The notes under the pieces are model-generated. The model did not search any database and was not told the origin of the DNA. It was given only the letters and a program-made list of their open reading frames with translations. A program made the position numbers and the translations under genes. From contig NW_027266266.1 of assembly GCF_022045235.1 (NCBI RefSeq), positions 1,674,001 to 1,738,000 of the forward strand: 64,000 bases of DNA, given 5' to 3'. Source of the stretch: Haliotis cracherodii (taxonomy: Eukaryota). The stretch's first letter is position 1, and each line of letters starts with the position of its first letter. Positions 1 through 64,000 of the stretch are shown in pieces.

Positions 1-290
1 TATAGAATGCAGAGCGAATTTAATACGTGTGACGATCTTGTTTGGTTTAATAAAGTGTTGTAAATATATCTCGCTTTGGTAATATACCTTCACTTCTGCC
101 ATGTAGTTGTAAAACTGAATGACGAAAGGCGATAGTTATGAATGAAAAAGTACTCCCGTGTGACAGAGGTCACGGTTATCCATTCAAAATGAATAAAACG
201 AGGTTCACCTTGTACGACACACGTGTGTCGTACGGATTGAGTATCTTGAAACCTGTTTTCTTCACCACGTGGCATGGGTAATAAAGTACT

Positions 291-448
291 GGACATCATG
301 AGGATCGATCCACGCAATTGGGATACGATGACGTGCATCAACCAAATCAGCGAGTCTGACCACCCGATCAAAGTCGCCTCTTACGACAAGAATAGTCGCC
401 TTTTATGACAAGCATGGAAGAGCCATTCTATACCGGATCTTGACGGGT
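291..448 (-). mobile_element. SINE family C fragment (central domain CATGCTTGTCGTAAGAGGCGACT; MetaSINE-like from memory)
   Basis: Dispersed in both orientations; equivalent copies at 27100-27254, 42973-43109, 57910-58050. Confidence 0.7.
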
Positions 449-661
449 CTTTAAGTTTACTGGTGTACATCAGACACAAAAGGCAGCAATTGGTTGCCAC
501 ATTTTGTAAGGACAGACGGACCACGTTGACCAGACAGTTTAGTTATTGCTGGCTGAAGGTCCTAGCTTCGCCACTGATGAGCTTCTGGTCAGTGTCATTA
601 CACAAGGTATTTAACATGTATGGTTTCCTAATTGATAAAGGGTCAGCATTGCAGCTTATCA

Positions 662-697
662 AATCCAACGAATCCAACGAATCCAACGAATCCAACG
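662..697 (+). repeat. (AATCCAACG)4 at a deletion junction
   Basis: Four perfect 9-mers; single copy in the paralog at about 44354. Confidence 0.95.
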
Positions 698-865
698 TCG
701 GCTTTTTGACAGCTGGTGCAGCTATGTATATGGTAGTGAAGACCAATTTCATTTTGTTCTTCCTTTGTGAAAATGTTTCACCCGGGTGTCCGATTTACCG
801 TCACAGGTGGAGTGTGTCCATGTCCGTGCCAGGAGCGCATGCTTTCCTTCGTAGTATTTTGGAAC
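689..865 (+). pseudogene. Copy of the exon-4 relic
   Basis: Paralogous to 44354-44535 (agctatgtatatggtagtgaagac...ccgtcacaggtggagtg...gtccgtgccaggagcg). Confidence 0.65.
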
Positions 866-1763
866 GGTGTCTCTGCGGTAACTGGTGCACACCATAGATA
901 CTGTTCTTTTAACAGTTGATGTTTGAACACAGAAATGTACAATGAGCACAGCTTGTAATACGAAAAGTCAGATACAGAAGCTCACTGATCTTCAGTGTGG
1001 TGGGGTACTCGTTTGCGAAATGGTTCCTCATAATAGAGTCACATATGTTGTGTCGTTTTTACTTAAAAGCAATTAAAACACACCTGTGACGTCATTCCAT
1101 TGTTTGAACGCTCCATTATCTTTCAGGAATAGAGAGTTGCTTGTCAACTGTACATTATCTTGAAGCAACATTTGAATTAATTTCCACTTGAAACAGACGG
1201 AACTATTTTTTTACATTTATTTACAAGTGAATATTTTCAGTTTTTTTCGAAAACTTCTGTCGCCAGCGCTGTTCAAACCCGCATCGTTAGATTTGAAAAC
1301 GTGTAATTGTCAACCTCAGCTACTGCGGCACATGAAGGCATGATGTGAAATTAACTATTAAATATTTTCATAATGATATGTATATATTTTGTGTTAGAGC
1401 AGGTTACCCCCAACAATGTTCATATTTATAGATAGTTAGATAAAACTTTGACGAGAAAAAACAAATAAGGTATTATAAATATCGCTTGTTCAGGGCTCTA
1501 TATTTCCAATTATACCCATCAGCATGTATTAACAATGTGCAACCGATTGATAAATACTAGTTTAGGACCCAACAAAATTATGAAGAGCCGTGTACCATGC
1601 ATTGTTAATGTCTACTCGCCACTGAGCTTGGCGCACGTGCAACAGCGGCAGAGAACACATTCCTCGTGCATCACACAAGGTCGACTCACGCAGTATAAAT
1701 ACAGACAACAAAGAGTTCTGGTTTATTTTTTAAATATTTTCAACTACAGAATATTTGTCAAAG

Positions 1764-2950
1764 TGTAAAAGTAGGGATGAGTTTTAAGTAGGGGAATATC
1801 TTCGTGTAGAAATATTGAAATTTCCTCTGATTATGTAGGATAGATGGTAGCATTTACGTGCTTAATAGCTCCTTACCGATATGTAGTTCGCTTGGGACAG
1901 CACGTTTCAGATCTTGCCCCACGTGCGGGCACGTGCGTTTGTCGGCTGCATGCCGATTTAGTGTTTACAGTCGTGGGTCGTATGGTAAGAGAGCTCCGAT
2001 TGGTTGGTGACAGACTGGATTAGCCAGTGGCTGCACCGTTTAGACGTGTTGACCCAGAGGTTACATGTCCTTGCGAGTATATAAGAGATAGGCGCGAATG
2101 CTCTCATTGTCTTGCATGATCTGGAAGATCATTAGGAGGGAGGGAGACCACACCAAATTACCGTGTTCGTAGGACGAACAATTCCCCAATCCCTAGTGAT
2201 TTTAGGCAATAAAGATCTAAATTCTGTGGCAACTTTAGAATTCATGGGTAAATTGTTATAAAGCTGGGTTGGACGGGTGGATTTAATTAGGAAATAATGT
2301 CAGCTATGTGATGTAGTTACATTGACCGATCGTGTTCGGAGGACAAACAAATCCCCAATCCCTAGTGATTTTAGGCAATAAAGATCTAAATTATGTGGCA
2401 ACTTTAGAATTCATGGGTAAATTGTCATAAAGCTGGGTTGGACGGGTGGATTTAATCAGGAAATAATGTAAGCTATGTGATGTAGCTACATTGACCGATT
2501 GTGTTTGGAGGTTTGGAAGGGTGGTTTGTTTTCATAGACTGTGTTAAGGATGTTGTAGGGATTAAAGTGGGTTAGTGAGGGGTTTGTTCGTTTGCTTTAG
2601 GCTGTTTAGTGTTTTATTTTGAGGGTATAAGTAAGTAGGATTTTTGAGTTAATAATGTAAATTTTAGTTAGGAATAGGATTGATTGATTTGTAATTGTTG
2701 TTGAGTTCGTATTTATATTTTGTTACAGTTGGTTTTTTTCGTTTTGTTTATTTTTCTGTAGTAAACTGTTGAAACTTGATTATATTTTGTTGTGAATCAC
2801 CTCCCTACATCGAACGAACTGAGGTCGTAAAGGACAGACAGAGGGACATAGACACCTTCTTTAGTATTTTCGGCATTAATATCTTCAGAATAAAAGAATC
2901 ACAACGCAAAGTCATGGTGTCCTAAAGTGCCCAAAGCCTGTCCTGTTACA
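1764..2950 (+). repeat. 5' LTR of the Gypsy element
   Basis: TG...CA termini, TATATAA at 2078-2084, AATAAA near the end; last 73 bp repeated at 7140-7212. Start coordinate uncertain. Confidence 0.7.
2162..2499 (+). repeat. 169-bp tandem duplication inside the 5' LTR
   Basis: 2162-2330 and 2331-2499 are nearly identical. Confidence 0.9.
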
Positions 2951-2954
2951 TTTT

Positions 2955-2972
2955 TGGTGCCGAGACCAGGAT
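2955..2972 (+). promoter_or_regulatory. Primer binding site, probably tRNA-His
   Basis: TGGTGCCGAGACCAGGAT, 4 nt after the LTR end; close to the complement of the invertebrate tRNA-His(GUG) 3' end (TGGTGCCGTGACCAGGAT, recalled). Confidence 0.75.
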
Positions 2973-3038
2973 GTAGTGGTATTGGTGATTTATACTGAAA
3001 TTTATTAATTGAGATTAAATTAAGGATAGTTTGTTAAA

Positions 3039-4540
3039 ATGAATGCAAGTGAACAGGATTTTGACTTGTTCAACTTCAGTTTCTTGTCACCTCCCTCTGA
3101 AGATAGTTTTCATGGTCTTCCATCTAGACCAGGAGTATTTACTTCTACCCCTAGACCGAGTGGATTTACACCAGGGTCGCAAACATTGATAGATGTAGGG
3201 ATGAATGCATCCAGTGCAAACATGTTCCCACAATCAAACTCAGGTTATCCCTCATTTTGGGACCAGAATGTGATGTGATGTGAGTACTCAAGAAGTAAAC
3301 GACAGCAGGTCTGTTAGATTTGATATACCAGTAGATGTTAGTGAGGGTAATAGGTTACCATATAGAGTTAACCCCATTGTAGGAGGAAGCATTTATCCTT
3401 CTTCGCAGAGCAGTCGACAAGTAGATAGGATGGATAGCACACTCTGTCCTGATTTCGGAGGAAGACATGGTAGGCCCAGAGAAGAAACCTCCTCACGTTT
3501 TCTTTCTGATGGCAATGAAAGAATACCAAGCAGAAATTTGAAAATGACTAGAAGGCAAAAACAACCTGACACTTCCGATGGTAAAACTAGTGACTGGCAG
3601 GATTACATGGTGCATTTTGAGCAGGTCACCAACTGGAATGGTTGGAATGAGCAAGAGAAGGCTCAACAGCTCTAAATGAGTTTACGGGGGGCAGCTCAAA
3701 AGATGCTAAGCAGTTTAACCTTTGGGCAGTAGGGTGATTATAATGCCATCAGAAATGTCCTTCAACAAAGGTTTAATCCCAGGGAAAGGAGTGTTGCCTA
3801 TCGTTGTGAGTTTCGAAACAGGAGCCAAGAAAAAGATGAATCAGTCACTGATTATGGTTATCAATTGCGCAGGCTAGCCCTTTTGGCTTACCCAGAAGTG
3901 CCATACATGGCTCTAGAGATGCAGATCATAGACCAATTTGTCACTGGGCTAACCTCATTTGAAATGAAAAAGCAAGTGACCTTTAGCCATCCACACACTC
4001 TGGATGAGGCCATTTCTTCCGCACTTAGAATACAAAGCAATGGAAGGCAATAGGGCTAGAAAACCTGTAGAAGGGAAAGTTAGTGTTGTTCAAAGTTCAC
4101 CTGATCAAGAACATAGGGAAAAAAGGAACAGTGAGGTAGGACTAGGTGACATTTTGAAACTGATAGAAGAGAAGTTTAAAACTCTCAAGGGTTCGAATGG
4201 TCAGTCTAGGCTCAGACAAAAAGGTTGTTTCTATTGTCAGGAGAAAGACCACTTTAGGGACTATTGTCCAAAACTGCTGGCGAAATTAACTAAGAACTTA
4301 GCACTAACAGGGCAGACCGAAAAACATATAGGGGCTGAAGTAGAGGCCGTTGCTTCAGCCACTTGTCAGTCGATAGAGAGGCCATGTGCTGAGTTAGAGG
4401 TTGTGAGCCAAGTGGAGCAAGTTCCACTCCTACCAAATATTAGTATTACAACAGAAGTTTCTTCAGTTGATCAAGAAAAAGTACCTGTTAGTCTTCGGAA
4501 TGTGCAGGGCGATCCTAATTTCCTGTATATGGATATCCTC
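3039..4540 (+). pseudogene. gag: Gypsy gag, disrupted
   Basis: DGKTSDWQDYMVHFEQVTNWNGWNEQEKAQQL capsid-like motif; QIIDQFVTGL; zinc knuckle CFYCQEKDHFRDYC at 4226-4267; in-frame stops and frameshifts. Confidence 0.85.
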
Positions 4541-7139
4541 TTTGAACAAAGGCTATTGTAGTACTTTGATTGATACAGGTTCACCTATTTCTCTACTTTC
4601 TCATGCTGACTTTAGAAGGTTGGGGTTCGAGGACTCGTTGCTCGTCCAAACGAACATCAACCTCACTACTGCTAATGGAAAGGATATAGATGTCAAGGGG
4701 CAGTTTACAGTTCAGTTTAGCTCGGGACGTTCAAGTTTTGAACAGAGTTTTGTGGTTGCTGACCTTGACAAGTTATCTGGAATCCTCGGCATGGACTTTT
4801 TGGAGAAATGTAGGGGCGAAATCAAAATTGTTAAGCAGGAATTGAAAACCCGCAAAGGCAAGATTAAACTGCACAAACTGAAGACTTACAACTGTTCGCG
4901 AGTAAGAGTGACAGAAAGAACCAAAATCCCAGCCCATTCTGAGAAAATGAAAGTTTGTAAAGCTGATACAAATCAGTTAGAACATGTCGGTGTAATTGAA
5001 CCTAATAAGTACTGGCGGAATAAGGGTCTTTTTGTCGCAAGGAGTTTGGTTCAGTCAGACAGAGAACAGTTGGTGATATCAGTACTGAATTTTCAGTGGA
5101 AAAGGGGTGAATTTGGAACCATTATCAGTTATGGGCCCAGTGAATGCTGTAGATCAGACAGTGGAAGACTTACCTGTTAGTAAGGGAACCTATACTGAAA
5201 ACAATATCTTCCTGAGCACTTGCAAACCTTAGTTGAGGCTAGTTCAGCTGATCTCTCAACGGAACAAAAACAGTCTGTGGCAAAGTTAGTTGGTGAGTTT
5301 CATGATGTCTTAGCTGACATAGATGGGTGCATTGGTCAGACTGACTTAGTGACCCATAAGATAGACACTGGGGAGGCCCATCCAATAAAGTTACCAGCCC
5401 GTAGGTTACCAAGTGCTAGCAAAATTGTAGTGGAGGAAGAGGTTGACAAAATGTTAAAACAGGGTATTGTAGAACCAAGTGACAGTCCCTGGTCAGCTCC
5501 TGTTTGTCTGGTTACTAAAAAGGATGGCAGTATTCGTTTCTGTATTGATTTTAGGAAGCTGAATTCCGTAACTTTACGAGATGCTTATCCTCTACCTCGG
5601 ATTGATGATACACTTGAGAATCTTAGTGGGGCTCAATGGTTCAATACTTTGGACCTTGCTAGTGGATACTGGCAGGTGGAAATGGATAAAAGAACAAATC
5701 AAAAACAGCTTTCACCACTCATTTTGGGCTTTTTCACTTTAACGTGATGCCATTTGGACTTACAAATGCCCCAGCTACGTTCGAAAGACTGATGGACAGA
5801 GTACTCGGTACACTCAAGTGGAAAAGATGTTTGTGCTATTTGGATGACATTATTGTCTTTAGGTCGGATTTTGCCGGAGCATTAGAAAATCTTAGGTTGG
5901 TGTTTACACAATTGAAATTAGCAAAATTGAAATGAAAACCACAAAAATGTGTGCTTTTTCAAAAAGAAGTAGCTTTCTTGGGACATGTCGTATCCAAAGA
6001 TGGTATCCAATGTAACACTGAGAAAACAAAAGCCATTGAATCATGGCCAAAACCTCTAAATAGGTCTGAGGTTCATAGTTTCTTAGGGTTAGTTGGATAC
6101 TATCGTCATTTCGTCTAAGACTTTGCAAACATTGCTGCGCCACTCACAAGGTTGATCCGGAAACATGTTCGATTTAAGTGGGATGAGGATTGTGAACATG
6201 CTTTTCAAAGCTGAAACAAAACTTGGTTACTGCTCCCATACTAGCTTTCCCCCAAGATGAAGGTCAGTTCGTGTTAGATACCGATGCCAGTGCTTATGGC
6301 ATTGGAGCAGTGTTGTCACAGGTTCAAATTGATGGACAAGAAAGGGTACTTGCATATGCTAGTAAAACTCTGAATCAAGCTCAACAAAACTATTGTACCA
6401 CTAAGCGTGAACCTCTGGCTGTTGTCACTTTCTTAAAGCAATTTAGACATTTCCTATACGGACGTAGGTTCTTGCTTAGAACTGATCATGCACATCTCAT
6501 CTGGCTTAAAAATTTCAAAGATCCGGAGGGAATGCTAGCACGTTGGTTAAGTGTCATTGAGACTTACAATATTGACATTCAGTATAGGTCTGGTACAAAG
6601 CATAAAAATGCAGATGCGTTGTCAAGGAAACCAACTCGAAAATGTAAGAACACAACTTGTATTGACTGCAGAGAGGAATCCTCTGCTGTGTTCTCTGATT
6701 CAGCCGGATCTGATCAGTCTGTTTTGTATTTGGAGGTACAAGTTGGGAGGCATGATCAGGAAACCCAGACGATCAATCATATTGCAATACCTACAAGTAG
6801 GAATATAGGCAATTCTGAAAACACATCTAATTGGCTACCCGTTTGGACTAAAGACGAGTTACTCAAAATGCAGCAAGACGATCCTAGTATCGGTCCTATT
6901 CTGAATAGATTAAAGGCATCAGCTGACAAACCATTAAAAACTGACATAGTTGATCTGAACTCGGACGCCAAGTGTCTTTGGGGTCAGTGGGATTCACTCA
7001 CACTTCAAAATCAATTACTGTATAGGAAAACTTCTTTGCATGTAGGAGGGGAGCTTTTGCAACTTATTGCACCAGAAGCTATCAGGGAAGAAGTTTTCAG
7101 TCATTTACATACTAAACGTACAGCAGGACATTTTGGCAG
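4541..7139 (+). pseudogene. pol: Gypsy pol (protease-RT-RNase H-start of integrase), disrupted
   Basis: LIDTGS protease (4572); RT motifs SPWSAP, RFCIDFRKLN, YPLPRIDD, LDLASGYWQ, MPFGLTNAPATF, YLDD (5837-5848); RNase H DTDASAYGIGAVLSQ, TDH, NADALSR; integrase HLH...AGHFG then truncated. Confidence 0.93.
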
Positions 7140-7212
7140 AATATCTTCAGAATAAAAGAATCACAACGCAAAGTCATGGTGTCCTAAAGTGTCAAAAGCC
7201 TGTCCTGTTACA
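7140..7212 (+). repeat. 3' LTR remnant (73 bp)
   Basis: Matches 2878-2950 with 2 mismatches. Confidence 0.9.
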
Positions 7213-7299
7213 CTCATAACTCTCCATACCTTAAAAATAATGGGCCTCAGACGTTCCCCTCTACGTAACGTACTCGATGATTCTATAATGAAGCGTCCC

Positions 7300-7545
7300 A
7301 GCCTTAAAGAAATGAGTCCAGTTGTAATCGTTCTGTTTATTAGTGATACAAGCCTAAGGGCAAGAGCCCTATTGTAATCGTTCAGTTTATTGGTGATCCA
7401 AGCCTAATAGGCAAGAGCCCTATTGTAATCGTTTCGTTCATTAGATATCCAAGCCTGAAAGGCAAGAGCCCTATTGTAATCGATCTGTTTATTAGTGATC
7501 CAAGCCCAATAGGCAAGAGCCCTATTATAATCGTTGTGGTTATCA
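7300..7545 (+). repeat. 51-bp tandem repeat (about 5 units)
   Basis: ggcaagagccctattgtaatcg recurs at 7359, 7410, 7461, 7512. Confidence 0.9.
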
Positions 7546-9289
7546 CTTATTTCTATTTATTATTTATTATTCCGCAGTTTGTTTTGTACAAGAGATAACT
7601 CAACAACCCATCATCAGCATCTTGATATCATGTGAAGTAGATTGCACAAAGATCCGAAGACTCTGTGCCCAACGTCCAATAGCAGGCAATTCCAAAATAA
7701 TTAACTAAAAGCAACTATATCAGAAACCAATAGTCCATTGGAGAAAACGTATTATTTCTGAGAGGGGGTAACAAACTTGATCCATATAGCGGGAATTACT
7801 ATGAACTTTGTACATTATTCACCAAGAGCCATATACTAGTAACTTTCAATCTAACTGATTGTTTTTGAGGGATGTGTTCCTTTGGTCACATGTATTCCGA
7901 ATAAATAAGTTATGTACTTCAATCTAGCTTTGCAATAAATTGAGCTAGAGTTACAATACTTTCGGTTGAAAAGTTCTAGGCAGGCAGCCTAGTTTGAAAT
8001 AATTCAAAAACAATAGGTGCATTTGTTTTTTGTCTAAACCGAGACAGCACCATGGGTCAGATATGATTTAATGCTGTAAGAATTTTTTTAGCTATTTCCG
8101 GAAATTAGACAATTGAAACACTAATAGTTTTCTTGTAAAACTTGTGACTTTATTACGTGTGTTATTAAACCTCAAATGACATAATTCAAAAACAGAAAGT
8201 ACTAATACTTTTGTTATATATTGAGCTAGAACTATTTGACTAATTCAAGATGTTAAGTTTGCATACAATTTTCTTCCGGAACCAGAAGTGATGATTTCTT
8301 TAAGCATCTAGATGAGGATCTCATGGCAACATGTATCTCACTAAGAATAGCATCTACATGTACATGAGTTTACAGAATACTTTGTACGTGGTCCAACTGA
8401 TTTACACACGCGGTCGCTGTCTGATTTTACGTCACATCAAAAGAGTTTGGCAAGTACATTGTTTTAGAATAAAAGGAAATTTAAAAGTCAATGCCAGAGA
8501 GGAATCAGTCTCGATTAACTTCCGAAACAAATTCCATTGGGCGTAAGTTAAGAATTAAATAAATGGATAATCTCTTCTCTGCGGAGCTGTGCAAGTATCA
8601 ACATGTTACATCATTACCGAGGGCTGATCAATGTCCACCCAAAGTCATTTTGCTGGTATTTTCAAGCAACACTTAACCCAAATTGGACATTTAAGTTGTA
8701 GATCAACAAGAATGAAAAAATATATTTTAAGATCTATGCACAAAGAATCAGAGTGCCTAAAAACATATGCACAAATATATATGACCAGACGCATTACTTC
8801 AAATAGTCAACATTCGCTACATAATGGAGCCGTTTCAAGCAGCTTGAACCTTTAGTTTCAACATTTCACAACTTAAGATACAATCGAGCATGCCCTTTCT
8901 TCGAATCTTTCAAAGAGCGTCATACAGGTCCTACAGCTCAAAAGTTGTTTGATCAAGGTCAAAAGATTCAAGGCCTTGTAAAGCTTTCAGAACGTTTTAG
9001 GGTGCAGATGTGAAGGGCAGTTCTAAATTTGATTTTGGTGATTTTACTATGCTTCAGTGTAACGGAACAATGCTGATCCGTTCACACAGAAGGCATAGAC
9101 AGCTTACATCGTGGCTCAAATATATACGACACATCTATTTTCCTATACCTGAGACAGTCCTGCTGAAAGCATCATCAATTCTCTATTGAATTACATTATC
9201 TCAGTGTAATCCTTCATTCGTCCTGTAGTACTGATAGTCAATATGTAAAGACGATTTCATCCGGCACCTGACATGTTGACGCACGTCGG

Positions 9290-9548
9290 ATTTGTAGCTA
9301 CCATAATGACCACCGTCACATCGCGCATTTAGACGTTGCTATCACATGTCCAAGGAGGGATATGTGATTTGTAGCTTCCACAATAGCCACCGTCACATCA
9401 CGCAGTAACTCGTTGTTATCACACTTTCAAGGAAGAATATGTGATTTGTAGCTTCCACAATAGCCACCGCCACATCTCGCAGTAACTCGTTAATATCACA
9501 CATCCAAGGGGGTATATGTGATTTGCCGCTTCCGTAATGACCACTTTA
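9290..9548 (+). repeat. 77-bp tandem repeat (about 3.5 units)
   Basis: Unit atatgtgatttgtagcttccacaatagccaccgtcacatcacgcagtaactcgttgttatcacacgtccaagg. Confidence 0.85.
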
Positions 9549-9584
9549 AGCACTCAGTCTGGTTGTGCTTATACCCGGCCGCCA

Positions 9585-12238
9585 AGACATTGGTGTACTG
9601 ATGACTGACTTCCATGATATTGCTGTACTCATGACTGCCATGACATTTTTGTGCTAATGACTGACTACCTAGACATTAATGTGTTCATGACTGACCGCCA
9701 TGATATATGTGTACTCATGACTGACTTCCCAGACATTGGTGTACTCATGACTGAGTGCCATGACATTGGTGTACTCATGACTGACTGCCATGACATTGGT
9801 GTACTCATGACTGACTGCCATGACCTTGGTGTACTCATGACTGACTGCCATGACATTGGTGTACTCATGACTGACTGCCATGACATTGGTGTACTCATGA
9901 CTGACTGCCATGACATTGGTGTACTCATGACTGACTGCCATGACATTTGTGTACTCATGACTGACTACTATGACATTGGTGTACTCATGACTGACTGCCA
10001 TGACATTGGTGTACTCATGACTGACTGCCATGACATTGGTGTACTCATGACTGACTGCCATGACATTGGTGTACTCATGACTGACTGCCATGACATTGGT
10101 GTACTCATGACTGACTGCCATGACATTGGTGTACTCATGACTGACTGCCATGTTATTAGTGTACTCATGACTGACTGCCATGACATTGGTGTACTCATGA
10201 CTGACTGCCATGACATTGGTGTACTCATGACTGAGTGCCATGACATTGGTGTACTCATGACTGACTGCCATGACATTGGTGTACTCATGACTGACTGCCA
10301 TGACATTGGTGTACTCATGACTGAGTGCCATGACATTGGTGTACTCATGCCTGACTGCCTTGACATTGGTGTACACATGACTGACTGCCATGACATTGGT
10401 GTACTCATGACTGACTGCCATGACATTGGTGTACTCATGACTGACTGCCATGACATTGGTGTACTCATGACTGACTGCCATGACATTGGTGTACTCATGA
10501 CTGACTGCCATGACATTGGTGTACTCATGACTGACTGCCATGACATTGGTGTACTCATGACTGACTGCCATGTTATTAGTGTACTCATGACTGACTGCCA
10601 TGACATTGGTGTACTCATGACTGACTGCCATGACATTGGTGTACTCATGACTGAGTGCCATGACATTGGTGTACTCATGACTGACTGCCATGACATTGGT
10701 GTACTCATGACTGACTGCCATGACATTGGTGTACTCATGACTGAGTGCCATGACATTGGTGTACTCATGCCTGACTGCCTTGATATTGGTGTACACATGA
10801 CTGACTGCCATGACATTGGTGTACTCATGACTGACTGCCATGACATTGGTGTACTCATGACTGACTGCCATGTTATTAGTGTACTCATGACTGAGTGCCA
10901 TGACATTGGTGTACTCATGACTGACTGCCTTGACATTGGTGTACTCATGACTGACTGCTATGACATTGGTGTACTCATGACTGACTGCCTTGACATTGGT
11001 GTACTCATGACTGACTGCTATGACATTGGTGTACTCATGACTGACTGCCATGACATTGGTGTACTCATGACTGACTGCCATGACATTGGTGTACTCATGC
11101 CTGGCCGTCATGACATTGGTGTACTCATGACTGAGTGCCATGACATTGGTGTACTCATGACTGACTGCCATGACATTGATAAGCTCATGACTGACTGCCA
11201 TGACATTGGTGTGCTCATGACTGACTGCCATGACATTGGTGTGCTCATGACTGACTGCCATGACATTGGTGTGCTTATGACTGACTACTATGACATTGGT
11301 GTACTCATGACTGAGTGCCATGACATTGGTGTACTCATGACTGACTGCCTTGACATTGGTGTACTCATGACTGACTGCTATGACATTGGTGTACTCATGA
11401 CTGACTGCTATGACATTGGTGTACTCATGACTGACCGCCATGACATTTGTGTACTCATGACTGACTGCTATGACATTGGTGTACTCATGACTGAGTGCCA
11501 TGACATTGGTGTACTCATGACTTTTTGCCATGACATTGGTGTACTCATGCCTGGCCGTCATGACATGGGTGAACTCATGACTGAGTGCCATGACATTGGT
11601 GTACTCATGACTGACTGCCATGACATTGGTGTACTCATGACTGACTGCCATGACATTGGTGTACTCATGACTGACTGCCATGACATTGTTGTACTCATGA
11701 CTGACTGCCTTGACATTTGTGTACTCATGACTGACTGCTATGACATTGGTGTCCTCATGACTGAACGCCATGACATTGGTGTACTCATGACTGAGTGCCA
11801 TGACATTGGTGTACTCATGACTGACTGCCATGACATTGGTGTACTCATGACTGACTGCCATGACATTGGTGTATTTATGACTGACTGCCATGACATTGGT
11901 GTACTCATGACTGACTGCCATGACATTGGTGTACTCATGTCTGACTGCCATGACATTGGTGTACTCATGACTGACTGCCATGACATTGGTGTACTCATGA
12001 CTGAGTGCCATGACATTGGTGTACTCATGTCTGACTGCCATGACATTGGTGTACTCATGACTGACTGCCATGACATTGGTGTACTCATGACTGACTGCAC
12101 AGACATTGGTGTACTCAGGACTTACTACCATGGTATTAATGTGTTCATGACTAACTGCCATGACATTGGTTAATCCATGACTGACTGAAATAACATGTGT
12201 GTGCTCATGCGTGGCTGCCATGACATTGGTTTACTCAT
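9585..12238. repeat. 30-bp minisatellite, about 88 units (TGACTGACTGCCATGACATTGGTGTACTCA)
   Basis: Near-perfect 30-bp period, degenerate at both edges. Confidence 0.97.
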
Positions 12239-12240
12239 AC

Positions 12241-15200
12241 CGACAATACTGACAACTCCTTGTCTCAAACAACAATACTGACAACTCTGTGAGTCTCATA
12301 CGCCAATTACTGACAACTCCGAGTGCTTTCCCAACAACACTACGGACAACTCGATGTATATCCGACAACACTACTGACAACTATGTGTGCCTCCTACAAC
12401 AATACTCAATATGTGTCTCCTACAACGATACTGACAGCTCAGTTTGTGTCTGTCAAGATCACAGATAATCTTGTATATTTTAATTATATGTTAGTACTTC
12501 AGATAGATGTATTACGGTATGGTTACATTAGTATATTAAGCTTAGCGAGTTGTTTTTAGATATTGTCAGGTAATACTATGGGAACAGGTTAGGTTCAGGG
12601 AAGCGTGACTGGGTACGGCTGATAGCTGGGGAGTTAATTGGTGTAACAATAGGGAGGTCAGGGGTAGCTTGGGCTTTGGGGTCAGTTTAAATAGCGGGGC
12701 AGGGTAATAATTTGTACAGTCAGCCAGAATCAGCATGGTCATGTAAGGCATGGACTAATATTGTGGGAGACTTCTACTCTGGTTGGCGTAAGTTTTTACA
12801 TTTATTGTTTCATGTTGAATTGTATTTTAGAGGATAGAATTTTGAGTTATGTATTTTTTCCAAACGTAATTATATACACATATTGATGGTAATAGCGTAA
12901 AGCCACTGTAACAAATAACCACAACATGATCAAAGTATAAACAGTTCAACTCAGTAATATGTAAATCGGAGTATTGGTGCATGGCTGTATGTATTGTGAG
13001 GTAGTGACACATACCTCAGTGACTGTAATTGCGTATATTACATTGTAGTGTCCCGGAACTGGCCGGTTAACCTTAGAGTGCGTAGGAGGGAAGAACCTCC
13101 GATATTACGTAGGAGGAAGTAACAACCTCCAACATCACGTAAGGAGAGAAGTTCTCCGACCCAACGTAAGGAGAGAAGTATCTTCGTCTCCGTGGCACAT
13201 CGTAGGATGAACACAGCCGTGGCATCCATGTAAACAGGCACCCCTAACTCCGTGGGGACAACATCGCCTGGGTGGAAAGATCACCATTCGTTATTACGAG
13301 GAAGAATTCTCGTATGAACTGCTCAATAACATCAGAGATTCTAAAGTTCTGTATAGAACTGTTGTGACAGTGACAGTGAAGTGGCTTTGTATCTTTTGGT
13401 TGTTTTTTTTTGTGGTTGTGTGTTGTTGTTGTATATATATACACACACAAAGTTTTACTGTGTATTAGTTGTGTTATTCTTAGAACATCTGTATTAGTGT
13501 TAGTATTTTTAGAAGTAGACTATTAGTATTAGGATAGTGTATCGTGATAGTTGTATTGTTAGTAGGAGATAGTTGTATTATTAGTAGTAGACATTTGTAC
13601 TGTTAGTATTAAGATATTAGTATTAGTAGTAGGTGGTAGTATTGTTATTGGTAGGAGAAGCTAGTTTAGTTAGTTGTGTTAGTTAATTTGGTATTAGTTT
13701 GAATTTAGATATTGTTATTGGGATTTAAAATTACTTTAAGGGAGGGAATAAATCTGTATTACAACTTCATTTGTGGTTGTGGTTGATACAATACGTGACA
13801 GTGTCTCCTACAACAATACTCACAACTCCATGTGTCTCCAACAACGATACTGACAGCTCAGTTTGTGTCTCCTACAACAATACTCACAACTCCAAGTTTA
13901 TCTCCCACAACAATACTGACAGATCCGAGTGTGTCTCCTCGAACAGTTGTGACAACTCCGTGTGTGTCTCCTACAACAATATTAAAAACTCCGTGTGTGA
14001 CTCCCACAAGAATAATTACAACTCCGTTCGTCTCCTTGAACAGTACAGTCAACATCGCGTGTGTCTCCTGCAACGATACTTACATGTACGTGTGTCTCCT
14101 ACATTCATACCGACATCTCAGTACAACAACACTGACAGCTCTGTGTGTGTATCCTGCAACAACACTCACAGCTCCGTGTTTGTCTCCTACAACAATACCA
14201 ACAACTCCGTATGTGTCTCCTACAACAATACTAACAGCTCCGTGTGTGTCTCCTGCAACAACACTGACAGCTCCGTGTGCGTCCCCTGCAACAATACAGA
14301 CAAATCCGTTCGTCTCCTACAACAACACTGACAGCTCCGCGTGTGTCTCCCACAACACCTTGTGTGTCTCCTACAATAAGACTGACAAATACGTGTGTCT
14401 CCTACAGTAACACTGACAACTCCGTGTGTGTCTCCTGCAATAACGCTGACAGCTCCTTGTGTGTCTCCTGCAATATACCGCTGACAGCTACGGACGTGTG
14501 CTATAATACGACAACATTGATGTCATGGATGTATACAACTCATCTCTGGCCCCTGACCTTTGATCACATTACCATCTCACAGAACATACTAATAAAATAA
14601 AATATGTTCAGTCATCATCTGTTGTCTACTAGGTGACGCTTAGGGCACGACAGAGTTATAGTGAAATCACTACAACAATACTAACAACTCCGTATGTGTC
14701 TCCTACAACAATACTAACAGCTCCGTGTGTGTCTCCTGCAACAACACAGACAGCTCCGCTTGTGTCTCCCACAACAATACTGACAGCTGGGTGTGTGTCT
14801 CCTACAACAATACTGACAACTCCGCGTGTGTCTCCTACAACAACACTGATAGTTACGTGTGTGTCTCCTGTAATAACAAAGACAACTTCGTGTGTCTCCT
14901 TCAATACCACTGACATCACCTTGTGTGTCTCCTACAATAAGACTGACAAATACGTGTGTCTCCTACAGTAACACTGACAACTCCGTGTGTGTCTCCTGCA
15001 ATAACGCTGACAGCTCCGTGTTTGTCTTCTACAATAATACTGACAGCTCCGCGTGTGTGTCTCCTACAATAACACCGGCAACCCAGTCTGTGTCCCCTAC
15101 AATAGCACTGATAGCTCTGCGTGTGTCTCCTACAATAACACTGACAGTTCTGTCTGTTTCTTTTGCAATAACACTGATAGCTCCGTATGTGCCTCCTACA

Positions 15201-15620
15201 ATAATAACACAGACAACTCCGAGTGTGTCTCCTGCAACAACACTGACAACTCCGTGTGTGTCTCCTACAATAACACAGACAACTCAGTGTGTGTCTCCTA
15301 CAATAACACAGACAACTCCTTGTGTGTCTCCTACAATAACACTGACAAGACCGTGTGTGTCTCCTGCAATAACACCTACAACTCAGTGTGTGTCTCTTCA
15401 GTAACACAGACAACTCCATGTGTGTCTCCTACAAAAACACAGACAACACCTTGTGTGTCTCCTACAATAACACAGACAACTCCGTGCGTTTCTCCTACAA
15501 TAACACAGACAACTCTTTGTGTTGTATCCTACAATAACACTAACCACTCCGTGTGTGTCTCCTGCAATACCGCTGACAGCTCCTTGTGTGTCTCCTGCAA
15601 TATACCGCTGACAGCTATGG
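12241..15620. repeat. 33-bp minisatellite (CTCCTACAACAATACTGACAACTCCGTGTGTGT), interrupted by a solo LTR (12451-13800) and a duplicated flank (about 14495-14670)
   Basis: Direct periodicity with 31-33 bp units. Confidence 0.92.
12451..13800 (+). mobile_element. Solo LTR (1350 bp) inserted in the 33-bp minisatellite
   Basis: TGTCA...TGACA termini; 5-bp TSD GTGTC at 12446-12450 and 13801-13805; AATAAA at about 13747; absent from paralogous arrays. Confidence 0.85.
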
Positions 15621-16832
15621 ACGTGTGCTATAATACGACAACATTGATGTCATGGATGTATACAACTCATCTCTGGCCCCTGACCTTTGATCACATTACC
15701 ATCTCACAGAACATACTAATAAAATAAAATATGTTCAGTCATCATCTGTTGTCTACTAGGTGACGCTTAGGGCACGACAGAGTTATAGTGAAATCACTAC
15801 CACGAAGCCAACACATGAGGTCTGTACATAATAATTTTATTTCGGTTCGACTAATCCTTTACTGCCTGATGACTGATGTATTAGACATTCTGTGTTATTA
15901 TGACTGCTGTGATTATACGACAAACAGGCCGTTCAGTGGCTCTTCCTTTTAATTCACTCACTATCCCGTCTTGTATGTCAAATAATATTAAAATCAAAAG
16001 TATCACATACACAACATAAGGGAACCAGAATTCACACCAAAATGCAAACGTTTTAAGCGGTAATGTTTACATCGTATCACTGCGTGGCTGTGACAAAAAC
16101 GTTGGCAGCACGATCGCAGTCACTCTGACAGTTATTGTCGTCCACATTGTTGAGATGGAATCAGAAGTTAATGTCACTTCCCAAAATATGTACCACATGC
16201 AGCCCCGAAACAGGAACACCTTGGAAACTGACAGAAAACATCAAGATACTGGTACTAGTTGAGACACTGAATAGTGGACCATAGAGGGAAGATCGACGGC
16301 CGCTGCTGACACGTGCTACTCACGTAACCCGTGTGACAACACCTGGTCAACAGTTGGACATGTTCATGCAGGCAGACAGAGTACGGTGTATAAATCAATA
16401 TGTGAGTGTGGATGTTTGTGACTCGGGCACTCAACTGTGAAGCCGTATTTGGTAGATGAAGTTTAGCTTTGAAAACCTTTCATGTATTTCTGTTTTTGCT
16501 GACATAGAATCTACCAAAATGTCATGCTTGTGTAATTGCTTGCATGAAACTCAGAAAAGATTAGTAGATTCTGCTTACTAACGAATGAAGTTTAGCTTAT
16601 ATAACATCCGGTCAAAGTGCGGTCAAACAACTCACAATACCAATGTTCGAAAGTATAAATAAGTTATTCTGAGGAGAATATTACATCTTCTTTATTAAAT
16701 GTTGTGTTACACTCCTGGCATGGTAGGCCTTATAATTTGCACGTGGACATTCTACAGAGTGATTTAAGCATTAACTCTATACACAGATGAGAGACAGTCC
16801 CACATACAGATGACATGCGATCTTGTATGACA

Positions 16833-17001
16833 GGGGGTTGGGGTAGCCTGGGATGTTAAAGCGTTTTCTCGTCACGCCGAAGACCCGGGTTCGATTCCCC
16901 ACATCTTCACAAAGTGTGAAGCCCATTTGTTCTGTTGTCCCCGCCCTGTTATTGCTGGAATATTGCTTATGGCGGTTCAAAACAATACTCCTTCAATCAC
17001 T
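16833..17001 (+). mobile_element. tRNA-derived SINE, family A
   Basis: A box (TAGCCTGG), B box GGTTCGATTCC, tail GCTGGAATATTGCT...(ACTC)n; equivalent copies at 34790 and 51773. Confidence 0.85.
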
Positions 17002-19370
17002 CTACTCTTGGTGTCTACTTATGCATTTCACAAATTTTGAGGTATATTTTACTAGGATAATAAAGAGCATCATACAACTCTTGCTCAGAAGTTGTTTGAT
17101 CCAGTTTACACGACTCAAAGCTTCAGTAAAGCTTTCAACATGTTTTATGGTGGACAGTTTTATGTTGAGGACATTTCCAAATTTAACGCATCAGTGACAA
17201 ACATGAAGTCCGATGCAATTCCCTATTTTGTACCATATTTCTTGTGGGTTTTTTTCAGGTGGTCAATTGACTTGCCCTTGCATGTGTTTGCGACGGATGA
17301 CATCGGTTGGGCAAGATACGCTCGCCTTTTCGCGAACACCTGGAATCATCACTGCCTGATAGTTATTCATAAATGACATGACATAGTCGGAATCATACAA
17401 TCGACTTAAACAGAGACTTCTTGTGGCAATGAAAAGGGACTTTTCCCTTTACTGATATCTATTGAATATTCTCATCGTGGCTTTAGGCAAACAAAAACCT
17501 ACATTTGTTTTTATTTGTTAAAGTGTTAGTGGCGGAACATACTTACCCTTTGCACGAACACCTGGAGTCACCACTCATTTTTAGTGATGCAGTTGTAATT
17601 ACACCATAGCATGATGTGTGTCCTGTCATTGTCTCATCTTCTCTTCTGTTATTCATTCGTCAATAATAATTTTCACCACTATTTTGCCTTTCACTTCCAA
17701 TGGAACATCTTTCAATTATCTAAAGTATTGAACTAGATTGCATACAACCCTCATTTTTGTACAATGTCCCTGTCTGTGTAAAACAACACAAATGGTTATG
17801 TATATTTATGGACGCTCTTATCATGCAGTTTCATTCACTTTCATACTTCAGAATGATTACCTAGTATTTCACACATTTAGAATATTTGATTGAAAAATTA
17901 AACTCTCACATAAGAACACCCTACTTTCCGTTCTTGTGTTTAGTTAACCCTTAACGAAGTACATCTTCCAAAACATAGCCATCTGTCTCCGAAAAACTGA
18001 CAATTCACCTGTTACTGCACTGTCAATAATGTTAGCTGATTTAGCCAACATGCTGCATCCTCTATGATATGCAGACATCTCATTACCATAAGTATTCCAA
18101 CGATACTTTCAGCTGATTATTTTAAGTTTTGTTATTGAGATATGCAATTGTCACATAGAATTAAAACAACAAAAATTGTGACTATTGTTGTATAGCATAA
18201 TCACAAACACGAAGGTGAAGAAACTCGCGTGTGGTGTGCACACTCAGTGCTGGGGCAGAGGCAATGCTACATTTATTACCAACAGCTGTCACTTGCTGGT
18301 TTTGTCAACACAGCCATTTAGGCCTGTGTACTGATACATGATACGTAAAGTAATCAAGGCCAGGTGTAAAGATGTGTATCATGTAGTGCACTATAGCATG
18401 AAATGTACAGTCGCAATTACACCCTAGCATGATGCGTGTCCTATCAGTGTCTCATGTTGCTTTCTGTTACGCATGCATCAATAACTAAACAGAGATAATA
18501 TCAACGTTTCAGCATGCATCAGTTAACCTTCACTGCTGTAAACATCTATATTTAATGTACACAAAATAAAGATGACAATTCTTTACCAGCTCAAATACAA
18601 TGAATAAGCAAAGAATTTAGAAAAAGGAATGAGGCATGTTATCGTTATGTGTTGGATCAGGTTCCATGTTTAGTGTTTGTAGAAAGCAAATGATTTGTAA
18701 AGTATTTTCAAGCAGAATACATTTGTGGTTCATTCTATATTTAATGTATATAACAAATTTATGATGGCACTTCTTTTACAATGAATGAACAAACATGTAA
18801 CAAATGCTTTGGATTTGTTGGAGGCGCAACCATGAATTATTAAAAGTAGCTCGCAAGGGTTAATAACATGTTCGTGTTAGACGAGTAAGTGATTTAATCA
18901 GAATGGATTTTCGCCCTCTTTACCAATATTCTAGCAATATCACATCAGGCCTTGTCATTTTCTGTGTGAGGATATTTACTGAAGGTCATGTAGGTATGTA
19001 CAGCACGAACTTTTGTAAACATGTACAATGTGGGTCAACATTTTGTTCGCATGTGTCTCCTAATGCTTGAACAGCCGATTTCATATAGCCATACATCTCA
19101 AAATGTTTTTTATGTGGGTACATACAGTGCAACGCATGTAACTTGTTTTTATGCAGAAATTCATAAATCACGTTTTCAGACTTTTACTTTGCTTGACTTT
19201 GTAAATGTAACACATAGGATATATGTCTGCAGCCACTGTTTAAAAATATGAAAAATGATTCCTTCACACCCTACTTGAGTGTGATATTTATCTTTCAATC
19301 AACTGCAATGTTTGGTAACATTTGTTCTGAAGTATGATGCACGAGTAAGTGTTAGGTCCTGGTAGATGAG

Positions 19371-19377
19371 TATATAT
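19371..19377 (+). promoter_or_regulatory. Putative TATA box of paralog 1
   Basis: TATATAT 40 nt upstream of the first ATG, within a block (GTGTTAGGTCCTGGTAGATGAG) conserved in all three paralogs. Confidence 0.55.
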
Positions 19378-19419
19378 GTCTCCCCGCTCTACCTTCACCG
19401 TCGGTGTGGAATGTAGACA

Positions 19420-22400
19420 ATGACGATGCTGCATACAACGTTCATCCTCCTCCTCTGCCTGGAACTTGTCACAGGTGACTATAGTTTCAATCTTCTTTAT
19501 GAATTATCATAATGCGTGTGTTGAAGATGTTAACTATTAACCAGTAGTTGTGTTATTTGTAGCCACCTGTAGTTCACAACAACATACCTTACACTTCCAA
19601 CAAAGAACAATAGTGATGCCATAATATATTAGCACAATTCTTTTTTTAAATCTGTCGTAAACAGGTTTGAACTATTGAGGACACAATAAAATATTTCAAC
19701 CATGTTTGCACTTGTCTCGTAAATCAAGAAAGGTTATCAGTAGTGTTATGACCCAAAGGTTGTTATCTTCTTACGAACTTCTTATGAACTCGTGGGCTAT
19801 CTTAGGGGGATTGGGTTTGTTGTTTGACGCCACATTCAGCAATATTCAAGCTATATGGCGGCGGATCAGAAAAACCAGTGATTGATATCATGAACAACAA
19901 TCCATGTCTTCTGGGTATGATGGCAGGCACCAACAATGTGACGGGGCCTGACCACCCGATCATTTAGTTGCCTTTTTCGACCATCATAGGCTATGGAGGA
20001 CCAGGAATTGCCACAGGGGCAAACAATATGGAGATGATAAACTCAGAAAATGATATGGATTGTCGAAATTTAGCAAACGTTGAATAACTAACGAACGTGG
20101 TCTATAAAAACAAAATCACGATTCAAGTCATTTCACATTACAGATGTTATGTTGCTTTTATAGAAATTGATCTGAATATTGAACGTGTAAAATTTTGTCA
20201 AACGCATTCAATAACACATAAACTGTTGAGGAAGCGAGGTAAAATTACTTGAGGGGCATTCACACAAGTAGTAGCTATATCTTGTTGTATGTAATAAGTT
20301 ATACAAACTGCAGTTGTAAGCAATTTGGCGTTCACACAGCGATGAGTTGCAAACACCTCTTGTCTCGCGAGACATGATTTTTGTTACTTCTGAAACATAT
20401 TTGAAGTACTGAACATTGTAGGAGAATTATGGTCAAATGACACCAGGCCCACCTCAAACATGATGGATATGTGACATACCTCTTGTTCTAACTCATGGTG
20501 TAAAAACTTTATTGCAAAACTAAGAACGAATTAGAACAGAAATAGTGCTAAATGTTGTCGATGATTCTGTTTTGCATAAACATAACTTCAATGTAGCAAC
20601 TTTTAATTGCACATATATAAACATATTGCGTGATGTATGTTTGTATTTGACTGTTTTACTTAAACCGTGAGCAAACACAATATTGCCCTATGTCTGAAAT
20701 ACACAATGACTTATGTTAGCAATTTGTTATGATTTACTTTACTCATTCGATATGAAAAATAACTTGATGTAGAGAGATGTACTTATGTTCAATGAAGAAG
20801 GGCAAGACTTCGTTGAGCTATTGAAGCCCATTGTAACTCGGTTGTTGTATCTCACAATATATTTCGTATTTGTTTGATCATGAGTGATCAAACTTTTCCA
20901 GGCAAATATTGGTATTGAAATGGACACTACAAAATAAAGTTACATTATATATTCCCATATTCCTCCACAGCATTACAAATATTGGATAAAAAGAACAGAG
21001 TGCTAGTTTTTTTCGATGCAAGAGAAAACTTTGCTGTGAAAAATGTCTTAAATGGACAGATAAAAAGATTGGCTGTTCGTTGATATTGATTTGACAAGTC
21101 TCGCATCGTCAATGTTTATTGTTTAAATCAAATACTTTAAATTATGCAATCTTAACATACAAAGTGAGCATCTGTTCCTATAACTTTTGTGATTAAACTT
21201 GGTGCATCCTTTGAAGATACAAAACAATTGTGGCCAATTTCATCCAAGGAATATTAAAAACAAAATATTGTCACCGCTGTGCGCGATGTTGCGTCTGTCA
21301 CGGCGGTACAGGTCAAGATTCTTGCTCCATTTTTCCAATCATTGTGATCCATAAATATTATTGAATCCTCAATTCTTGGAATGATTTTTCACTCATGCAT
21401 ATTCTTCATAATCTCAGCCAATGCATGCACCACCAAGGAAAATGGATCGATTGTACTAGCAGAAAATGCAAAAGGGTGTTAAATGGGAGGTTTGAAACGT
21501 TTACATTTTCAAACGAGATTTCAGAACATGGGTTTGTTTTCATTTTATATTTATATTTCATCTGGGCCCTGTGTCAAAATCGCAATGCTTGCTTAGAAAG
21601 CGTACATGTGAATATCATGTGGTCTTGACACACATATAACTTGTTGCACGATGAAAGAGCATGCCTTATGTCTCATGCAACCAACAAGTAGCATACTATG
21701 GTGGCTGAGGGGGAACATCGTTTTGTCGCCCTCAATTACGGCCGCGAGAAAGCAATAACACGAGATGCGAAATGGGTACCAAGAGAGGAGAAAGCAATAT
21801 AGAGAGAAAGCAATAGAGAGATAGAACGAGAAAGTGAGAAACGATACGAGAAAGCGATAAAGAAAGAAAGCGATAAAGCAACAAGTAAGAAAGCAATGGA
21901 GCGAGAAAGCAATATAGAAAGAAACGATAAAGAAAGAAAGGGATGAAGCACCAAAGTGAGAAAGCGATAATGCTAGAAAATAATAGATAATTCTCATAAT
22001 TTTGTACATTAACGAGTTGTTTTGCTCCTTTTCAGGGCTTCATTCCTATAATTTTCAGCGCTGTTTTGACTTTTATGCCTCGAACTTTCAACATTTTGTG
22101 TTAGAGATAAATTTGTTAGATATTCATACAGAATGCTATCTCGTTTCGTTTGTATACAAGCACTGTTTACTTTCTTGTACTGTAGTTAATTCGAAAGATT
22201 CAAATGCACTATAACGGAAAAGTCTTTTGCTTTTACTTTATTTCGCTAAAACTCCTGAGAAAGTCCACGACTTATTTGCGAATTATTTGGAAACTTAATT
22301 GTCCCTTTTATAGGAGTTAGTAGTTTTATGCCTACCACCACAAACACACACCCTCCCCCTCTCACTTCCCCACCCCCGTCGTCGATAGAAGCGTTGTGTA

Positions 22401-25400
22401 GGATGATATTAGTTACATCTCTTCGTGTTTAGACTAACATGCTCTAAGATATTTGTGAATTTGTTTCGCTATTCATACTTAAAACTGAAACATTAAAAGA
22501 TACATTGAACTGGAACACATAATTAGTGAGTGAGTGAGTTGTGTAAAGCTTTTTCTAATTATTGGTCCAGTTATCAGTACACAAGTATATTTTTCACTGC
22601 ATTGGTTATGATTATGATAACAGAAACGTTCCAATTTTTAAACGGCGTGTCAGCTTAATGTGGAAGGAAAGCCCTAAATGATGCAGGTCTTAAATGTTTA
22701 CCACTTTGGTGAAACCCACGAGCACGGGTATGGTGCTGACAAACCTACAAACATAATCGGGGCGAACTGGGATTCGAACTCACAATCATTGATTTCTGGC
22801 GTGCCCAAGGGACACAACTCTGCACAGCGAAACGACTGGGCCACCCGTGCCCTCCGAACACATAATGAATTACATGATTTATACATTGAGAAATAAGTGT
22901 CAGTATTATCAGTCCACTGTTTGTATCGTTTGCATTGTTTTGACGGTCAACAGATTTGAATGTTACGCCGAATACGTGCTCGTCCGATTAAGAAATGACA
23001 ATTATATTGATAATGATGCATGTAAATTATGCAGACAAATGTTATACATGTAAACTGTTACAAAATACAAAATAGTGATCGATTAGATATGTCTATGTAT
23101 CTTAGGTCAGATATACGACGCTTGAGAGCGTCATTAACCAGTATATTCATTCCTTGGACAATAGAAATTGGATGTGTTGTAAATTTCATTTAAAAACCCT
23201 AAATTCTCACAATTTCCTTCAATCTTACTGTCTTCAGAAATTAAATTCAATGCTAATGTGCGTCTAAAATATAGTTCAACTGATGTTAAGTCGGATTGCC
23301 CGACATATTTGTGCTTATTTGTAAATATCTACCACAGTGAGTCAAACTGATAGACTAACAGACAGATGCACAAACAAAAACTATACTTAAAATATACATA
23401 CAATATAAGGATGACAGCTGATTTAACATATGTTATAGAAAATCATAGGTATGCACTTCATATTGTTATTAACGCTAACTGTGTGGCCACACTAATTTGG
23501 ATGCCTCTCCATATGTGTAGTGTATCCAAGTACACATATCAACTGTGATAACACCATTGTCACAGCGATGGGAGCGGTGAGGTAACCTAGTGGTTAAAGC
23601 ATTCGCTCCTTACACTGAAGACCCAAGTTCGATTCCCCACATGGGTACAATGTGTGAAGCTCTGCTGTCCCCACCATGATATTGCTGGAATATTGCTAAC
23701 AGCGGCACAAAACCATAACGTTATCAAATTACTATATACAAACTTTGTTTTGAGTTTTGTAGGTGCTTCCGTGAAGAAAAACAAAACTGATGTCATTACT
23801 CCGTGCTCGGCTTCCACGAACCGGCAGTTTTTGCATGAGCTTAGGTCATTGCTGAGCCTCTATCTGGGGAAGAAGGTTCTACAGCCAGTGACCTCCACTC
23901 CAATAAGTAGCAGCCCGGGTAAACACGCCTTTGTGTTTCTGTGTATGTTTAGTCTTGATGTCAGGAAGGTATATATAAGATGGTGATTTCAATACTTGAT
24001 CATTGCTTTCAATTCATGAAAATTATGTTGCCGACGTCTGCATTCAACCGTTTACACTATCTCATGTACTTTGAATAATACAGCAAAAAATGCGAAAAGT
24101 ATCAAATATGCATTTCTCTCCCCGCCATGTATTTATTTGTCTGTACTGGAATCTATGTTTTTTTCAGGTGGAGGAGCTGTGTTCACTCGGTGGGGAAAGA
24201 CAACATGTCCGTCAGGAAATGATGTCATATATAAAGGTGAAACATTTCGAGAGATACTTTTTTGGAGCGTCAAAAGAAAGTAAATAAGTTGTTTTTTTCC
24301 AAATGGGGTCATAAATGTGTTTAATTTTATGACATTTTAAAACTCGTCAGGGTGTCAGTTGAATCAAAGTAAAACTTATTAAATGGAAGAGTATGTCATC
24401 TCTTGAGTAGGGCTCTGTTTTGCCTTTCTTCGTTATAATATATAAAGGCCAATATCGAATATACCCCATTTCATGTTTCAACAATCATGAATGTACTTTA
24501 CACGAATTGTTTTCGATCTTTTTTTTTCGGTATATAAATCACTTATAAGAGATGCATTTTGGATAGATAAAGCTGCTGTGCATTCGATTCCCAATATAAT
24601 CTTGCAGGGTTAAATCTACTGGTAACCTAGTTCTACACTGGAGACACAGTATGTTTATCTCCATTCTTATATCAAAAGCAAACTCTTTTGTGTCAGCAAT
24701 GTTATTTATAAGGTGAGATGAGATGAGGTTTAACGTTGTATAGCGACGTGAATACACACATTCTGTGTGTGGCTGCTTGTGCGAGCTCTGACTGATGCCA
24801 GTTTCATAGTGTTAGCCTACTGAGATATCATGCTTCGTGCATACCTTACTTAGCGGTATATATTGCCGGCCAATCCTTGTTTTATCCCCTTTTAAGCTCG
24901 TTCTATGAGGATTTCGAAGAGCATCAGAGAAAGCAGAATATAAAGTTGATGAAATGACAATAAGGCTACGCTACATCAAACCATGCAGATTTCCAAAACA
25001 TCCATGATTAATCCTGATCATCACGCATACATATCTGATACAACTTCAGTAAACATGCCAAGCCCAAGGTAGCAGCCCAGCATTATGTTCCGTAAGCATG
25101 TCCACATTTCTGGTGTCAGCAATCTCTGCTGGCAAACATTTTACTATTATCTCGTGATATTTCTCGATATAAGGATCACGTGGCCACGTATATCACGCTG
25201 AGAAATGTATTCGCATTTGCTTACAAACGTATGTTGTACTTGGTTTACCTGTTGCTGTGATATTTTACATCATTTTATCCACATGAGATATCAACATACT
25301 TTGTACATGGTCTACATTCGCGGTTGCTGGTAGAAATGGACATGCGTACCCGCTTTGCGAACATCAATATTTTTCAGTTATCCATTTACATAATTTCACT

Positions 25401-26160
25401 ACTATTTTGCCTTTTACACCCAATTGAATCTGTTTCTGTGAACAATCGGAATTGAGTATTCTCGGGGGTTGACGTTTTATATTTGTAAAAGGGTAACCTT
25501 TCAGATTAAAAATGATAAATAGAATTCACCTCTTGTCTTGCCAAAGACTCGGAAAATTGATTAATTAAGACTTATCAATGCATTAACAATATGATGAGTA
25601 CAAGTATTCTCTAAATTATTTGGTTTCCAAGCAACTATTTGATTTGACTAAGACACAAGTAAATGCTAGTCCCTTTCAATCTCTCAGGTTATGCAGGAGG
25701 AAGCCATTACCAGGCCAAGGGTGGACCAGGGACAACTCTGTGCCTTCCTGACTCTCCGATCTACACCAAGCATACTACAGCAGGATCAGGCAGTACTCTC
25801 TATGGAACTGAGTATGAAGTTGAACATCCCTCTCTTCCACTACGAAACATGTTTCAACATGATGTACCTTGTGTGGTGTGCCGCAGTCGTCGAAAGAGGA
25901 GTGCTGTGATGGTTCCTGCCAGGAATGATTGCTTCCCTGAGTGGCATCTGGAATACAAGGGCTACCTCTTCGGGGGAGCTACTTCCGAAACAGGTTCAAG
26001 TGATTATGTGTGTGTAGATGAAGACCCAGAATCCATAAAGGGAGGCCATGCAAACCTAAACGGACATCTCCTGTACCTGGTCGAGTCCAAATGTGGCGCT
26101 CTGCCTTGTCCACCATATGTTGATGGCTGGAAGATGACCTGTGCTGTTTGTACAAAATAA
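19420..26160 (+). CDS. Paralog 1: secreted short-chain collagen C4-like (spongin/collagen IV NC1-related domain) protein, 250 aa, 4 exons
   Basis: Exons 19420-19474, 23763-23918, 24168-24236, 25688-26160; all GT-AG phase-1 introns; 753 nt in frame. Signal peptide MTMLHTTFILLLCLELVTG; family motifs GAVFTRWGKTTCP, YKGYAGGSHY, LCLP, YGTEYE, DVPCVVC, MVPARNDC, WHLEYKGYL, YVCVDEDPE, LYLVESKCGALPCPPY, TCAVCTK. An upstream ATG at 19411 is followed directly by TAG. Confidence 0.85.
19813..20016 (-). mobile_element. Degenerate SINE family C in intron 1 (also 37823-38015 and about 54360-54535)
   Basis: gttgtttgacgccacattcagcaatattc...cctgaccacccgatc...ttagttgcc. Confidence 0.6.
21745..21972 (+). repeat. 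Purine-rich degenerate tandem repeat (GAGAAAGCRATA) in intron 1 of paralog 1
   Basis: Repeated gaaagcaata/gaaagcgata; only the 3' part is retained in paralog 2 (38930-39015). Confidence 0.7.
22526..22850 (-). mobile_element. tRNA-derived SINE, family B
   Basis: Minus-strand B box GAGTTCGAATCCC, (ACTC)n tail; paralog at 39548-39865; internally deleted + strand copy at 50433-50558. Confidence 0.7.
23571..23720 (+). mobile_element. tRNA-derived SINE, family A (intron 1 of paralog 1)
   Basis: CCTAGTGGTTAAAGC...AGTTCGATTCCCCAC...GCTGGAATATTGCT. Confidence 0.85.
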
Positions 26161-26271
26161 AACATTCCATATTGTCCAAACTGTCTGTCAAATATGTACA
26201 TTAACTGTGTCTTACATACATCCGATATACACATTCCGCTTTCATAAAACTAACGATATCCATTTATAACT

Positions 26272-26380
26272 GTGAAGATCCGGGATAGAATAGGTCTTCA
26301 GCAACCAATGCTTGCCGTGACAGGCGACAATGCTTGTCATAAGAGGTGACTTAAGGCTTAAACAACATACAAACCAAACA
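26272..26380 (+). mobile_element. SINE family C fragment, 3' of paralog 1
   Basis: gtgaagatccgggatagaataggtcttcagcaacc...aaacaa tail; shared with paralog 3 (57187-57299), absent from paralog 2. Confidence 0.75.
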
Positions 26381-27099
26381 AACACACCATTTAACACTGT
26401 GTATGTAAGTTTATTGAGGTGCATGAGGCATAAAAATTATAGCATTTGGTTGTTTCATTATGTTAGGACAGACTGACCACTTTGACCAGTCAGTTCAGTT
26501 ATTATTGCCTGAAGGTCATAGTCTGAAGGTCATAAACAAACCACTTCGGAAGCACAAAATGTCACAAAATACGTTTCTAATGGCGACACTGATGGCACAA
26601 CCGGAGCCTCAAACGGAAGTCTAGATATCTGTCCAGATAATTTAAACTGACTTCGTTTCACAACGCCTAACCTTTTATGTTAAATCAAATTGAAAGTCGC
26701 CAAAGTGGTCGGGTTCGTCACGCTCATTGGGACCCTCGATCAATCGGTAGACATTGCATATGGATACCCTAGAAGCTCCATTATATGTCTGCAGTAGCTC
26801 AATGCGTAACAAATATAGAATGCAAAGCGAATTTAATGCATGTGACAATCTTGTTTGGTTTAATAAAGTGTTGTAAATATCTCTCACTGTCGTGATAATC
26901 CTTCACTTCTGTCATGTGGTTGTAAAACTGAATGACGAATCGCGATAATTATGAATGAAAATGTAGTTCCGGTAAGACAGAGGTCACGGTTATCCAATCA
27001 AAGTGAATAAAACGAAGTTCACCTTGTACAACATACGTGTGTCGTACGGACTGAGTATCTTGAAACCTGTTTTCTTCACCACGTTGGTAATGAAGTGCT

Positions 27100-27254
27100 T
27101 GACATCATGAGCATCGATCCACGCAATTGGGATAAGATGACATACATCAACCAAATCAGCGAGCCTGACCACTCGATCAAAGTCGCCTCTTACAAGCGTA
27201 GTCTCCTTTTGTGACAAGCATGGAAGACCCATTCTACACCGAATCTTGACGGGT
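27100..27254 (-). mobile_element. SINE family C fragment
   Basis: Paralog of 291-448. Confidence 0.7.
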
Positions 27255-27959
27255 CTTTAAACTTACTGGTGTAGAGGAGACACAAAAGCCAGACTGACCA
27301 CGTTGACCAGCCAGTTTAGTTATTGCTGGCTGAAGGTCCTAGCTTCGCCACTGATGAGCTTCTGGTCAGTGTCATTACACAAGGCATTTAACATGTATGG
27401 TTTCCTAGTTGATTAAAGGCCAACATTGCAGCATATCATCTAAATCAATCAATCAAATAATGGTTCATTGAATGATGTCATCGGCCCATATACTCGCACA
27501 TTACATTGACATGTCGTTATATTAACGAATACTGAAGTATACTGAGTATCAAGACAACTGACGACAGACAAAAGCATGATGAAAGATACTTGTAGCTGTA
27601 AGTTATTTTCTGTTTTCACAGCAGACAGGTTCAGTCTCTCAGCATGCTATGACACATGTTACACCGATTACACAAGTACCTCATGTGACACTAAATTAAG
27701 TGTGTTCATTGTTCTCTGCCCAAAATAAAGATACATTCTAAATGTTTATGTGTGGTCTAAACTCTTTACACTAAATGACAAAACTACAGTTTCTTAACAA
27801 GTCTGTGTTAATAAAAACCTAAAATAGTTTGGATCTTAATTATATATCTCGTCGGTAGTTACAAACCTTTACAAAAACCTTCAACTGATGTGAAATGTAT
27901 TGTTTCATAACACAAGAGACATAATGTACTCATGACACGGATTCAAAACTATGGATAGC

Positions 27960-28165
27960 TGCAAACTGTGTGAGCATTAGAGAAATTCCTGGTCGAATCG
28001 ACAGAAGCACTGATTGGGTAGAAATTATTTTACGATGCTTTGGACAATACCCAAGACACATCTCAAGATGCAAACTGTATGAGCATTATAGAAATTCACT
28101 ATTGAATCGACAGAAGCACTGATTGGGTAAACGAGTTATTTTACGATGCTTTAAGCAATACCCTA
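27960..28165 (+). repeat. 109-bp tandem duplication (also at 43858-44065; single copy at about 59938)
   Basis: tgcaaactgt..gagcatta recurs at 27960/28069 and 43858/43967. Confidence 0.8.
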
Positions 28166-28999
28166 TCTATATCACTGTGGAAAATATAATAATTACGTAG
28201 CAGAGCAAAACTATGAGTGGCAGTCACAGGTAGATTCAGTCATCAAATGCTTTCCTGGGTATTTTGGGGGGGAAACCAGAAGTGATTATTTCTTTTAACA
28301 AACTGGAGGAGCAGGAGTTACGGAATAGTTGGTACTTGGTCTAACTGATTTACACACGTGGTCGCTGTGTGATTATACGTCTAATCAAGAGAGTTGTGCA
28401 AGATTATTTTTTATAAATCAAAGGAAATTTAAAAGTCAACGCCAGAGAGGAATCAGTCTCGATTATCTTCCAAAACCAATTCCACAGGACACGAAATGAG
28501 AAATAGTGGTGAAATGAAATAAATGGATCACTGGAAATCACTTCTCTATGGTGTTTTATCCTTTACATACATTTGTCAGCATCACCATGTTCCATGATTT
28601 CCGAGGGTTGATCAATGTCAACACAAAGTCATTTTGCTGGTATCTTCAAGCAACACATAACCCAAATTCGACATTAATGTTGGAACTCAACAGGAATAAA
28701 AAAATATTTTCAGATTTATGCACAAAGAATCAGAATGACAAAACTCGATGCACAAAACTGTACGACAAGACGGATGACTTCCAAAAGTCAAAATTTCACA
28801 AGTTTTAAGGTACAATCGAGTATGCACTTCATACAAGCCTTGCTCAAAATTCTTTGATCAAGGTGAGAAGATTCAAGGCCTTAGAAAAGCTCTCTGAATG
28901 TATTATGGTACATGAATATGGAAATGTATTTGTCGCAATTATCGATGCAACGTCTCTTTTGGAATGACATTGATCTTTATTATTAATAGGATGTACAAG

Positions 29000-29208
29000 T
29001 GGGTATATGTGATTTGTAGCTTCCACAATAACTACTGTAACATCGCGCAGTAATTCCATGTTATCACATATCTAAGGGGGTATACAGGATTTGTAGCTTC
29101 GGCCATAGCCACTGTAACATCGCGCAGTGATTTCATGTTATTACCTATCTAAGGGTGTAAACTGGATTTGTAGCTTCCACAATATCCACTGTAACATCAC
29201 ACAGTAAG
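29000..29208 (+). repeat. 77-bp tandem repeat (about 2.7 units)
   Basis: Same family as 9290-9548. Confidence 0.8.
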
Positions 29209-29329
29209 AGGGTCTAAGTGATTCATAGCTTACCTCAGTCGGGATAATCGCCTACCCTAGGGGAAATTTGGGGTTTACGTCCCAATATTCGTCTGCCCAA
29301 AGCTGACGGCACTGCCATTGATGTGATCA

Positions 29330-29660
29330 TGTCCAACTGTCCCGACAGTGGTGCGCTCATGACCGACTGTCCCGACATTACTATGCTCATGCCCGACTGA
29401 CCTGACATTTGTGTGTTCATACCCGACAGACCTGTCATTTGTGTGTTCATACCCGACAGACCTGACATTGGTGTGTCATAACCGACTGCCCTGTCATTTG
29501 TATGTTCATACCCGACTGCCCTGACATTGATGTGTTCATACCCGACTGCCCTGACATTGGTGTGTTCATACCCGACTGCCCTGACATTGATGTGTTCATA
29601 CCCGACTGCCCTGACATTGATGTGTTCATACCCGACTGCCCTGTCATTGGTGTGTTCAAG
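29330..29660. repeat. 30-bp minisatellite variant (ATACCCGACTGCCCTGACATTGRTGTGTTC)
   Basis: Same family core gac..cc.tgacattggtgt..tcat. Confidence 0.9.
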
Positions 29661-30029
29661 CATGTACCCGAGAAAGTAGTGAAGTCAACATTATGTTTGT
29701 GACGTCATAATGACGTTAAGGTCACATTCAGTGACAATAGCGTCAGGCGTAAATGCATTGCTGTGTGAGTACACAAATACACAGAGAACTACCGAGGGAA
29801 GTATTGAAAAAAATACTTTTGAATTAGGTTGGAGTTTCAAAAGCCTAATGAACATTTTCTCTTTTTCAATTCGTAAATGTTTAAAATTGTTAAACAATTT
29901 ATAACATGAAAAGACACTGAAATGGCTTGCATTTATGCAACGTACATTTGGATCTCGAATTTACTGTCTCTGAACAGTCATGTGTGTTTTTAGCTGCATT
30001 CCAGTTTCCCCACATTAATACTCTCATCA

Positions 30030-31166
30030 TTAGTGTGTTTATGCCCGGACATTGATGCGCTCAATGCCCGACCGTCCTCTCACAGGTGTGTTCATGACTG
30101 ACTGTCGTGACACTGCAGTGCTCAAGTCCTGACATAAGTGTGCTAATGCCAGATTTCCTTGACATAAGTGTGCTCATGCGAGATAGCCCTGACATTGGCC
30201 AACGCATGACCAACTGACCTGACAATGGCGAACGCATGACCAACTGCCCTGACATTGGTGAAGGCATGACCAACTGCCCTGGCATTGATGAAGGCATGAC
30301 CAACTGCCCTGACATTGGTGAGCGCATGACCAACTGCCCTGACATTGGTGAGCGCATGACCAACTGCCCTGACATTTACGTGCCCATGACCAACTGTCCT
30401 AAAATTGGTGTACTCATGACCAACTGTCCTGACGTTGGTGTGCTTCTGGCCAACTGCCAGAAAAATATGGCGAGTTCAAGAACTGACATTAATGTGTTCA
30501 TGCCCGAATGCCCTAACACTGGTGTGTAATAATCGACTTCAACGACATCGGTGTATCATAACCGACTCCCCTGACATCGGTGTGTCATAACCGACTCCCC
30601 TGACATTAGTGTGTCATAGCCGACTCCCCTGACATCGGTGTGTCATAACCGACTCCCCTCACATCGGTGTGTCATAGCCGACTCCCCTGACATCTGTGTG
30701 TCATAGCCGACTTCCCTGACATCGGTGTGTCATAGCCGACTCCCCTGACATTGGTGCGTCATAACAGACTCCCCTGACATCGGTGTGCCATAACCAACTC
30801 CCCTGACATCGGTGTGTCATAACTGACTCCCCTGACATCGGTGTGCCATAACCGACTCCCCTGACATCGGTGTGTCATAACTGACTCCCCTGACATCGGT
30901 GTGCCATAACCGACTCCCCTGACATCGGTGTGTCATAACCGACTTCCCTGACATTAGTGTGTCATAGCCGACTCCCCTGACATTGATGTGTCATAACCGA
31001 CTCCCCTGACATCGGTGTGTCATAACCGACTCCCCTGACATTGGTGTGTCATAACCGACTTCCCTGACATTGATGTGTCATAACCTACTTCCCTGACATT
31101 GATGTGTCATAACCTACTTCCCTGACATTGATGTGTCATAACCTACTTCCCTGACATTGATGTGCC
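30030..31166. repeat. 30-bp variant array (30030-30530) followed by a 29-bp variant array (ATAACCGACTCCCCTGACATCGGTGTGTC, about 21 units)
   Basis: Direct periodicity visible. Confidence 0.92.
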
Positions 31167-32424
31167 AAGGATGCTCACCACATCCCGAACATGTTAAAAC
31201 ATAACCCACATCTTTACTACGGCAGTTATGTTGTGTGTTGACAGTGAATTGTTTATCTTGGAAAAATTGATATTTACAATCTTCAATTATTGTTGGGCAA
31301 GATCCACATCGAGGTGTGACACATTTGGTAGCTCTCAAGGTATTTGTGTTTAGTGAGTATTTACATGGATAAAGGGTTTGTTTGAGATTTTAGGCTGTCT
31401 AGTGCTACGTGTAAGTTTACGCTTACATAAACATGTTTTCACAGTTTCACTTTCCTGTAAAATTGGTAGAATGGCTTGTATGGGGGACACACTATTACAG
31501 TTACTGGGATTGTAGATACACACATGGAAGACTGTCCTCGCCTGTATCTGTTTCTTTTGATTTGAACAGTGTTTCCCGTGGTGTTTTCAGTGCTTTATGT
31601 ACAGTCTCTTCTGCCACTCCACATGGATATCCTTATGGATAGGTCTTTAATTTTCCCAATCTTTGGTTTCTTGTGTCCACATCAGAAAAAATAGTACAAA
31701 TATCCGTTTTCAATTGGTCGCCTTGCTTTACAATTTTAACGTCCAAAAATGTAATCCCATTATGGCCTCATTCCATGGAAAATGAAGTCAAAGGATAGAT
31801 CGAATAAACAATCTTCCGGAAACTCTTCCACTGTTGAGAACAAATAAGAAAACAGTCGTCCAGATATCTTCTCCATTTTCACGAATGTGCTTAGCTGTAG
31901 TCATCCATCAAATTATCTACTTTGACATAAAGCATTTCATCCCAATGTCTCATCCCCACAGTAGCGTATATTGGTGTTCCGTGTATTTGCTGATAAAACT
32001 GTTAAAATAAAACGTATTGTTCTCCAGTATACATTTAAAGATTGCATCTGGATGCTTATTTAACCAATATGGTATCGCTTCAAGTACTAGATGCGTGGGG
32101 TATATAACTGTATAACCTGTTCAGGTCAAAGGTCACTAAAACAACATCCGTTGGTTTCACGGAAGGTGATTCAAAAACCCTGTACCGAACAAAACTTGGA
32201 ACCTGTTTCGTCAGAGGTTCCAGTTTGATATCTGAGAAGTTACCCTGACTATTATTGGAGCCTCAAACAATAGGTCTAAATGAGTCCTTGGGATTCTTGA
32301 TTTCCACATATAGTGTAGACGACACAAATACTGCTCTTGTGCGTCGTCTGTCACTACGTCGAAGTTTTTATGACACCTGAAGAGCGGCGAAAGATCTTGC
32401 ATTACAAGCACAACTATCTGACTG
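31167..32424 (-). mobile_element. Penelope-like retroelement fragment (RT, Cys linker, start of GIY-YIG endonuclease), decayed
   Basis: Minus-strand peptides VLVTFDLNRLYSYIPH, LENNTFYFN, WRRYLDDCF (about 31850-31876), ITFLDVK, and KCVTPRCGSC...NCRSKDVGYVLTCSGCGE; truncated just before YIG. Confidence 0.85.
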
Positions 32425-33425
32425 CAACACTACTGACAACATGTAACAGGTCTTCTGTGTGTGTCTCCTACAACAATAGTGACAGCTTCATGTGTGTCTC
32501 TCAAAAACAATAGTGACAGCTTCATGTGTGTCTCTCAAAACAATACTTACAACTCCGTTTGTGTGTCTCCTACAATAACACTGACAACTCCTTGTGTGTC
32601 TCCTACAATAACACTGACAACTCCGTGTGTCTCTTCTACAATAACACTGACAACTCCGTGTGTCTCTCCTACAAAACACTGACAACTCCGTGTGTCTCTC
32701 CTACAACAACACTGACAACTCCGTGTGTCTCTCCTACAAAACACTGACAACTCCGTGTTTCTCTCCTACAATAACACTGACAACTCCTTGTGTGTCTCTT
32801 ACAATAACACTGACAACTCCGTGTGTGTGTCGTACAATAACACTGTCAACTCCGTGTGTGTCGTACAATACCACTTACAGCTCCGTGTGTGTCGTACAAT
32901 AACACTGACAACTCCGCGTGTGTCTCCTACAACAACACTGACAACTCCGTGTGTCTCTCCTACAATAACACTGACAACTCCGTGTGTCTCCCACAATAAC
33001 ACTGACAACTCCGTGTGTGTCTCTTACAATAACACTGACACACCGTGTGTGTCGTACAATACCACTGAAAGCTCCGTGTGTGTCGTACAGTAACACTGAC
33101 AACTCCGTGTGTTTCTCTAACAATAACACTGACAACTCCGTGTGTCTCCTACAATAACACTGTCAACTCCGTGTGTTTCTCTAACAATAACACTGACAAC
33201 TCCTTGTGTGTCTCCTACAATAACACTGACAGCTCCGTGTGTGTCCCCTACAATACCACTGACATCACCTTGTGTCTCCTACAATAACACAGACAAGACT
33301 GTGTGCGTCTCCTACAATAACACAGACACATATGTGTGTGTCTCCTACAATAACACTGGCAACTCTTTGTGTGTCTCCTACAATAATACTGACAAGTCCG
33401 TGTGTGTCTCCTACAATAACACACC
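32425..33425. repeat. 33-bp minisatellite
   Basis: Units acaataacactgacaactccgtgtgtgtctcct. Confidence 0.93.
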
Positions 33426-34789
33426 AGAATACACACCGAAATACAAACATTTTAAGTGGTAATGTTTACATCGTATCACTGCGTGGCTGTAACAAAAACG
33501 TTGGCAGCACGATCGCAGTCACTCTCACAGTTATTGTCGTTCACTACCGACATTGTTGAGATGGAGTCAGAAGTTAATGTTACTTCCAAAAATATGTACC
33601 ACATGCAGCCCCGAAACAGGAACACTTTGGAAATTGACAGAAAACATCAAGATACTGGTACTAGTTGAGACACTGAATAGTGGACCACAGAGAGAAGATC
33701 GACGGCCGCTGCTGACACGTGCTATACGCGTAACCCGTTTGACAATACTTGATCAACTACGTGTGCAGTGACGGACATTTCGAATGTATGGACACTGACT
33801 CCGCAGACCCCGCAGTAACCCGGATACAGTGATGTCAGTACCGTGTAACACTCTGCCGCTGCACGTGCTCTCTCCGAGGGGGAATGTTTCACGCGACAAC
33901 ATTAAGCACTATCTGTTGACAATTTGATGAGGTGCGGCGCTTCTGATCCCGCATCCAACCAAATGGAAATAGTATATTTCATAGTTCTTAAAATGGGTGT
34001 GGGATATTCATTCAGACTGAACACGTGATTGTAATAGTGCTTATTGTTGACATGACAGGTGCGTTACACAGTGGAAGCGTTCGGAATATTGATGATGTTA
34101 TAAAATATATGTTGCCTATAGGAACCTTTAGGTGAGATTTGACATTGTATCACCTTGTATGATTTACTGTAGAGCGATGTGACTTTCTCAATTAAAGTAT
34201 ATTGTATGTCTGACTTAAGCTATAATAGTTGGACATGTTCATGCAGGCAGATAGAGAAAGGTGTATAAATCAATATGTGCGTGTGGATGTTTGTGTTTAG
34301 GGCTGTCAACTGTGAAGCAGTACTTGGTAACAGATGAAGTTTAGCTTTGAAAACGTTCCATGTATTTCTGTTGTTGCTGACAGGAACCTACCAAAATGTC
34401 ATGTTTGTGTAATTGCTTGCATGAAACTCAGAAAAGATTAGAAGATTGTGCTTACTAACGGATGAAGTTTAGCTTATATAACATCCGTTATTGCTGACAA
34501 GGCGTTTGTGTAATTGTTTACATGAGGCCCTGTCAATAATAATACAACAGCTCGTGTTGTGAAATACAAAGCACAGTTATCAAACAACTCACAATACCAA
34601 TGTTCGAAAGTATAAATAAGTTATTCTAAGGAGAATATCACATCTTCCTTATTAAATTTTGTTTTACACTCCTGGCATGGTAGGCCTTATAATTTGCACG
34701 TGGACATTCTACAGAGTGATAGAAACACTCACTCTATACACAGATGCGAGACAGTCTCACATACAGATGATATGTAATCTTGTATCACA

Positions 34790-34948
34790 GGGGGGTGGGG
34801 TAGCCTCGGAGTTTGCTCCACACGCCGAAGACCCGGGTTCGATTCCCCACATCTTTACAATGTGAGATGCCCATTTCTGTTGTCCCCCGCCGTGTTATTG
34901 CTGGAATATTGCTAATGGCGGTTCAAAACAATACGCATTCACTTACTC
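34790..34948 (+). mobile_element. tRNA-derived SINE, family A
   Basis: B box GGTTCGATTCC; same insertion site as 16833. Confidence 0.85.
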
Positions 34949-37372
34949 TACTCTTGGTGTCTACTTATGCATTTCATAACTTTTGAGGTATAATCTACTA
35001 AGATAAAAGAGAGCATCATACAACTCTTGCTCAGAAGTTGTTTGATCAAGGTTACAAGACCCAAAGTCTCAGTAAAGCTTTCAACATGTTTTATGGTAGA
35101 CAGTTTTATGTTCAGGACATTTCCAAATTTAACGCATCAGTGACAAACATGACGTCCGATGTAATTCCGTATTTTGTACCATATTTCTTGTGGCTTTTTT
35201 TTCAGGTGATCAATTGACTTGCCTTTGCATGTGTTTGTGACGGCTGCCACCGGTTGGGCAGGATACGCTTGCCTTTTCGAGAACACCTGGTATCATCACT
35301 ACCTGATAGTTACTCATAAACACATGCCCATGACACAGTCGGAAACATACAATCGATTTTAACAGAGACTTCTTGTGGCTGTGGAAAGGGACTTTTCCCT
35401 TTATTAATACCTATTAAATATTCTCAACGTGGCTTTAGGCAAACAAAACCTACATTTGTTATTATTTGTTAAAGTGTTAGTGGCGGAACATACTTACCCT
35501 TTGCACAAACACCTGGTGTCACCCTTCATTTTCAGTGATGCAGTTGTAATTACACCCTAGTATGGTGTGTGTCCTGTCATTGTCTCATCTTCTCTTCTGT
35601 TACTCATTCATCAATAATAATTTTCACCACTATTTTGACTTTCACTTCCAATGGAACATCTTTCAGTTGTGTAAAGTATTGAAATAGATTGCATACAACC
35701 CTCATGTTTTGTACGTTGTCCCTGTCTGTGTAAAACAACACAAATGGTTATGTATATTATGGACGCTCTTATCATGCATTTTCATTCTCTTTCATACTAC
35801 AGAATGATTAGCTGGTTTTTCACACATTCATAATACTTGATTGAATAATTAAACTCTCACATAAGAAGACCCTTCCTTTCCGTTCTTGTGTTTAGTTAAC
35901 CGTTAACGAAGTCCATCTTCCAAAACATAGCCATCTGTCTCCCGAAAACTGACAATTCACCTGTGACTGCACTGTCGATAATGTCAGCTGATTTAGCCAA
36001 CTTGCTGCATCCTCTATGATATGCAGTCATCTCATTACCATACGCATTTCAACAATACTTTCAGCTGATATATTGTTTGGACTTTTCATAATTAGTTATT
36101 TAAAGTTTTGTTATTGAGATATACAATTGTCACATTGAATTAAAACAACAAAAAATGTGACTATTTCTGTATAGCATAATCACATACACGAAGGTGAAGA
36201 AACATACTCGCGTGTGGTGTGCACACTCAGTGCTGGGACAGAAGCAATGCTACATTGATTACCAACAGCTGTCACTTGCTGGTTCTGTAAACACAGCCAT
36301 TAAGGCCTGTGTACTGATACATGATATGTGAAGCGATCAAGGCTAGGTGTAAAGATGTGTATCATGTGGTGCACTATAGCATGAAATGTACAGTCGCAAT
36401 TACACCCTAGCATGATGCGTTCCCTATCAGTGTCTCATCTTACCTTCTGTTACTCATTCATCAATAACTAAACAGAGATAATATCAACGTTTGAGTATGC
36501 ATCGGTTAACCCTAACTGTTGTAAACATCTATATTTAATGTACACAAAAATAAAGATGACAATTCTATACCAGCTCAAATACAATGAATAAGCAAAGAAT
36601 TTAGAAAATGGAATGAGGAATGTTATCGTTATGTGTTGGATAACGTGCCATGTTTAATGTTTGTAGAAAGCAAATGATTTATAAAGTATTTTCAAGCAGA
36701 ACACATTTGTGGTTCATTTTTTATTTAATGTATATAACAGATTTATGATGGCACTTCTTTTACCAGTTAAAATACAATGAATGAACAAACATGTCAAAAT
36801 TGCTTTGGATTTGTTGGAGGTGCAACCATGAATTATTTAACGTAGCTCTTAAGGGTTGGATTAAAAACATGTTCATGTGAGATGAGTAAGTGATTTAATC
36901 AGAATGGATTTTCGCCCTTTTTATCAATATTCTAGCAATATCACATCAGGCTTTGGCATTTTCTGTGTAAGGATATTTACTGAAGGTCATGTAGGTATGT
37001 ACAGCACGAACTTTTGTACACATGTACACTGTGAGTCAACATTTTGTTCGCATATGTCTACTAATGCTTGAACAGCCGATTTCATATAGCCATACATCTG
37101 TGCATGTTTTTTTTATGTGGGTCCATACTGTGAAACAAATGTAACTTGTTTTTATGCAGACATTCATAAAACACGTTTTCAGACTTTTACTCTGCTTGAC
37201 TTTGAAATGTAACACATAGGGCATATGTCAGCAGCAACTGTTTAAAAATATGACTAATGATTCCTTCACACCCAACTTGATTGTGATATTTATCTTTCAA
37301 TCAACTGCAATGTTTGGTAACATTTGTTCTGAAGGATGATGCACGAGTAGGTGTTAGGTCCTGGTAGATGAG

Positions 37373-37379
37373 CATATAT
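37373..37379 (+). promoter_or_regulatory. Mutated TATA box of paralog 2 (CATATAT)
   Basis: Homologous position to the TATATAT of paralogs 1 and 3, with a T>C change. Confidence 0.45.
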
Positions 37380-37412
37380 GCCTTCCAGCTCTACCTTCAC
37401 TGTCGGTGTGGA

Positions 37413-40400
37413 ATGAAGTCAATGACGATGCTGCATACAACGTTCATCCTCCTTCTCTGCCTGAAACTTGTCGCAGGTGACTATAGTTTCAATTTTCTTT
37501 ATGAATTGTCATAATGTGTGTGTTGAAGATGTTAACTTCTTAACCAGTAGCTGTGTGCGCGATGTTATTTTTAGCCACCTGTAGTTCACAACAACATACC
37601 TTACACTGCCAACAAAGCACAATAGTGATGCCATAATTTATTAGCACAATTGTTTTTAAATCTGTCGTAAACAGGTTTGAACTATTGAGGTCACAATGCA
37701 ATATTTCAACCAATGTTTGCACTTGTTTCGTAAATCAAAAGATGTTATCAGTTGTGTTATGAACCATAGGTTGTTTTCTTCTTACGAACTTCTTATGAAC
37801 TCGTGGGCTATCTTAGGGGGATTGGGTTTGTTATTGGACGCCACATTCAGCAATATTCAAGCTATAAGGCGGCGAACCAGACAAACCAGTCATTGATATC
37901 ATGAACAACAATCCATGTCTTCCGGGCACCAACCATGTGACGGGGCCTGACCACCCGATCATTTAGTTGCTTTTTACGACCATCATATGTTATGGAGGAC
38001 CAGGAATTGCCGCAGGTGCTCGTCATATGGAGCTGATAAACTCAGAAAATGATATGGACTGTCGAAATTTAGCAAACGTTGAATAACTAACGAACTTGGT
38101 CAATAAAAACAAAATCACGATTCAAGTCATTTCACATTACAGCTGTTATGTTGCTTTTATAGAAATTGACCTAAATATTGAACGTATGTAGTTTTGTCAA
38201 ACGCATTTAATAACACATAAACAGTTGAGGAAGCTCGGTAAAATTACTTGAGGGGCGTTCACACAACTAGTAGCTATATCTTGTTGTATGTAATAGGTTG
38301 TAAGAACTGAAGTTGGAAGCAATTTGGCGTTTACACAGCGATGAGTTGCATACACCTCTTGTCTCGCGTGACATGGTTATTGTTACTTCTGAAACATTAT
38401 TGAAGTACTAAACATTGTACGAGAATTATGGTCAAATCACACCGAGGCTACCTCTGACATGACGGATATGTGACATACTTCTTGTTCTACCTCATGGTGT
38501 AAAAACTTGAGTGAAAAAATGAGAACATATTAGAATAGAAATAACGCTAAATGTTGTTGATGATTCTGCATTGCATAAACATAACTTCGATGTAGCAGCC
38601 TTTAATTGCACATATATAAACATATTGTGTGATGAATGTTTGTATTTGACAGTTTTACATAAACTGTGAGCAAACACAATACTGCCCTATGTCTGAAGTA
38701 CACAATGACAATGTTATCAATTTGTTATGATTTACTTTACTCTTTCGATATGAACATTAACTTGACGTAGAGAGATGTACACACGCTCAATGAAGAAGGG
38801 CAAGACTGCGCTGAGCTACGGAAGCCAATTGTAACTCGGTTGTTGTATCTTACAATATATTTCGTATTAGTTTGTTCATGAGTAACCAAACTTTTCCACG
38901 CAAATATTGATATTGAAATGGATACTAGTGAGAAAGCAATGGAGCGAGAAAGCAATATAGAAAGAAGCAATGAAGAAAGAAAGGGATAATGCAATAAAGT
39001 GATAACGCGATAAAGCTTGAAAATGATAGATAATTCTCAAAATGCCGTACATTAACATGTTGTTTTGCTCCTTTTCAGGGCTCCATTCCTATGATTTTCA
39101 CCGCTGTTTTGCCTTTTTACGGCTCAAACTTTCAACATTTTGTAGCAGAAATAAATTGGTTAGATATTCATACAGAATGCTATCTCGTTTCGTTTGTATA
39201 CACGCATGTTTGTACTTTCTTGTATTGTAGTTAATTCGAAAGATTCAAAAGCACTACAACGGGAAAGTCTTTTACTTTTACTTTATTTCGCTAAAACTCC
39301 TGAGAAAGTCCCCGACTTATTTGCGAATTATTTGGAAACTTAATTGCCCCTTTTATAGGAGTTATGAGTTTTATGCCTACCACCACAAACACATACACAC
39401 ATCCTCCCCCCTCTCACTCCCTAGGATGATATTAGTTATATCTCTCCGTGTTTAGGCTAACATGCTCTAAGATTTTTGTGAATTTGTTTCGCTATTCATA
39501 CTTAAAACTGAAACATTAAAAGATGCATTGAACAGGAACACATAATTAGTGAGTGAGTGAGTTGTGTAAAGCTTTTCCTATGTATTGGTCCAGTTATCAG
39601 TACACAAGTATATTTTTCACTGCATTGGTTATGAGTTTGATAACAGAAAAGTTCCAATTTTTTAACGGCGTGTCAGCTTAATGTGGGAGGAAAGCCCCAA
39701 ATGATGCAGGTCTTAAACGTTTACCACTTTAGTGAAACTCACGAGCACGGGTATAGTGCTGACAAACCTACAAACATAATCGGGGCGTACCGGGATTCGA
39801 ACTCACAATCATAGGTTTCTGGCGTGCCCAAGGGACACAACTCTCCACAGCGAATCGCGGCGCCTTAGACGAAACATAATGAATTACATGAACTATAGAT
39901 TGAGAAATAAGTGCCAGTATTATCAGTCCACTGTTTGTATTGTTTGCATTGTCAAAAGAATTGTTTTGTTGGTCAACAGATTTGGACGTGACGCCGAATA
40001 CGTGCTCTTTCAATTTAGAAATGACAATTATATTGATAATGATGCATGTAAATTATGCAGACAAAAGTTAGACATGTAATCTGTTACAAAATTAAAAATA
40101 CAGATCGATTAGGTATGTGTATCTATCTCAAGTCACAAATACGACTTTGAGAGTGTCATTAACCTGTATATTCATTCCTTGAACAATAGAAATGGGATGC
40201 GTTGTAAATATTAGTTAAAAACACTAATTTCTTATAATTTCTTTCAATCTTACTGTCTTCAGAAACTAAATTCAATGCTAATGTGCTTGTAAAACAGAGT
40301 TCAACTGACGTTAAGTCGGCTTTCCCTACTTATTTATACTTATTTGTAAATATCTACCACAGTGAGTCAACCTGACAGACATACAGACAGATGCAAACAC

Positions 40401-42631
40401 ACAAACTAATCTTAAACTAAACATACAATATTAGACAGACAGCTGATTTAACACGTGTTATAGAAAATCATAGTTATGCACTTCATATTGTTATCAACAC
40501 TAACTGTGTGGCCACAATAATTAGGATGTCTCTCCATATGTGTAGTGTATCCAAGCACATATATCAACTGTAGTTTTCATGTGATAACACCAACTGAGTT
40601 AACATAGTGCTTAAAAAGCATTCGCTCCTTACGCTGAACACCCAGGTTCGATTCCCCTCTTGGGTACTATATGTGAAGCTCATTTCTGCTGTCCCCGTCA
40701 TGATATTGCTAGAATATTGCTAAAAGCTGCATAAAACATACTCATTCACTCACAGCGTTGTTTATGAAATTACTATATTATATAGAAACTTTGCTTGGAG
40801 TTTTGTAGGTGCTTCTTTGAACAAAACTGATGCCATTACTCCGTGCTTGGCTTCCACGAACAGGCAGTTCTTGCATGAGCTGAGGTCGCTGCTGAGCCTC
40901 TATCTGGGGGAGAAGGTTCTACAGCCAGTGACCTCCACTCCACAAAGTAGCAGCTCGGGTAAACACGCCTTTGTGTTTCTGTGTATGTTCACTCTTTGAT
41001 CTCAGGAAGGTATATATAAGATGATGATATCAGTACTTGATGATTGCTTTCAATTTATGATGATTGTTCACATTCGTCTGTATTCTGCTGTTAACATACG
41101 GTTCCAATACGGAACACATAGAGATTAGCACACACCATGTCTGTCCCTGTCAAGTATTTATTTGTCTGTATTGAAATCTGTGTTTTTTCTGTGTATTTGT
41201 AGGAGGAGGAGCGATGTTCACTCGGTGGGGAAAGACAACATGTCCGTTAGGAAATGATGTCATGTATAAAGGTAAAATATTTCAAGACCTACGTGATCTA
41301 AAAGTTAAAAGGGGGTAAATTACTTTGTCAGATGGGTTTGTTTTTTATGTAATCTGAATATTTTCAGGGTGTCAGTTCAATCAAAGTGAATTTATAGAAT
41401 GGTATAATCTCCTGCATAAGTGATCTTTCCAATCGAGAATATGAAAAGCTCTTTTTTGTCTAGCTTGGCTGGAAAATATGCAGTTAACACAAAAAGGCCT
41501 GTATTGAATCTACTCTATTAAATGACATTTATGCAAAACGAAAATTATATGTATAACTGTACTAGTGCACACTTCATCTCCATGTGGCAGTGCTACATTT
41601 CTGGGAGAATGAAGTTTGAATATTGTAGCAAAAACCACAATTCTACAATTTGTAACATAAAATTATACACATTGTTAATTGACTTTGACTTAAATACTCA
41701 CAACTGTACCTGGCTTCTGGCACGAACAATGTGCTTTTACTAGAACTTATGTTTTGGTAAATAGATGTTTCCAACAGAAATGAATGGGTCATTATTTTTT
41801 TCTTCACACGGCTAAAAGGTAAATACAATTATAAACATATTCCACTGTTAGGTAAATCAATTTCGATGTATTTTTATTTTGTTAAAGGGCTTAAAGGTGA
41901 AAAAGATAGAACTCACCTCTTTTGTTTTTGTAATATTGGCAATATCAACCGAGTATTGGTTAATCACTATTCGCCTTGCCATAGGCTCGGCAAATCAATT
42001 AAGACTTGGTTGCTAGCTCCCGTATTTAATAAATAATGAATGGTCTATATACTACATCCGTTCTCTAAATAATCGGGTTTCCAGGCAATAGGTGGACTTG
42101 GAACACATATATTTTATATGTCTTCACACATAATAAAAAGCTAGTTTCAATCTCCCAGGTTATGCAGGTGGAAGCCATTACACACACAAAGGTGGACCTG
42201 GGACAACTCTGTGCCTTCCTGACTCTCCTATCTACGCAAGGCATACTACAGCAGACACTTACAGTCATCTCTATGGGACTGAGTATGAAACTCCTCGAGC
42301 AACAGGGCCTCTGCACAACATGCATCAACATGATGTCCCTTGTGTTGTGTGCTGCAGTCGTCACAGAAGGAGTGCTGTCATGGTCCCTGCCAGGAATGAG
42401 TGCTTCCCTGAGTGGCATCTGGAATACAAGGGCTACCTCTTCGGGGGTTCCACTGAACACACAAGTTCAAGTGATTATGTGTGTGTAGATGAAGACCCAG
42501 AATCCATAAAGGGAGGCCATGCAAACAAAAACGGACATCTCCTGTACCTGGTCGAGTCTACCTGTGGTGCCCTGCCATGTCCACCATATGTTAATGGCTG
42601 GGAGATGACTTGTGCTGTTTGTACAAAATAA
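37413..42631 (+). CDS. Paralog 2: secreted short-chain collagen C4-like protein, 251 aa, 4 exons
   Basis: Exons 37413-37476, 40809-40958, 41203-41271, 42159-42631; GT-AG phase-1 introns; 756 nt in frame. MKSMTMLHTTFILLLCLKLVAG...; exon 2 has an in-frame 6-nt deletion relative to paralogs 1 and 3. Confidence 0.87.
39548..39865 (-). mobile_element. tRNA-derived SINE, family B
   Basis: Paralog of 22526-22850. Confidence 0.7.
40598..40752 (+). mobile_element. tRNA-derived SINE, family A (intron 1 of paralog 2)
   Basis: B box GGTTCGATTCC; same position as 23571. Confidence 0.8.
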
Positions 42632-42972
42632 AACACTCCATATAGACCATACCATCTGTCAAATATGTACATTAACCCTGTCTTTCATACATCCGATAAA
42701 CACATTCAGTTTTCATAAGACTGCCAATATCCATTGTTTGGTTGTGTGTAAATGTCTCTCGCTTTCATGTGGTTCATTCACCTCTGCCATGTATTTGTAA
42801 AAGTGTTGAATCACGATTATTTTATGAATGAAAAAGTAGTTCCAGTGTGACAGAGGTCACGGTTATACGATTAAAAGGAACAAAACGAGGTTCACCTTGC
42901 ACGACAAACGTGTGTCGTACGGATTTAGTATCTTAAAACCTGTATCTTCATCACGTGTAAAATAAAGGGATT

Positions 42973-43109
42973 GACATCGTGAGCATCGTTTCACGCAATT
43001 GGGATAAGATGACATGCATCAACCAAGTCAAGGAGCCTGACCACCTGCTCCCGTTTGTCGCCCCTTACGACAAGCATGGAAGACCCATTCTACCCGGATC
43101 TTGACGGGT
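42973..43109 (-). mobile_element. SINE family C fragment
   Basis: Paralog of 291-448. Confidence 0.7.
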
Positions 43110-44344
43110 CTTTAAGTTTATGTGGGTGCATGTGGCACAAAAGGTAGCCTTTGGTTGCCTCATGTTGTAAGGAAAGACTGGCCACGTTGACCAGTCAGTT
43201 ACGTTATCATTGGCTGAAGGTCCTAGCTGCAAGTTATCGCCAATGATGAGCTTCTGATCAATATCATTACACATGCTATTTCTTTACACATGGTTTCTTA
43301 ATTGACAAAGGTCCAACATTGCAGCTTATCATCTAAATCAGTCAATCAAATAATGGTTTATTGAATGAAATGTCATCGGCCCATATACACGCAAGTTACA
43401 TCGACATGTCGTTATATTAACAAATACTGTAGTATACTGAGTATCAAGACAACAAACGACAGAAAAAAGCATGATGAAAGATACTTATAGCTGTAAGTTA
43501 TTTTCTGTTTTGACATCAGACAGGTTCAGTTTCTCAGCATGCTATAACACCATGTTACATTGATTCAACAAGTACCCCAAGTGACACTAAATGAAGTGTG
43601 TTCAATGTTCTCTTGCCCCAAATAAAGATCCATTCTAAATGTTTATGTGTGATCTTTTGTGACTCTAAATGACAAAACTACAGTTTGTTAACCAGTTTGT
43701 GTTAATAAAAACCTTTCTTAAATAGTTTGGATGTTAATTATATATCTTGTCGGTAGTTACAAACCTTTACAAAATCCTTTAACTGATGTGATATTTATTG
43801 TTTCGTAACACAAGGGACATAATGTACTCATGAAGCGCATTCAAACCTATTGATAGCTGCAAACTATGTGAGCATTAGAGAAATTCCTGGCTGAATCGAC
43901 AAAAGCACTGATTGGGTAGAAATTATTTTACGACGCTTTAGACCATAACCAAGACACATCTCAAGATGCAAACTGTGTGAGCATTGAAGAAATTCACTAT
44001 TGAATCCATAGAAGAACTAATTGGGCAAACGAGTTATTTTACGACGCTTTAGACAATACCCTATCCATGTCACTGTGGAAAATATAATAATTACGTAACA
44101 GAGCAAAACTATGAGTGGAAGTCACAGGTAGATTCAGTCATCAAATTCTCGAAAACAGTGATATTCCTGATGTGTTGGTAAAGTATGGCCTAGGTAAACA
44201 CACCCACCATTATCTGTGACCACGTGGAACTGCTTTGAGGGGCAGAGCGCTGTTGTTATCATTAACTTATTTCATCATTGATTTCTACTGTATTGGCTTG
44301 TACGTTCCTCGTCACCATGAATTCATACGACTACTATACAAAGT

Positions 44345-44535
44345 AGACTCACGAATCCAACGTCGGCTTTCTTCCAGCTGGAGAGGTACAGCTATGTTTA
44401 TGGTAGGGAAGACCAATTTCATTTTGTTCTTCCTTTGTATAAAATGTTTCACTCGGATGTCCCATTTACCGTCACAGGTGGAGCGTGTCCTGGTCCGTGC
44501 CAGGAGCGAGTGCTTTCCTGGGTATTATTTTGGAA
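44345..44535 (+). pseudogene. Degraded relic of exon 4 of an older C4-like paralog
   Basis: With frameshifts it reads YSYVYGREDQFHFVLPLYKMFHSDVP...RHRWS...VLVRARSECFPG, versus the intact YSHLYGTEY...PLHNMFQHDVP...RHRRSAVMVPARNECFPE. Nucleotide similarity is visible (cgtcacagg.ggag, ggtcc.tgccagga..gagtgctt.cctg). Confidence 0.75.
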
Positions 44536-44779
44536 CGGTGTCTCTGTGGTAAATGATGCACACAATAGATACTGTTCTTTTTACAGTGGGTGTCTGAACA
44601 CAGACATATATCATGAACACAGCTTGTAATACAAAAAGTCAGGTACAGAAGTTCACTGATGTTCAATATGGTGGGGTACTTGTTTGCTAAAATGGTCCCT
44701 CATAATAGAGTCACATATGTTGTGTCGTTTTTACTTAAAAGCAAGTAACGTACTCGATGATTCTATAATGAAGCGTCCC

Positions 44780-44972
44780 AGCCTTAAAGAAATGGGTCCA
44801 ATTATAATGGTTCTGTTTATTAGTGATCTAAGCCTAATAGACAAGAGCCCTATTGTAATCGGTTTGTTTATTAGATATCCAAGCCCAATAGGCAAGAGCC
44901 TTATTGTAATCATTCTGTTTATTAGTGATCTAAGCCCAATAGGCAAGAGGCCTATTGTAATCGTTGTGGTTA
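44780..44972 (+). repeat. 51-bp tandem repeat (about 4 units), paralog of 7300-7545
   Basis: Same unit; reduced to a single copy at about 60705-60740. Confidence 0.85.
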
Positions 44973-46717
44973 TCACTTATTTCTATTTATTATGTATTAT
45001 TCCGCAGATTGTTTTGTACAAGAGATAACTCAACAACCCATCATCAGCATCTGGACATCATATGACGCAGATTACACAAAGATCCCAAGACTCTTGGCCC
45101 AACGTCCAATAGCAGACAATTCCAAAATAATTAACTAAAAGCAACTAAATCAGAAACCAATATCCTATTAGAGAAAACGTATTATTTCTGTTAAAGAGGG
45201 GAGTGACAAACTAGATTCATATAGCTGGAATTACTATGAACTTCGTACATTATTCACCAAGAGCCATATAACTTTTAATCTAACTGATTGTTCTTGAGGG
45301 ATGCGTTCCTTTGGTCACATGTATTCCGAATAAATAAGTGATGTACTTAAATCTAGCTTTGCAATTAACTGAGCTAAACTTACAATACTTTCGGTTGAAA
45401 TGTTCTCGTCAGGCAGCCTAGTTTGAAATAATCAAAACAATAGGTGCATTTGGGGTTTTTTTCCTAAATCGAGATAGCACCACGGGACTTCAGATATAAG
45501 GATTCAATGCTGTAAGAATGTATTTTCTATTTCCGGAAGTTATACAATTCGAACACTAATAGTTTTCTTGTAAAACGAGCTACAAGCTTGGGACTTTATT
45601 ACGTGTGTTATTAAACCTCAAATGACATAATTCAAAGACAGAAAGTACTAATACTTTTGTTATAAAGTGAGCTAGAACTATTTGACTTTATTATTTAAGA
45701 TGTTGAGTTTGCATACGATTTTCTTTCGGAACCAGGAGTGATTATTTCTCTAAGCAACTAGAGGAGGACCACATGGCCACATGTATCTCACTAAGAATAG
45801 CATCTACATGAGCTTACAGAATAGTTTGTACGTGGTCCAACTGATATACACACGTGGTCGCTGTCTGATTTTACGTCGCATCAAGAGAGTTTGGCAAGTA
45901 CATTGTTTTAGAATCTAAGGAAATATAAAAGTCAATGCCAGAGAGGAATCAGTCTCGATTAACTTCCGAAACCAATTTCCATTGGGCGTAAGTTAAGAAT
46001 TAAATAAAGGGATAACTGGAAATCTCTTCTCTGCGGAGCTGTGCAAGTATCAACATGTTACATCATTACCGAGGGCTGATCAATGTCCACCCAAAGTCAT
46101 TTTGCTGGTATTTTCAAGCAACACATAACCCAAATTGGACATTTAAGTTGTAGCTCAACAAGAATGGAAAAATATATTTTAAGATCTATGCACAAAGAAT
46201 CAGAGTGCCTAAAAATACATGCGCAAATATATGACCAGACGGATTACTTCAACTCGTCAACTTTCGCTACATGTTACAGCCATTTCAAGCAGCTTGAACC
46301 TTTACTTCAACATTTCACAACTTCAGATACATTCGAGCATGCCGTTTCTTCGAATCTTTCAAAGAGCGTCAAAAGTTGTTTGATCAAGGTCAAAAGATTT
46401 AAGGCCTTAGTAAAGCTTTCAGAACGTTTTAGGGTGCAGATGTGAAGGGCAGTTCTAAATTTGATTTTGGTGATTTTACTATGCTTCAGTTTAACGGAAC
46501 AATGCTGATCCGTTCACTCAGAAGGCATAGACAGCTTACATCGTGGCTCAAATATATACGACACATCTATTTTCCTATTCCAGAGACATTCCTGCTGAAA
46601 GCATCATCAATTCTCTATTGAATTACATTATGTCAGTGTAATCCTTTATTCATCCTGTAGTAGTGATAGTCAATATGTAAAGACGATTTCATCCGGCACC
46701 TGATATGTTGACGCACG

Positions 46718-47208
46718 TCGGTTTTGTAGCTACCACAATAACCACCGTCACATCGCGCATTTAGACGTTGCTATCACATGTCCAAGGAGGGATATGTGAT
46801 TTGTAGCTTCCACAATAGCCACCCTCACAAAGCGAAGTAATTCGTTGTTATCACACGTCCAAGGAGGTATATGTGATTTGTAGCTTCCACAATAGCCACC
46901 ACCACATCACCCAGTAACTCGTTGTTATCACACGTCCAAAGAGGTATATGTGATTTGTAGCTTCCACAATAGCCACTGTCACATCACGCAGTAACTCGTT
47001 GCCTCACGCCCAAGGGGGTATATGTGATTTGTAGCTACTTCAATAACCACCGTCACATCGTGCAATATGTCTTTGTTATCACACGTCCAAGGGGGTATAT
47101 GTGATTTGTAACTTCCACAATTAGCCACCGTCACATCACGCAGTAAGTCGTTGTTATCACACGTCCAAGGGGACATATGTGATTTGCCGCTTCTGTAATG
47201 AGCACTTT
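46718..47208 (+). repeat. 77-bp tandem repeat (about 6.5 units)
   Basis: atatgtgat recurs at 46792, 46869, 46946, 47020, 47097, 47175. Confidence 0.9.
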
Positions 47209-47249
47209 AAGCACACAGTCTGGGTTTTCACCATCTAACACCACCTACT

Positions 47250-48570
47250 CTGGTGTGTCCATCACCGACTGCCCTGTCATAGGTGTGCTCATGTCCAGTT
47301 GCCATGACATGTGTTTACTCATGACTGACTGCCATGGCATTGGTGTACTCATGCCTGGCCGCCATGGCATTGGTGTACTCATGCCTGGCCGCCATGGCAT
47401 TGGTGTACTCATGCCTGGCCGCCATGACATTGGTGTACTCATGCCTGGCCGCCATGGCATTGGTGTACTCATGCCTGGCCGCCATGACATTGGTGTACTC
47501 ATGCCTGGCCGCCATGACATTGGTGTACTCATGCCTGGCCGCCATGACATTGGTGTACTCATGCCTGGCCGCCATGACATTGGTGTACTCATGCCTGGCC
47601 GCCATGACATTGGTGTACTCATGCCTGGCCGCCATGACATTGGTGTACTCATGCCTGGCCGCCATGACATTGGTGTGCTAATGACAGCCATGACATTGGT
47701 GTACTCATGCCTGGCCGCCATGACATTGTTGTGCTCATGCCTGGCCGTCATGACATTGTTGTGCTAATGACTGCCATGACATTGTTGTGCTAATGACTGC
47801 CATGACATTGGTGTGCTCACGACTGACTACCTAGACATTGATGTGTTCATGACTGACCGCCATGACATTTGTGTGCTCATGACTGACTACCTAGACATTT
47901 GTGTGATCATGACTGACTGCCTGTCATTGGTGTGCTCATGCCCGGTCGCCATGACATTGGTGTACTAATGACTGCCATGACATTGATGTGTTCATGACTG
48001 ACTACCTGGACATTCATGTGTTCTTGACTGACTACATGTACCTAGACATTGATGTGTTCATGACTGACTGCCATGACATTGGTGTACTAATGACTGCCAT
48101 GACATTGATGTGTTCATGACTGACTACCTAGACATTGATGTGTTCATGACTGACTACATGTACCTAGACATTGATGTGTTCATGACTGACTGCCATGACA
48201 TTGGTGTATTAATGACTGCCATGACATTGATGTGCTCATGACTGACTACCTGGACATTGATGTGTTCATGACTGACTGCCATGACATTGGTGTACTAATG
48301 ACTGCCATGACATTGGTGTACTAATGACTGCCATGACATTGATGTGTTCATGACTGACTACATGTACCTAGACATTGATGTGTTCATGACTGACTACCTA
48401 GACATTGATGTGTTCATGACTGACTACATGTACCTAGACATTGATGTGTTCATGACTGACTACATGTACCTAGACATTGATGTGTTTGATGATATTGGCT
48501 AACTGACTAACTGACTGAGATGACATGTGTGTGCTCATGAGTGGCTGCCATGACATTGGTTTACTCATGA
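47250..48570. repeat. 30-bp minisatellite variant (ATGCCTGGCCGCCATGACATTGGTGTACTC) followed by mixed 26/30/36-bp units
   Basis: Direct periodicity visible. Confidence 0.93.
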
Positions 48571-48571
48571 C

Positions 48572-50330
48572 CGACAATACTGACAACTCCATGTCTCAAA
48601 CAACAATACTGACAACTCCGTGAGTCTCCTACACCAATTACTGACAACTCCGAGTGTGTTTCAAACAACACTACGGACAACACGATGTATATCCTACAAC
48701 ACTACTGACAACTCCGTGTCTATCTCCTACAACACTACTGACAACTCTGTGTGTGTCCCCTACAACAATACTTTCAACTCCGTGTGTGTGTCCTACAACA
48801 ATACTGACAACTCCGTGTGTGTCTCCTACAACAATACTTTCAACTCCGTGTGTGTGTCCTACAACAATACTGACAACACCGTGTGTGTCTCCTACAACAA
48901 TACCGACATCTCCGTTTGTCTCCTACGACAATACTGACAACTCCGTGTGTGTCTCCTACAACAATACCGACATCTCCGTTTGTCTCCTACAACAATACTG
49001 ACAACTCCGTGTGTGTCTCCTACAACAATACCGACATCTCCGTTTGTCTCCTATGACAATACTGACAACTCCGTGTGTGTCTCTTACAACAATATTAAAA
49101 ACTCCGTGTGTGACTCCCACAAGAATACATACAACTCCGTTCGTCTCATAGAACAGTACAGTCTAAATCGTGTGTGTCTCCTACAGCGATACTTACATCT
49201 GCGTGTGTGTCTCCTGCAACAACACTAACAGCTCCTTGTCTGTCTCCTACAACAACACTGACAGCTCCGTGTGTGTCCCCTACAACAATAATGACAACTC
49301 CTTGTGTCTCCTACAACAACACTGACAGCTCCGTGTGTGTCCCCTACAACAATAATGACAACTCCTTGTGTCTCCTACAACAACACTGACAGCTCCTTGT
49401 CTGTCTCCTACTACAACACTAACAGCTCCTTGTCTGTCTCCTACAACAACACTAACAGCTCCTTGTCTGTCTCCTACAACAACACTAACAGCTCCTTGTC
49501 TGTCTCCTACAACAACACTAACAGCTCCTTGTCTGTCTCCTACAACAACACTAACAGCTCCTTGTCTGTCTCCTACAACAACACTAACAGCTCCTTGTCT
49601 GTCTCCTACAACAACACTAACAGCTCCTTGTCTGTCTCCTACAACAACACTAACAGCTCTTTGTCTGTCTCCTTCAACAACACTAACAGCTCCTTGTCTG
49701 TCTCCTACAACAACACTGACAGCTCCGTGTGTGTCCCCTACAACAACACTAACAGCTCCTTGTCTGTCTCCTACAACAACACTAACAGCTCCTTGTCTGT
49801 CTCCTACAACAACACTAACAGCTCCTTGTCTGTCTCCTACAACAACACTAACAGCTCCTTGTCTGTCTCCTACAACAACACTAACAGCTCCTTGTCTGTC
49901 TCCTACAACAACAATGACAGCTCCGTGTGTGTCCCCTACAACCAAAATGACAACTCCTTGTGTCTCCTACAACAATAATGACATCTCCGTGTGTGTCTCC
50001 TACAACAATAATAACAACTCTGTGTGTCCAAAAACAATGCTGATAGCTCCGTGTGTGTCTCCTACAACAATATTGATAGTTCCGTGTGTGTCTCCTGCAA
50101 CAATACTGATAGCTCCGCGTGTGTCTCCTACAACAGTATTGATAGTTCCGTGTGTGTCTCCTACAACAATACTGATAGCTCCGTGTGTGTCTCCTACAAC
50201 AATACTGATAGCTCTGTGTGTGTCTCCTACAACAATACTGACAATTCCGTTCGTGTCTCCTACAACAATACTGATAGTTCCGTGTGTGTCTCCTACACCA
50301 ATACTGACAATTCCGTGTCTATACAACTAC
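48572..50330. repeat. 33-bp minisatellite with a homogenized core (ACAACAACACTAACAGCTCCTTGTCTGTCTCCT, about 49380-49910)
   Basis: Direct periodicity visible. Confidence 0.94.
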
Positions 50331-50432
50331 AGTACTCACAATTACGTTCGTGCGCTACACTACGACCACATTGCTGACAAGTATGTATACAACTCACCTT
50401 CGACTCCCCCCACTCACTGAAATAGGAGGCAC

Positions 50433-50558
50433 TGGTGGCCCAGTCGTGCTCATGGGTTTCATCAAAGTGGTAAACGCCTGAGACCTGCATCACTTCGGGC
50501 TTAACTCTCACAGCTGACACGCCGTTAAATAGCTGCGTCAAACACAACTCACTCACTA
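50433..50558 (+). mobile_element. SINE family B, internally deleted
   Basis: Reverse complement matches parts of 22640-22850; (ACTC)n tail. Confidence 0.65.
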
Positions 50559-51772
50559 CTCTCGGAGAATGTCTTTGATGACATTACCATCGCACAGAAC
50601 ATATTTTTAAGAAATAAAACATATCCAGGCATCGTCTGTTGTCTACTAGGTGATGCTTAGGACCCGACAGAGTTATAGTGAAATCACTACAACGAAGCCA
50701 ACAGTTCATGCCTATACATGATAATTATATTTTGATTCTACGAATCCCTGGACTGCCTTGTAACTGATGTATTAGACTACACATTTTATTATGGCTATTA
50801 TTATTATGACTATCATGATTATTCGACAATCAGGTCTATTAGCTGATAGCTTTAGCCCCAACCTTTAGTTTTCTCAGACACTGTCGATAATTCGTCTTGT
50901 ATATCAAATAGCATTAAAATAAACTTAACACAAACAAAACACAAGGGAACCAGAATGCACAGTATTCATGACTGTAATAGTACATTGTTGACATGACAGG
51001 TGCGTTACACAGTTGAAGCGTTCGGAATATTGATGATATATAACTGAACATGTGTTGCCTACACAAATAGCGAACCTCCGGGTGAGATTCAACATTGTAT
51101 CACCTTTTATGTTTTACTGTTGAGTCGTGGGACTTGCAACATTAAAATATATTGGATGTTTGACTTGAGCAGTAATAGTTGGACATGTTCATGCAGGCTG
51201 ATAGAGAATGATGTATAAATCAATATGGTTCGTGTGGATGTTTGTGACGCTGGCAGTCAACTATCATCAAATGTGTTTTTTCTGTGTTGTTGTACTTTGT
51301 AACAGATGAGATTTAGCTTTAAGAAACCTTACATGTATTTCTGTTATTGCTGACACAATATCTACCAACATGGCATGTTTGTGTAATTGCTTGCATGAAA
51401 CTCACGATCAGAAAAGACCAGTTGATAGTGCTTAGTAACGGATGAAGCTTAGCTTTATAACTTCCGTTATTGCTGACTCGGAGATTGTGTAATTGTTTAG
51501 TTGAGGCTCAGAAAAGATGAAAAGCCCTGAAAATGATAAACAATTTTTGTGAAATATAAAGCACATTTTTCAAATAACTCACAATACCAATGTTCGAAGG
51601 TATAAATAAGCTATTCTAAGGAGAATGTCACATCTTCCTTATCAAATGTCGTCTTACACTCCTGGCATGGTCCGCCTTACATTTTGCACGTGGGCATTCT
51701 ACAGTGTAATAGAAACACTTAGTCTATACACAGACAGTCTCACATACAGATGATATGTGATCTTGTAAGACA

Positions 51773-51929
51773 GGGGCGATGGGGTAGTTTAGTGGCTAAA
51801 GCGTTCGGGTAGTTTAGTGGCTAAAGCGTTCGCTCGCCACGCCGAAGACCAGGGTTCCATCTCCCACATTAGTATTCGTGTCCCTCGCCGTGTAATTGCT
51901 AAAATCGGCATAAAACAATACTCACTCAT
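51773..51929 (+). mobile_element. tRNA-derived SINE, family A, with a duplicated 25-bp A-box segment
   Basis: (gggtagtttagtggctaaagcgttc)x2; a further 3' fragment at 52127-52204. Confidence 0.8.
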
Positions 51930-53916
51930 TGACAATACTGCATGGAAAAAGCAAGCCTTGCAATAAACGTCATCCAATGGGTAACAGGTACAATGTTCAT
52001 TTTGACAGCATGATAAGCATCTGTGTACATACTGGCATTCTGGTAAACGGAATTTATGTTCGGATTGGCAAAGTAAAATGAATTTGGCCAAGGTGTTATA
52101 TCAATAACCATCATCTTTAGATCTATGTGTGAAGCCGATTTCCCGTTATATTGCTGGAATATTGCTAAAAGCGGCGGAAAACCATACTCACTCACTCACT
52201 CACTTTAGATCTATGCATACAGATTCAGTGACAAAACACTCTCCACAAGACTATAAGACAAGAGGAATGACTTCAACTTTCCTGCTTTTTGTGTCTGCAT
52301 TTCACAACTTTTGAGGTATAATATATCGCGAACACCTGGTATCATCACTATTTGATAGCGATTCATAAATGCAAACATACATATGCCGATTTCTTATGAA
52401 CATGGAAACGGTTTTCTTTCTTTTATTATCATGTGAACAATTGACTTGCACTTACATAAGTTTGTGACGGAAGCCCCCGATGGGGCAGGATACGCTAACA
52501 CTCAGTCTCATCAAAATTTGATAGCTATTCATAAACACATGCCCATAACAGCCGGAATCGTACCTTCAACTCTGATTTTAACAGCGACTTCTTGTGGCTA
52601 TGGAAAGGGACATTTCCCTTTTAGTAATTCCAATTTAGTATTCACGAGTGTGGCGTTAGGCCTAAAACAAAAAAAACCTACATTGTTTTAGGAAACGTTT
52701 ATGAGTAGCGGGACATGCTCACCTTTTTTCGCGAATCGAAATCATCCATTCGTTAATTAGAATTTTCACCACTATTTTGCCTTTCAATCCCAATGGACTT
52801 TGGTCAGATAATCGCGACTCGTTATTCTCAAGCGTTGACGTTTTATATGCGTTAAGGGATAACTTTCAACATGAATCTTTCACTTGTGGGAAGTATTGAA
52901 ATAGATTACAAACAACCTCTTGTTTTGTACCGTGTCCGTGTCTGCATAAACAACACAAATTGTTATGTATGTTTATGGACGCTCTTATCATACATTTTCG
53001 TTCACTTGATAATGATATGCTAGTATTTCACACAGAAAATAAACTTGGTTGATTTATTGAACTGTCAATAAGAAGACTACTCCTTTCCGTTCTTGTGTTT
53101 AGTTTACCGTTAACAAATTACGTTATCCAAAACATAACCATCTGTCTCCCAAAAAACTGACTAACGGTAATGTTAGCTAAATAAGCCAGCATGTTGCATA
53201 CTCTATTAGACAAGAGTTTCCGAATGTGCATTTATCCCATTACCATAAGGATTCCAACGATACCTTCAGCTGATATATTGTTCGGACTTTTCATAATGAG
53301 TTATTTAGTTTTGTTATTGAGACATGCAATTGGCACATGGAAAAAAACAATAACATTTGAAGTCATTGTTGTATAGCATAACGTCGTCACAAAGAGCATG
53401 AGCATGTGTATCATGTAGTGTACTACAGCACTGCAGCTGTAATTACACCATAGCATGATGTGTTTCCTGTCATGGTCTCATCTTCTGATACTCATTCATC
53501 AATAATTAAACACAGATAATATCAACATTTCATCATGCATCAGTTACACATCTTTATTTAACATACAAAACAAAAACGAATGGCAGTGTTTTCCACATAA
53601 AATAAAATGAAGGACCAAACATTTAATACATGGTATGGATATTTTCGGAGGTATAAACATAAGTTATTTAGCCTCAGCTCGTACGGGTTGGATAAAATGC
53701 ATTTTCAACTGATACCTCTGAGTGATTGAGTGGGAATGGATTTTCGCCCTTTTCAGCTATATTCCAACACCATCACAGCTGGAGACACCCCGTACGGGGC
53801 GACTGATGATTAGGTCACACTTTACACGAGTGGGATATTTATCTTTTAAACAACTGTGATGTTTGGTAACATTTGTTCAGAAACATTCGAGTAGGTGTTA
53901 GGTCCTGGTAGATGAG

Positions 53917-53923
53917 TATATAT
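53917..53923 (+). promoter_or_regulatory. Putative TATA box of paralog 3
   Basis: TATATAT 40 nt upstream of ATG 53957 in the conserved promoter block. Confidence 0.55.
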
Positions 53924-53956
53924 GTCTCCCCTCTCTACCTTCACTGTCGATGTGGA

Positions 53957-56900
53957 ATGAAGACAATGATGATGCTGCATACAACGTTCATTCTCCTCCT
54001 CAGCCTGGGACTTGGTGCAGGTAACTATAGTTTCAATTATCTTTACAAATGATCATAATGTGTGTATTGATGTTAACTTCTTAGCGAGTAGTTGTAAGCA
54101 GGATGGGTGTGTTATTTGTAGCTTCGAGCTTTTCGTCTTGCAGTCCTCAACAACAAACCTTGCACTTCAAACATTACTTATAAGCAAGTTGTACTCAGTT
54201 TTCAACTATTGAGGTCACTATTCAACTGTCCACCCAGTTTGGTACTTGTTTTATAAATCAGACACGTTATCTCTGGCGTTCGGAACTAGATATATAGTTT
54301 TTATTCATCTGCACACTCTCTATGAAGTTGAACCCATGGGCTATTTGAGGGACATTTTGTCCGTTGTTGAACGCCACATTCAACAATATTCCAGTTGTAT
54401 GATGGCGGTCGATAAAATATCGAGTGTGGACACACGACTGAACCACGATCAACGGCGCAAGGGTACGATAACACGCAATCAACCAAGTTGACCACTGACC
54501 ACTCCTTTCATTCAGTCGCCACTTACAACTATCTGAGGTTGCCTGGACCTGGAAGTTCTAAAGGAGCTGTCCATATGGAGATGACCAACACAGACAAGTA
54601 TATGGACACGTTAAATAACTAGCTGAATGGGACATTCTTATCTTTGTTAAGATTCAAGTGTTCCGTTGTTTTAAAAAAATGGATATGTTTTGCAGAAGAT
54701 ATATTGTACCCATGTTTCTAGCATTCATTCATGAAAATAATGAAAAGGGAAAACTTAAAAACACATGACGTGGCTACTTTGCTTTGTGTTTTGGAGGTGC
54801 TTCCGTGAAGAAAAACAAGACTGATGTCATCACTCCGTGCTCGGCTTCCCCGAACAGGCAGTTCTTGCATGAGCTGAGGTCGCTGCTAAGCCTCTATCTG
54901 GGGGAGAAGGTTCCTGAGCCAGTGACCTCCACTCCACAAAGTAGGAACTCGGGTAATCATGCCTTTGTGTTTCTGTGTATGTTTAGTCTTTGATGGCCGA
55001 AGGTATATATCAGATGGTGATTTTAATACTCGATGATTGCTTTCAATTCTTGAAAATTATGTTGCCGACGTCTGTATTCAACCGTTTACACTATCTCATG
55101 TACTTTGAATAATACAGCAAAAACTGCAAAAAGTATCAAACTGCATGTCTCTCCCCACCATGTATTTATTTGTCTGTACTGGAATCTATGTTTTTTCAGG
55201 TGGAGGAGCTGTGTTCACTCGGTGGGGAAAGACAACATGTCCAACAGGAAATGATGTCATGTATAAAGGTAAAGCATTTCGAGAGATACTTTTTCGGAGC
55301 GTCAAAAGTTAGTAAATAGTTTTGGTTTTTTTTCAAAAGCGGGTCATAGCTGGGTTTTAAACATTGTCAGGGTGTCAGTTGAATCAAAGGAAACTTATTA
55401 AATGGTAGAATATCTCATCTCTTCAGTAAGGCTCTGCTTTGCCTTCCTTCGTTAGGACATATAAAATTAACTTGAAAAGGACAATATCAAATATACTCCA
55501 TTTCATGTATGAACAATCATGAATGTACTGTTTTCGATCAATATTTATCGGTATATAAATCACATATAAGATATGTATTTTGGATAGCTAACGCTGCTGT
55601 GCATTCGATTCCAAATTTAATCTTGCTCTACACTGGAAACACAGTATGTTTATCTCCATTCTTATATCAAAAGCAAACTCTTTGGCGTCAGCAATGTTAT
55701 TTATTAGGTGAGATCAGGGGAGGTTTCACGTTGTGTTCAAGATGATTGCACTTGTATAGCGACATGAAGACACACATTCTGTGTGTGGCTGCTTGTGTGA
55801 GTTCTGACTGATGCCAGTTGCATATTGTTAGCCTACTGAGATACCATGCTTCATGCATACCTCACTTAGACGCATATAATGCCGGCCAGTACTTGTTTTA
55901 TCCCCTTTTAAGCTCATTCTATGAAGTTTTCGAAGAGCATCAGAGAAAGCAGAATGTAAAGTTGATGAAATGACAATAAGGTTACGCTACATCAAACCAT
56001 GCATATTTCCAAAACATCCATGATTAATACTGATCATCACGCATGCATATCTGATACTTCAGTAAACATGCAATGCCCAAGGTAATAGCCCAGCATTATG
56101 TTCCGGAAGCATGTCCACATTTCTGGTTTCAGCACTCTCTGCTGGCAAACATTTTCCCATTGTCTCGTGATATTTTTCGTTCGGAGGATCACGTGGCCAC
56201 GTGTATCACGCTGAGAATAATATTTGCATTTGCTTATAAACGTATGTTGTACTTGGTTTAAATGATGTACACTCGCCTGTTGCTGTGAGATTTTACATAA
56301 TTTTTCCATATGAGATATCAACGTACTTTGTACATGGTCTACATTCGCGGTTGCTGGTAGAAATGGACATGCGTACCCTCTTTGCGAACATCAATACTTT
56401 TCAGTTATCCATTTACATAATTTCAGATGAAAAATGATAAATAGAATTCACCTCTTGCCTTGCCAAAGACTCGGCAAATTGATTAACTTAGACTTATCAA
56501 TGCATTAACAATATGTTGAGCACAAATATTCTCTAAATTATTTGGTTTTCAGGCAACTATTTGATTTGACTAAAACACAAGTAAATGCTTGTCCCTTTCA
56601 ATCTCCCAGGTTATGCAGGAGGAAGCCATTACCAGGCCAAGGGTGGACCAGGGACAACTCTGTGCCTTCCTGACTCTCCTATCTACGCAAGGCATACTAC
56701 AGCAGACACTTACAGTCATCTCTATGGGACTGAGTATCAAACTGATCATGAAACTGGACCTCTGCACAACATGTTTCAACACGATGTCCCTTGTGTGGTG
56801 TGCCGCAGTCGTCACAGGAGGAGTGCTGTCATGGTCCCTGCCAGGAATGAGTGCTTCCCTGAGTGGCATCTGGAATACAAGGGCTACCTCTTCGGGGGTT

Positions 56901-57082
56901 CCACTGAACACACAGGTTCAAGTGATTACGTGTGTGTAGATGAAGATCCAGAATCCATAAATGGAGGCCATGCAAACAAAAACGGACATCTCCTGTACCT
57001 GGTCGAGTCTATCTGTGGTGCCCTGCCATGTCCACCATATGTTAATGGATGGGAGATGTCCTGTGCTGTTTGTACAAAATAA
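53957..57082 (+). CDS. Paralog 3: secreted short-chain collagen C4-like protein, 253 aa, 4 exons
   Basis: Exons 53957-54020, 54797-54952, 55200-55268, 56610-57082; phase-1 introns; 762 nt in frame. MKTMMMLHTTFILLLSLGLGAG...; the exon 2 acceptor is GAG rather than TAG. Confidence 0.87.
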
Positions 57083-57186
57083 AACACTCCATATTGTCCA
57101 AACTATCTGTCAAATATGTACATTAACTGTTTCTTACATACATCCGATAAACACATTCAGCTTTCTAATGATATCCACTTAAAACT

Positions 57187-57299
57187 GTGAAGATCCGGGA
57201 TAGAATAGGTCTTCAGCAACCCATCCTTATCATGACAGGCGACTATGCTTGTCGTAAGAGGCGACTTAAGGCGTTAAACAACAAACAAACCAAACAAAC
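57187..57299 (+). mobile_element. SINE family C fragment, 3' of paralog 3
   Basis: Same site as 26272-26380. Confidence 0.75.
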
Positions 57300-57909
57300 A
57301 CACCGTTTAAAACTGTATATGTAAGTTTATTGAGGTGCATGAAGAACAAATGATAGCATTTGGTTGTCTCATTATGTAAGGACAGACTGACCACGTTGAC
57401 CAGTCAGTTTAGGTATTGTTGGCTGAAGGTAATAGCTGAAAACTTATCGTCAATCCATAGAGAATACTACACTATTCTCGTTTGATACCATTTTAATAAA
57501 ACGAGTGGACTTTCGAGGGTATCTGACAGCAAGGTCAAATACCAGAGAATGTTCACGAGTGAATATTGACATATGCCCAAATATGAGCATTGTTGACATT
57601 TCTATGCATATGCATTAACAATGTGCTCCTAATTTCTGATTCCTGAATTTCTTCAACTTTTGGTAATTCAAGTTCATTGTTGTTAGTACGCAGCAAACCT
57701 TCATTTCACTACGTCTAACCTTTTAAGTTAAATCAAATTGAAAGTCGCGAAAGTGGTCGGATACGTCACGCTCATTGGGACCCTCGACAGAGGTCACGGT
57801 TATCCAGTCAAAATGAATGAAACGAGGTTCACCTTGTACGACACACGTGTGTCGTACGGATTGAGTATCTTGAAACCTGTTTTCTTCACCACGTGGGTAA
57901 TTAAGTGCT

Positions 57910-58050
57910 TGACATCATGAGCATTGATCCATGCCATTGGGATACGATGACATGCATCAACCAAATCAGCGAGCCTGACCACCCGATCAAAGTTGCCTCT
58001 TACGACAAGCATAGTCGCCTTTTATGACAAGCATGGAAGACCCATCCTAT
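57910..58050 (-). mobile_element. SINE family C fragment
   Basis: Paralog of 291-448. Confidence 0.7.
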
Positions 58051-58249
58051 ATCGCCACTGATGAGCTTCTGGTCAGTGTCATTACACAAGGTATTTAACA
58101 TGTATGGTTTCCTAATTGATAAAGGGCCAACATTGCAGCTTATCATCTAAATCAATCAATCAAATAATGGTTTATTGAATGAAGTGCCATCGGCCCAAAG
58201 ACACGCAAGTTACATTGACATGTCGTTAGATTAACAAATACTGCAGTAT

Positions 58250-59502
58250 TGTAACCGATTTTAGGCAACATCAAAGGTCCAAGACACTCGTTACGGGGTG
58301 AGAACGTTTTATTCCGATCAATTAACACACCCTGAAACAATATATCATTCAATAAATACAGCGTCATACAATATACTTGAGGCTTAAAAACAGTCCATTA
58401 CACAAATTAGGTGAAACATAAATGACAGATCGTATGACAATACAACAAGGGGAGATAACTCCTTGATTAACTCATATCTTCAAAATATCTTCAAATTAAA
58501 TATATATGACACAGACGTCTTAATGCAATACGCTTATCAAATGGAATGGATGTGATACTAAGTATCACATAAACATACGAGAATGCAAAATAACATAGTT
58601 CCTACCCGGTGTATGGCACTAGGGTGCACACGACGTTCACCAAGCTCCGCCGAGCCAGATATACCAAGCGTACCTAAAATCCGTGTAAACAGTGTACAAC
58701 ATTAATTCTACAGTAACTACAAACCAACATTTCTATTATCATTACAAACACATGGAACACATCAAAACAACTTAGGCTAAAATCACATTCGTACTTGCGT
58801 ACATTCACATATACACTATTCTTCAATCAAACACTCAAACATGCAAAAATTCACTCATAGGGAAAATATAATTACCTGAATGAATTATATGAGTTATTTG
58901 ATAGTTTTTTGTATTAATTCTAAACTCCGAAATGCACTAAAACCTGACTAAAGTGTTATTTACATTTAGGTTAGATTTAGCATTATTAAGGTTGAATTTA
59001 CTGGTTTTATTTATACCCATACAATACAAAATATAACATATAAAGTGTACACACTCATAAACCAATGTAAAAGATTAAACTAACCTGTGAGGTATTTGCA
59101 TCTGTTTATGACTCCATTACAATCCTGATGGTGCAAAGGGTGAATATGAAGTGCAGATTTGAATTAGGAAAGAGGGCAAGAGTTTGAATGATCCAATCGG
59201 TGTTCATTAAATCAGGCCACGTAATAATGTGGTAGCCCTACCTATCTACCCTTAATCATATTAGAATGAAACTAACTATAGAGCTAATAATAGAACCAAC
59301 CTTCTGTGTCCTTATGATTATAGTCTGTATAAAAAATGACCAAACCTTTTGATAGAAAAAATACATTCATTAGTTAAAATCGGAAATAATATACCTGCAA
59401 TTCTTAAAGCAATTGTCATTATACAAATATCAAGAGAACGCTTAAATGACTTAAAACTTACATTTACATAACTATATAATACAATAATATGTATCTGCCA
59501 CG
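58250..59502 (-). mobile_element. Probable solo LTR (1253 bp)
   Basis: 4-bp TSD GTAT (58246-58249, 59503-59506); TGTAAC...CCACG ends (CA>CG); empty site agtat|actgagtatcaagac at about 27540 and 43435; minus-strand AATAAA at about 58307. Confidence 0.75.
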
Positions 59503-60269
59503 GTATACTGAGTATCAAGACAACTGACGACAGACAAAAGCATGATGAAAGATACTTGTAGCTGTAAGTTATTTTCTGTTTTTGACAGCAGACAGGTTCA
59601 GTTTCTCAGCATGCTATGACACCATGTTTCATTGATTACACAAGTACCTCAAAGTGACACTTAATGAAGTGTGTTCATTGTTCTCTTGCCCAAAATAAAG
59701 ATACATTCTAAATGTTTATGTGTGGTCTAAACTCTGGAGATTAAATGACAAAACTACAGATTCTTTACAAGTCTGTGTTAATAAAAACTTTTTTTTCTAA
59801 AATAGTTTGGATGTTAATTATATATCTTGTCGGTAGTTACAAACCTTTACAAAATCCTTCAACTGATGTGAAATAAATTGTTTCATAACACAAGAGACAT
59901 AATGTACTCATGACATGGATTCAAAACTATGAATAGCTGCAAACTGTGAGCATTATAGAAATTAACTATTGAATCGACAGCAGCACTGATTGTGTAAACG
60001 AGTTATTTTACGACGCTTTAAACAATACCCAATCCAAATGTCTGTCGAAAATATCACAATTACGTAGCAGAGCCAAACTGTGAGTGGAACTCACAGGTAG
60101 ATTCAGTCATCATATGCTCAAAAACAGTAATATGCCTGATGTGTAGGTAAAGTATGTCCTTTGTAAACACACCATATCTGTGACACGTGGAACTGCTATG
60201 AAGGGAAGTGCTATTGTTATCAGTGGCTTATTTCATCATTAATACGTTACTCGTTACCATGAATTCATA

Positions 60270-60450
60270 CGGCTACTATCTTCCAGCTGCTGAGGTGCAG
60301 CTATGTTTATGGTAGTGAAGACCAATTTCATCTTATCTTGTTCTTCCTTTGTTTAAATTGTTTGACCCGGATGTCCCATTTACCGTCACAGGTGGAGTGT
60401 GTCCTGGTCGGTGCCAGGAGCGAGTGCTTTCCTGGATATTATTCTGGAAC
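60270..60450 (+). pseudogene. Copy of the exon-4 relic
   Basis: Reads CSYVYGSEDQF...DVP...GARSECFPG; paralogous to 44345-44535. Confidence 0.65.
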
Positions 60451-60944
60451 ATTGTCTCTGTTGTAGCTGGTGCACACAATAGATACTGTTCTTTTCACAG
60501 TGGATGTCTGAACACAGAAATGTATAATGAACACACCTTGTAATACAAAAAGTTAAACAAAATACAGAAGTTCACTGATGTTAAGTAAGGTTGGGTACTC
60601 GTTTGCTAAAATGGTTCCTCATTATAGTGCCATATATGTTGTGCCATTTTTACTTAAAAGCAAGTAACGTACTCGCTGATTCTATAATTAGGAGACCCAG
60701 TCTAAAAGGCAAGAGCCCTATTGTAATGGTTCTGTTTGTCATTTATTAATATTTATTATTCCGCCATTCTCTTGTGCAAGATATAACTGAACAACCAGTG
60801 GACAGAATCTCTTCCCCAAAATCATCAGCATCTGGACTCATGTGAAGTAGATAACGCTAAGACTCAAATGCTCTAGGCCCAATGTCCAGTGGCAGATAAT
60901 TCAAAATTAATCAACTAAGAGCAACTCTCACAGAAACCGATAGT

Positions 60945-61868
60945 TTGATGGCTTTTAAAGCTGGCATGCGGCAGCAGCATCAGATGCTAATCAATTTCGC
61001 CTCGACGTCCCATGTCGCCAATGACATGGTGTGGCAGCCGTATTGGATTGAAGATTGCAGCAGTGTTCTCAGTACCTGTCTGACAAAATCCTCTCGTCGG
61101 TATCTATCCGAGCATCAGCAGCTTCTACATTTTGCTTACTTCCACGTCACAAACGGTCTTTTAGAATTCTAAGATATGTCCATTGGTGGCCGCCATATTG
61201 AATACTACTTCTGTCCGAATGTAACTGGCAAAACATTTTTGTGTGCCTTGTGTGTCTTTTTTAAAACTCATTATGTAAAGTTTGTTTTTTAATTCGTATC
61301 TTGATTGTTCAACGGAAATAATTGTGCAATGTAGCAGCATGTTGAACATTTTGTGTTCTTGGATGAGCCGTATTGGATTCTAGAAGTTTCTATTTAGGCT
61401 ACTTTGCAAGAGACGTTTCTGCGGAGTTTCATTTAAGAAATCATTGCAAATATGCATGACACATTATCGATAGACGCTGAAGGTCTTAGTTATTTGTCAA
61501 AAGTAAGGATTGAAAACTGTCTGAAAAAAATAATTCCACAAACTTGCATGAAGCATCATGCATATCAGACGATATCGGTCCAACAGCTTCCAAAATCTGG
61601 CATGTGACACCGTTGTGAGATGCTTATCAATTTATACTGTAGTGCCACGGTGATGAGGCTTCAAATACCACAGTATAAAGGAATTGTTTGACTGTTGACC
61701 AGTTCACGCATCAATGTAAAGGCAGCAAAAGGTGTTTTGTAACGTATTTTATTAAGACGAAGCATGAATAAAATATGGGAAATACGCCAATTATCTACCT
61801 TTGTATCAAACGAGAATCTGTTGTAAAATAATAGAATAACCTTGGTAATGTTTCTATTCATTTTTTAA
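60945..61868. mobile_element. Unclassified copy-specific insertion (about 0.92 kb), probably a non-autonomous DNA element
   Basis: Interrupts cagaaaccaatagt|ccatt, which is continuous at about 7721-7740 and 45151-45170; contains repeated gccrtattg motifs; no clear TIR. Confidence 0.5.
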
Positions 61869-63315
61869 AGTCCATTAGAGAAAACACATTTTTTTGTTAA
61901 AGAGAGAGTGACAAAATAAATACATGTAACGGGAATTACTATGACCTTTGTCCATTATTTACCATATTTTTCAATCTTGCTGACTGTACTTAATGGATGT
62001 GTTCCTTTGGTTTAAGGTCACACGTGTCTTCTACATCTAGCTTTGCAATAAATTGACCTAAAGTTACAGTAAATTCAGTTGAAAAGTGATAGGCAGGCAT
62101 CCTTTATTTCAAGTACAAATCGCTAAGTTTCAAGGTAAACTACAGCCATAATACTTTTTTCTTTAAAGTCCTAACATGTAGTAAGCATCTGTATCCGAAG
62201 CAACAGATGAGACATATTCCAAACCGGAAGTACTCAACTCATGAGAATTCCGTTTTTAAGTTCTCGGTAAATAAGGAAATATTTTCGAAATCAGAAGTGA
62301 TATAATCCAAACTAGAAGTGCCAACAGCGAGAAAACACCTTTGGCCTTCAGATTTAAAGTGTTAATGCCGTAAGAAAGTATTATCTGAATCGGGAAGTTA
62401 GACAATTCAAAAACTGATAGTTTTCTTGTAAAACGAGCTATGAGCATGGAACTTTATTTATAAATGACACAGTACAAAGACAGAAAGTACTCATACTTTT
62501 GTTATAAACTGAGCTAGAACTATTTGGCTTTGTGATGCTCAAGGTGTTCAGTTTGTATACCTATTTGTTTTGGAAACCAGAAGTAATTATTTCTTTGAAC
62601 AAACTGGAGGAACATGAGCTTACAGAATACTTTGTACTTGGTCTAACTGATTTACACACGCGGTCGCTGTGTGATTTTACGTCTCATCAAGAGAGGTTGG
62701 CAAGAATATTTATTTTATGAATCAAAAGAAATTTAAAAGTCAACGCCAGAGAGGAATCAGTCTCGATTATCTTCCAAAACAAATTCCACAGGACGTGAAA
62801 TGAGAAATAGTGGTAAAATTAAATAAATAGATCACTGGAAATTACTTCTCTACGGAGCTGTTTTATCTTTTCCATACATTTGTAAGTATCAACATGCTAC
62901 ATCATTTCCGAGGGTTGATCAGTGTCCACAGAAAGTCATTTTGCTTGTATCTTCAAGCAACACATAACCCAAATTGGACTTTAATGTTGGAACTCAACAA
63001 GAATAAAAAAAAGATTTCAGATTTATGCACAAAGAATCAGAGTGACAAAACTATGCCCAAAACTGTACGACAAGACGGATTACTTCCAATAGTCAAAATT
63101 TCACAAGTTTTAAGGTACAATTGAGCATGTACTTTCTACGAATATTTCAAAAAGCGTCATACAAGTCTTGCTAAAAAATTCTTGGATCAAGGTGACAAGA
63201 TTCAAGGCCTTAGAAAAGCTCTCTGAATGTATTATCGTACATGAATATGGAAATGTATTTGTCGCAATTATCGGTGCAACGTGCATTGATCTTTATTGTT
63301 AAAAGGATGTCTAAT

Positions 63316-63560
63316 GGGGTATATGTGATTTGTAGCTTCCACAATAACCACTGTAACATTGCACAGCAATTCCATGTTATCACGTATCTAAGAATGTAAA
63401 CATGATTTGTGGATACCGCAATAACCACTGTAACATCGCGCAGTAATTCCATGTTATCGCCTGTCTGAGAGTGTAAACAGAATTTTTAGCTTCCACAATA
63501 TCCACCGTAACATCACACAGTTATCACCTGTCCAAAAGGGTACAGGTCATTTGTAGCTTA
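63316..63560 (+). repeat. 77-bp tandem repeat (about 3 units)
   Basis: Closest to 29000-29208. Confidence 0.8.
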
Positions 63561-63627
63561 GCTCAGTCGGGATAATCGTCTACACAAGGGGAAATATGGG
63601 ATTTACCGTCCCAATATTCGTCTGTTA

Positions 63628-63870
63628 TCATGACCGACTGTCCGACATTTGTGTGTTCATACCCGACTGCCCCGTCATTGGTGTGTTCATGCCCGACTGA
63701 CCTGACATTGGTGTGATCATGTCCGACTGTACTGACATTGGTGAGCTTATGACCGACTGTCCCGACATTGCTGTGCTCATGCCCGACTGACCTGACATTT
63801 GTGTGTTCATAACCGACTGACCTGTCATTGGTGTGTTCATGCCTGACTGCCCTGACATTGGTGTGTTCAA
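63628..63870. repeat. 30-bp minisatellite variant, paralog of 29330-29660
   Basis: Same flanks (ctcagtcgggataatcg...; aagcatgt.cc.gagaaagtagt). Confidence 0.88.
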
Positions 63871-64000
63871 GCATGTGCCTGAGAAAGTAGTACAACATTA
63901 TGTTTGTGACGTCGTAATGACCTTAAGGTCATAGTCAGTGACAATAGCGTCAGGCGAAAATGCATTGCTGTGTGAGTCCACAAATACACAGAGAACTACA

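Follow-up and report, generated by a model that had tools for sequence, protein, structure and literature searches.

Three intact four-exon genes, all on the plus strand, lie in the window (the whole 64,000-nucleotide stretch of Haliotis cracherodii DNA analysed here) and belong to a cluster of 15 copies. Gene A (19420–26160; exons 19420–19474, 23763–23918, 24168–24236 and 25688–26160) and gene C (53966–57082; exons 53966–54020, 54797–54952, 55200–55268 and 56610–57082) each encode 250 amino acids, and gene B (37422–42631; exons 37422–37476, 40809–40958, 41203–41271 and 42159–42631) encodes 248. All three gene models have AG/GT borders and one terminal stop; exon 2 of gene C has a weak GAG acceptor. 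Exon 4 is identical to database protein P0001 in gene B and to P0043 in gene C. The first-pass annotation had quoted short variable patches from three intact paralogs, and all of these were present in frame on the plus strand. The proteins are laid out as a hydrophobic leader, a short helix and a head: in gene A, exon 1 is a likely signal peptide (leader judged by eye), exon 2 a short helical stalk with a Ser/Thr/Pro linker and exon 4 the head. Each protein has ten invariant cysteines, of which exon 4 encodes nine and exon 3 the other, and the HSQ motif is absent. Collagen repeats are likewise absent, as had been claimed, the longest Gly-X-Y run in A, B and C being two triplets.

The array exceeds the window: the contig that holds it, C3, has 15 exon-4 matches within a 0.45 Mb stretch at 1.35–1.80 Mb, and there are 10 elsewhere, the total of 25 being a lower bound. 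Several cluster copies are damaged and an independent expansion exists in H. asinina, in keeping with the tandem birth-and-death proposed earlier. The B–C spacer (42632–53965) has been duplicated along with the genes in a unit of 14–22 kb and contains 77-, 30- and 33-bp minisatellites. Long open reading frames at 9618–12230, 13729–15727, 47183–47767 and 48584–50420 were rejected as genes, being 30-/33-bp minisatellites open in several frames, and the segment at 44200–44760 was ruled out as a dispersed repeat since all nine of its matches lie within the cluster, making it unit DNA.

Family relationships and the predicted trimer

Among 189 homologues, 167 are collagen-less and 22 carry a collagen stalk, so that absence of collagen is the family norm and not special to this locus; most homologues have a leader and a coiled-coil-like stalk. 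The family comprises 4658 clusters at 50% identity, and a prokaryote scan with P0233 yielded two loci among 54 candidates, one of them convincing. Pfam and PDB sequence searches gave no meaningful match, with Drosophila Viking NC1 at only E 1.8, and the family is without a Pfam model or a solved member. The head is that of spongin short-chain collagen: hhalign to the collagen-bearing sponge protein P0024, itself a row in the profile alignment used, gave probability 100, E 1.8e-67 and 39% identity, and the direct phmmer match had E 7e-32 and 42%. Several H. rufescens members are in fact annotated with the spongin short-chain collagen label. Strict spongin short-chain collagen has a Gly-X-Y domain before the head, which the abalone proteins lack; with at most two such triplets in a row, they are relatives and not collagens. 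They further differ in their helical stalk, lost in some copies, and in the recent loop swapping within a tandem array. Collagen-less members may already have been described by Aouacheria et al. in 2006. The spongin type has been defined by ten cysteines, seven in common with collagen IV and three of its own, and by no HSQ motif (PMC5395295); the abalone proteins agree with this in cysteine number and in lacking HSQ, and have no Pfam C4 match.

Structure prediction of the head (pLDDT 88–98) led to the same kinship. The top PDB structural matches were all collagen IV NC1 (Foldseek E 1.3e-5), and VIA comparison of the predicted model with collagen IV NC1 gave Z 7.7, rmsd 4.6 and 149 aligned positions; together with the profile matches, this upholds the relationship to collagen IV NC1 and spongin drawn in the first-pass annotation. 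Common to the two are the fold, a two-fold internal repeat (profile probability 97%) and the trimer, predicted in abalone, but the abalone head is only 14–21% identical to collagen IV NC1, shorter, and without HSQ, triple helix or Pfam C4 match. Abalone collagen IV genes proper are located elsewhere in the genome.

The head is thus predicted to adopt an NC1-like fold and to form a homotrimer with a conserved core. Trimer prediction scored 0.92 compared with 0.02 for the best of three controls, and its runs shared at least 77% of contacts with pLDDT of at least 80. In calibration, 21 of 30 solved same-chain pairs came up to the trimer mark and none of 23 single chains did; subsets gave 17 of 29 for eukaryotes, 7 of 16 for animals and none of 30 single chains, but only one of seven without an older solved relative, so that the pass may reflect memory of NC1 trimers. 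Core contact residues are invariant in the 14 copies at 19 of 24 positions, and one more differs only through the stop of a broken copy. A hint of trimers independent of structure prediction comes from head counts: 20 of 39 long homologues with at least two full heads have three, six or nine, and 14 of the 18 two-headed ones carry an additional partial head, with heads in one chain as little as 35–49% alike. An Ancoracysta twista protein has a MACPF domain followed by three heads, a Choanoeca perplexa protein has nine heads, and six occur in a receptor-like protein with TNFR-Cys and SH2 domains. That sets of three such heads are joined to a protist pore-former and to a receptor-like protein favours a binding role. 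ApeC/apextrin and apicomplexan APC-beta are also beta modules rich in Cys and placed after MACPF domains; as leads to kinship they were weak (Atlas 0.81, Foldseek E 0.15), with an hhalign probability of 0.6% against a shallow profile of five near-identical abalone ApeC domains and no Pfam match.

Variable loops and exchange of blocks between copies

The near-invariant cysteine scaffold noticed earlier is evident in exon 4, where all nine cysteines are fixed in 14 of 14 copies. Differences were said to be concentrated in short patches, and the 34 codons so named, 22% of exon 4, do hold 57% of its amino acid entropy in these copies, but further variable sites lie outside them (149, 150, 174, 209, 211 and 228 in gene A numbering), and the patch ANLNG/ANKNG, though found in frame, amounts to one codon in A. 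Entropy clusters along exon 4 (lag-1 autocorrelation 0.29, p=0.0004) and the 20 sites of highest variability all fall outside the strands of the predicted structure. On the plus strand of gene A, the variable loops are loop 1 (25708–25716, codons 101–103), loop 2 (25765–25797, codons 120–130), loop 3 (25816–25857, codons 137–150) and loop 4 (25978–25995, codons 191–196), which is the internal-repeat partner of loop 1. Loop 3 exists in two old versions, the PSLPLR and TGPLH types, both also present in H. rufescens, which has the same loop versions combined differently.

Array variability tracks that of the whole family (rho 0.59), its variable sites being largely those that vary family-wide. 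In the separate H. asinina expansion (21 sequences, support 100/99), many of these sites are variable too (rho 0.43), and a correlation persists given family-wide variability (partial rho 0.31, p=8e-5) and within the 77 family-variable sites (rho 0.40). Loops 1–3 could be mapped, by a weak alignment to the animal's own collagen IV (global probability 7%, local 61.5%), to segments used by NC1 for assembly, loop 2 corresponding to the hairpin and the ASRND segment. The proposed drivers of side-to-side assembly in collagen IV are the hairpin and VR3, while residues R76, D78, E40 and E175 act where trimer meets trimer (PMC4878091). Segments that collagen IV uses for assembly thus have variable counterparts in the abalone head. 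The trimer model counts 12 of the 20 most variable sites among its interface residues, a share that does not differ from the background of 102 of 156 (p=0.62), and a free binding surface is therefore not demonstrated.

Copies of this array are mosaics with exchanged loop blocks, although gene conversion would be expected wherever genes stand in tandem. The PHI test for recombination was significant (p=0.0002; p=0.0012 with third positions alone) and local trees disagree, bearing out the mosaicism suggested previously. In gene C, codons 117–153 (56678–56788, plus strand) differ at 34 of 111 bases from the closest duplicate, which lies upstream of the window at C3:1653201, compared with 6 of 357 in the remaining exon 4 (p=8e-18). 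In gene B, codons 117–136 (42227–42286, plus strand) have no differences to gene C in 60 bases, despite B and C introns that are ~20% different (9–20% among A, B and C). Loops on the two opposing faces swap independently.

Tests for selection on the loops, and possible roles

Transcript evidence for the family came from four probable RNA runs, labelled as other organisms and guessed to be RNA, which speak for relatives and not for A, B and C in this species. Their contigs join across three predicted introns, with all three bridged for gene C, so the expression that the first-pass proposal presupposed is seen as spliced transcripts in relatives. In Mytilus, a 'short-chain collagen C4' ranks among the leading transcripts seen only in gill, together with perlucin-like, C1qDC, apextrin-like and fucolectin (PMC4581086).

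A dN/dS of 1 or less had been named beforehand among the refuting outcomes, and the signal of values above 1 was lost once recombination was modelled: the M1a/M2a LRT fell from 23.0 on one tree to 4.3 with double-hit changes and 0.6 with five local trees. Because simulated neutral mosaics gave false positives in 7 of 12 single-tree tests, whereas selection planted in 16 simulations was recovered by the local-tree test in 14, we rejected the single-tree signal as unreliable. With local trees, about 30% of sites were at omega 1 and no class was higher; fixed-site omega was 1.04 for the patches named earlier (p=0.78) and, where H. asinina guided the choice of sites, 1.29 and 1.42 (p=0.14 and 0.17). 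Loop dN/dS of about 1.0–1.4 was thus not significantly above 1 with local trees and fixed sites, and these tests may be compatible with weak positive selection.

Such values would suit a protein secreted in bulk for matrix, mucus or shell, with the array serving dosage, the loops unconstrained and the mosaic a by-product of conversion, a reading that we regard as tentative but the strongest of the alternatives. The correlation with family-wide variability and the damaged copies fit it too, as does the literature, which describes spongin-type proteins as matrix components (PMC5395295, PMC12549020) and ties them to oyster shell formation (PMC12040131). Nonetheless, two separate expansions vary at the same sites beyond the family-wide level, the single-tree LRT of 23 from the real data is larger than any value from the 12 neutral simulations (maximum 12.1), and the network-building collagen tail is absent. 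Moreover, the synonymous tree length of loop segment 114–160 (2.06 and 1.85) is about twice that of codons 72–113 (0.83) and 161–200 (1.05), as if old loops had been retained; codons 201–250 are also long (1.78). Were the loops neutral, the tandem array would be unremarkable and would illustrate plainly how recombination mimics positive selection.

An assembly error as the origin of part of the array seems unlikely. A ~78 kb block is present twice, in collinear blocks offset by 77–79.5 kb that might be haplotypes placed in tandem, and one pair differs at only 3 of 468 exon-4 bases; yet block identity is uneven (91–99.5%), the introns of A, B and C diverge as noted, a single 2.99-Mb contig of H. 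rufescens carries no fewer than eight named loci or records, and the family has over 20 members in H. asinina. If it were an artefact, copy number would be lower and some paralogue pairs would become alleles, but the mosaic pattern would stay. Least probable, and in our judgement quite improbable, is that the loops form an assembly code that chooses trimer partners or docks trimers as in collagen IV NC1: the weak alignment of loops 1–3 to hairpin and docking segments and the 12 of 20 variable sites at the predicted interface agree with it, but independent exchange of loops on opposing faces would spoil a matched code, core contacts are nearly invariant, and heads just 35–49% alike are grouped in threes per chain elsewhere.

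Molluscan C1qDC, FReD/ficolin and collectin proteins have a leader, a stalk and a trimeric head, with variable loops and tandem lineage-specific expansions. The abalone family resembles them in tandem expansion and copy exchange and, by prediction, in stalk and trimeric head, although the head is unrelated and its dN/dS not significantly above 1. We give about even weight to the reading that these are likely secreted spongin-type NC1 heads, predicted to form trimers and mosaic in their loop blocks, which probably bind microbes or glycans at body surfaces. Given the two-fold internal repeat, each trimer would carry six sets of three loops, corresponding, we infer, to the NC1 hairpin and the face used by collagen IV in trimer–trimer docking; without a collagen tail, this face may be available to outside ligands. 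The exon-2 stalk would be dispensable in some copies. New copies would arise by unequal crossing-over and a few old loop versions would be redistributed by gene conversion into new combinations, so that recombination, not rapid point substitution, would be the source of diversity. A bolder and rather unlikely extension is that the head is an ancient trimeric module for target binding that predates animals and aims protist pore-formers, and that in abalone provides a combinatorial repertoire through loop-cassette conversion and mixed trimers. With about ten genes to combine, such trimers would then offer hundreds of distinct binding surfaces, with loops of neighbouring chains meeting at the seams of a conserved core, and the label 'short-chain collagen C4-like' would hide lectin-like receptors, not collagens, in thousands of invertebrate genes.

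Our search of open-access articles found no paper on these abalone genes, nor any that treats the family's loop diversification, its selection or its ligand binding. In sum, the family is already known, the loop shuffling is real and a recognition role is plausible, with chances that we see as roughly balanced. Natural loop-swap pairs (C and its duplicate, B and C) make the binding question directly testable. Mollusc transcriptome work routinely takes the family for 'collagen'; should the head bind ligands, many of these results would have to be reinterpreted, and molluscs would gain a further diversified recognition family.

Gene models and organization of the array

The three intact array members in the window (G000:C3:1674001-1738000), genes A (19420-26160, 250 aa), B (37422-42631, 248 aa) and C (53966-57082, 250 aa), each comprise four exons and a reading frame without internal stops or collagen repeats, and all the variable exon-4 patches quoted in the first-pass annotation were found there. 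Exon 1 carries what by eye is a hydrophobic leader, exon 2 the stalk (short helix plus Ser/Thr/Pro linker) and exons 3-4 a 180-residue NC1-like head. The exon-4 translations of B and C occur letter-for-letter inside database proteins named Haliotis cracherodii (P0001 and P0043 respectively). Predicted introns of gene C were bridged by contigs from four of four runs, guessed to be RNA (four organism labels, four studies, matched at a likeness of at least 82%), intron 3 being bridged in all four with GT..AG ends. The contigs thereby support the gene structure at the level of homologues rather than expression of A, B and C themselves. Directly behind gene C, a short dispersed repeat (57185-57266) recurs in a very large number of contigs from each of the four runs.

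Our exon-4 search of the genome (1.18 Gb, 80 contigs) yielded 25 matches among 30 candidates, 15 of them between 1.35 and 1.80 Mb of contig C3 (ten in tandem on the + strand from 1.62 Mb, four on the − strand and one apart). The other ten are more distant members, with smaller clusters (exon-4 identity 39-70%) at G000:C3:6.22 Mb and 6.48-6.50 Mb and at C6:8.92-9.04 Mb and 13.67-13.73 Mb, the copy at C3:6.22 Mb grouping with H. asinina and H. rubra members in the tree. Across the 464 of 484 kb examined between 1.334 and 1.818 Mb of C3, repeat units measure 14-22 kb, spacer DNA and minisatellites included. Minisatellites of 77, 30 and 33 bp keep the same order in each unit at very different copy numbers (window 9581-12238, 13801-15602, 29305-31165, 32457-33422, 46723-50318 and 63326-63869), and may favour unequal crossing-over; in the 30-bp array at 9618-12230 both strands are open for ~850 codons. 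A ~78-kb block occurs twice at 91-99.5% identity (G000:C3:1640000-1701000 and 1718000-1778000), and may represent a recent duplication or two haplotypes placed in tandem. Broken LTR-retrotransposon pieces occupy 3274-7155, where ORFs of gag-like, protease-like, RT and RNase H type fall in several frames; Pfam confirms the last two, and our own reading of the domain order suggests a Ty3/gypsy type.

Damage within the cluster amounts to a frameshift and a stop codon in exon 4; for exon 2, a stop codon, two 2-bp deletions and one partial copy; and one altered start and one altered donor. In three copies the database model omits exon 2 without loss of frame (201 aa), so that the stalk appears dispensable. 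Moreover, a GAG acceptor precedes exon 2 in five copies (among them window 54797-54952 and G000:C3:1622051, 1670878 and 1750261), and in three of the five that exon is interrupted by a stop codon or a frameshift; together with the in-frame skipping, this suggests decay of the stalk exon in one lineage.

Fold and predicted trimer

Pfam and PDB sequence searches with the array proteins gave no meaningful match. Spongin heads escape Pfam NC1 models (excerpts of PMC12749355). AlphaFold2 predicted the head confidently (blocks of pLDDT 88-98), with collagen IV NC1 as best structural match (Foldseek E 1.3e-5; VIA Z 7.7, rmsd 4.6, 149 aligned), and its ten cysteines and lack of HSQ fit the spongin type (PMC5395295, in part). 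The homologues span sponges to molluscs, with 'short-chain collagen C4-like' as the label of several, and a profile search of the family gave 4658 clusters. At least six Gly-X-Y triplets occur in 22 of 189 fetched homologues (some records being fragments), indicating that the collagen-less form is usual in the family; many of the remainder have a leader and a coiled-coil-like stalk.

Internally, the first half of the head matches the second (probability 97%), with loop 1 aligning to loop 4, loop 2 to segment 209-218 and loop 3 to segment 226-231 (loops 1-4 being the variable exon-4 segments, gene A numbering). In a weak alignment (local 61.5%, global 7%) with the collagen IV NC1 of the abalone itself, the GNE loop is the counterpart of loop 1, the hairpin together with the ASRND segment that of loop 2, and the Met-bearing loop next in line that of loop 3. 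In collagen IV, E40, R76 and D78 are placed on the trimer-trimer face, and the hairpin is assigned to side-to-side assembly (excerpts of PMC4878091); transfer of this numbering to the abalone motifs is provisional, by our own count from that weak alignment. The collagen IV NC1 exons occur on two contigs with near-identical translations (G000:C54:95898-99313 and C67:27465973-27469181), possibly a duplicated haplotype in the assembly.

Three copies of P0043 residues 45-268 gave a trimer score of 0.92 against 0.02 for the best control (contact agreement at least 77%, pLDDT at least 80). The mark for this score was reached by 21/30 solved same-chain pairs and 0/23 single chains, by 17/29 in eukaryotes (animals 7/16; single chains 0/30), and by only 1/7 lacking an older solved relative, and the pass may reflect the predictor's familiarity with known NC1 trimers. 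Long homologues lend some independent support: those with several full heads carry 3, 6 or 9 in 20 of 39 cases, and of the 18 bearing two full heads, 14 show an additional partial one. Among 24 exon-4 residues in the best-defined predicted contacts, 19 are single-residue or changed only by the broken copy's stop, and five vary. Variable sites show no enrichment or depletion at the predicted interface (12/20 vs background 102/156). Loop 2 occupies one face there and loops 3 and 4, with residue 228, the face opposite, which would bring loops of adjacent chains together at the seams.

Variation, recombination and selection in the loops

Variation is indeed clustered in the patches, as first proposed, with 57% of the entropy in 22% of the sites (14 copies, the frameshifted one excluded), and none of the top 20 variable sites (0/20) is located in strands. 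The mosaicism also claimed was borne out by PHI (p=0.0002, 106 informative sites; p=0.0012, third positions). Gene C and its duplicate, at C3:1653201, differ at 34/111 bases in codons 117-153 and at 6/357 in the remaining exon 4; B and C are identical in codons 117-136, yet their introns are ~20% apart; and gene A and its duplicate differ at 18/4270 bases in intron 1 and 47/468 in exon 4. H. rufescens has the loop versions of the array in different combinations, and a few old loop versions are therefore being reshuffled.

By counting, pN/pS was 1.02 inside the patches and 0.21 outside. In our own implementation of codon models (13 copies, 179 codons; two broken-exon-4 copies excluded, one copy without exon 3), one tree gave an M1a/M2a LRT of 23.0, with omega 3.5 on 5.6% of sites, falling to 4.3 when double-hit changes were allowed (M8a/M8 6.3, p=0.012). 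Five local trees, with breakpoints placed by eye from the recombination scan, left an LRT of 0.6 and M8a/M8 of 1.3, and the single-tree signal of positive selection did not hold. Neutral mosaic simulations analysed with one tree produced 7/12 false positives, none reaching 23, and the local-tree test recovered planted selection in 14/16 simulations, none down to the 0.8 of the real data, although per-segment tree lengths can soak up part of any signal concentrated in loop segments. Fixed-site tests for omega >1 gave 1.04, 1.29 and 1.42, none significant. The scaffold is under strong purifying selection, the loops evolve at about neutral rates, and positive selection is unsupported.

Members from H. 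asinina group in a separate clade (21 distinct sequences, support 100/99) and share many variable sites with the array, ten being above threshold in both (Fisher p=2e-5). The correlation between the two has a rho of 0.43, and a partial rho of 0.31 with family-wide entropy held; array entropy can also be predicted from the family-wide value by itself (rho 0.59).

Heads in other organisms and candidate role

A recognition role for the array proteins has, in our judgement, about an even chance. The stalk-and-trimeric-head plan would favour binding, for which we also counted Ancoracysta twista P0093 (a MACPF domain, then three heads), P0102 (three heads behind a weak MACPF match), Choanoeca perplexa P0087 (nine heads), P0088 (six heads before TNFR-Cys and SH2 domains), a gill-restricted Mytilus member beside lectin-like genes (excerpts of PMC4581086) and a gill protein spot (PMC5302490, in part). 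Somewhat less probable are matrix or mucus proteins with neutral loops; parts of PMC5395295 and PMC12549020 speak for a matrix, adhesive or shell role, as do, by way of the label, passages in PMC6626399, PMC12040131 and bioRxiv 2025.07.05.662347. That the loops are an assembly code is quite improbable. Passages in PMC13093298, PMC11270918, PMC5867623 and PMC8533556 add no function for the family.

The spongins described as restricted to animals are collagen-bearing forms (bioRxiv 2021.10.08.463732, in part), whereas here the head alone was found in protists. A single-head protein with a bacterial-looking leader (P0233, P0040) occurs in metagenomes and on one alphaproteobacterial MAG contig (L088:3001-3284; best segment 78%, contamination possible). 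Elsewhere in the abalone genome, five near-identical single-exon ApeC domains are clustered at G000:C1:5.87-5.90 Mb.

Overall, the array is genuine and looks like an ordinary case of birth and death in a known family. The one feature worth testing is the shuffling of old loop versions among copies on a fixed, presumably trimeric scaffold, with the same sites variable in the independent H. asinina expansion.
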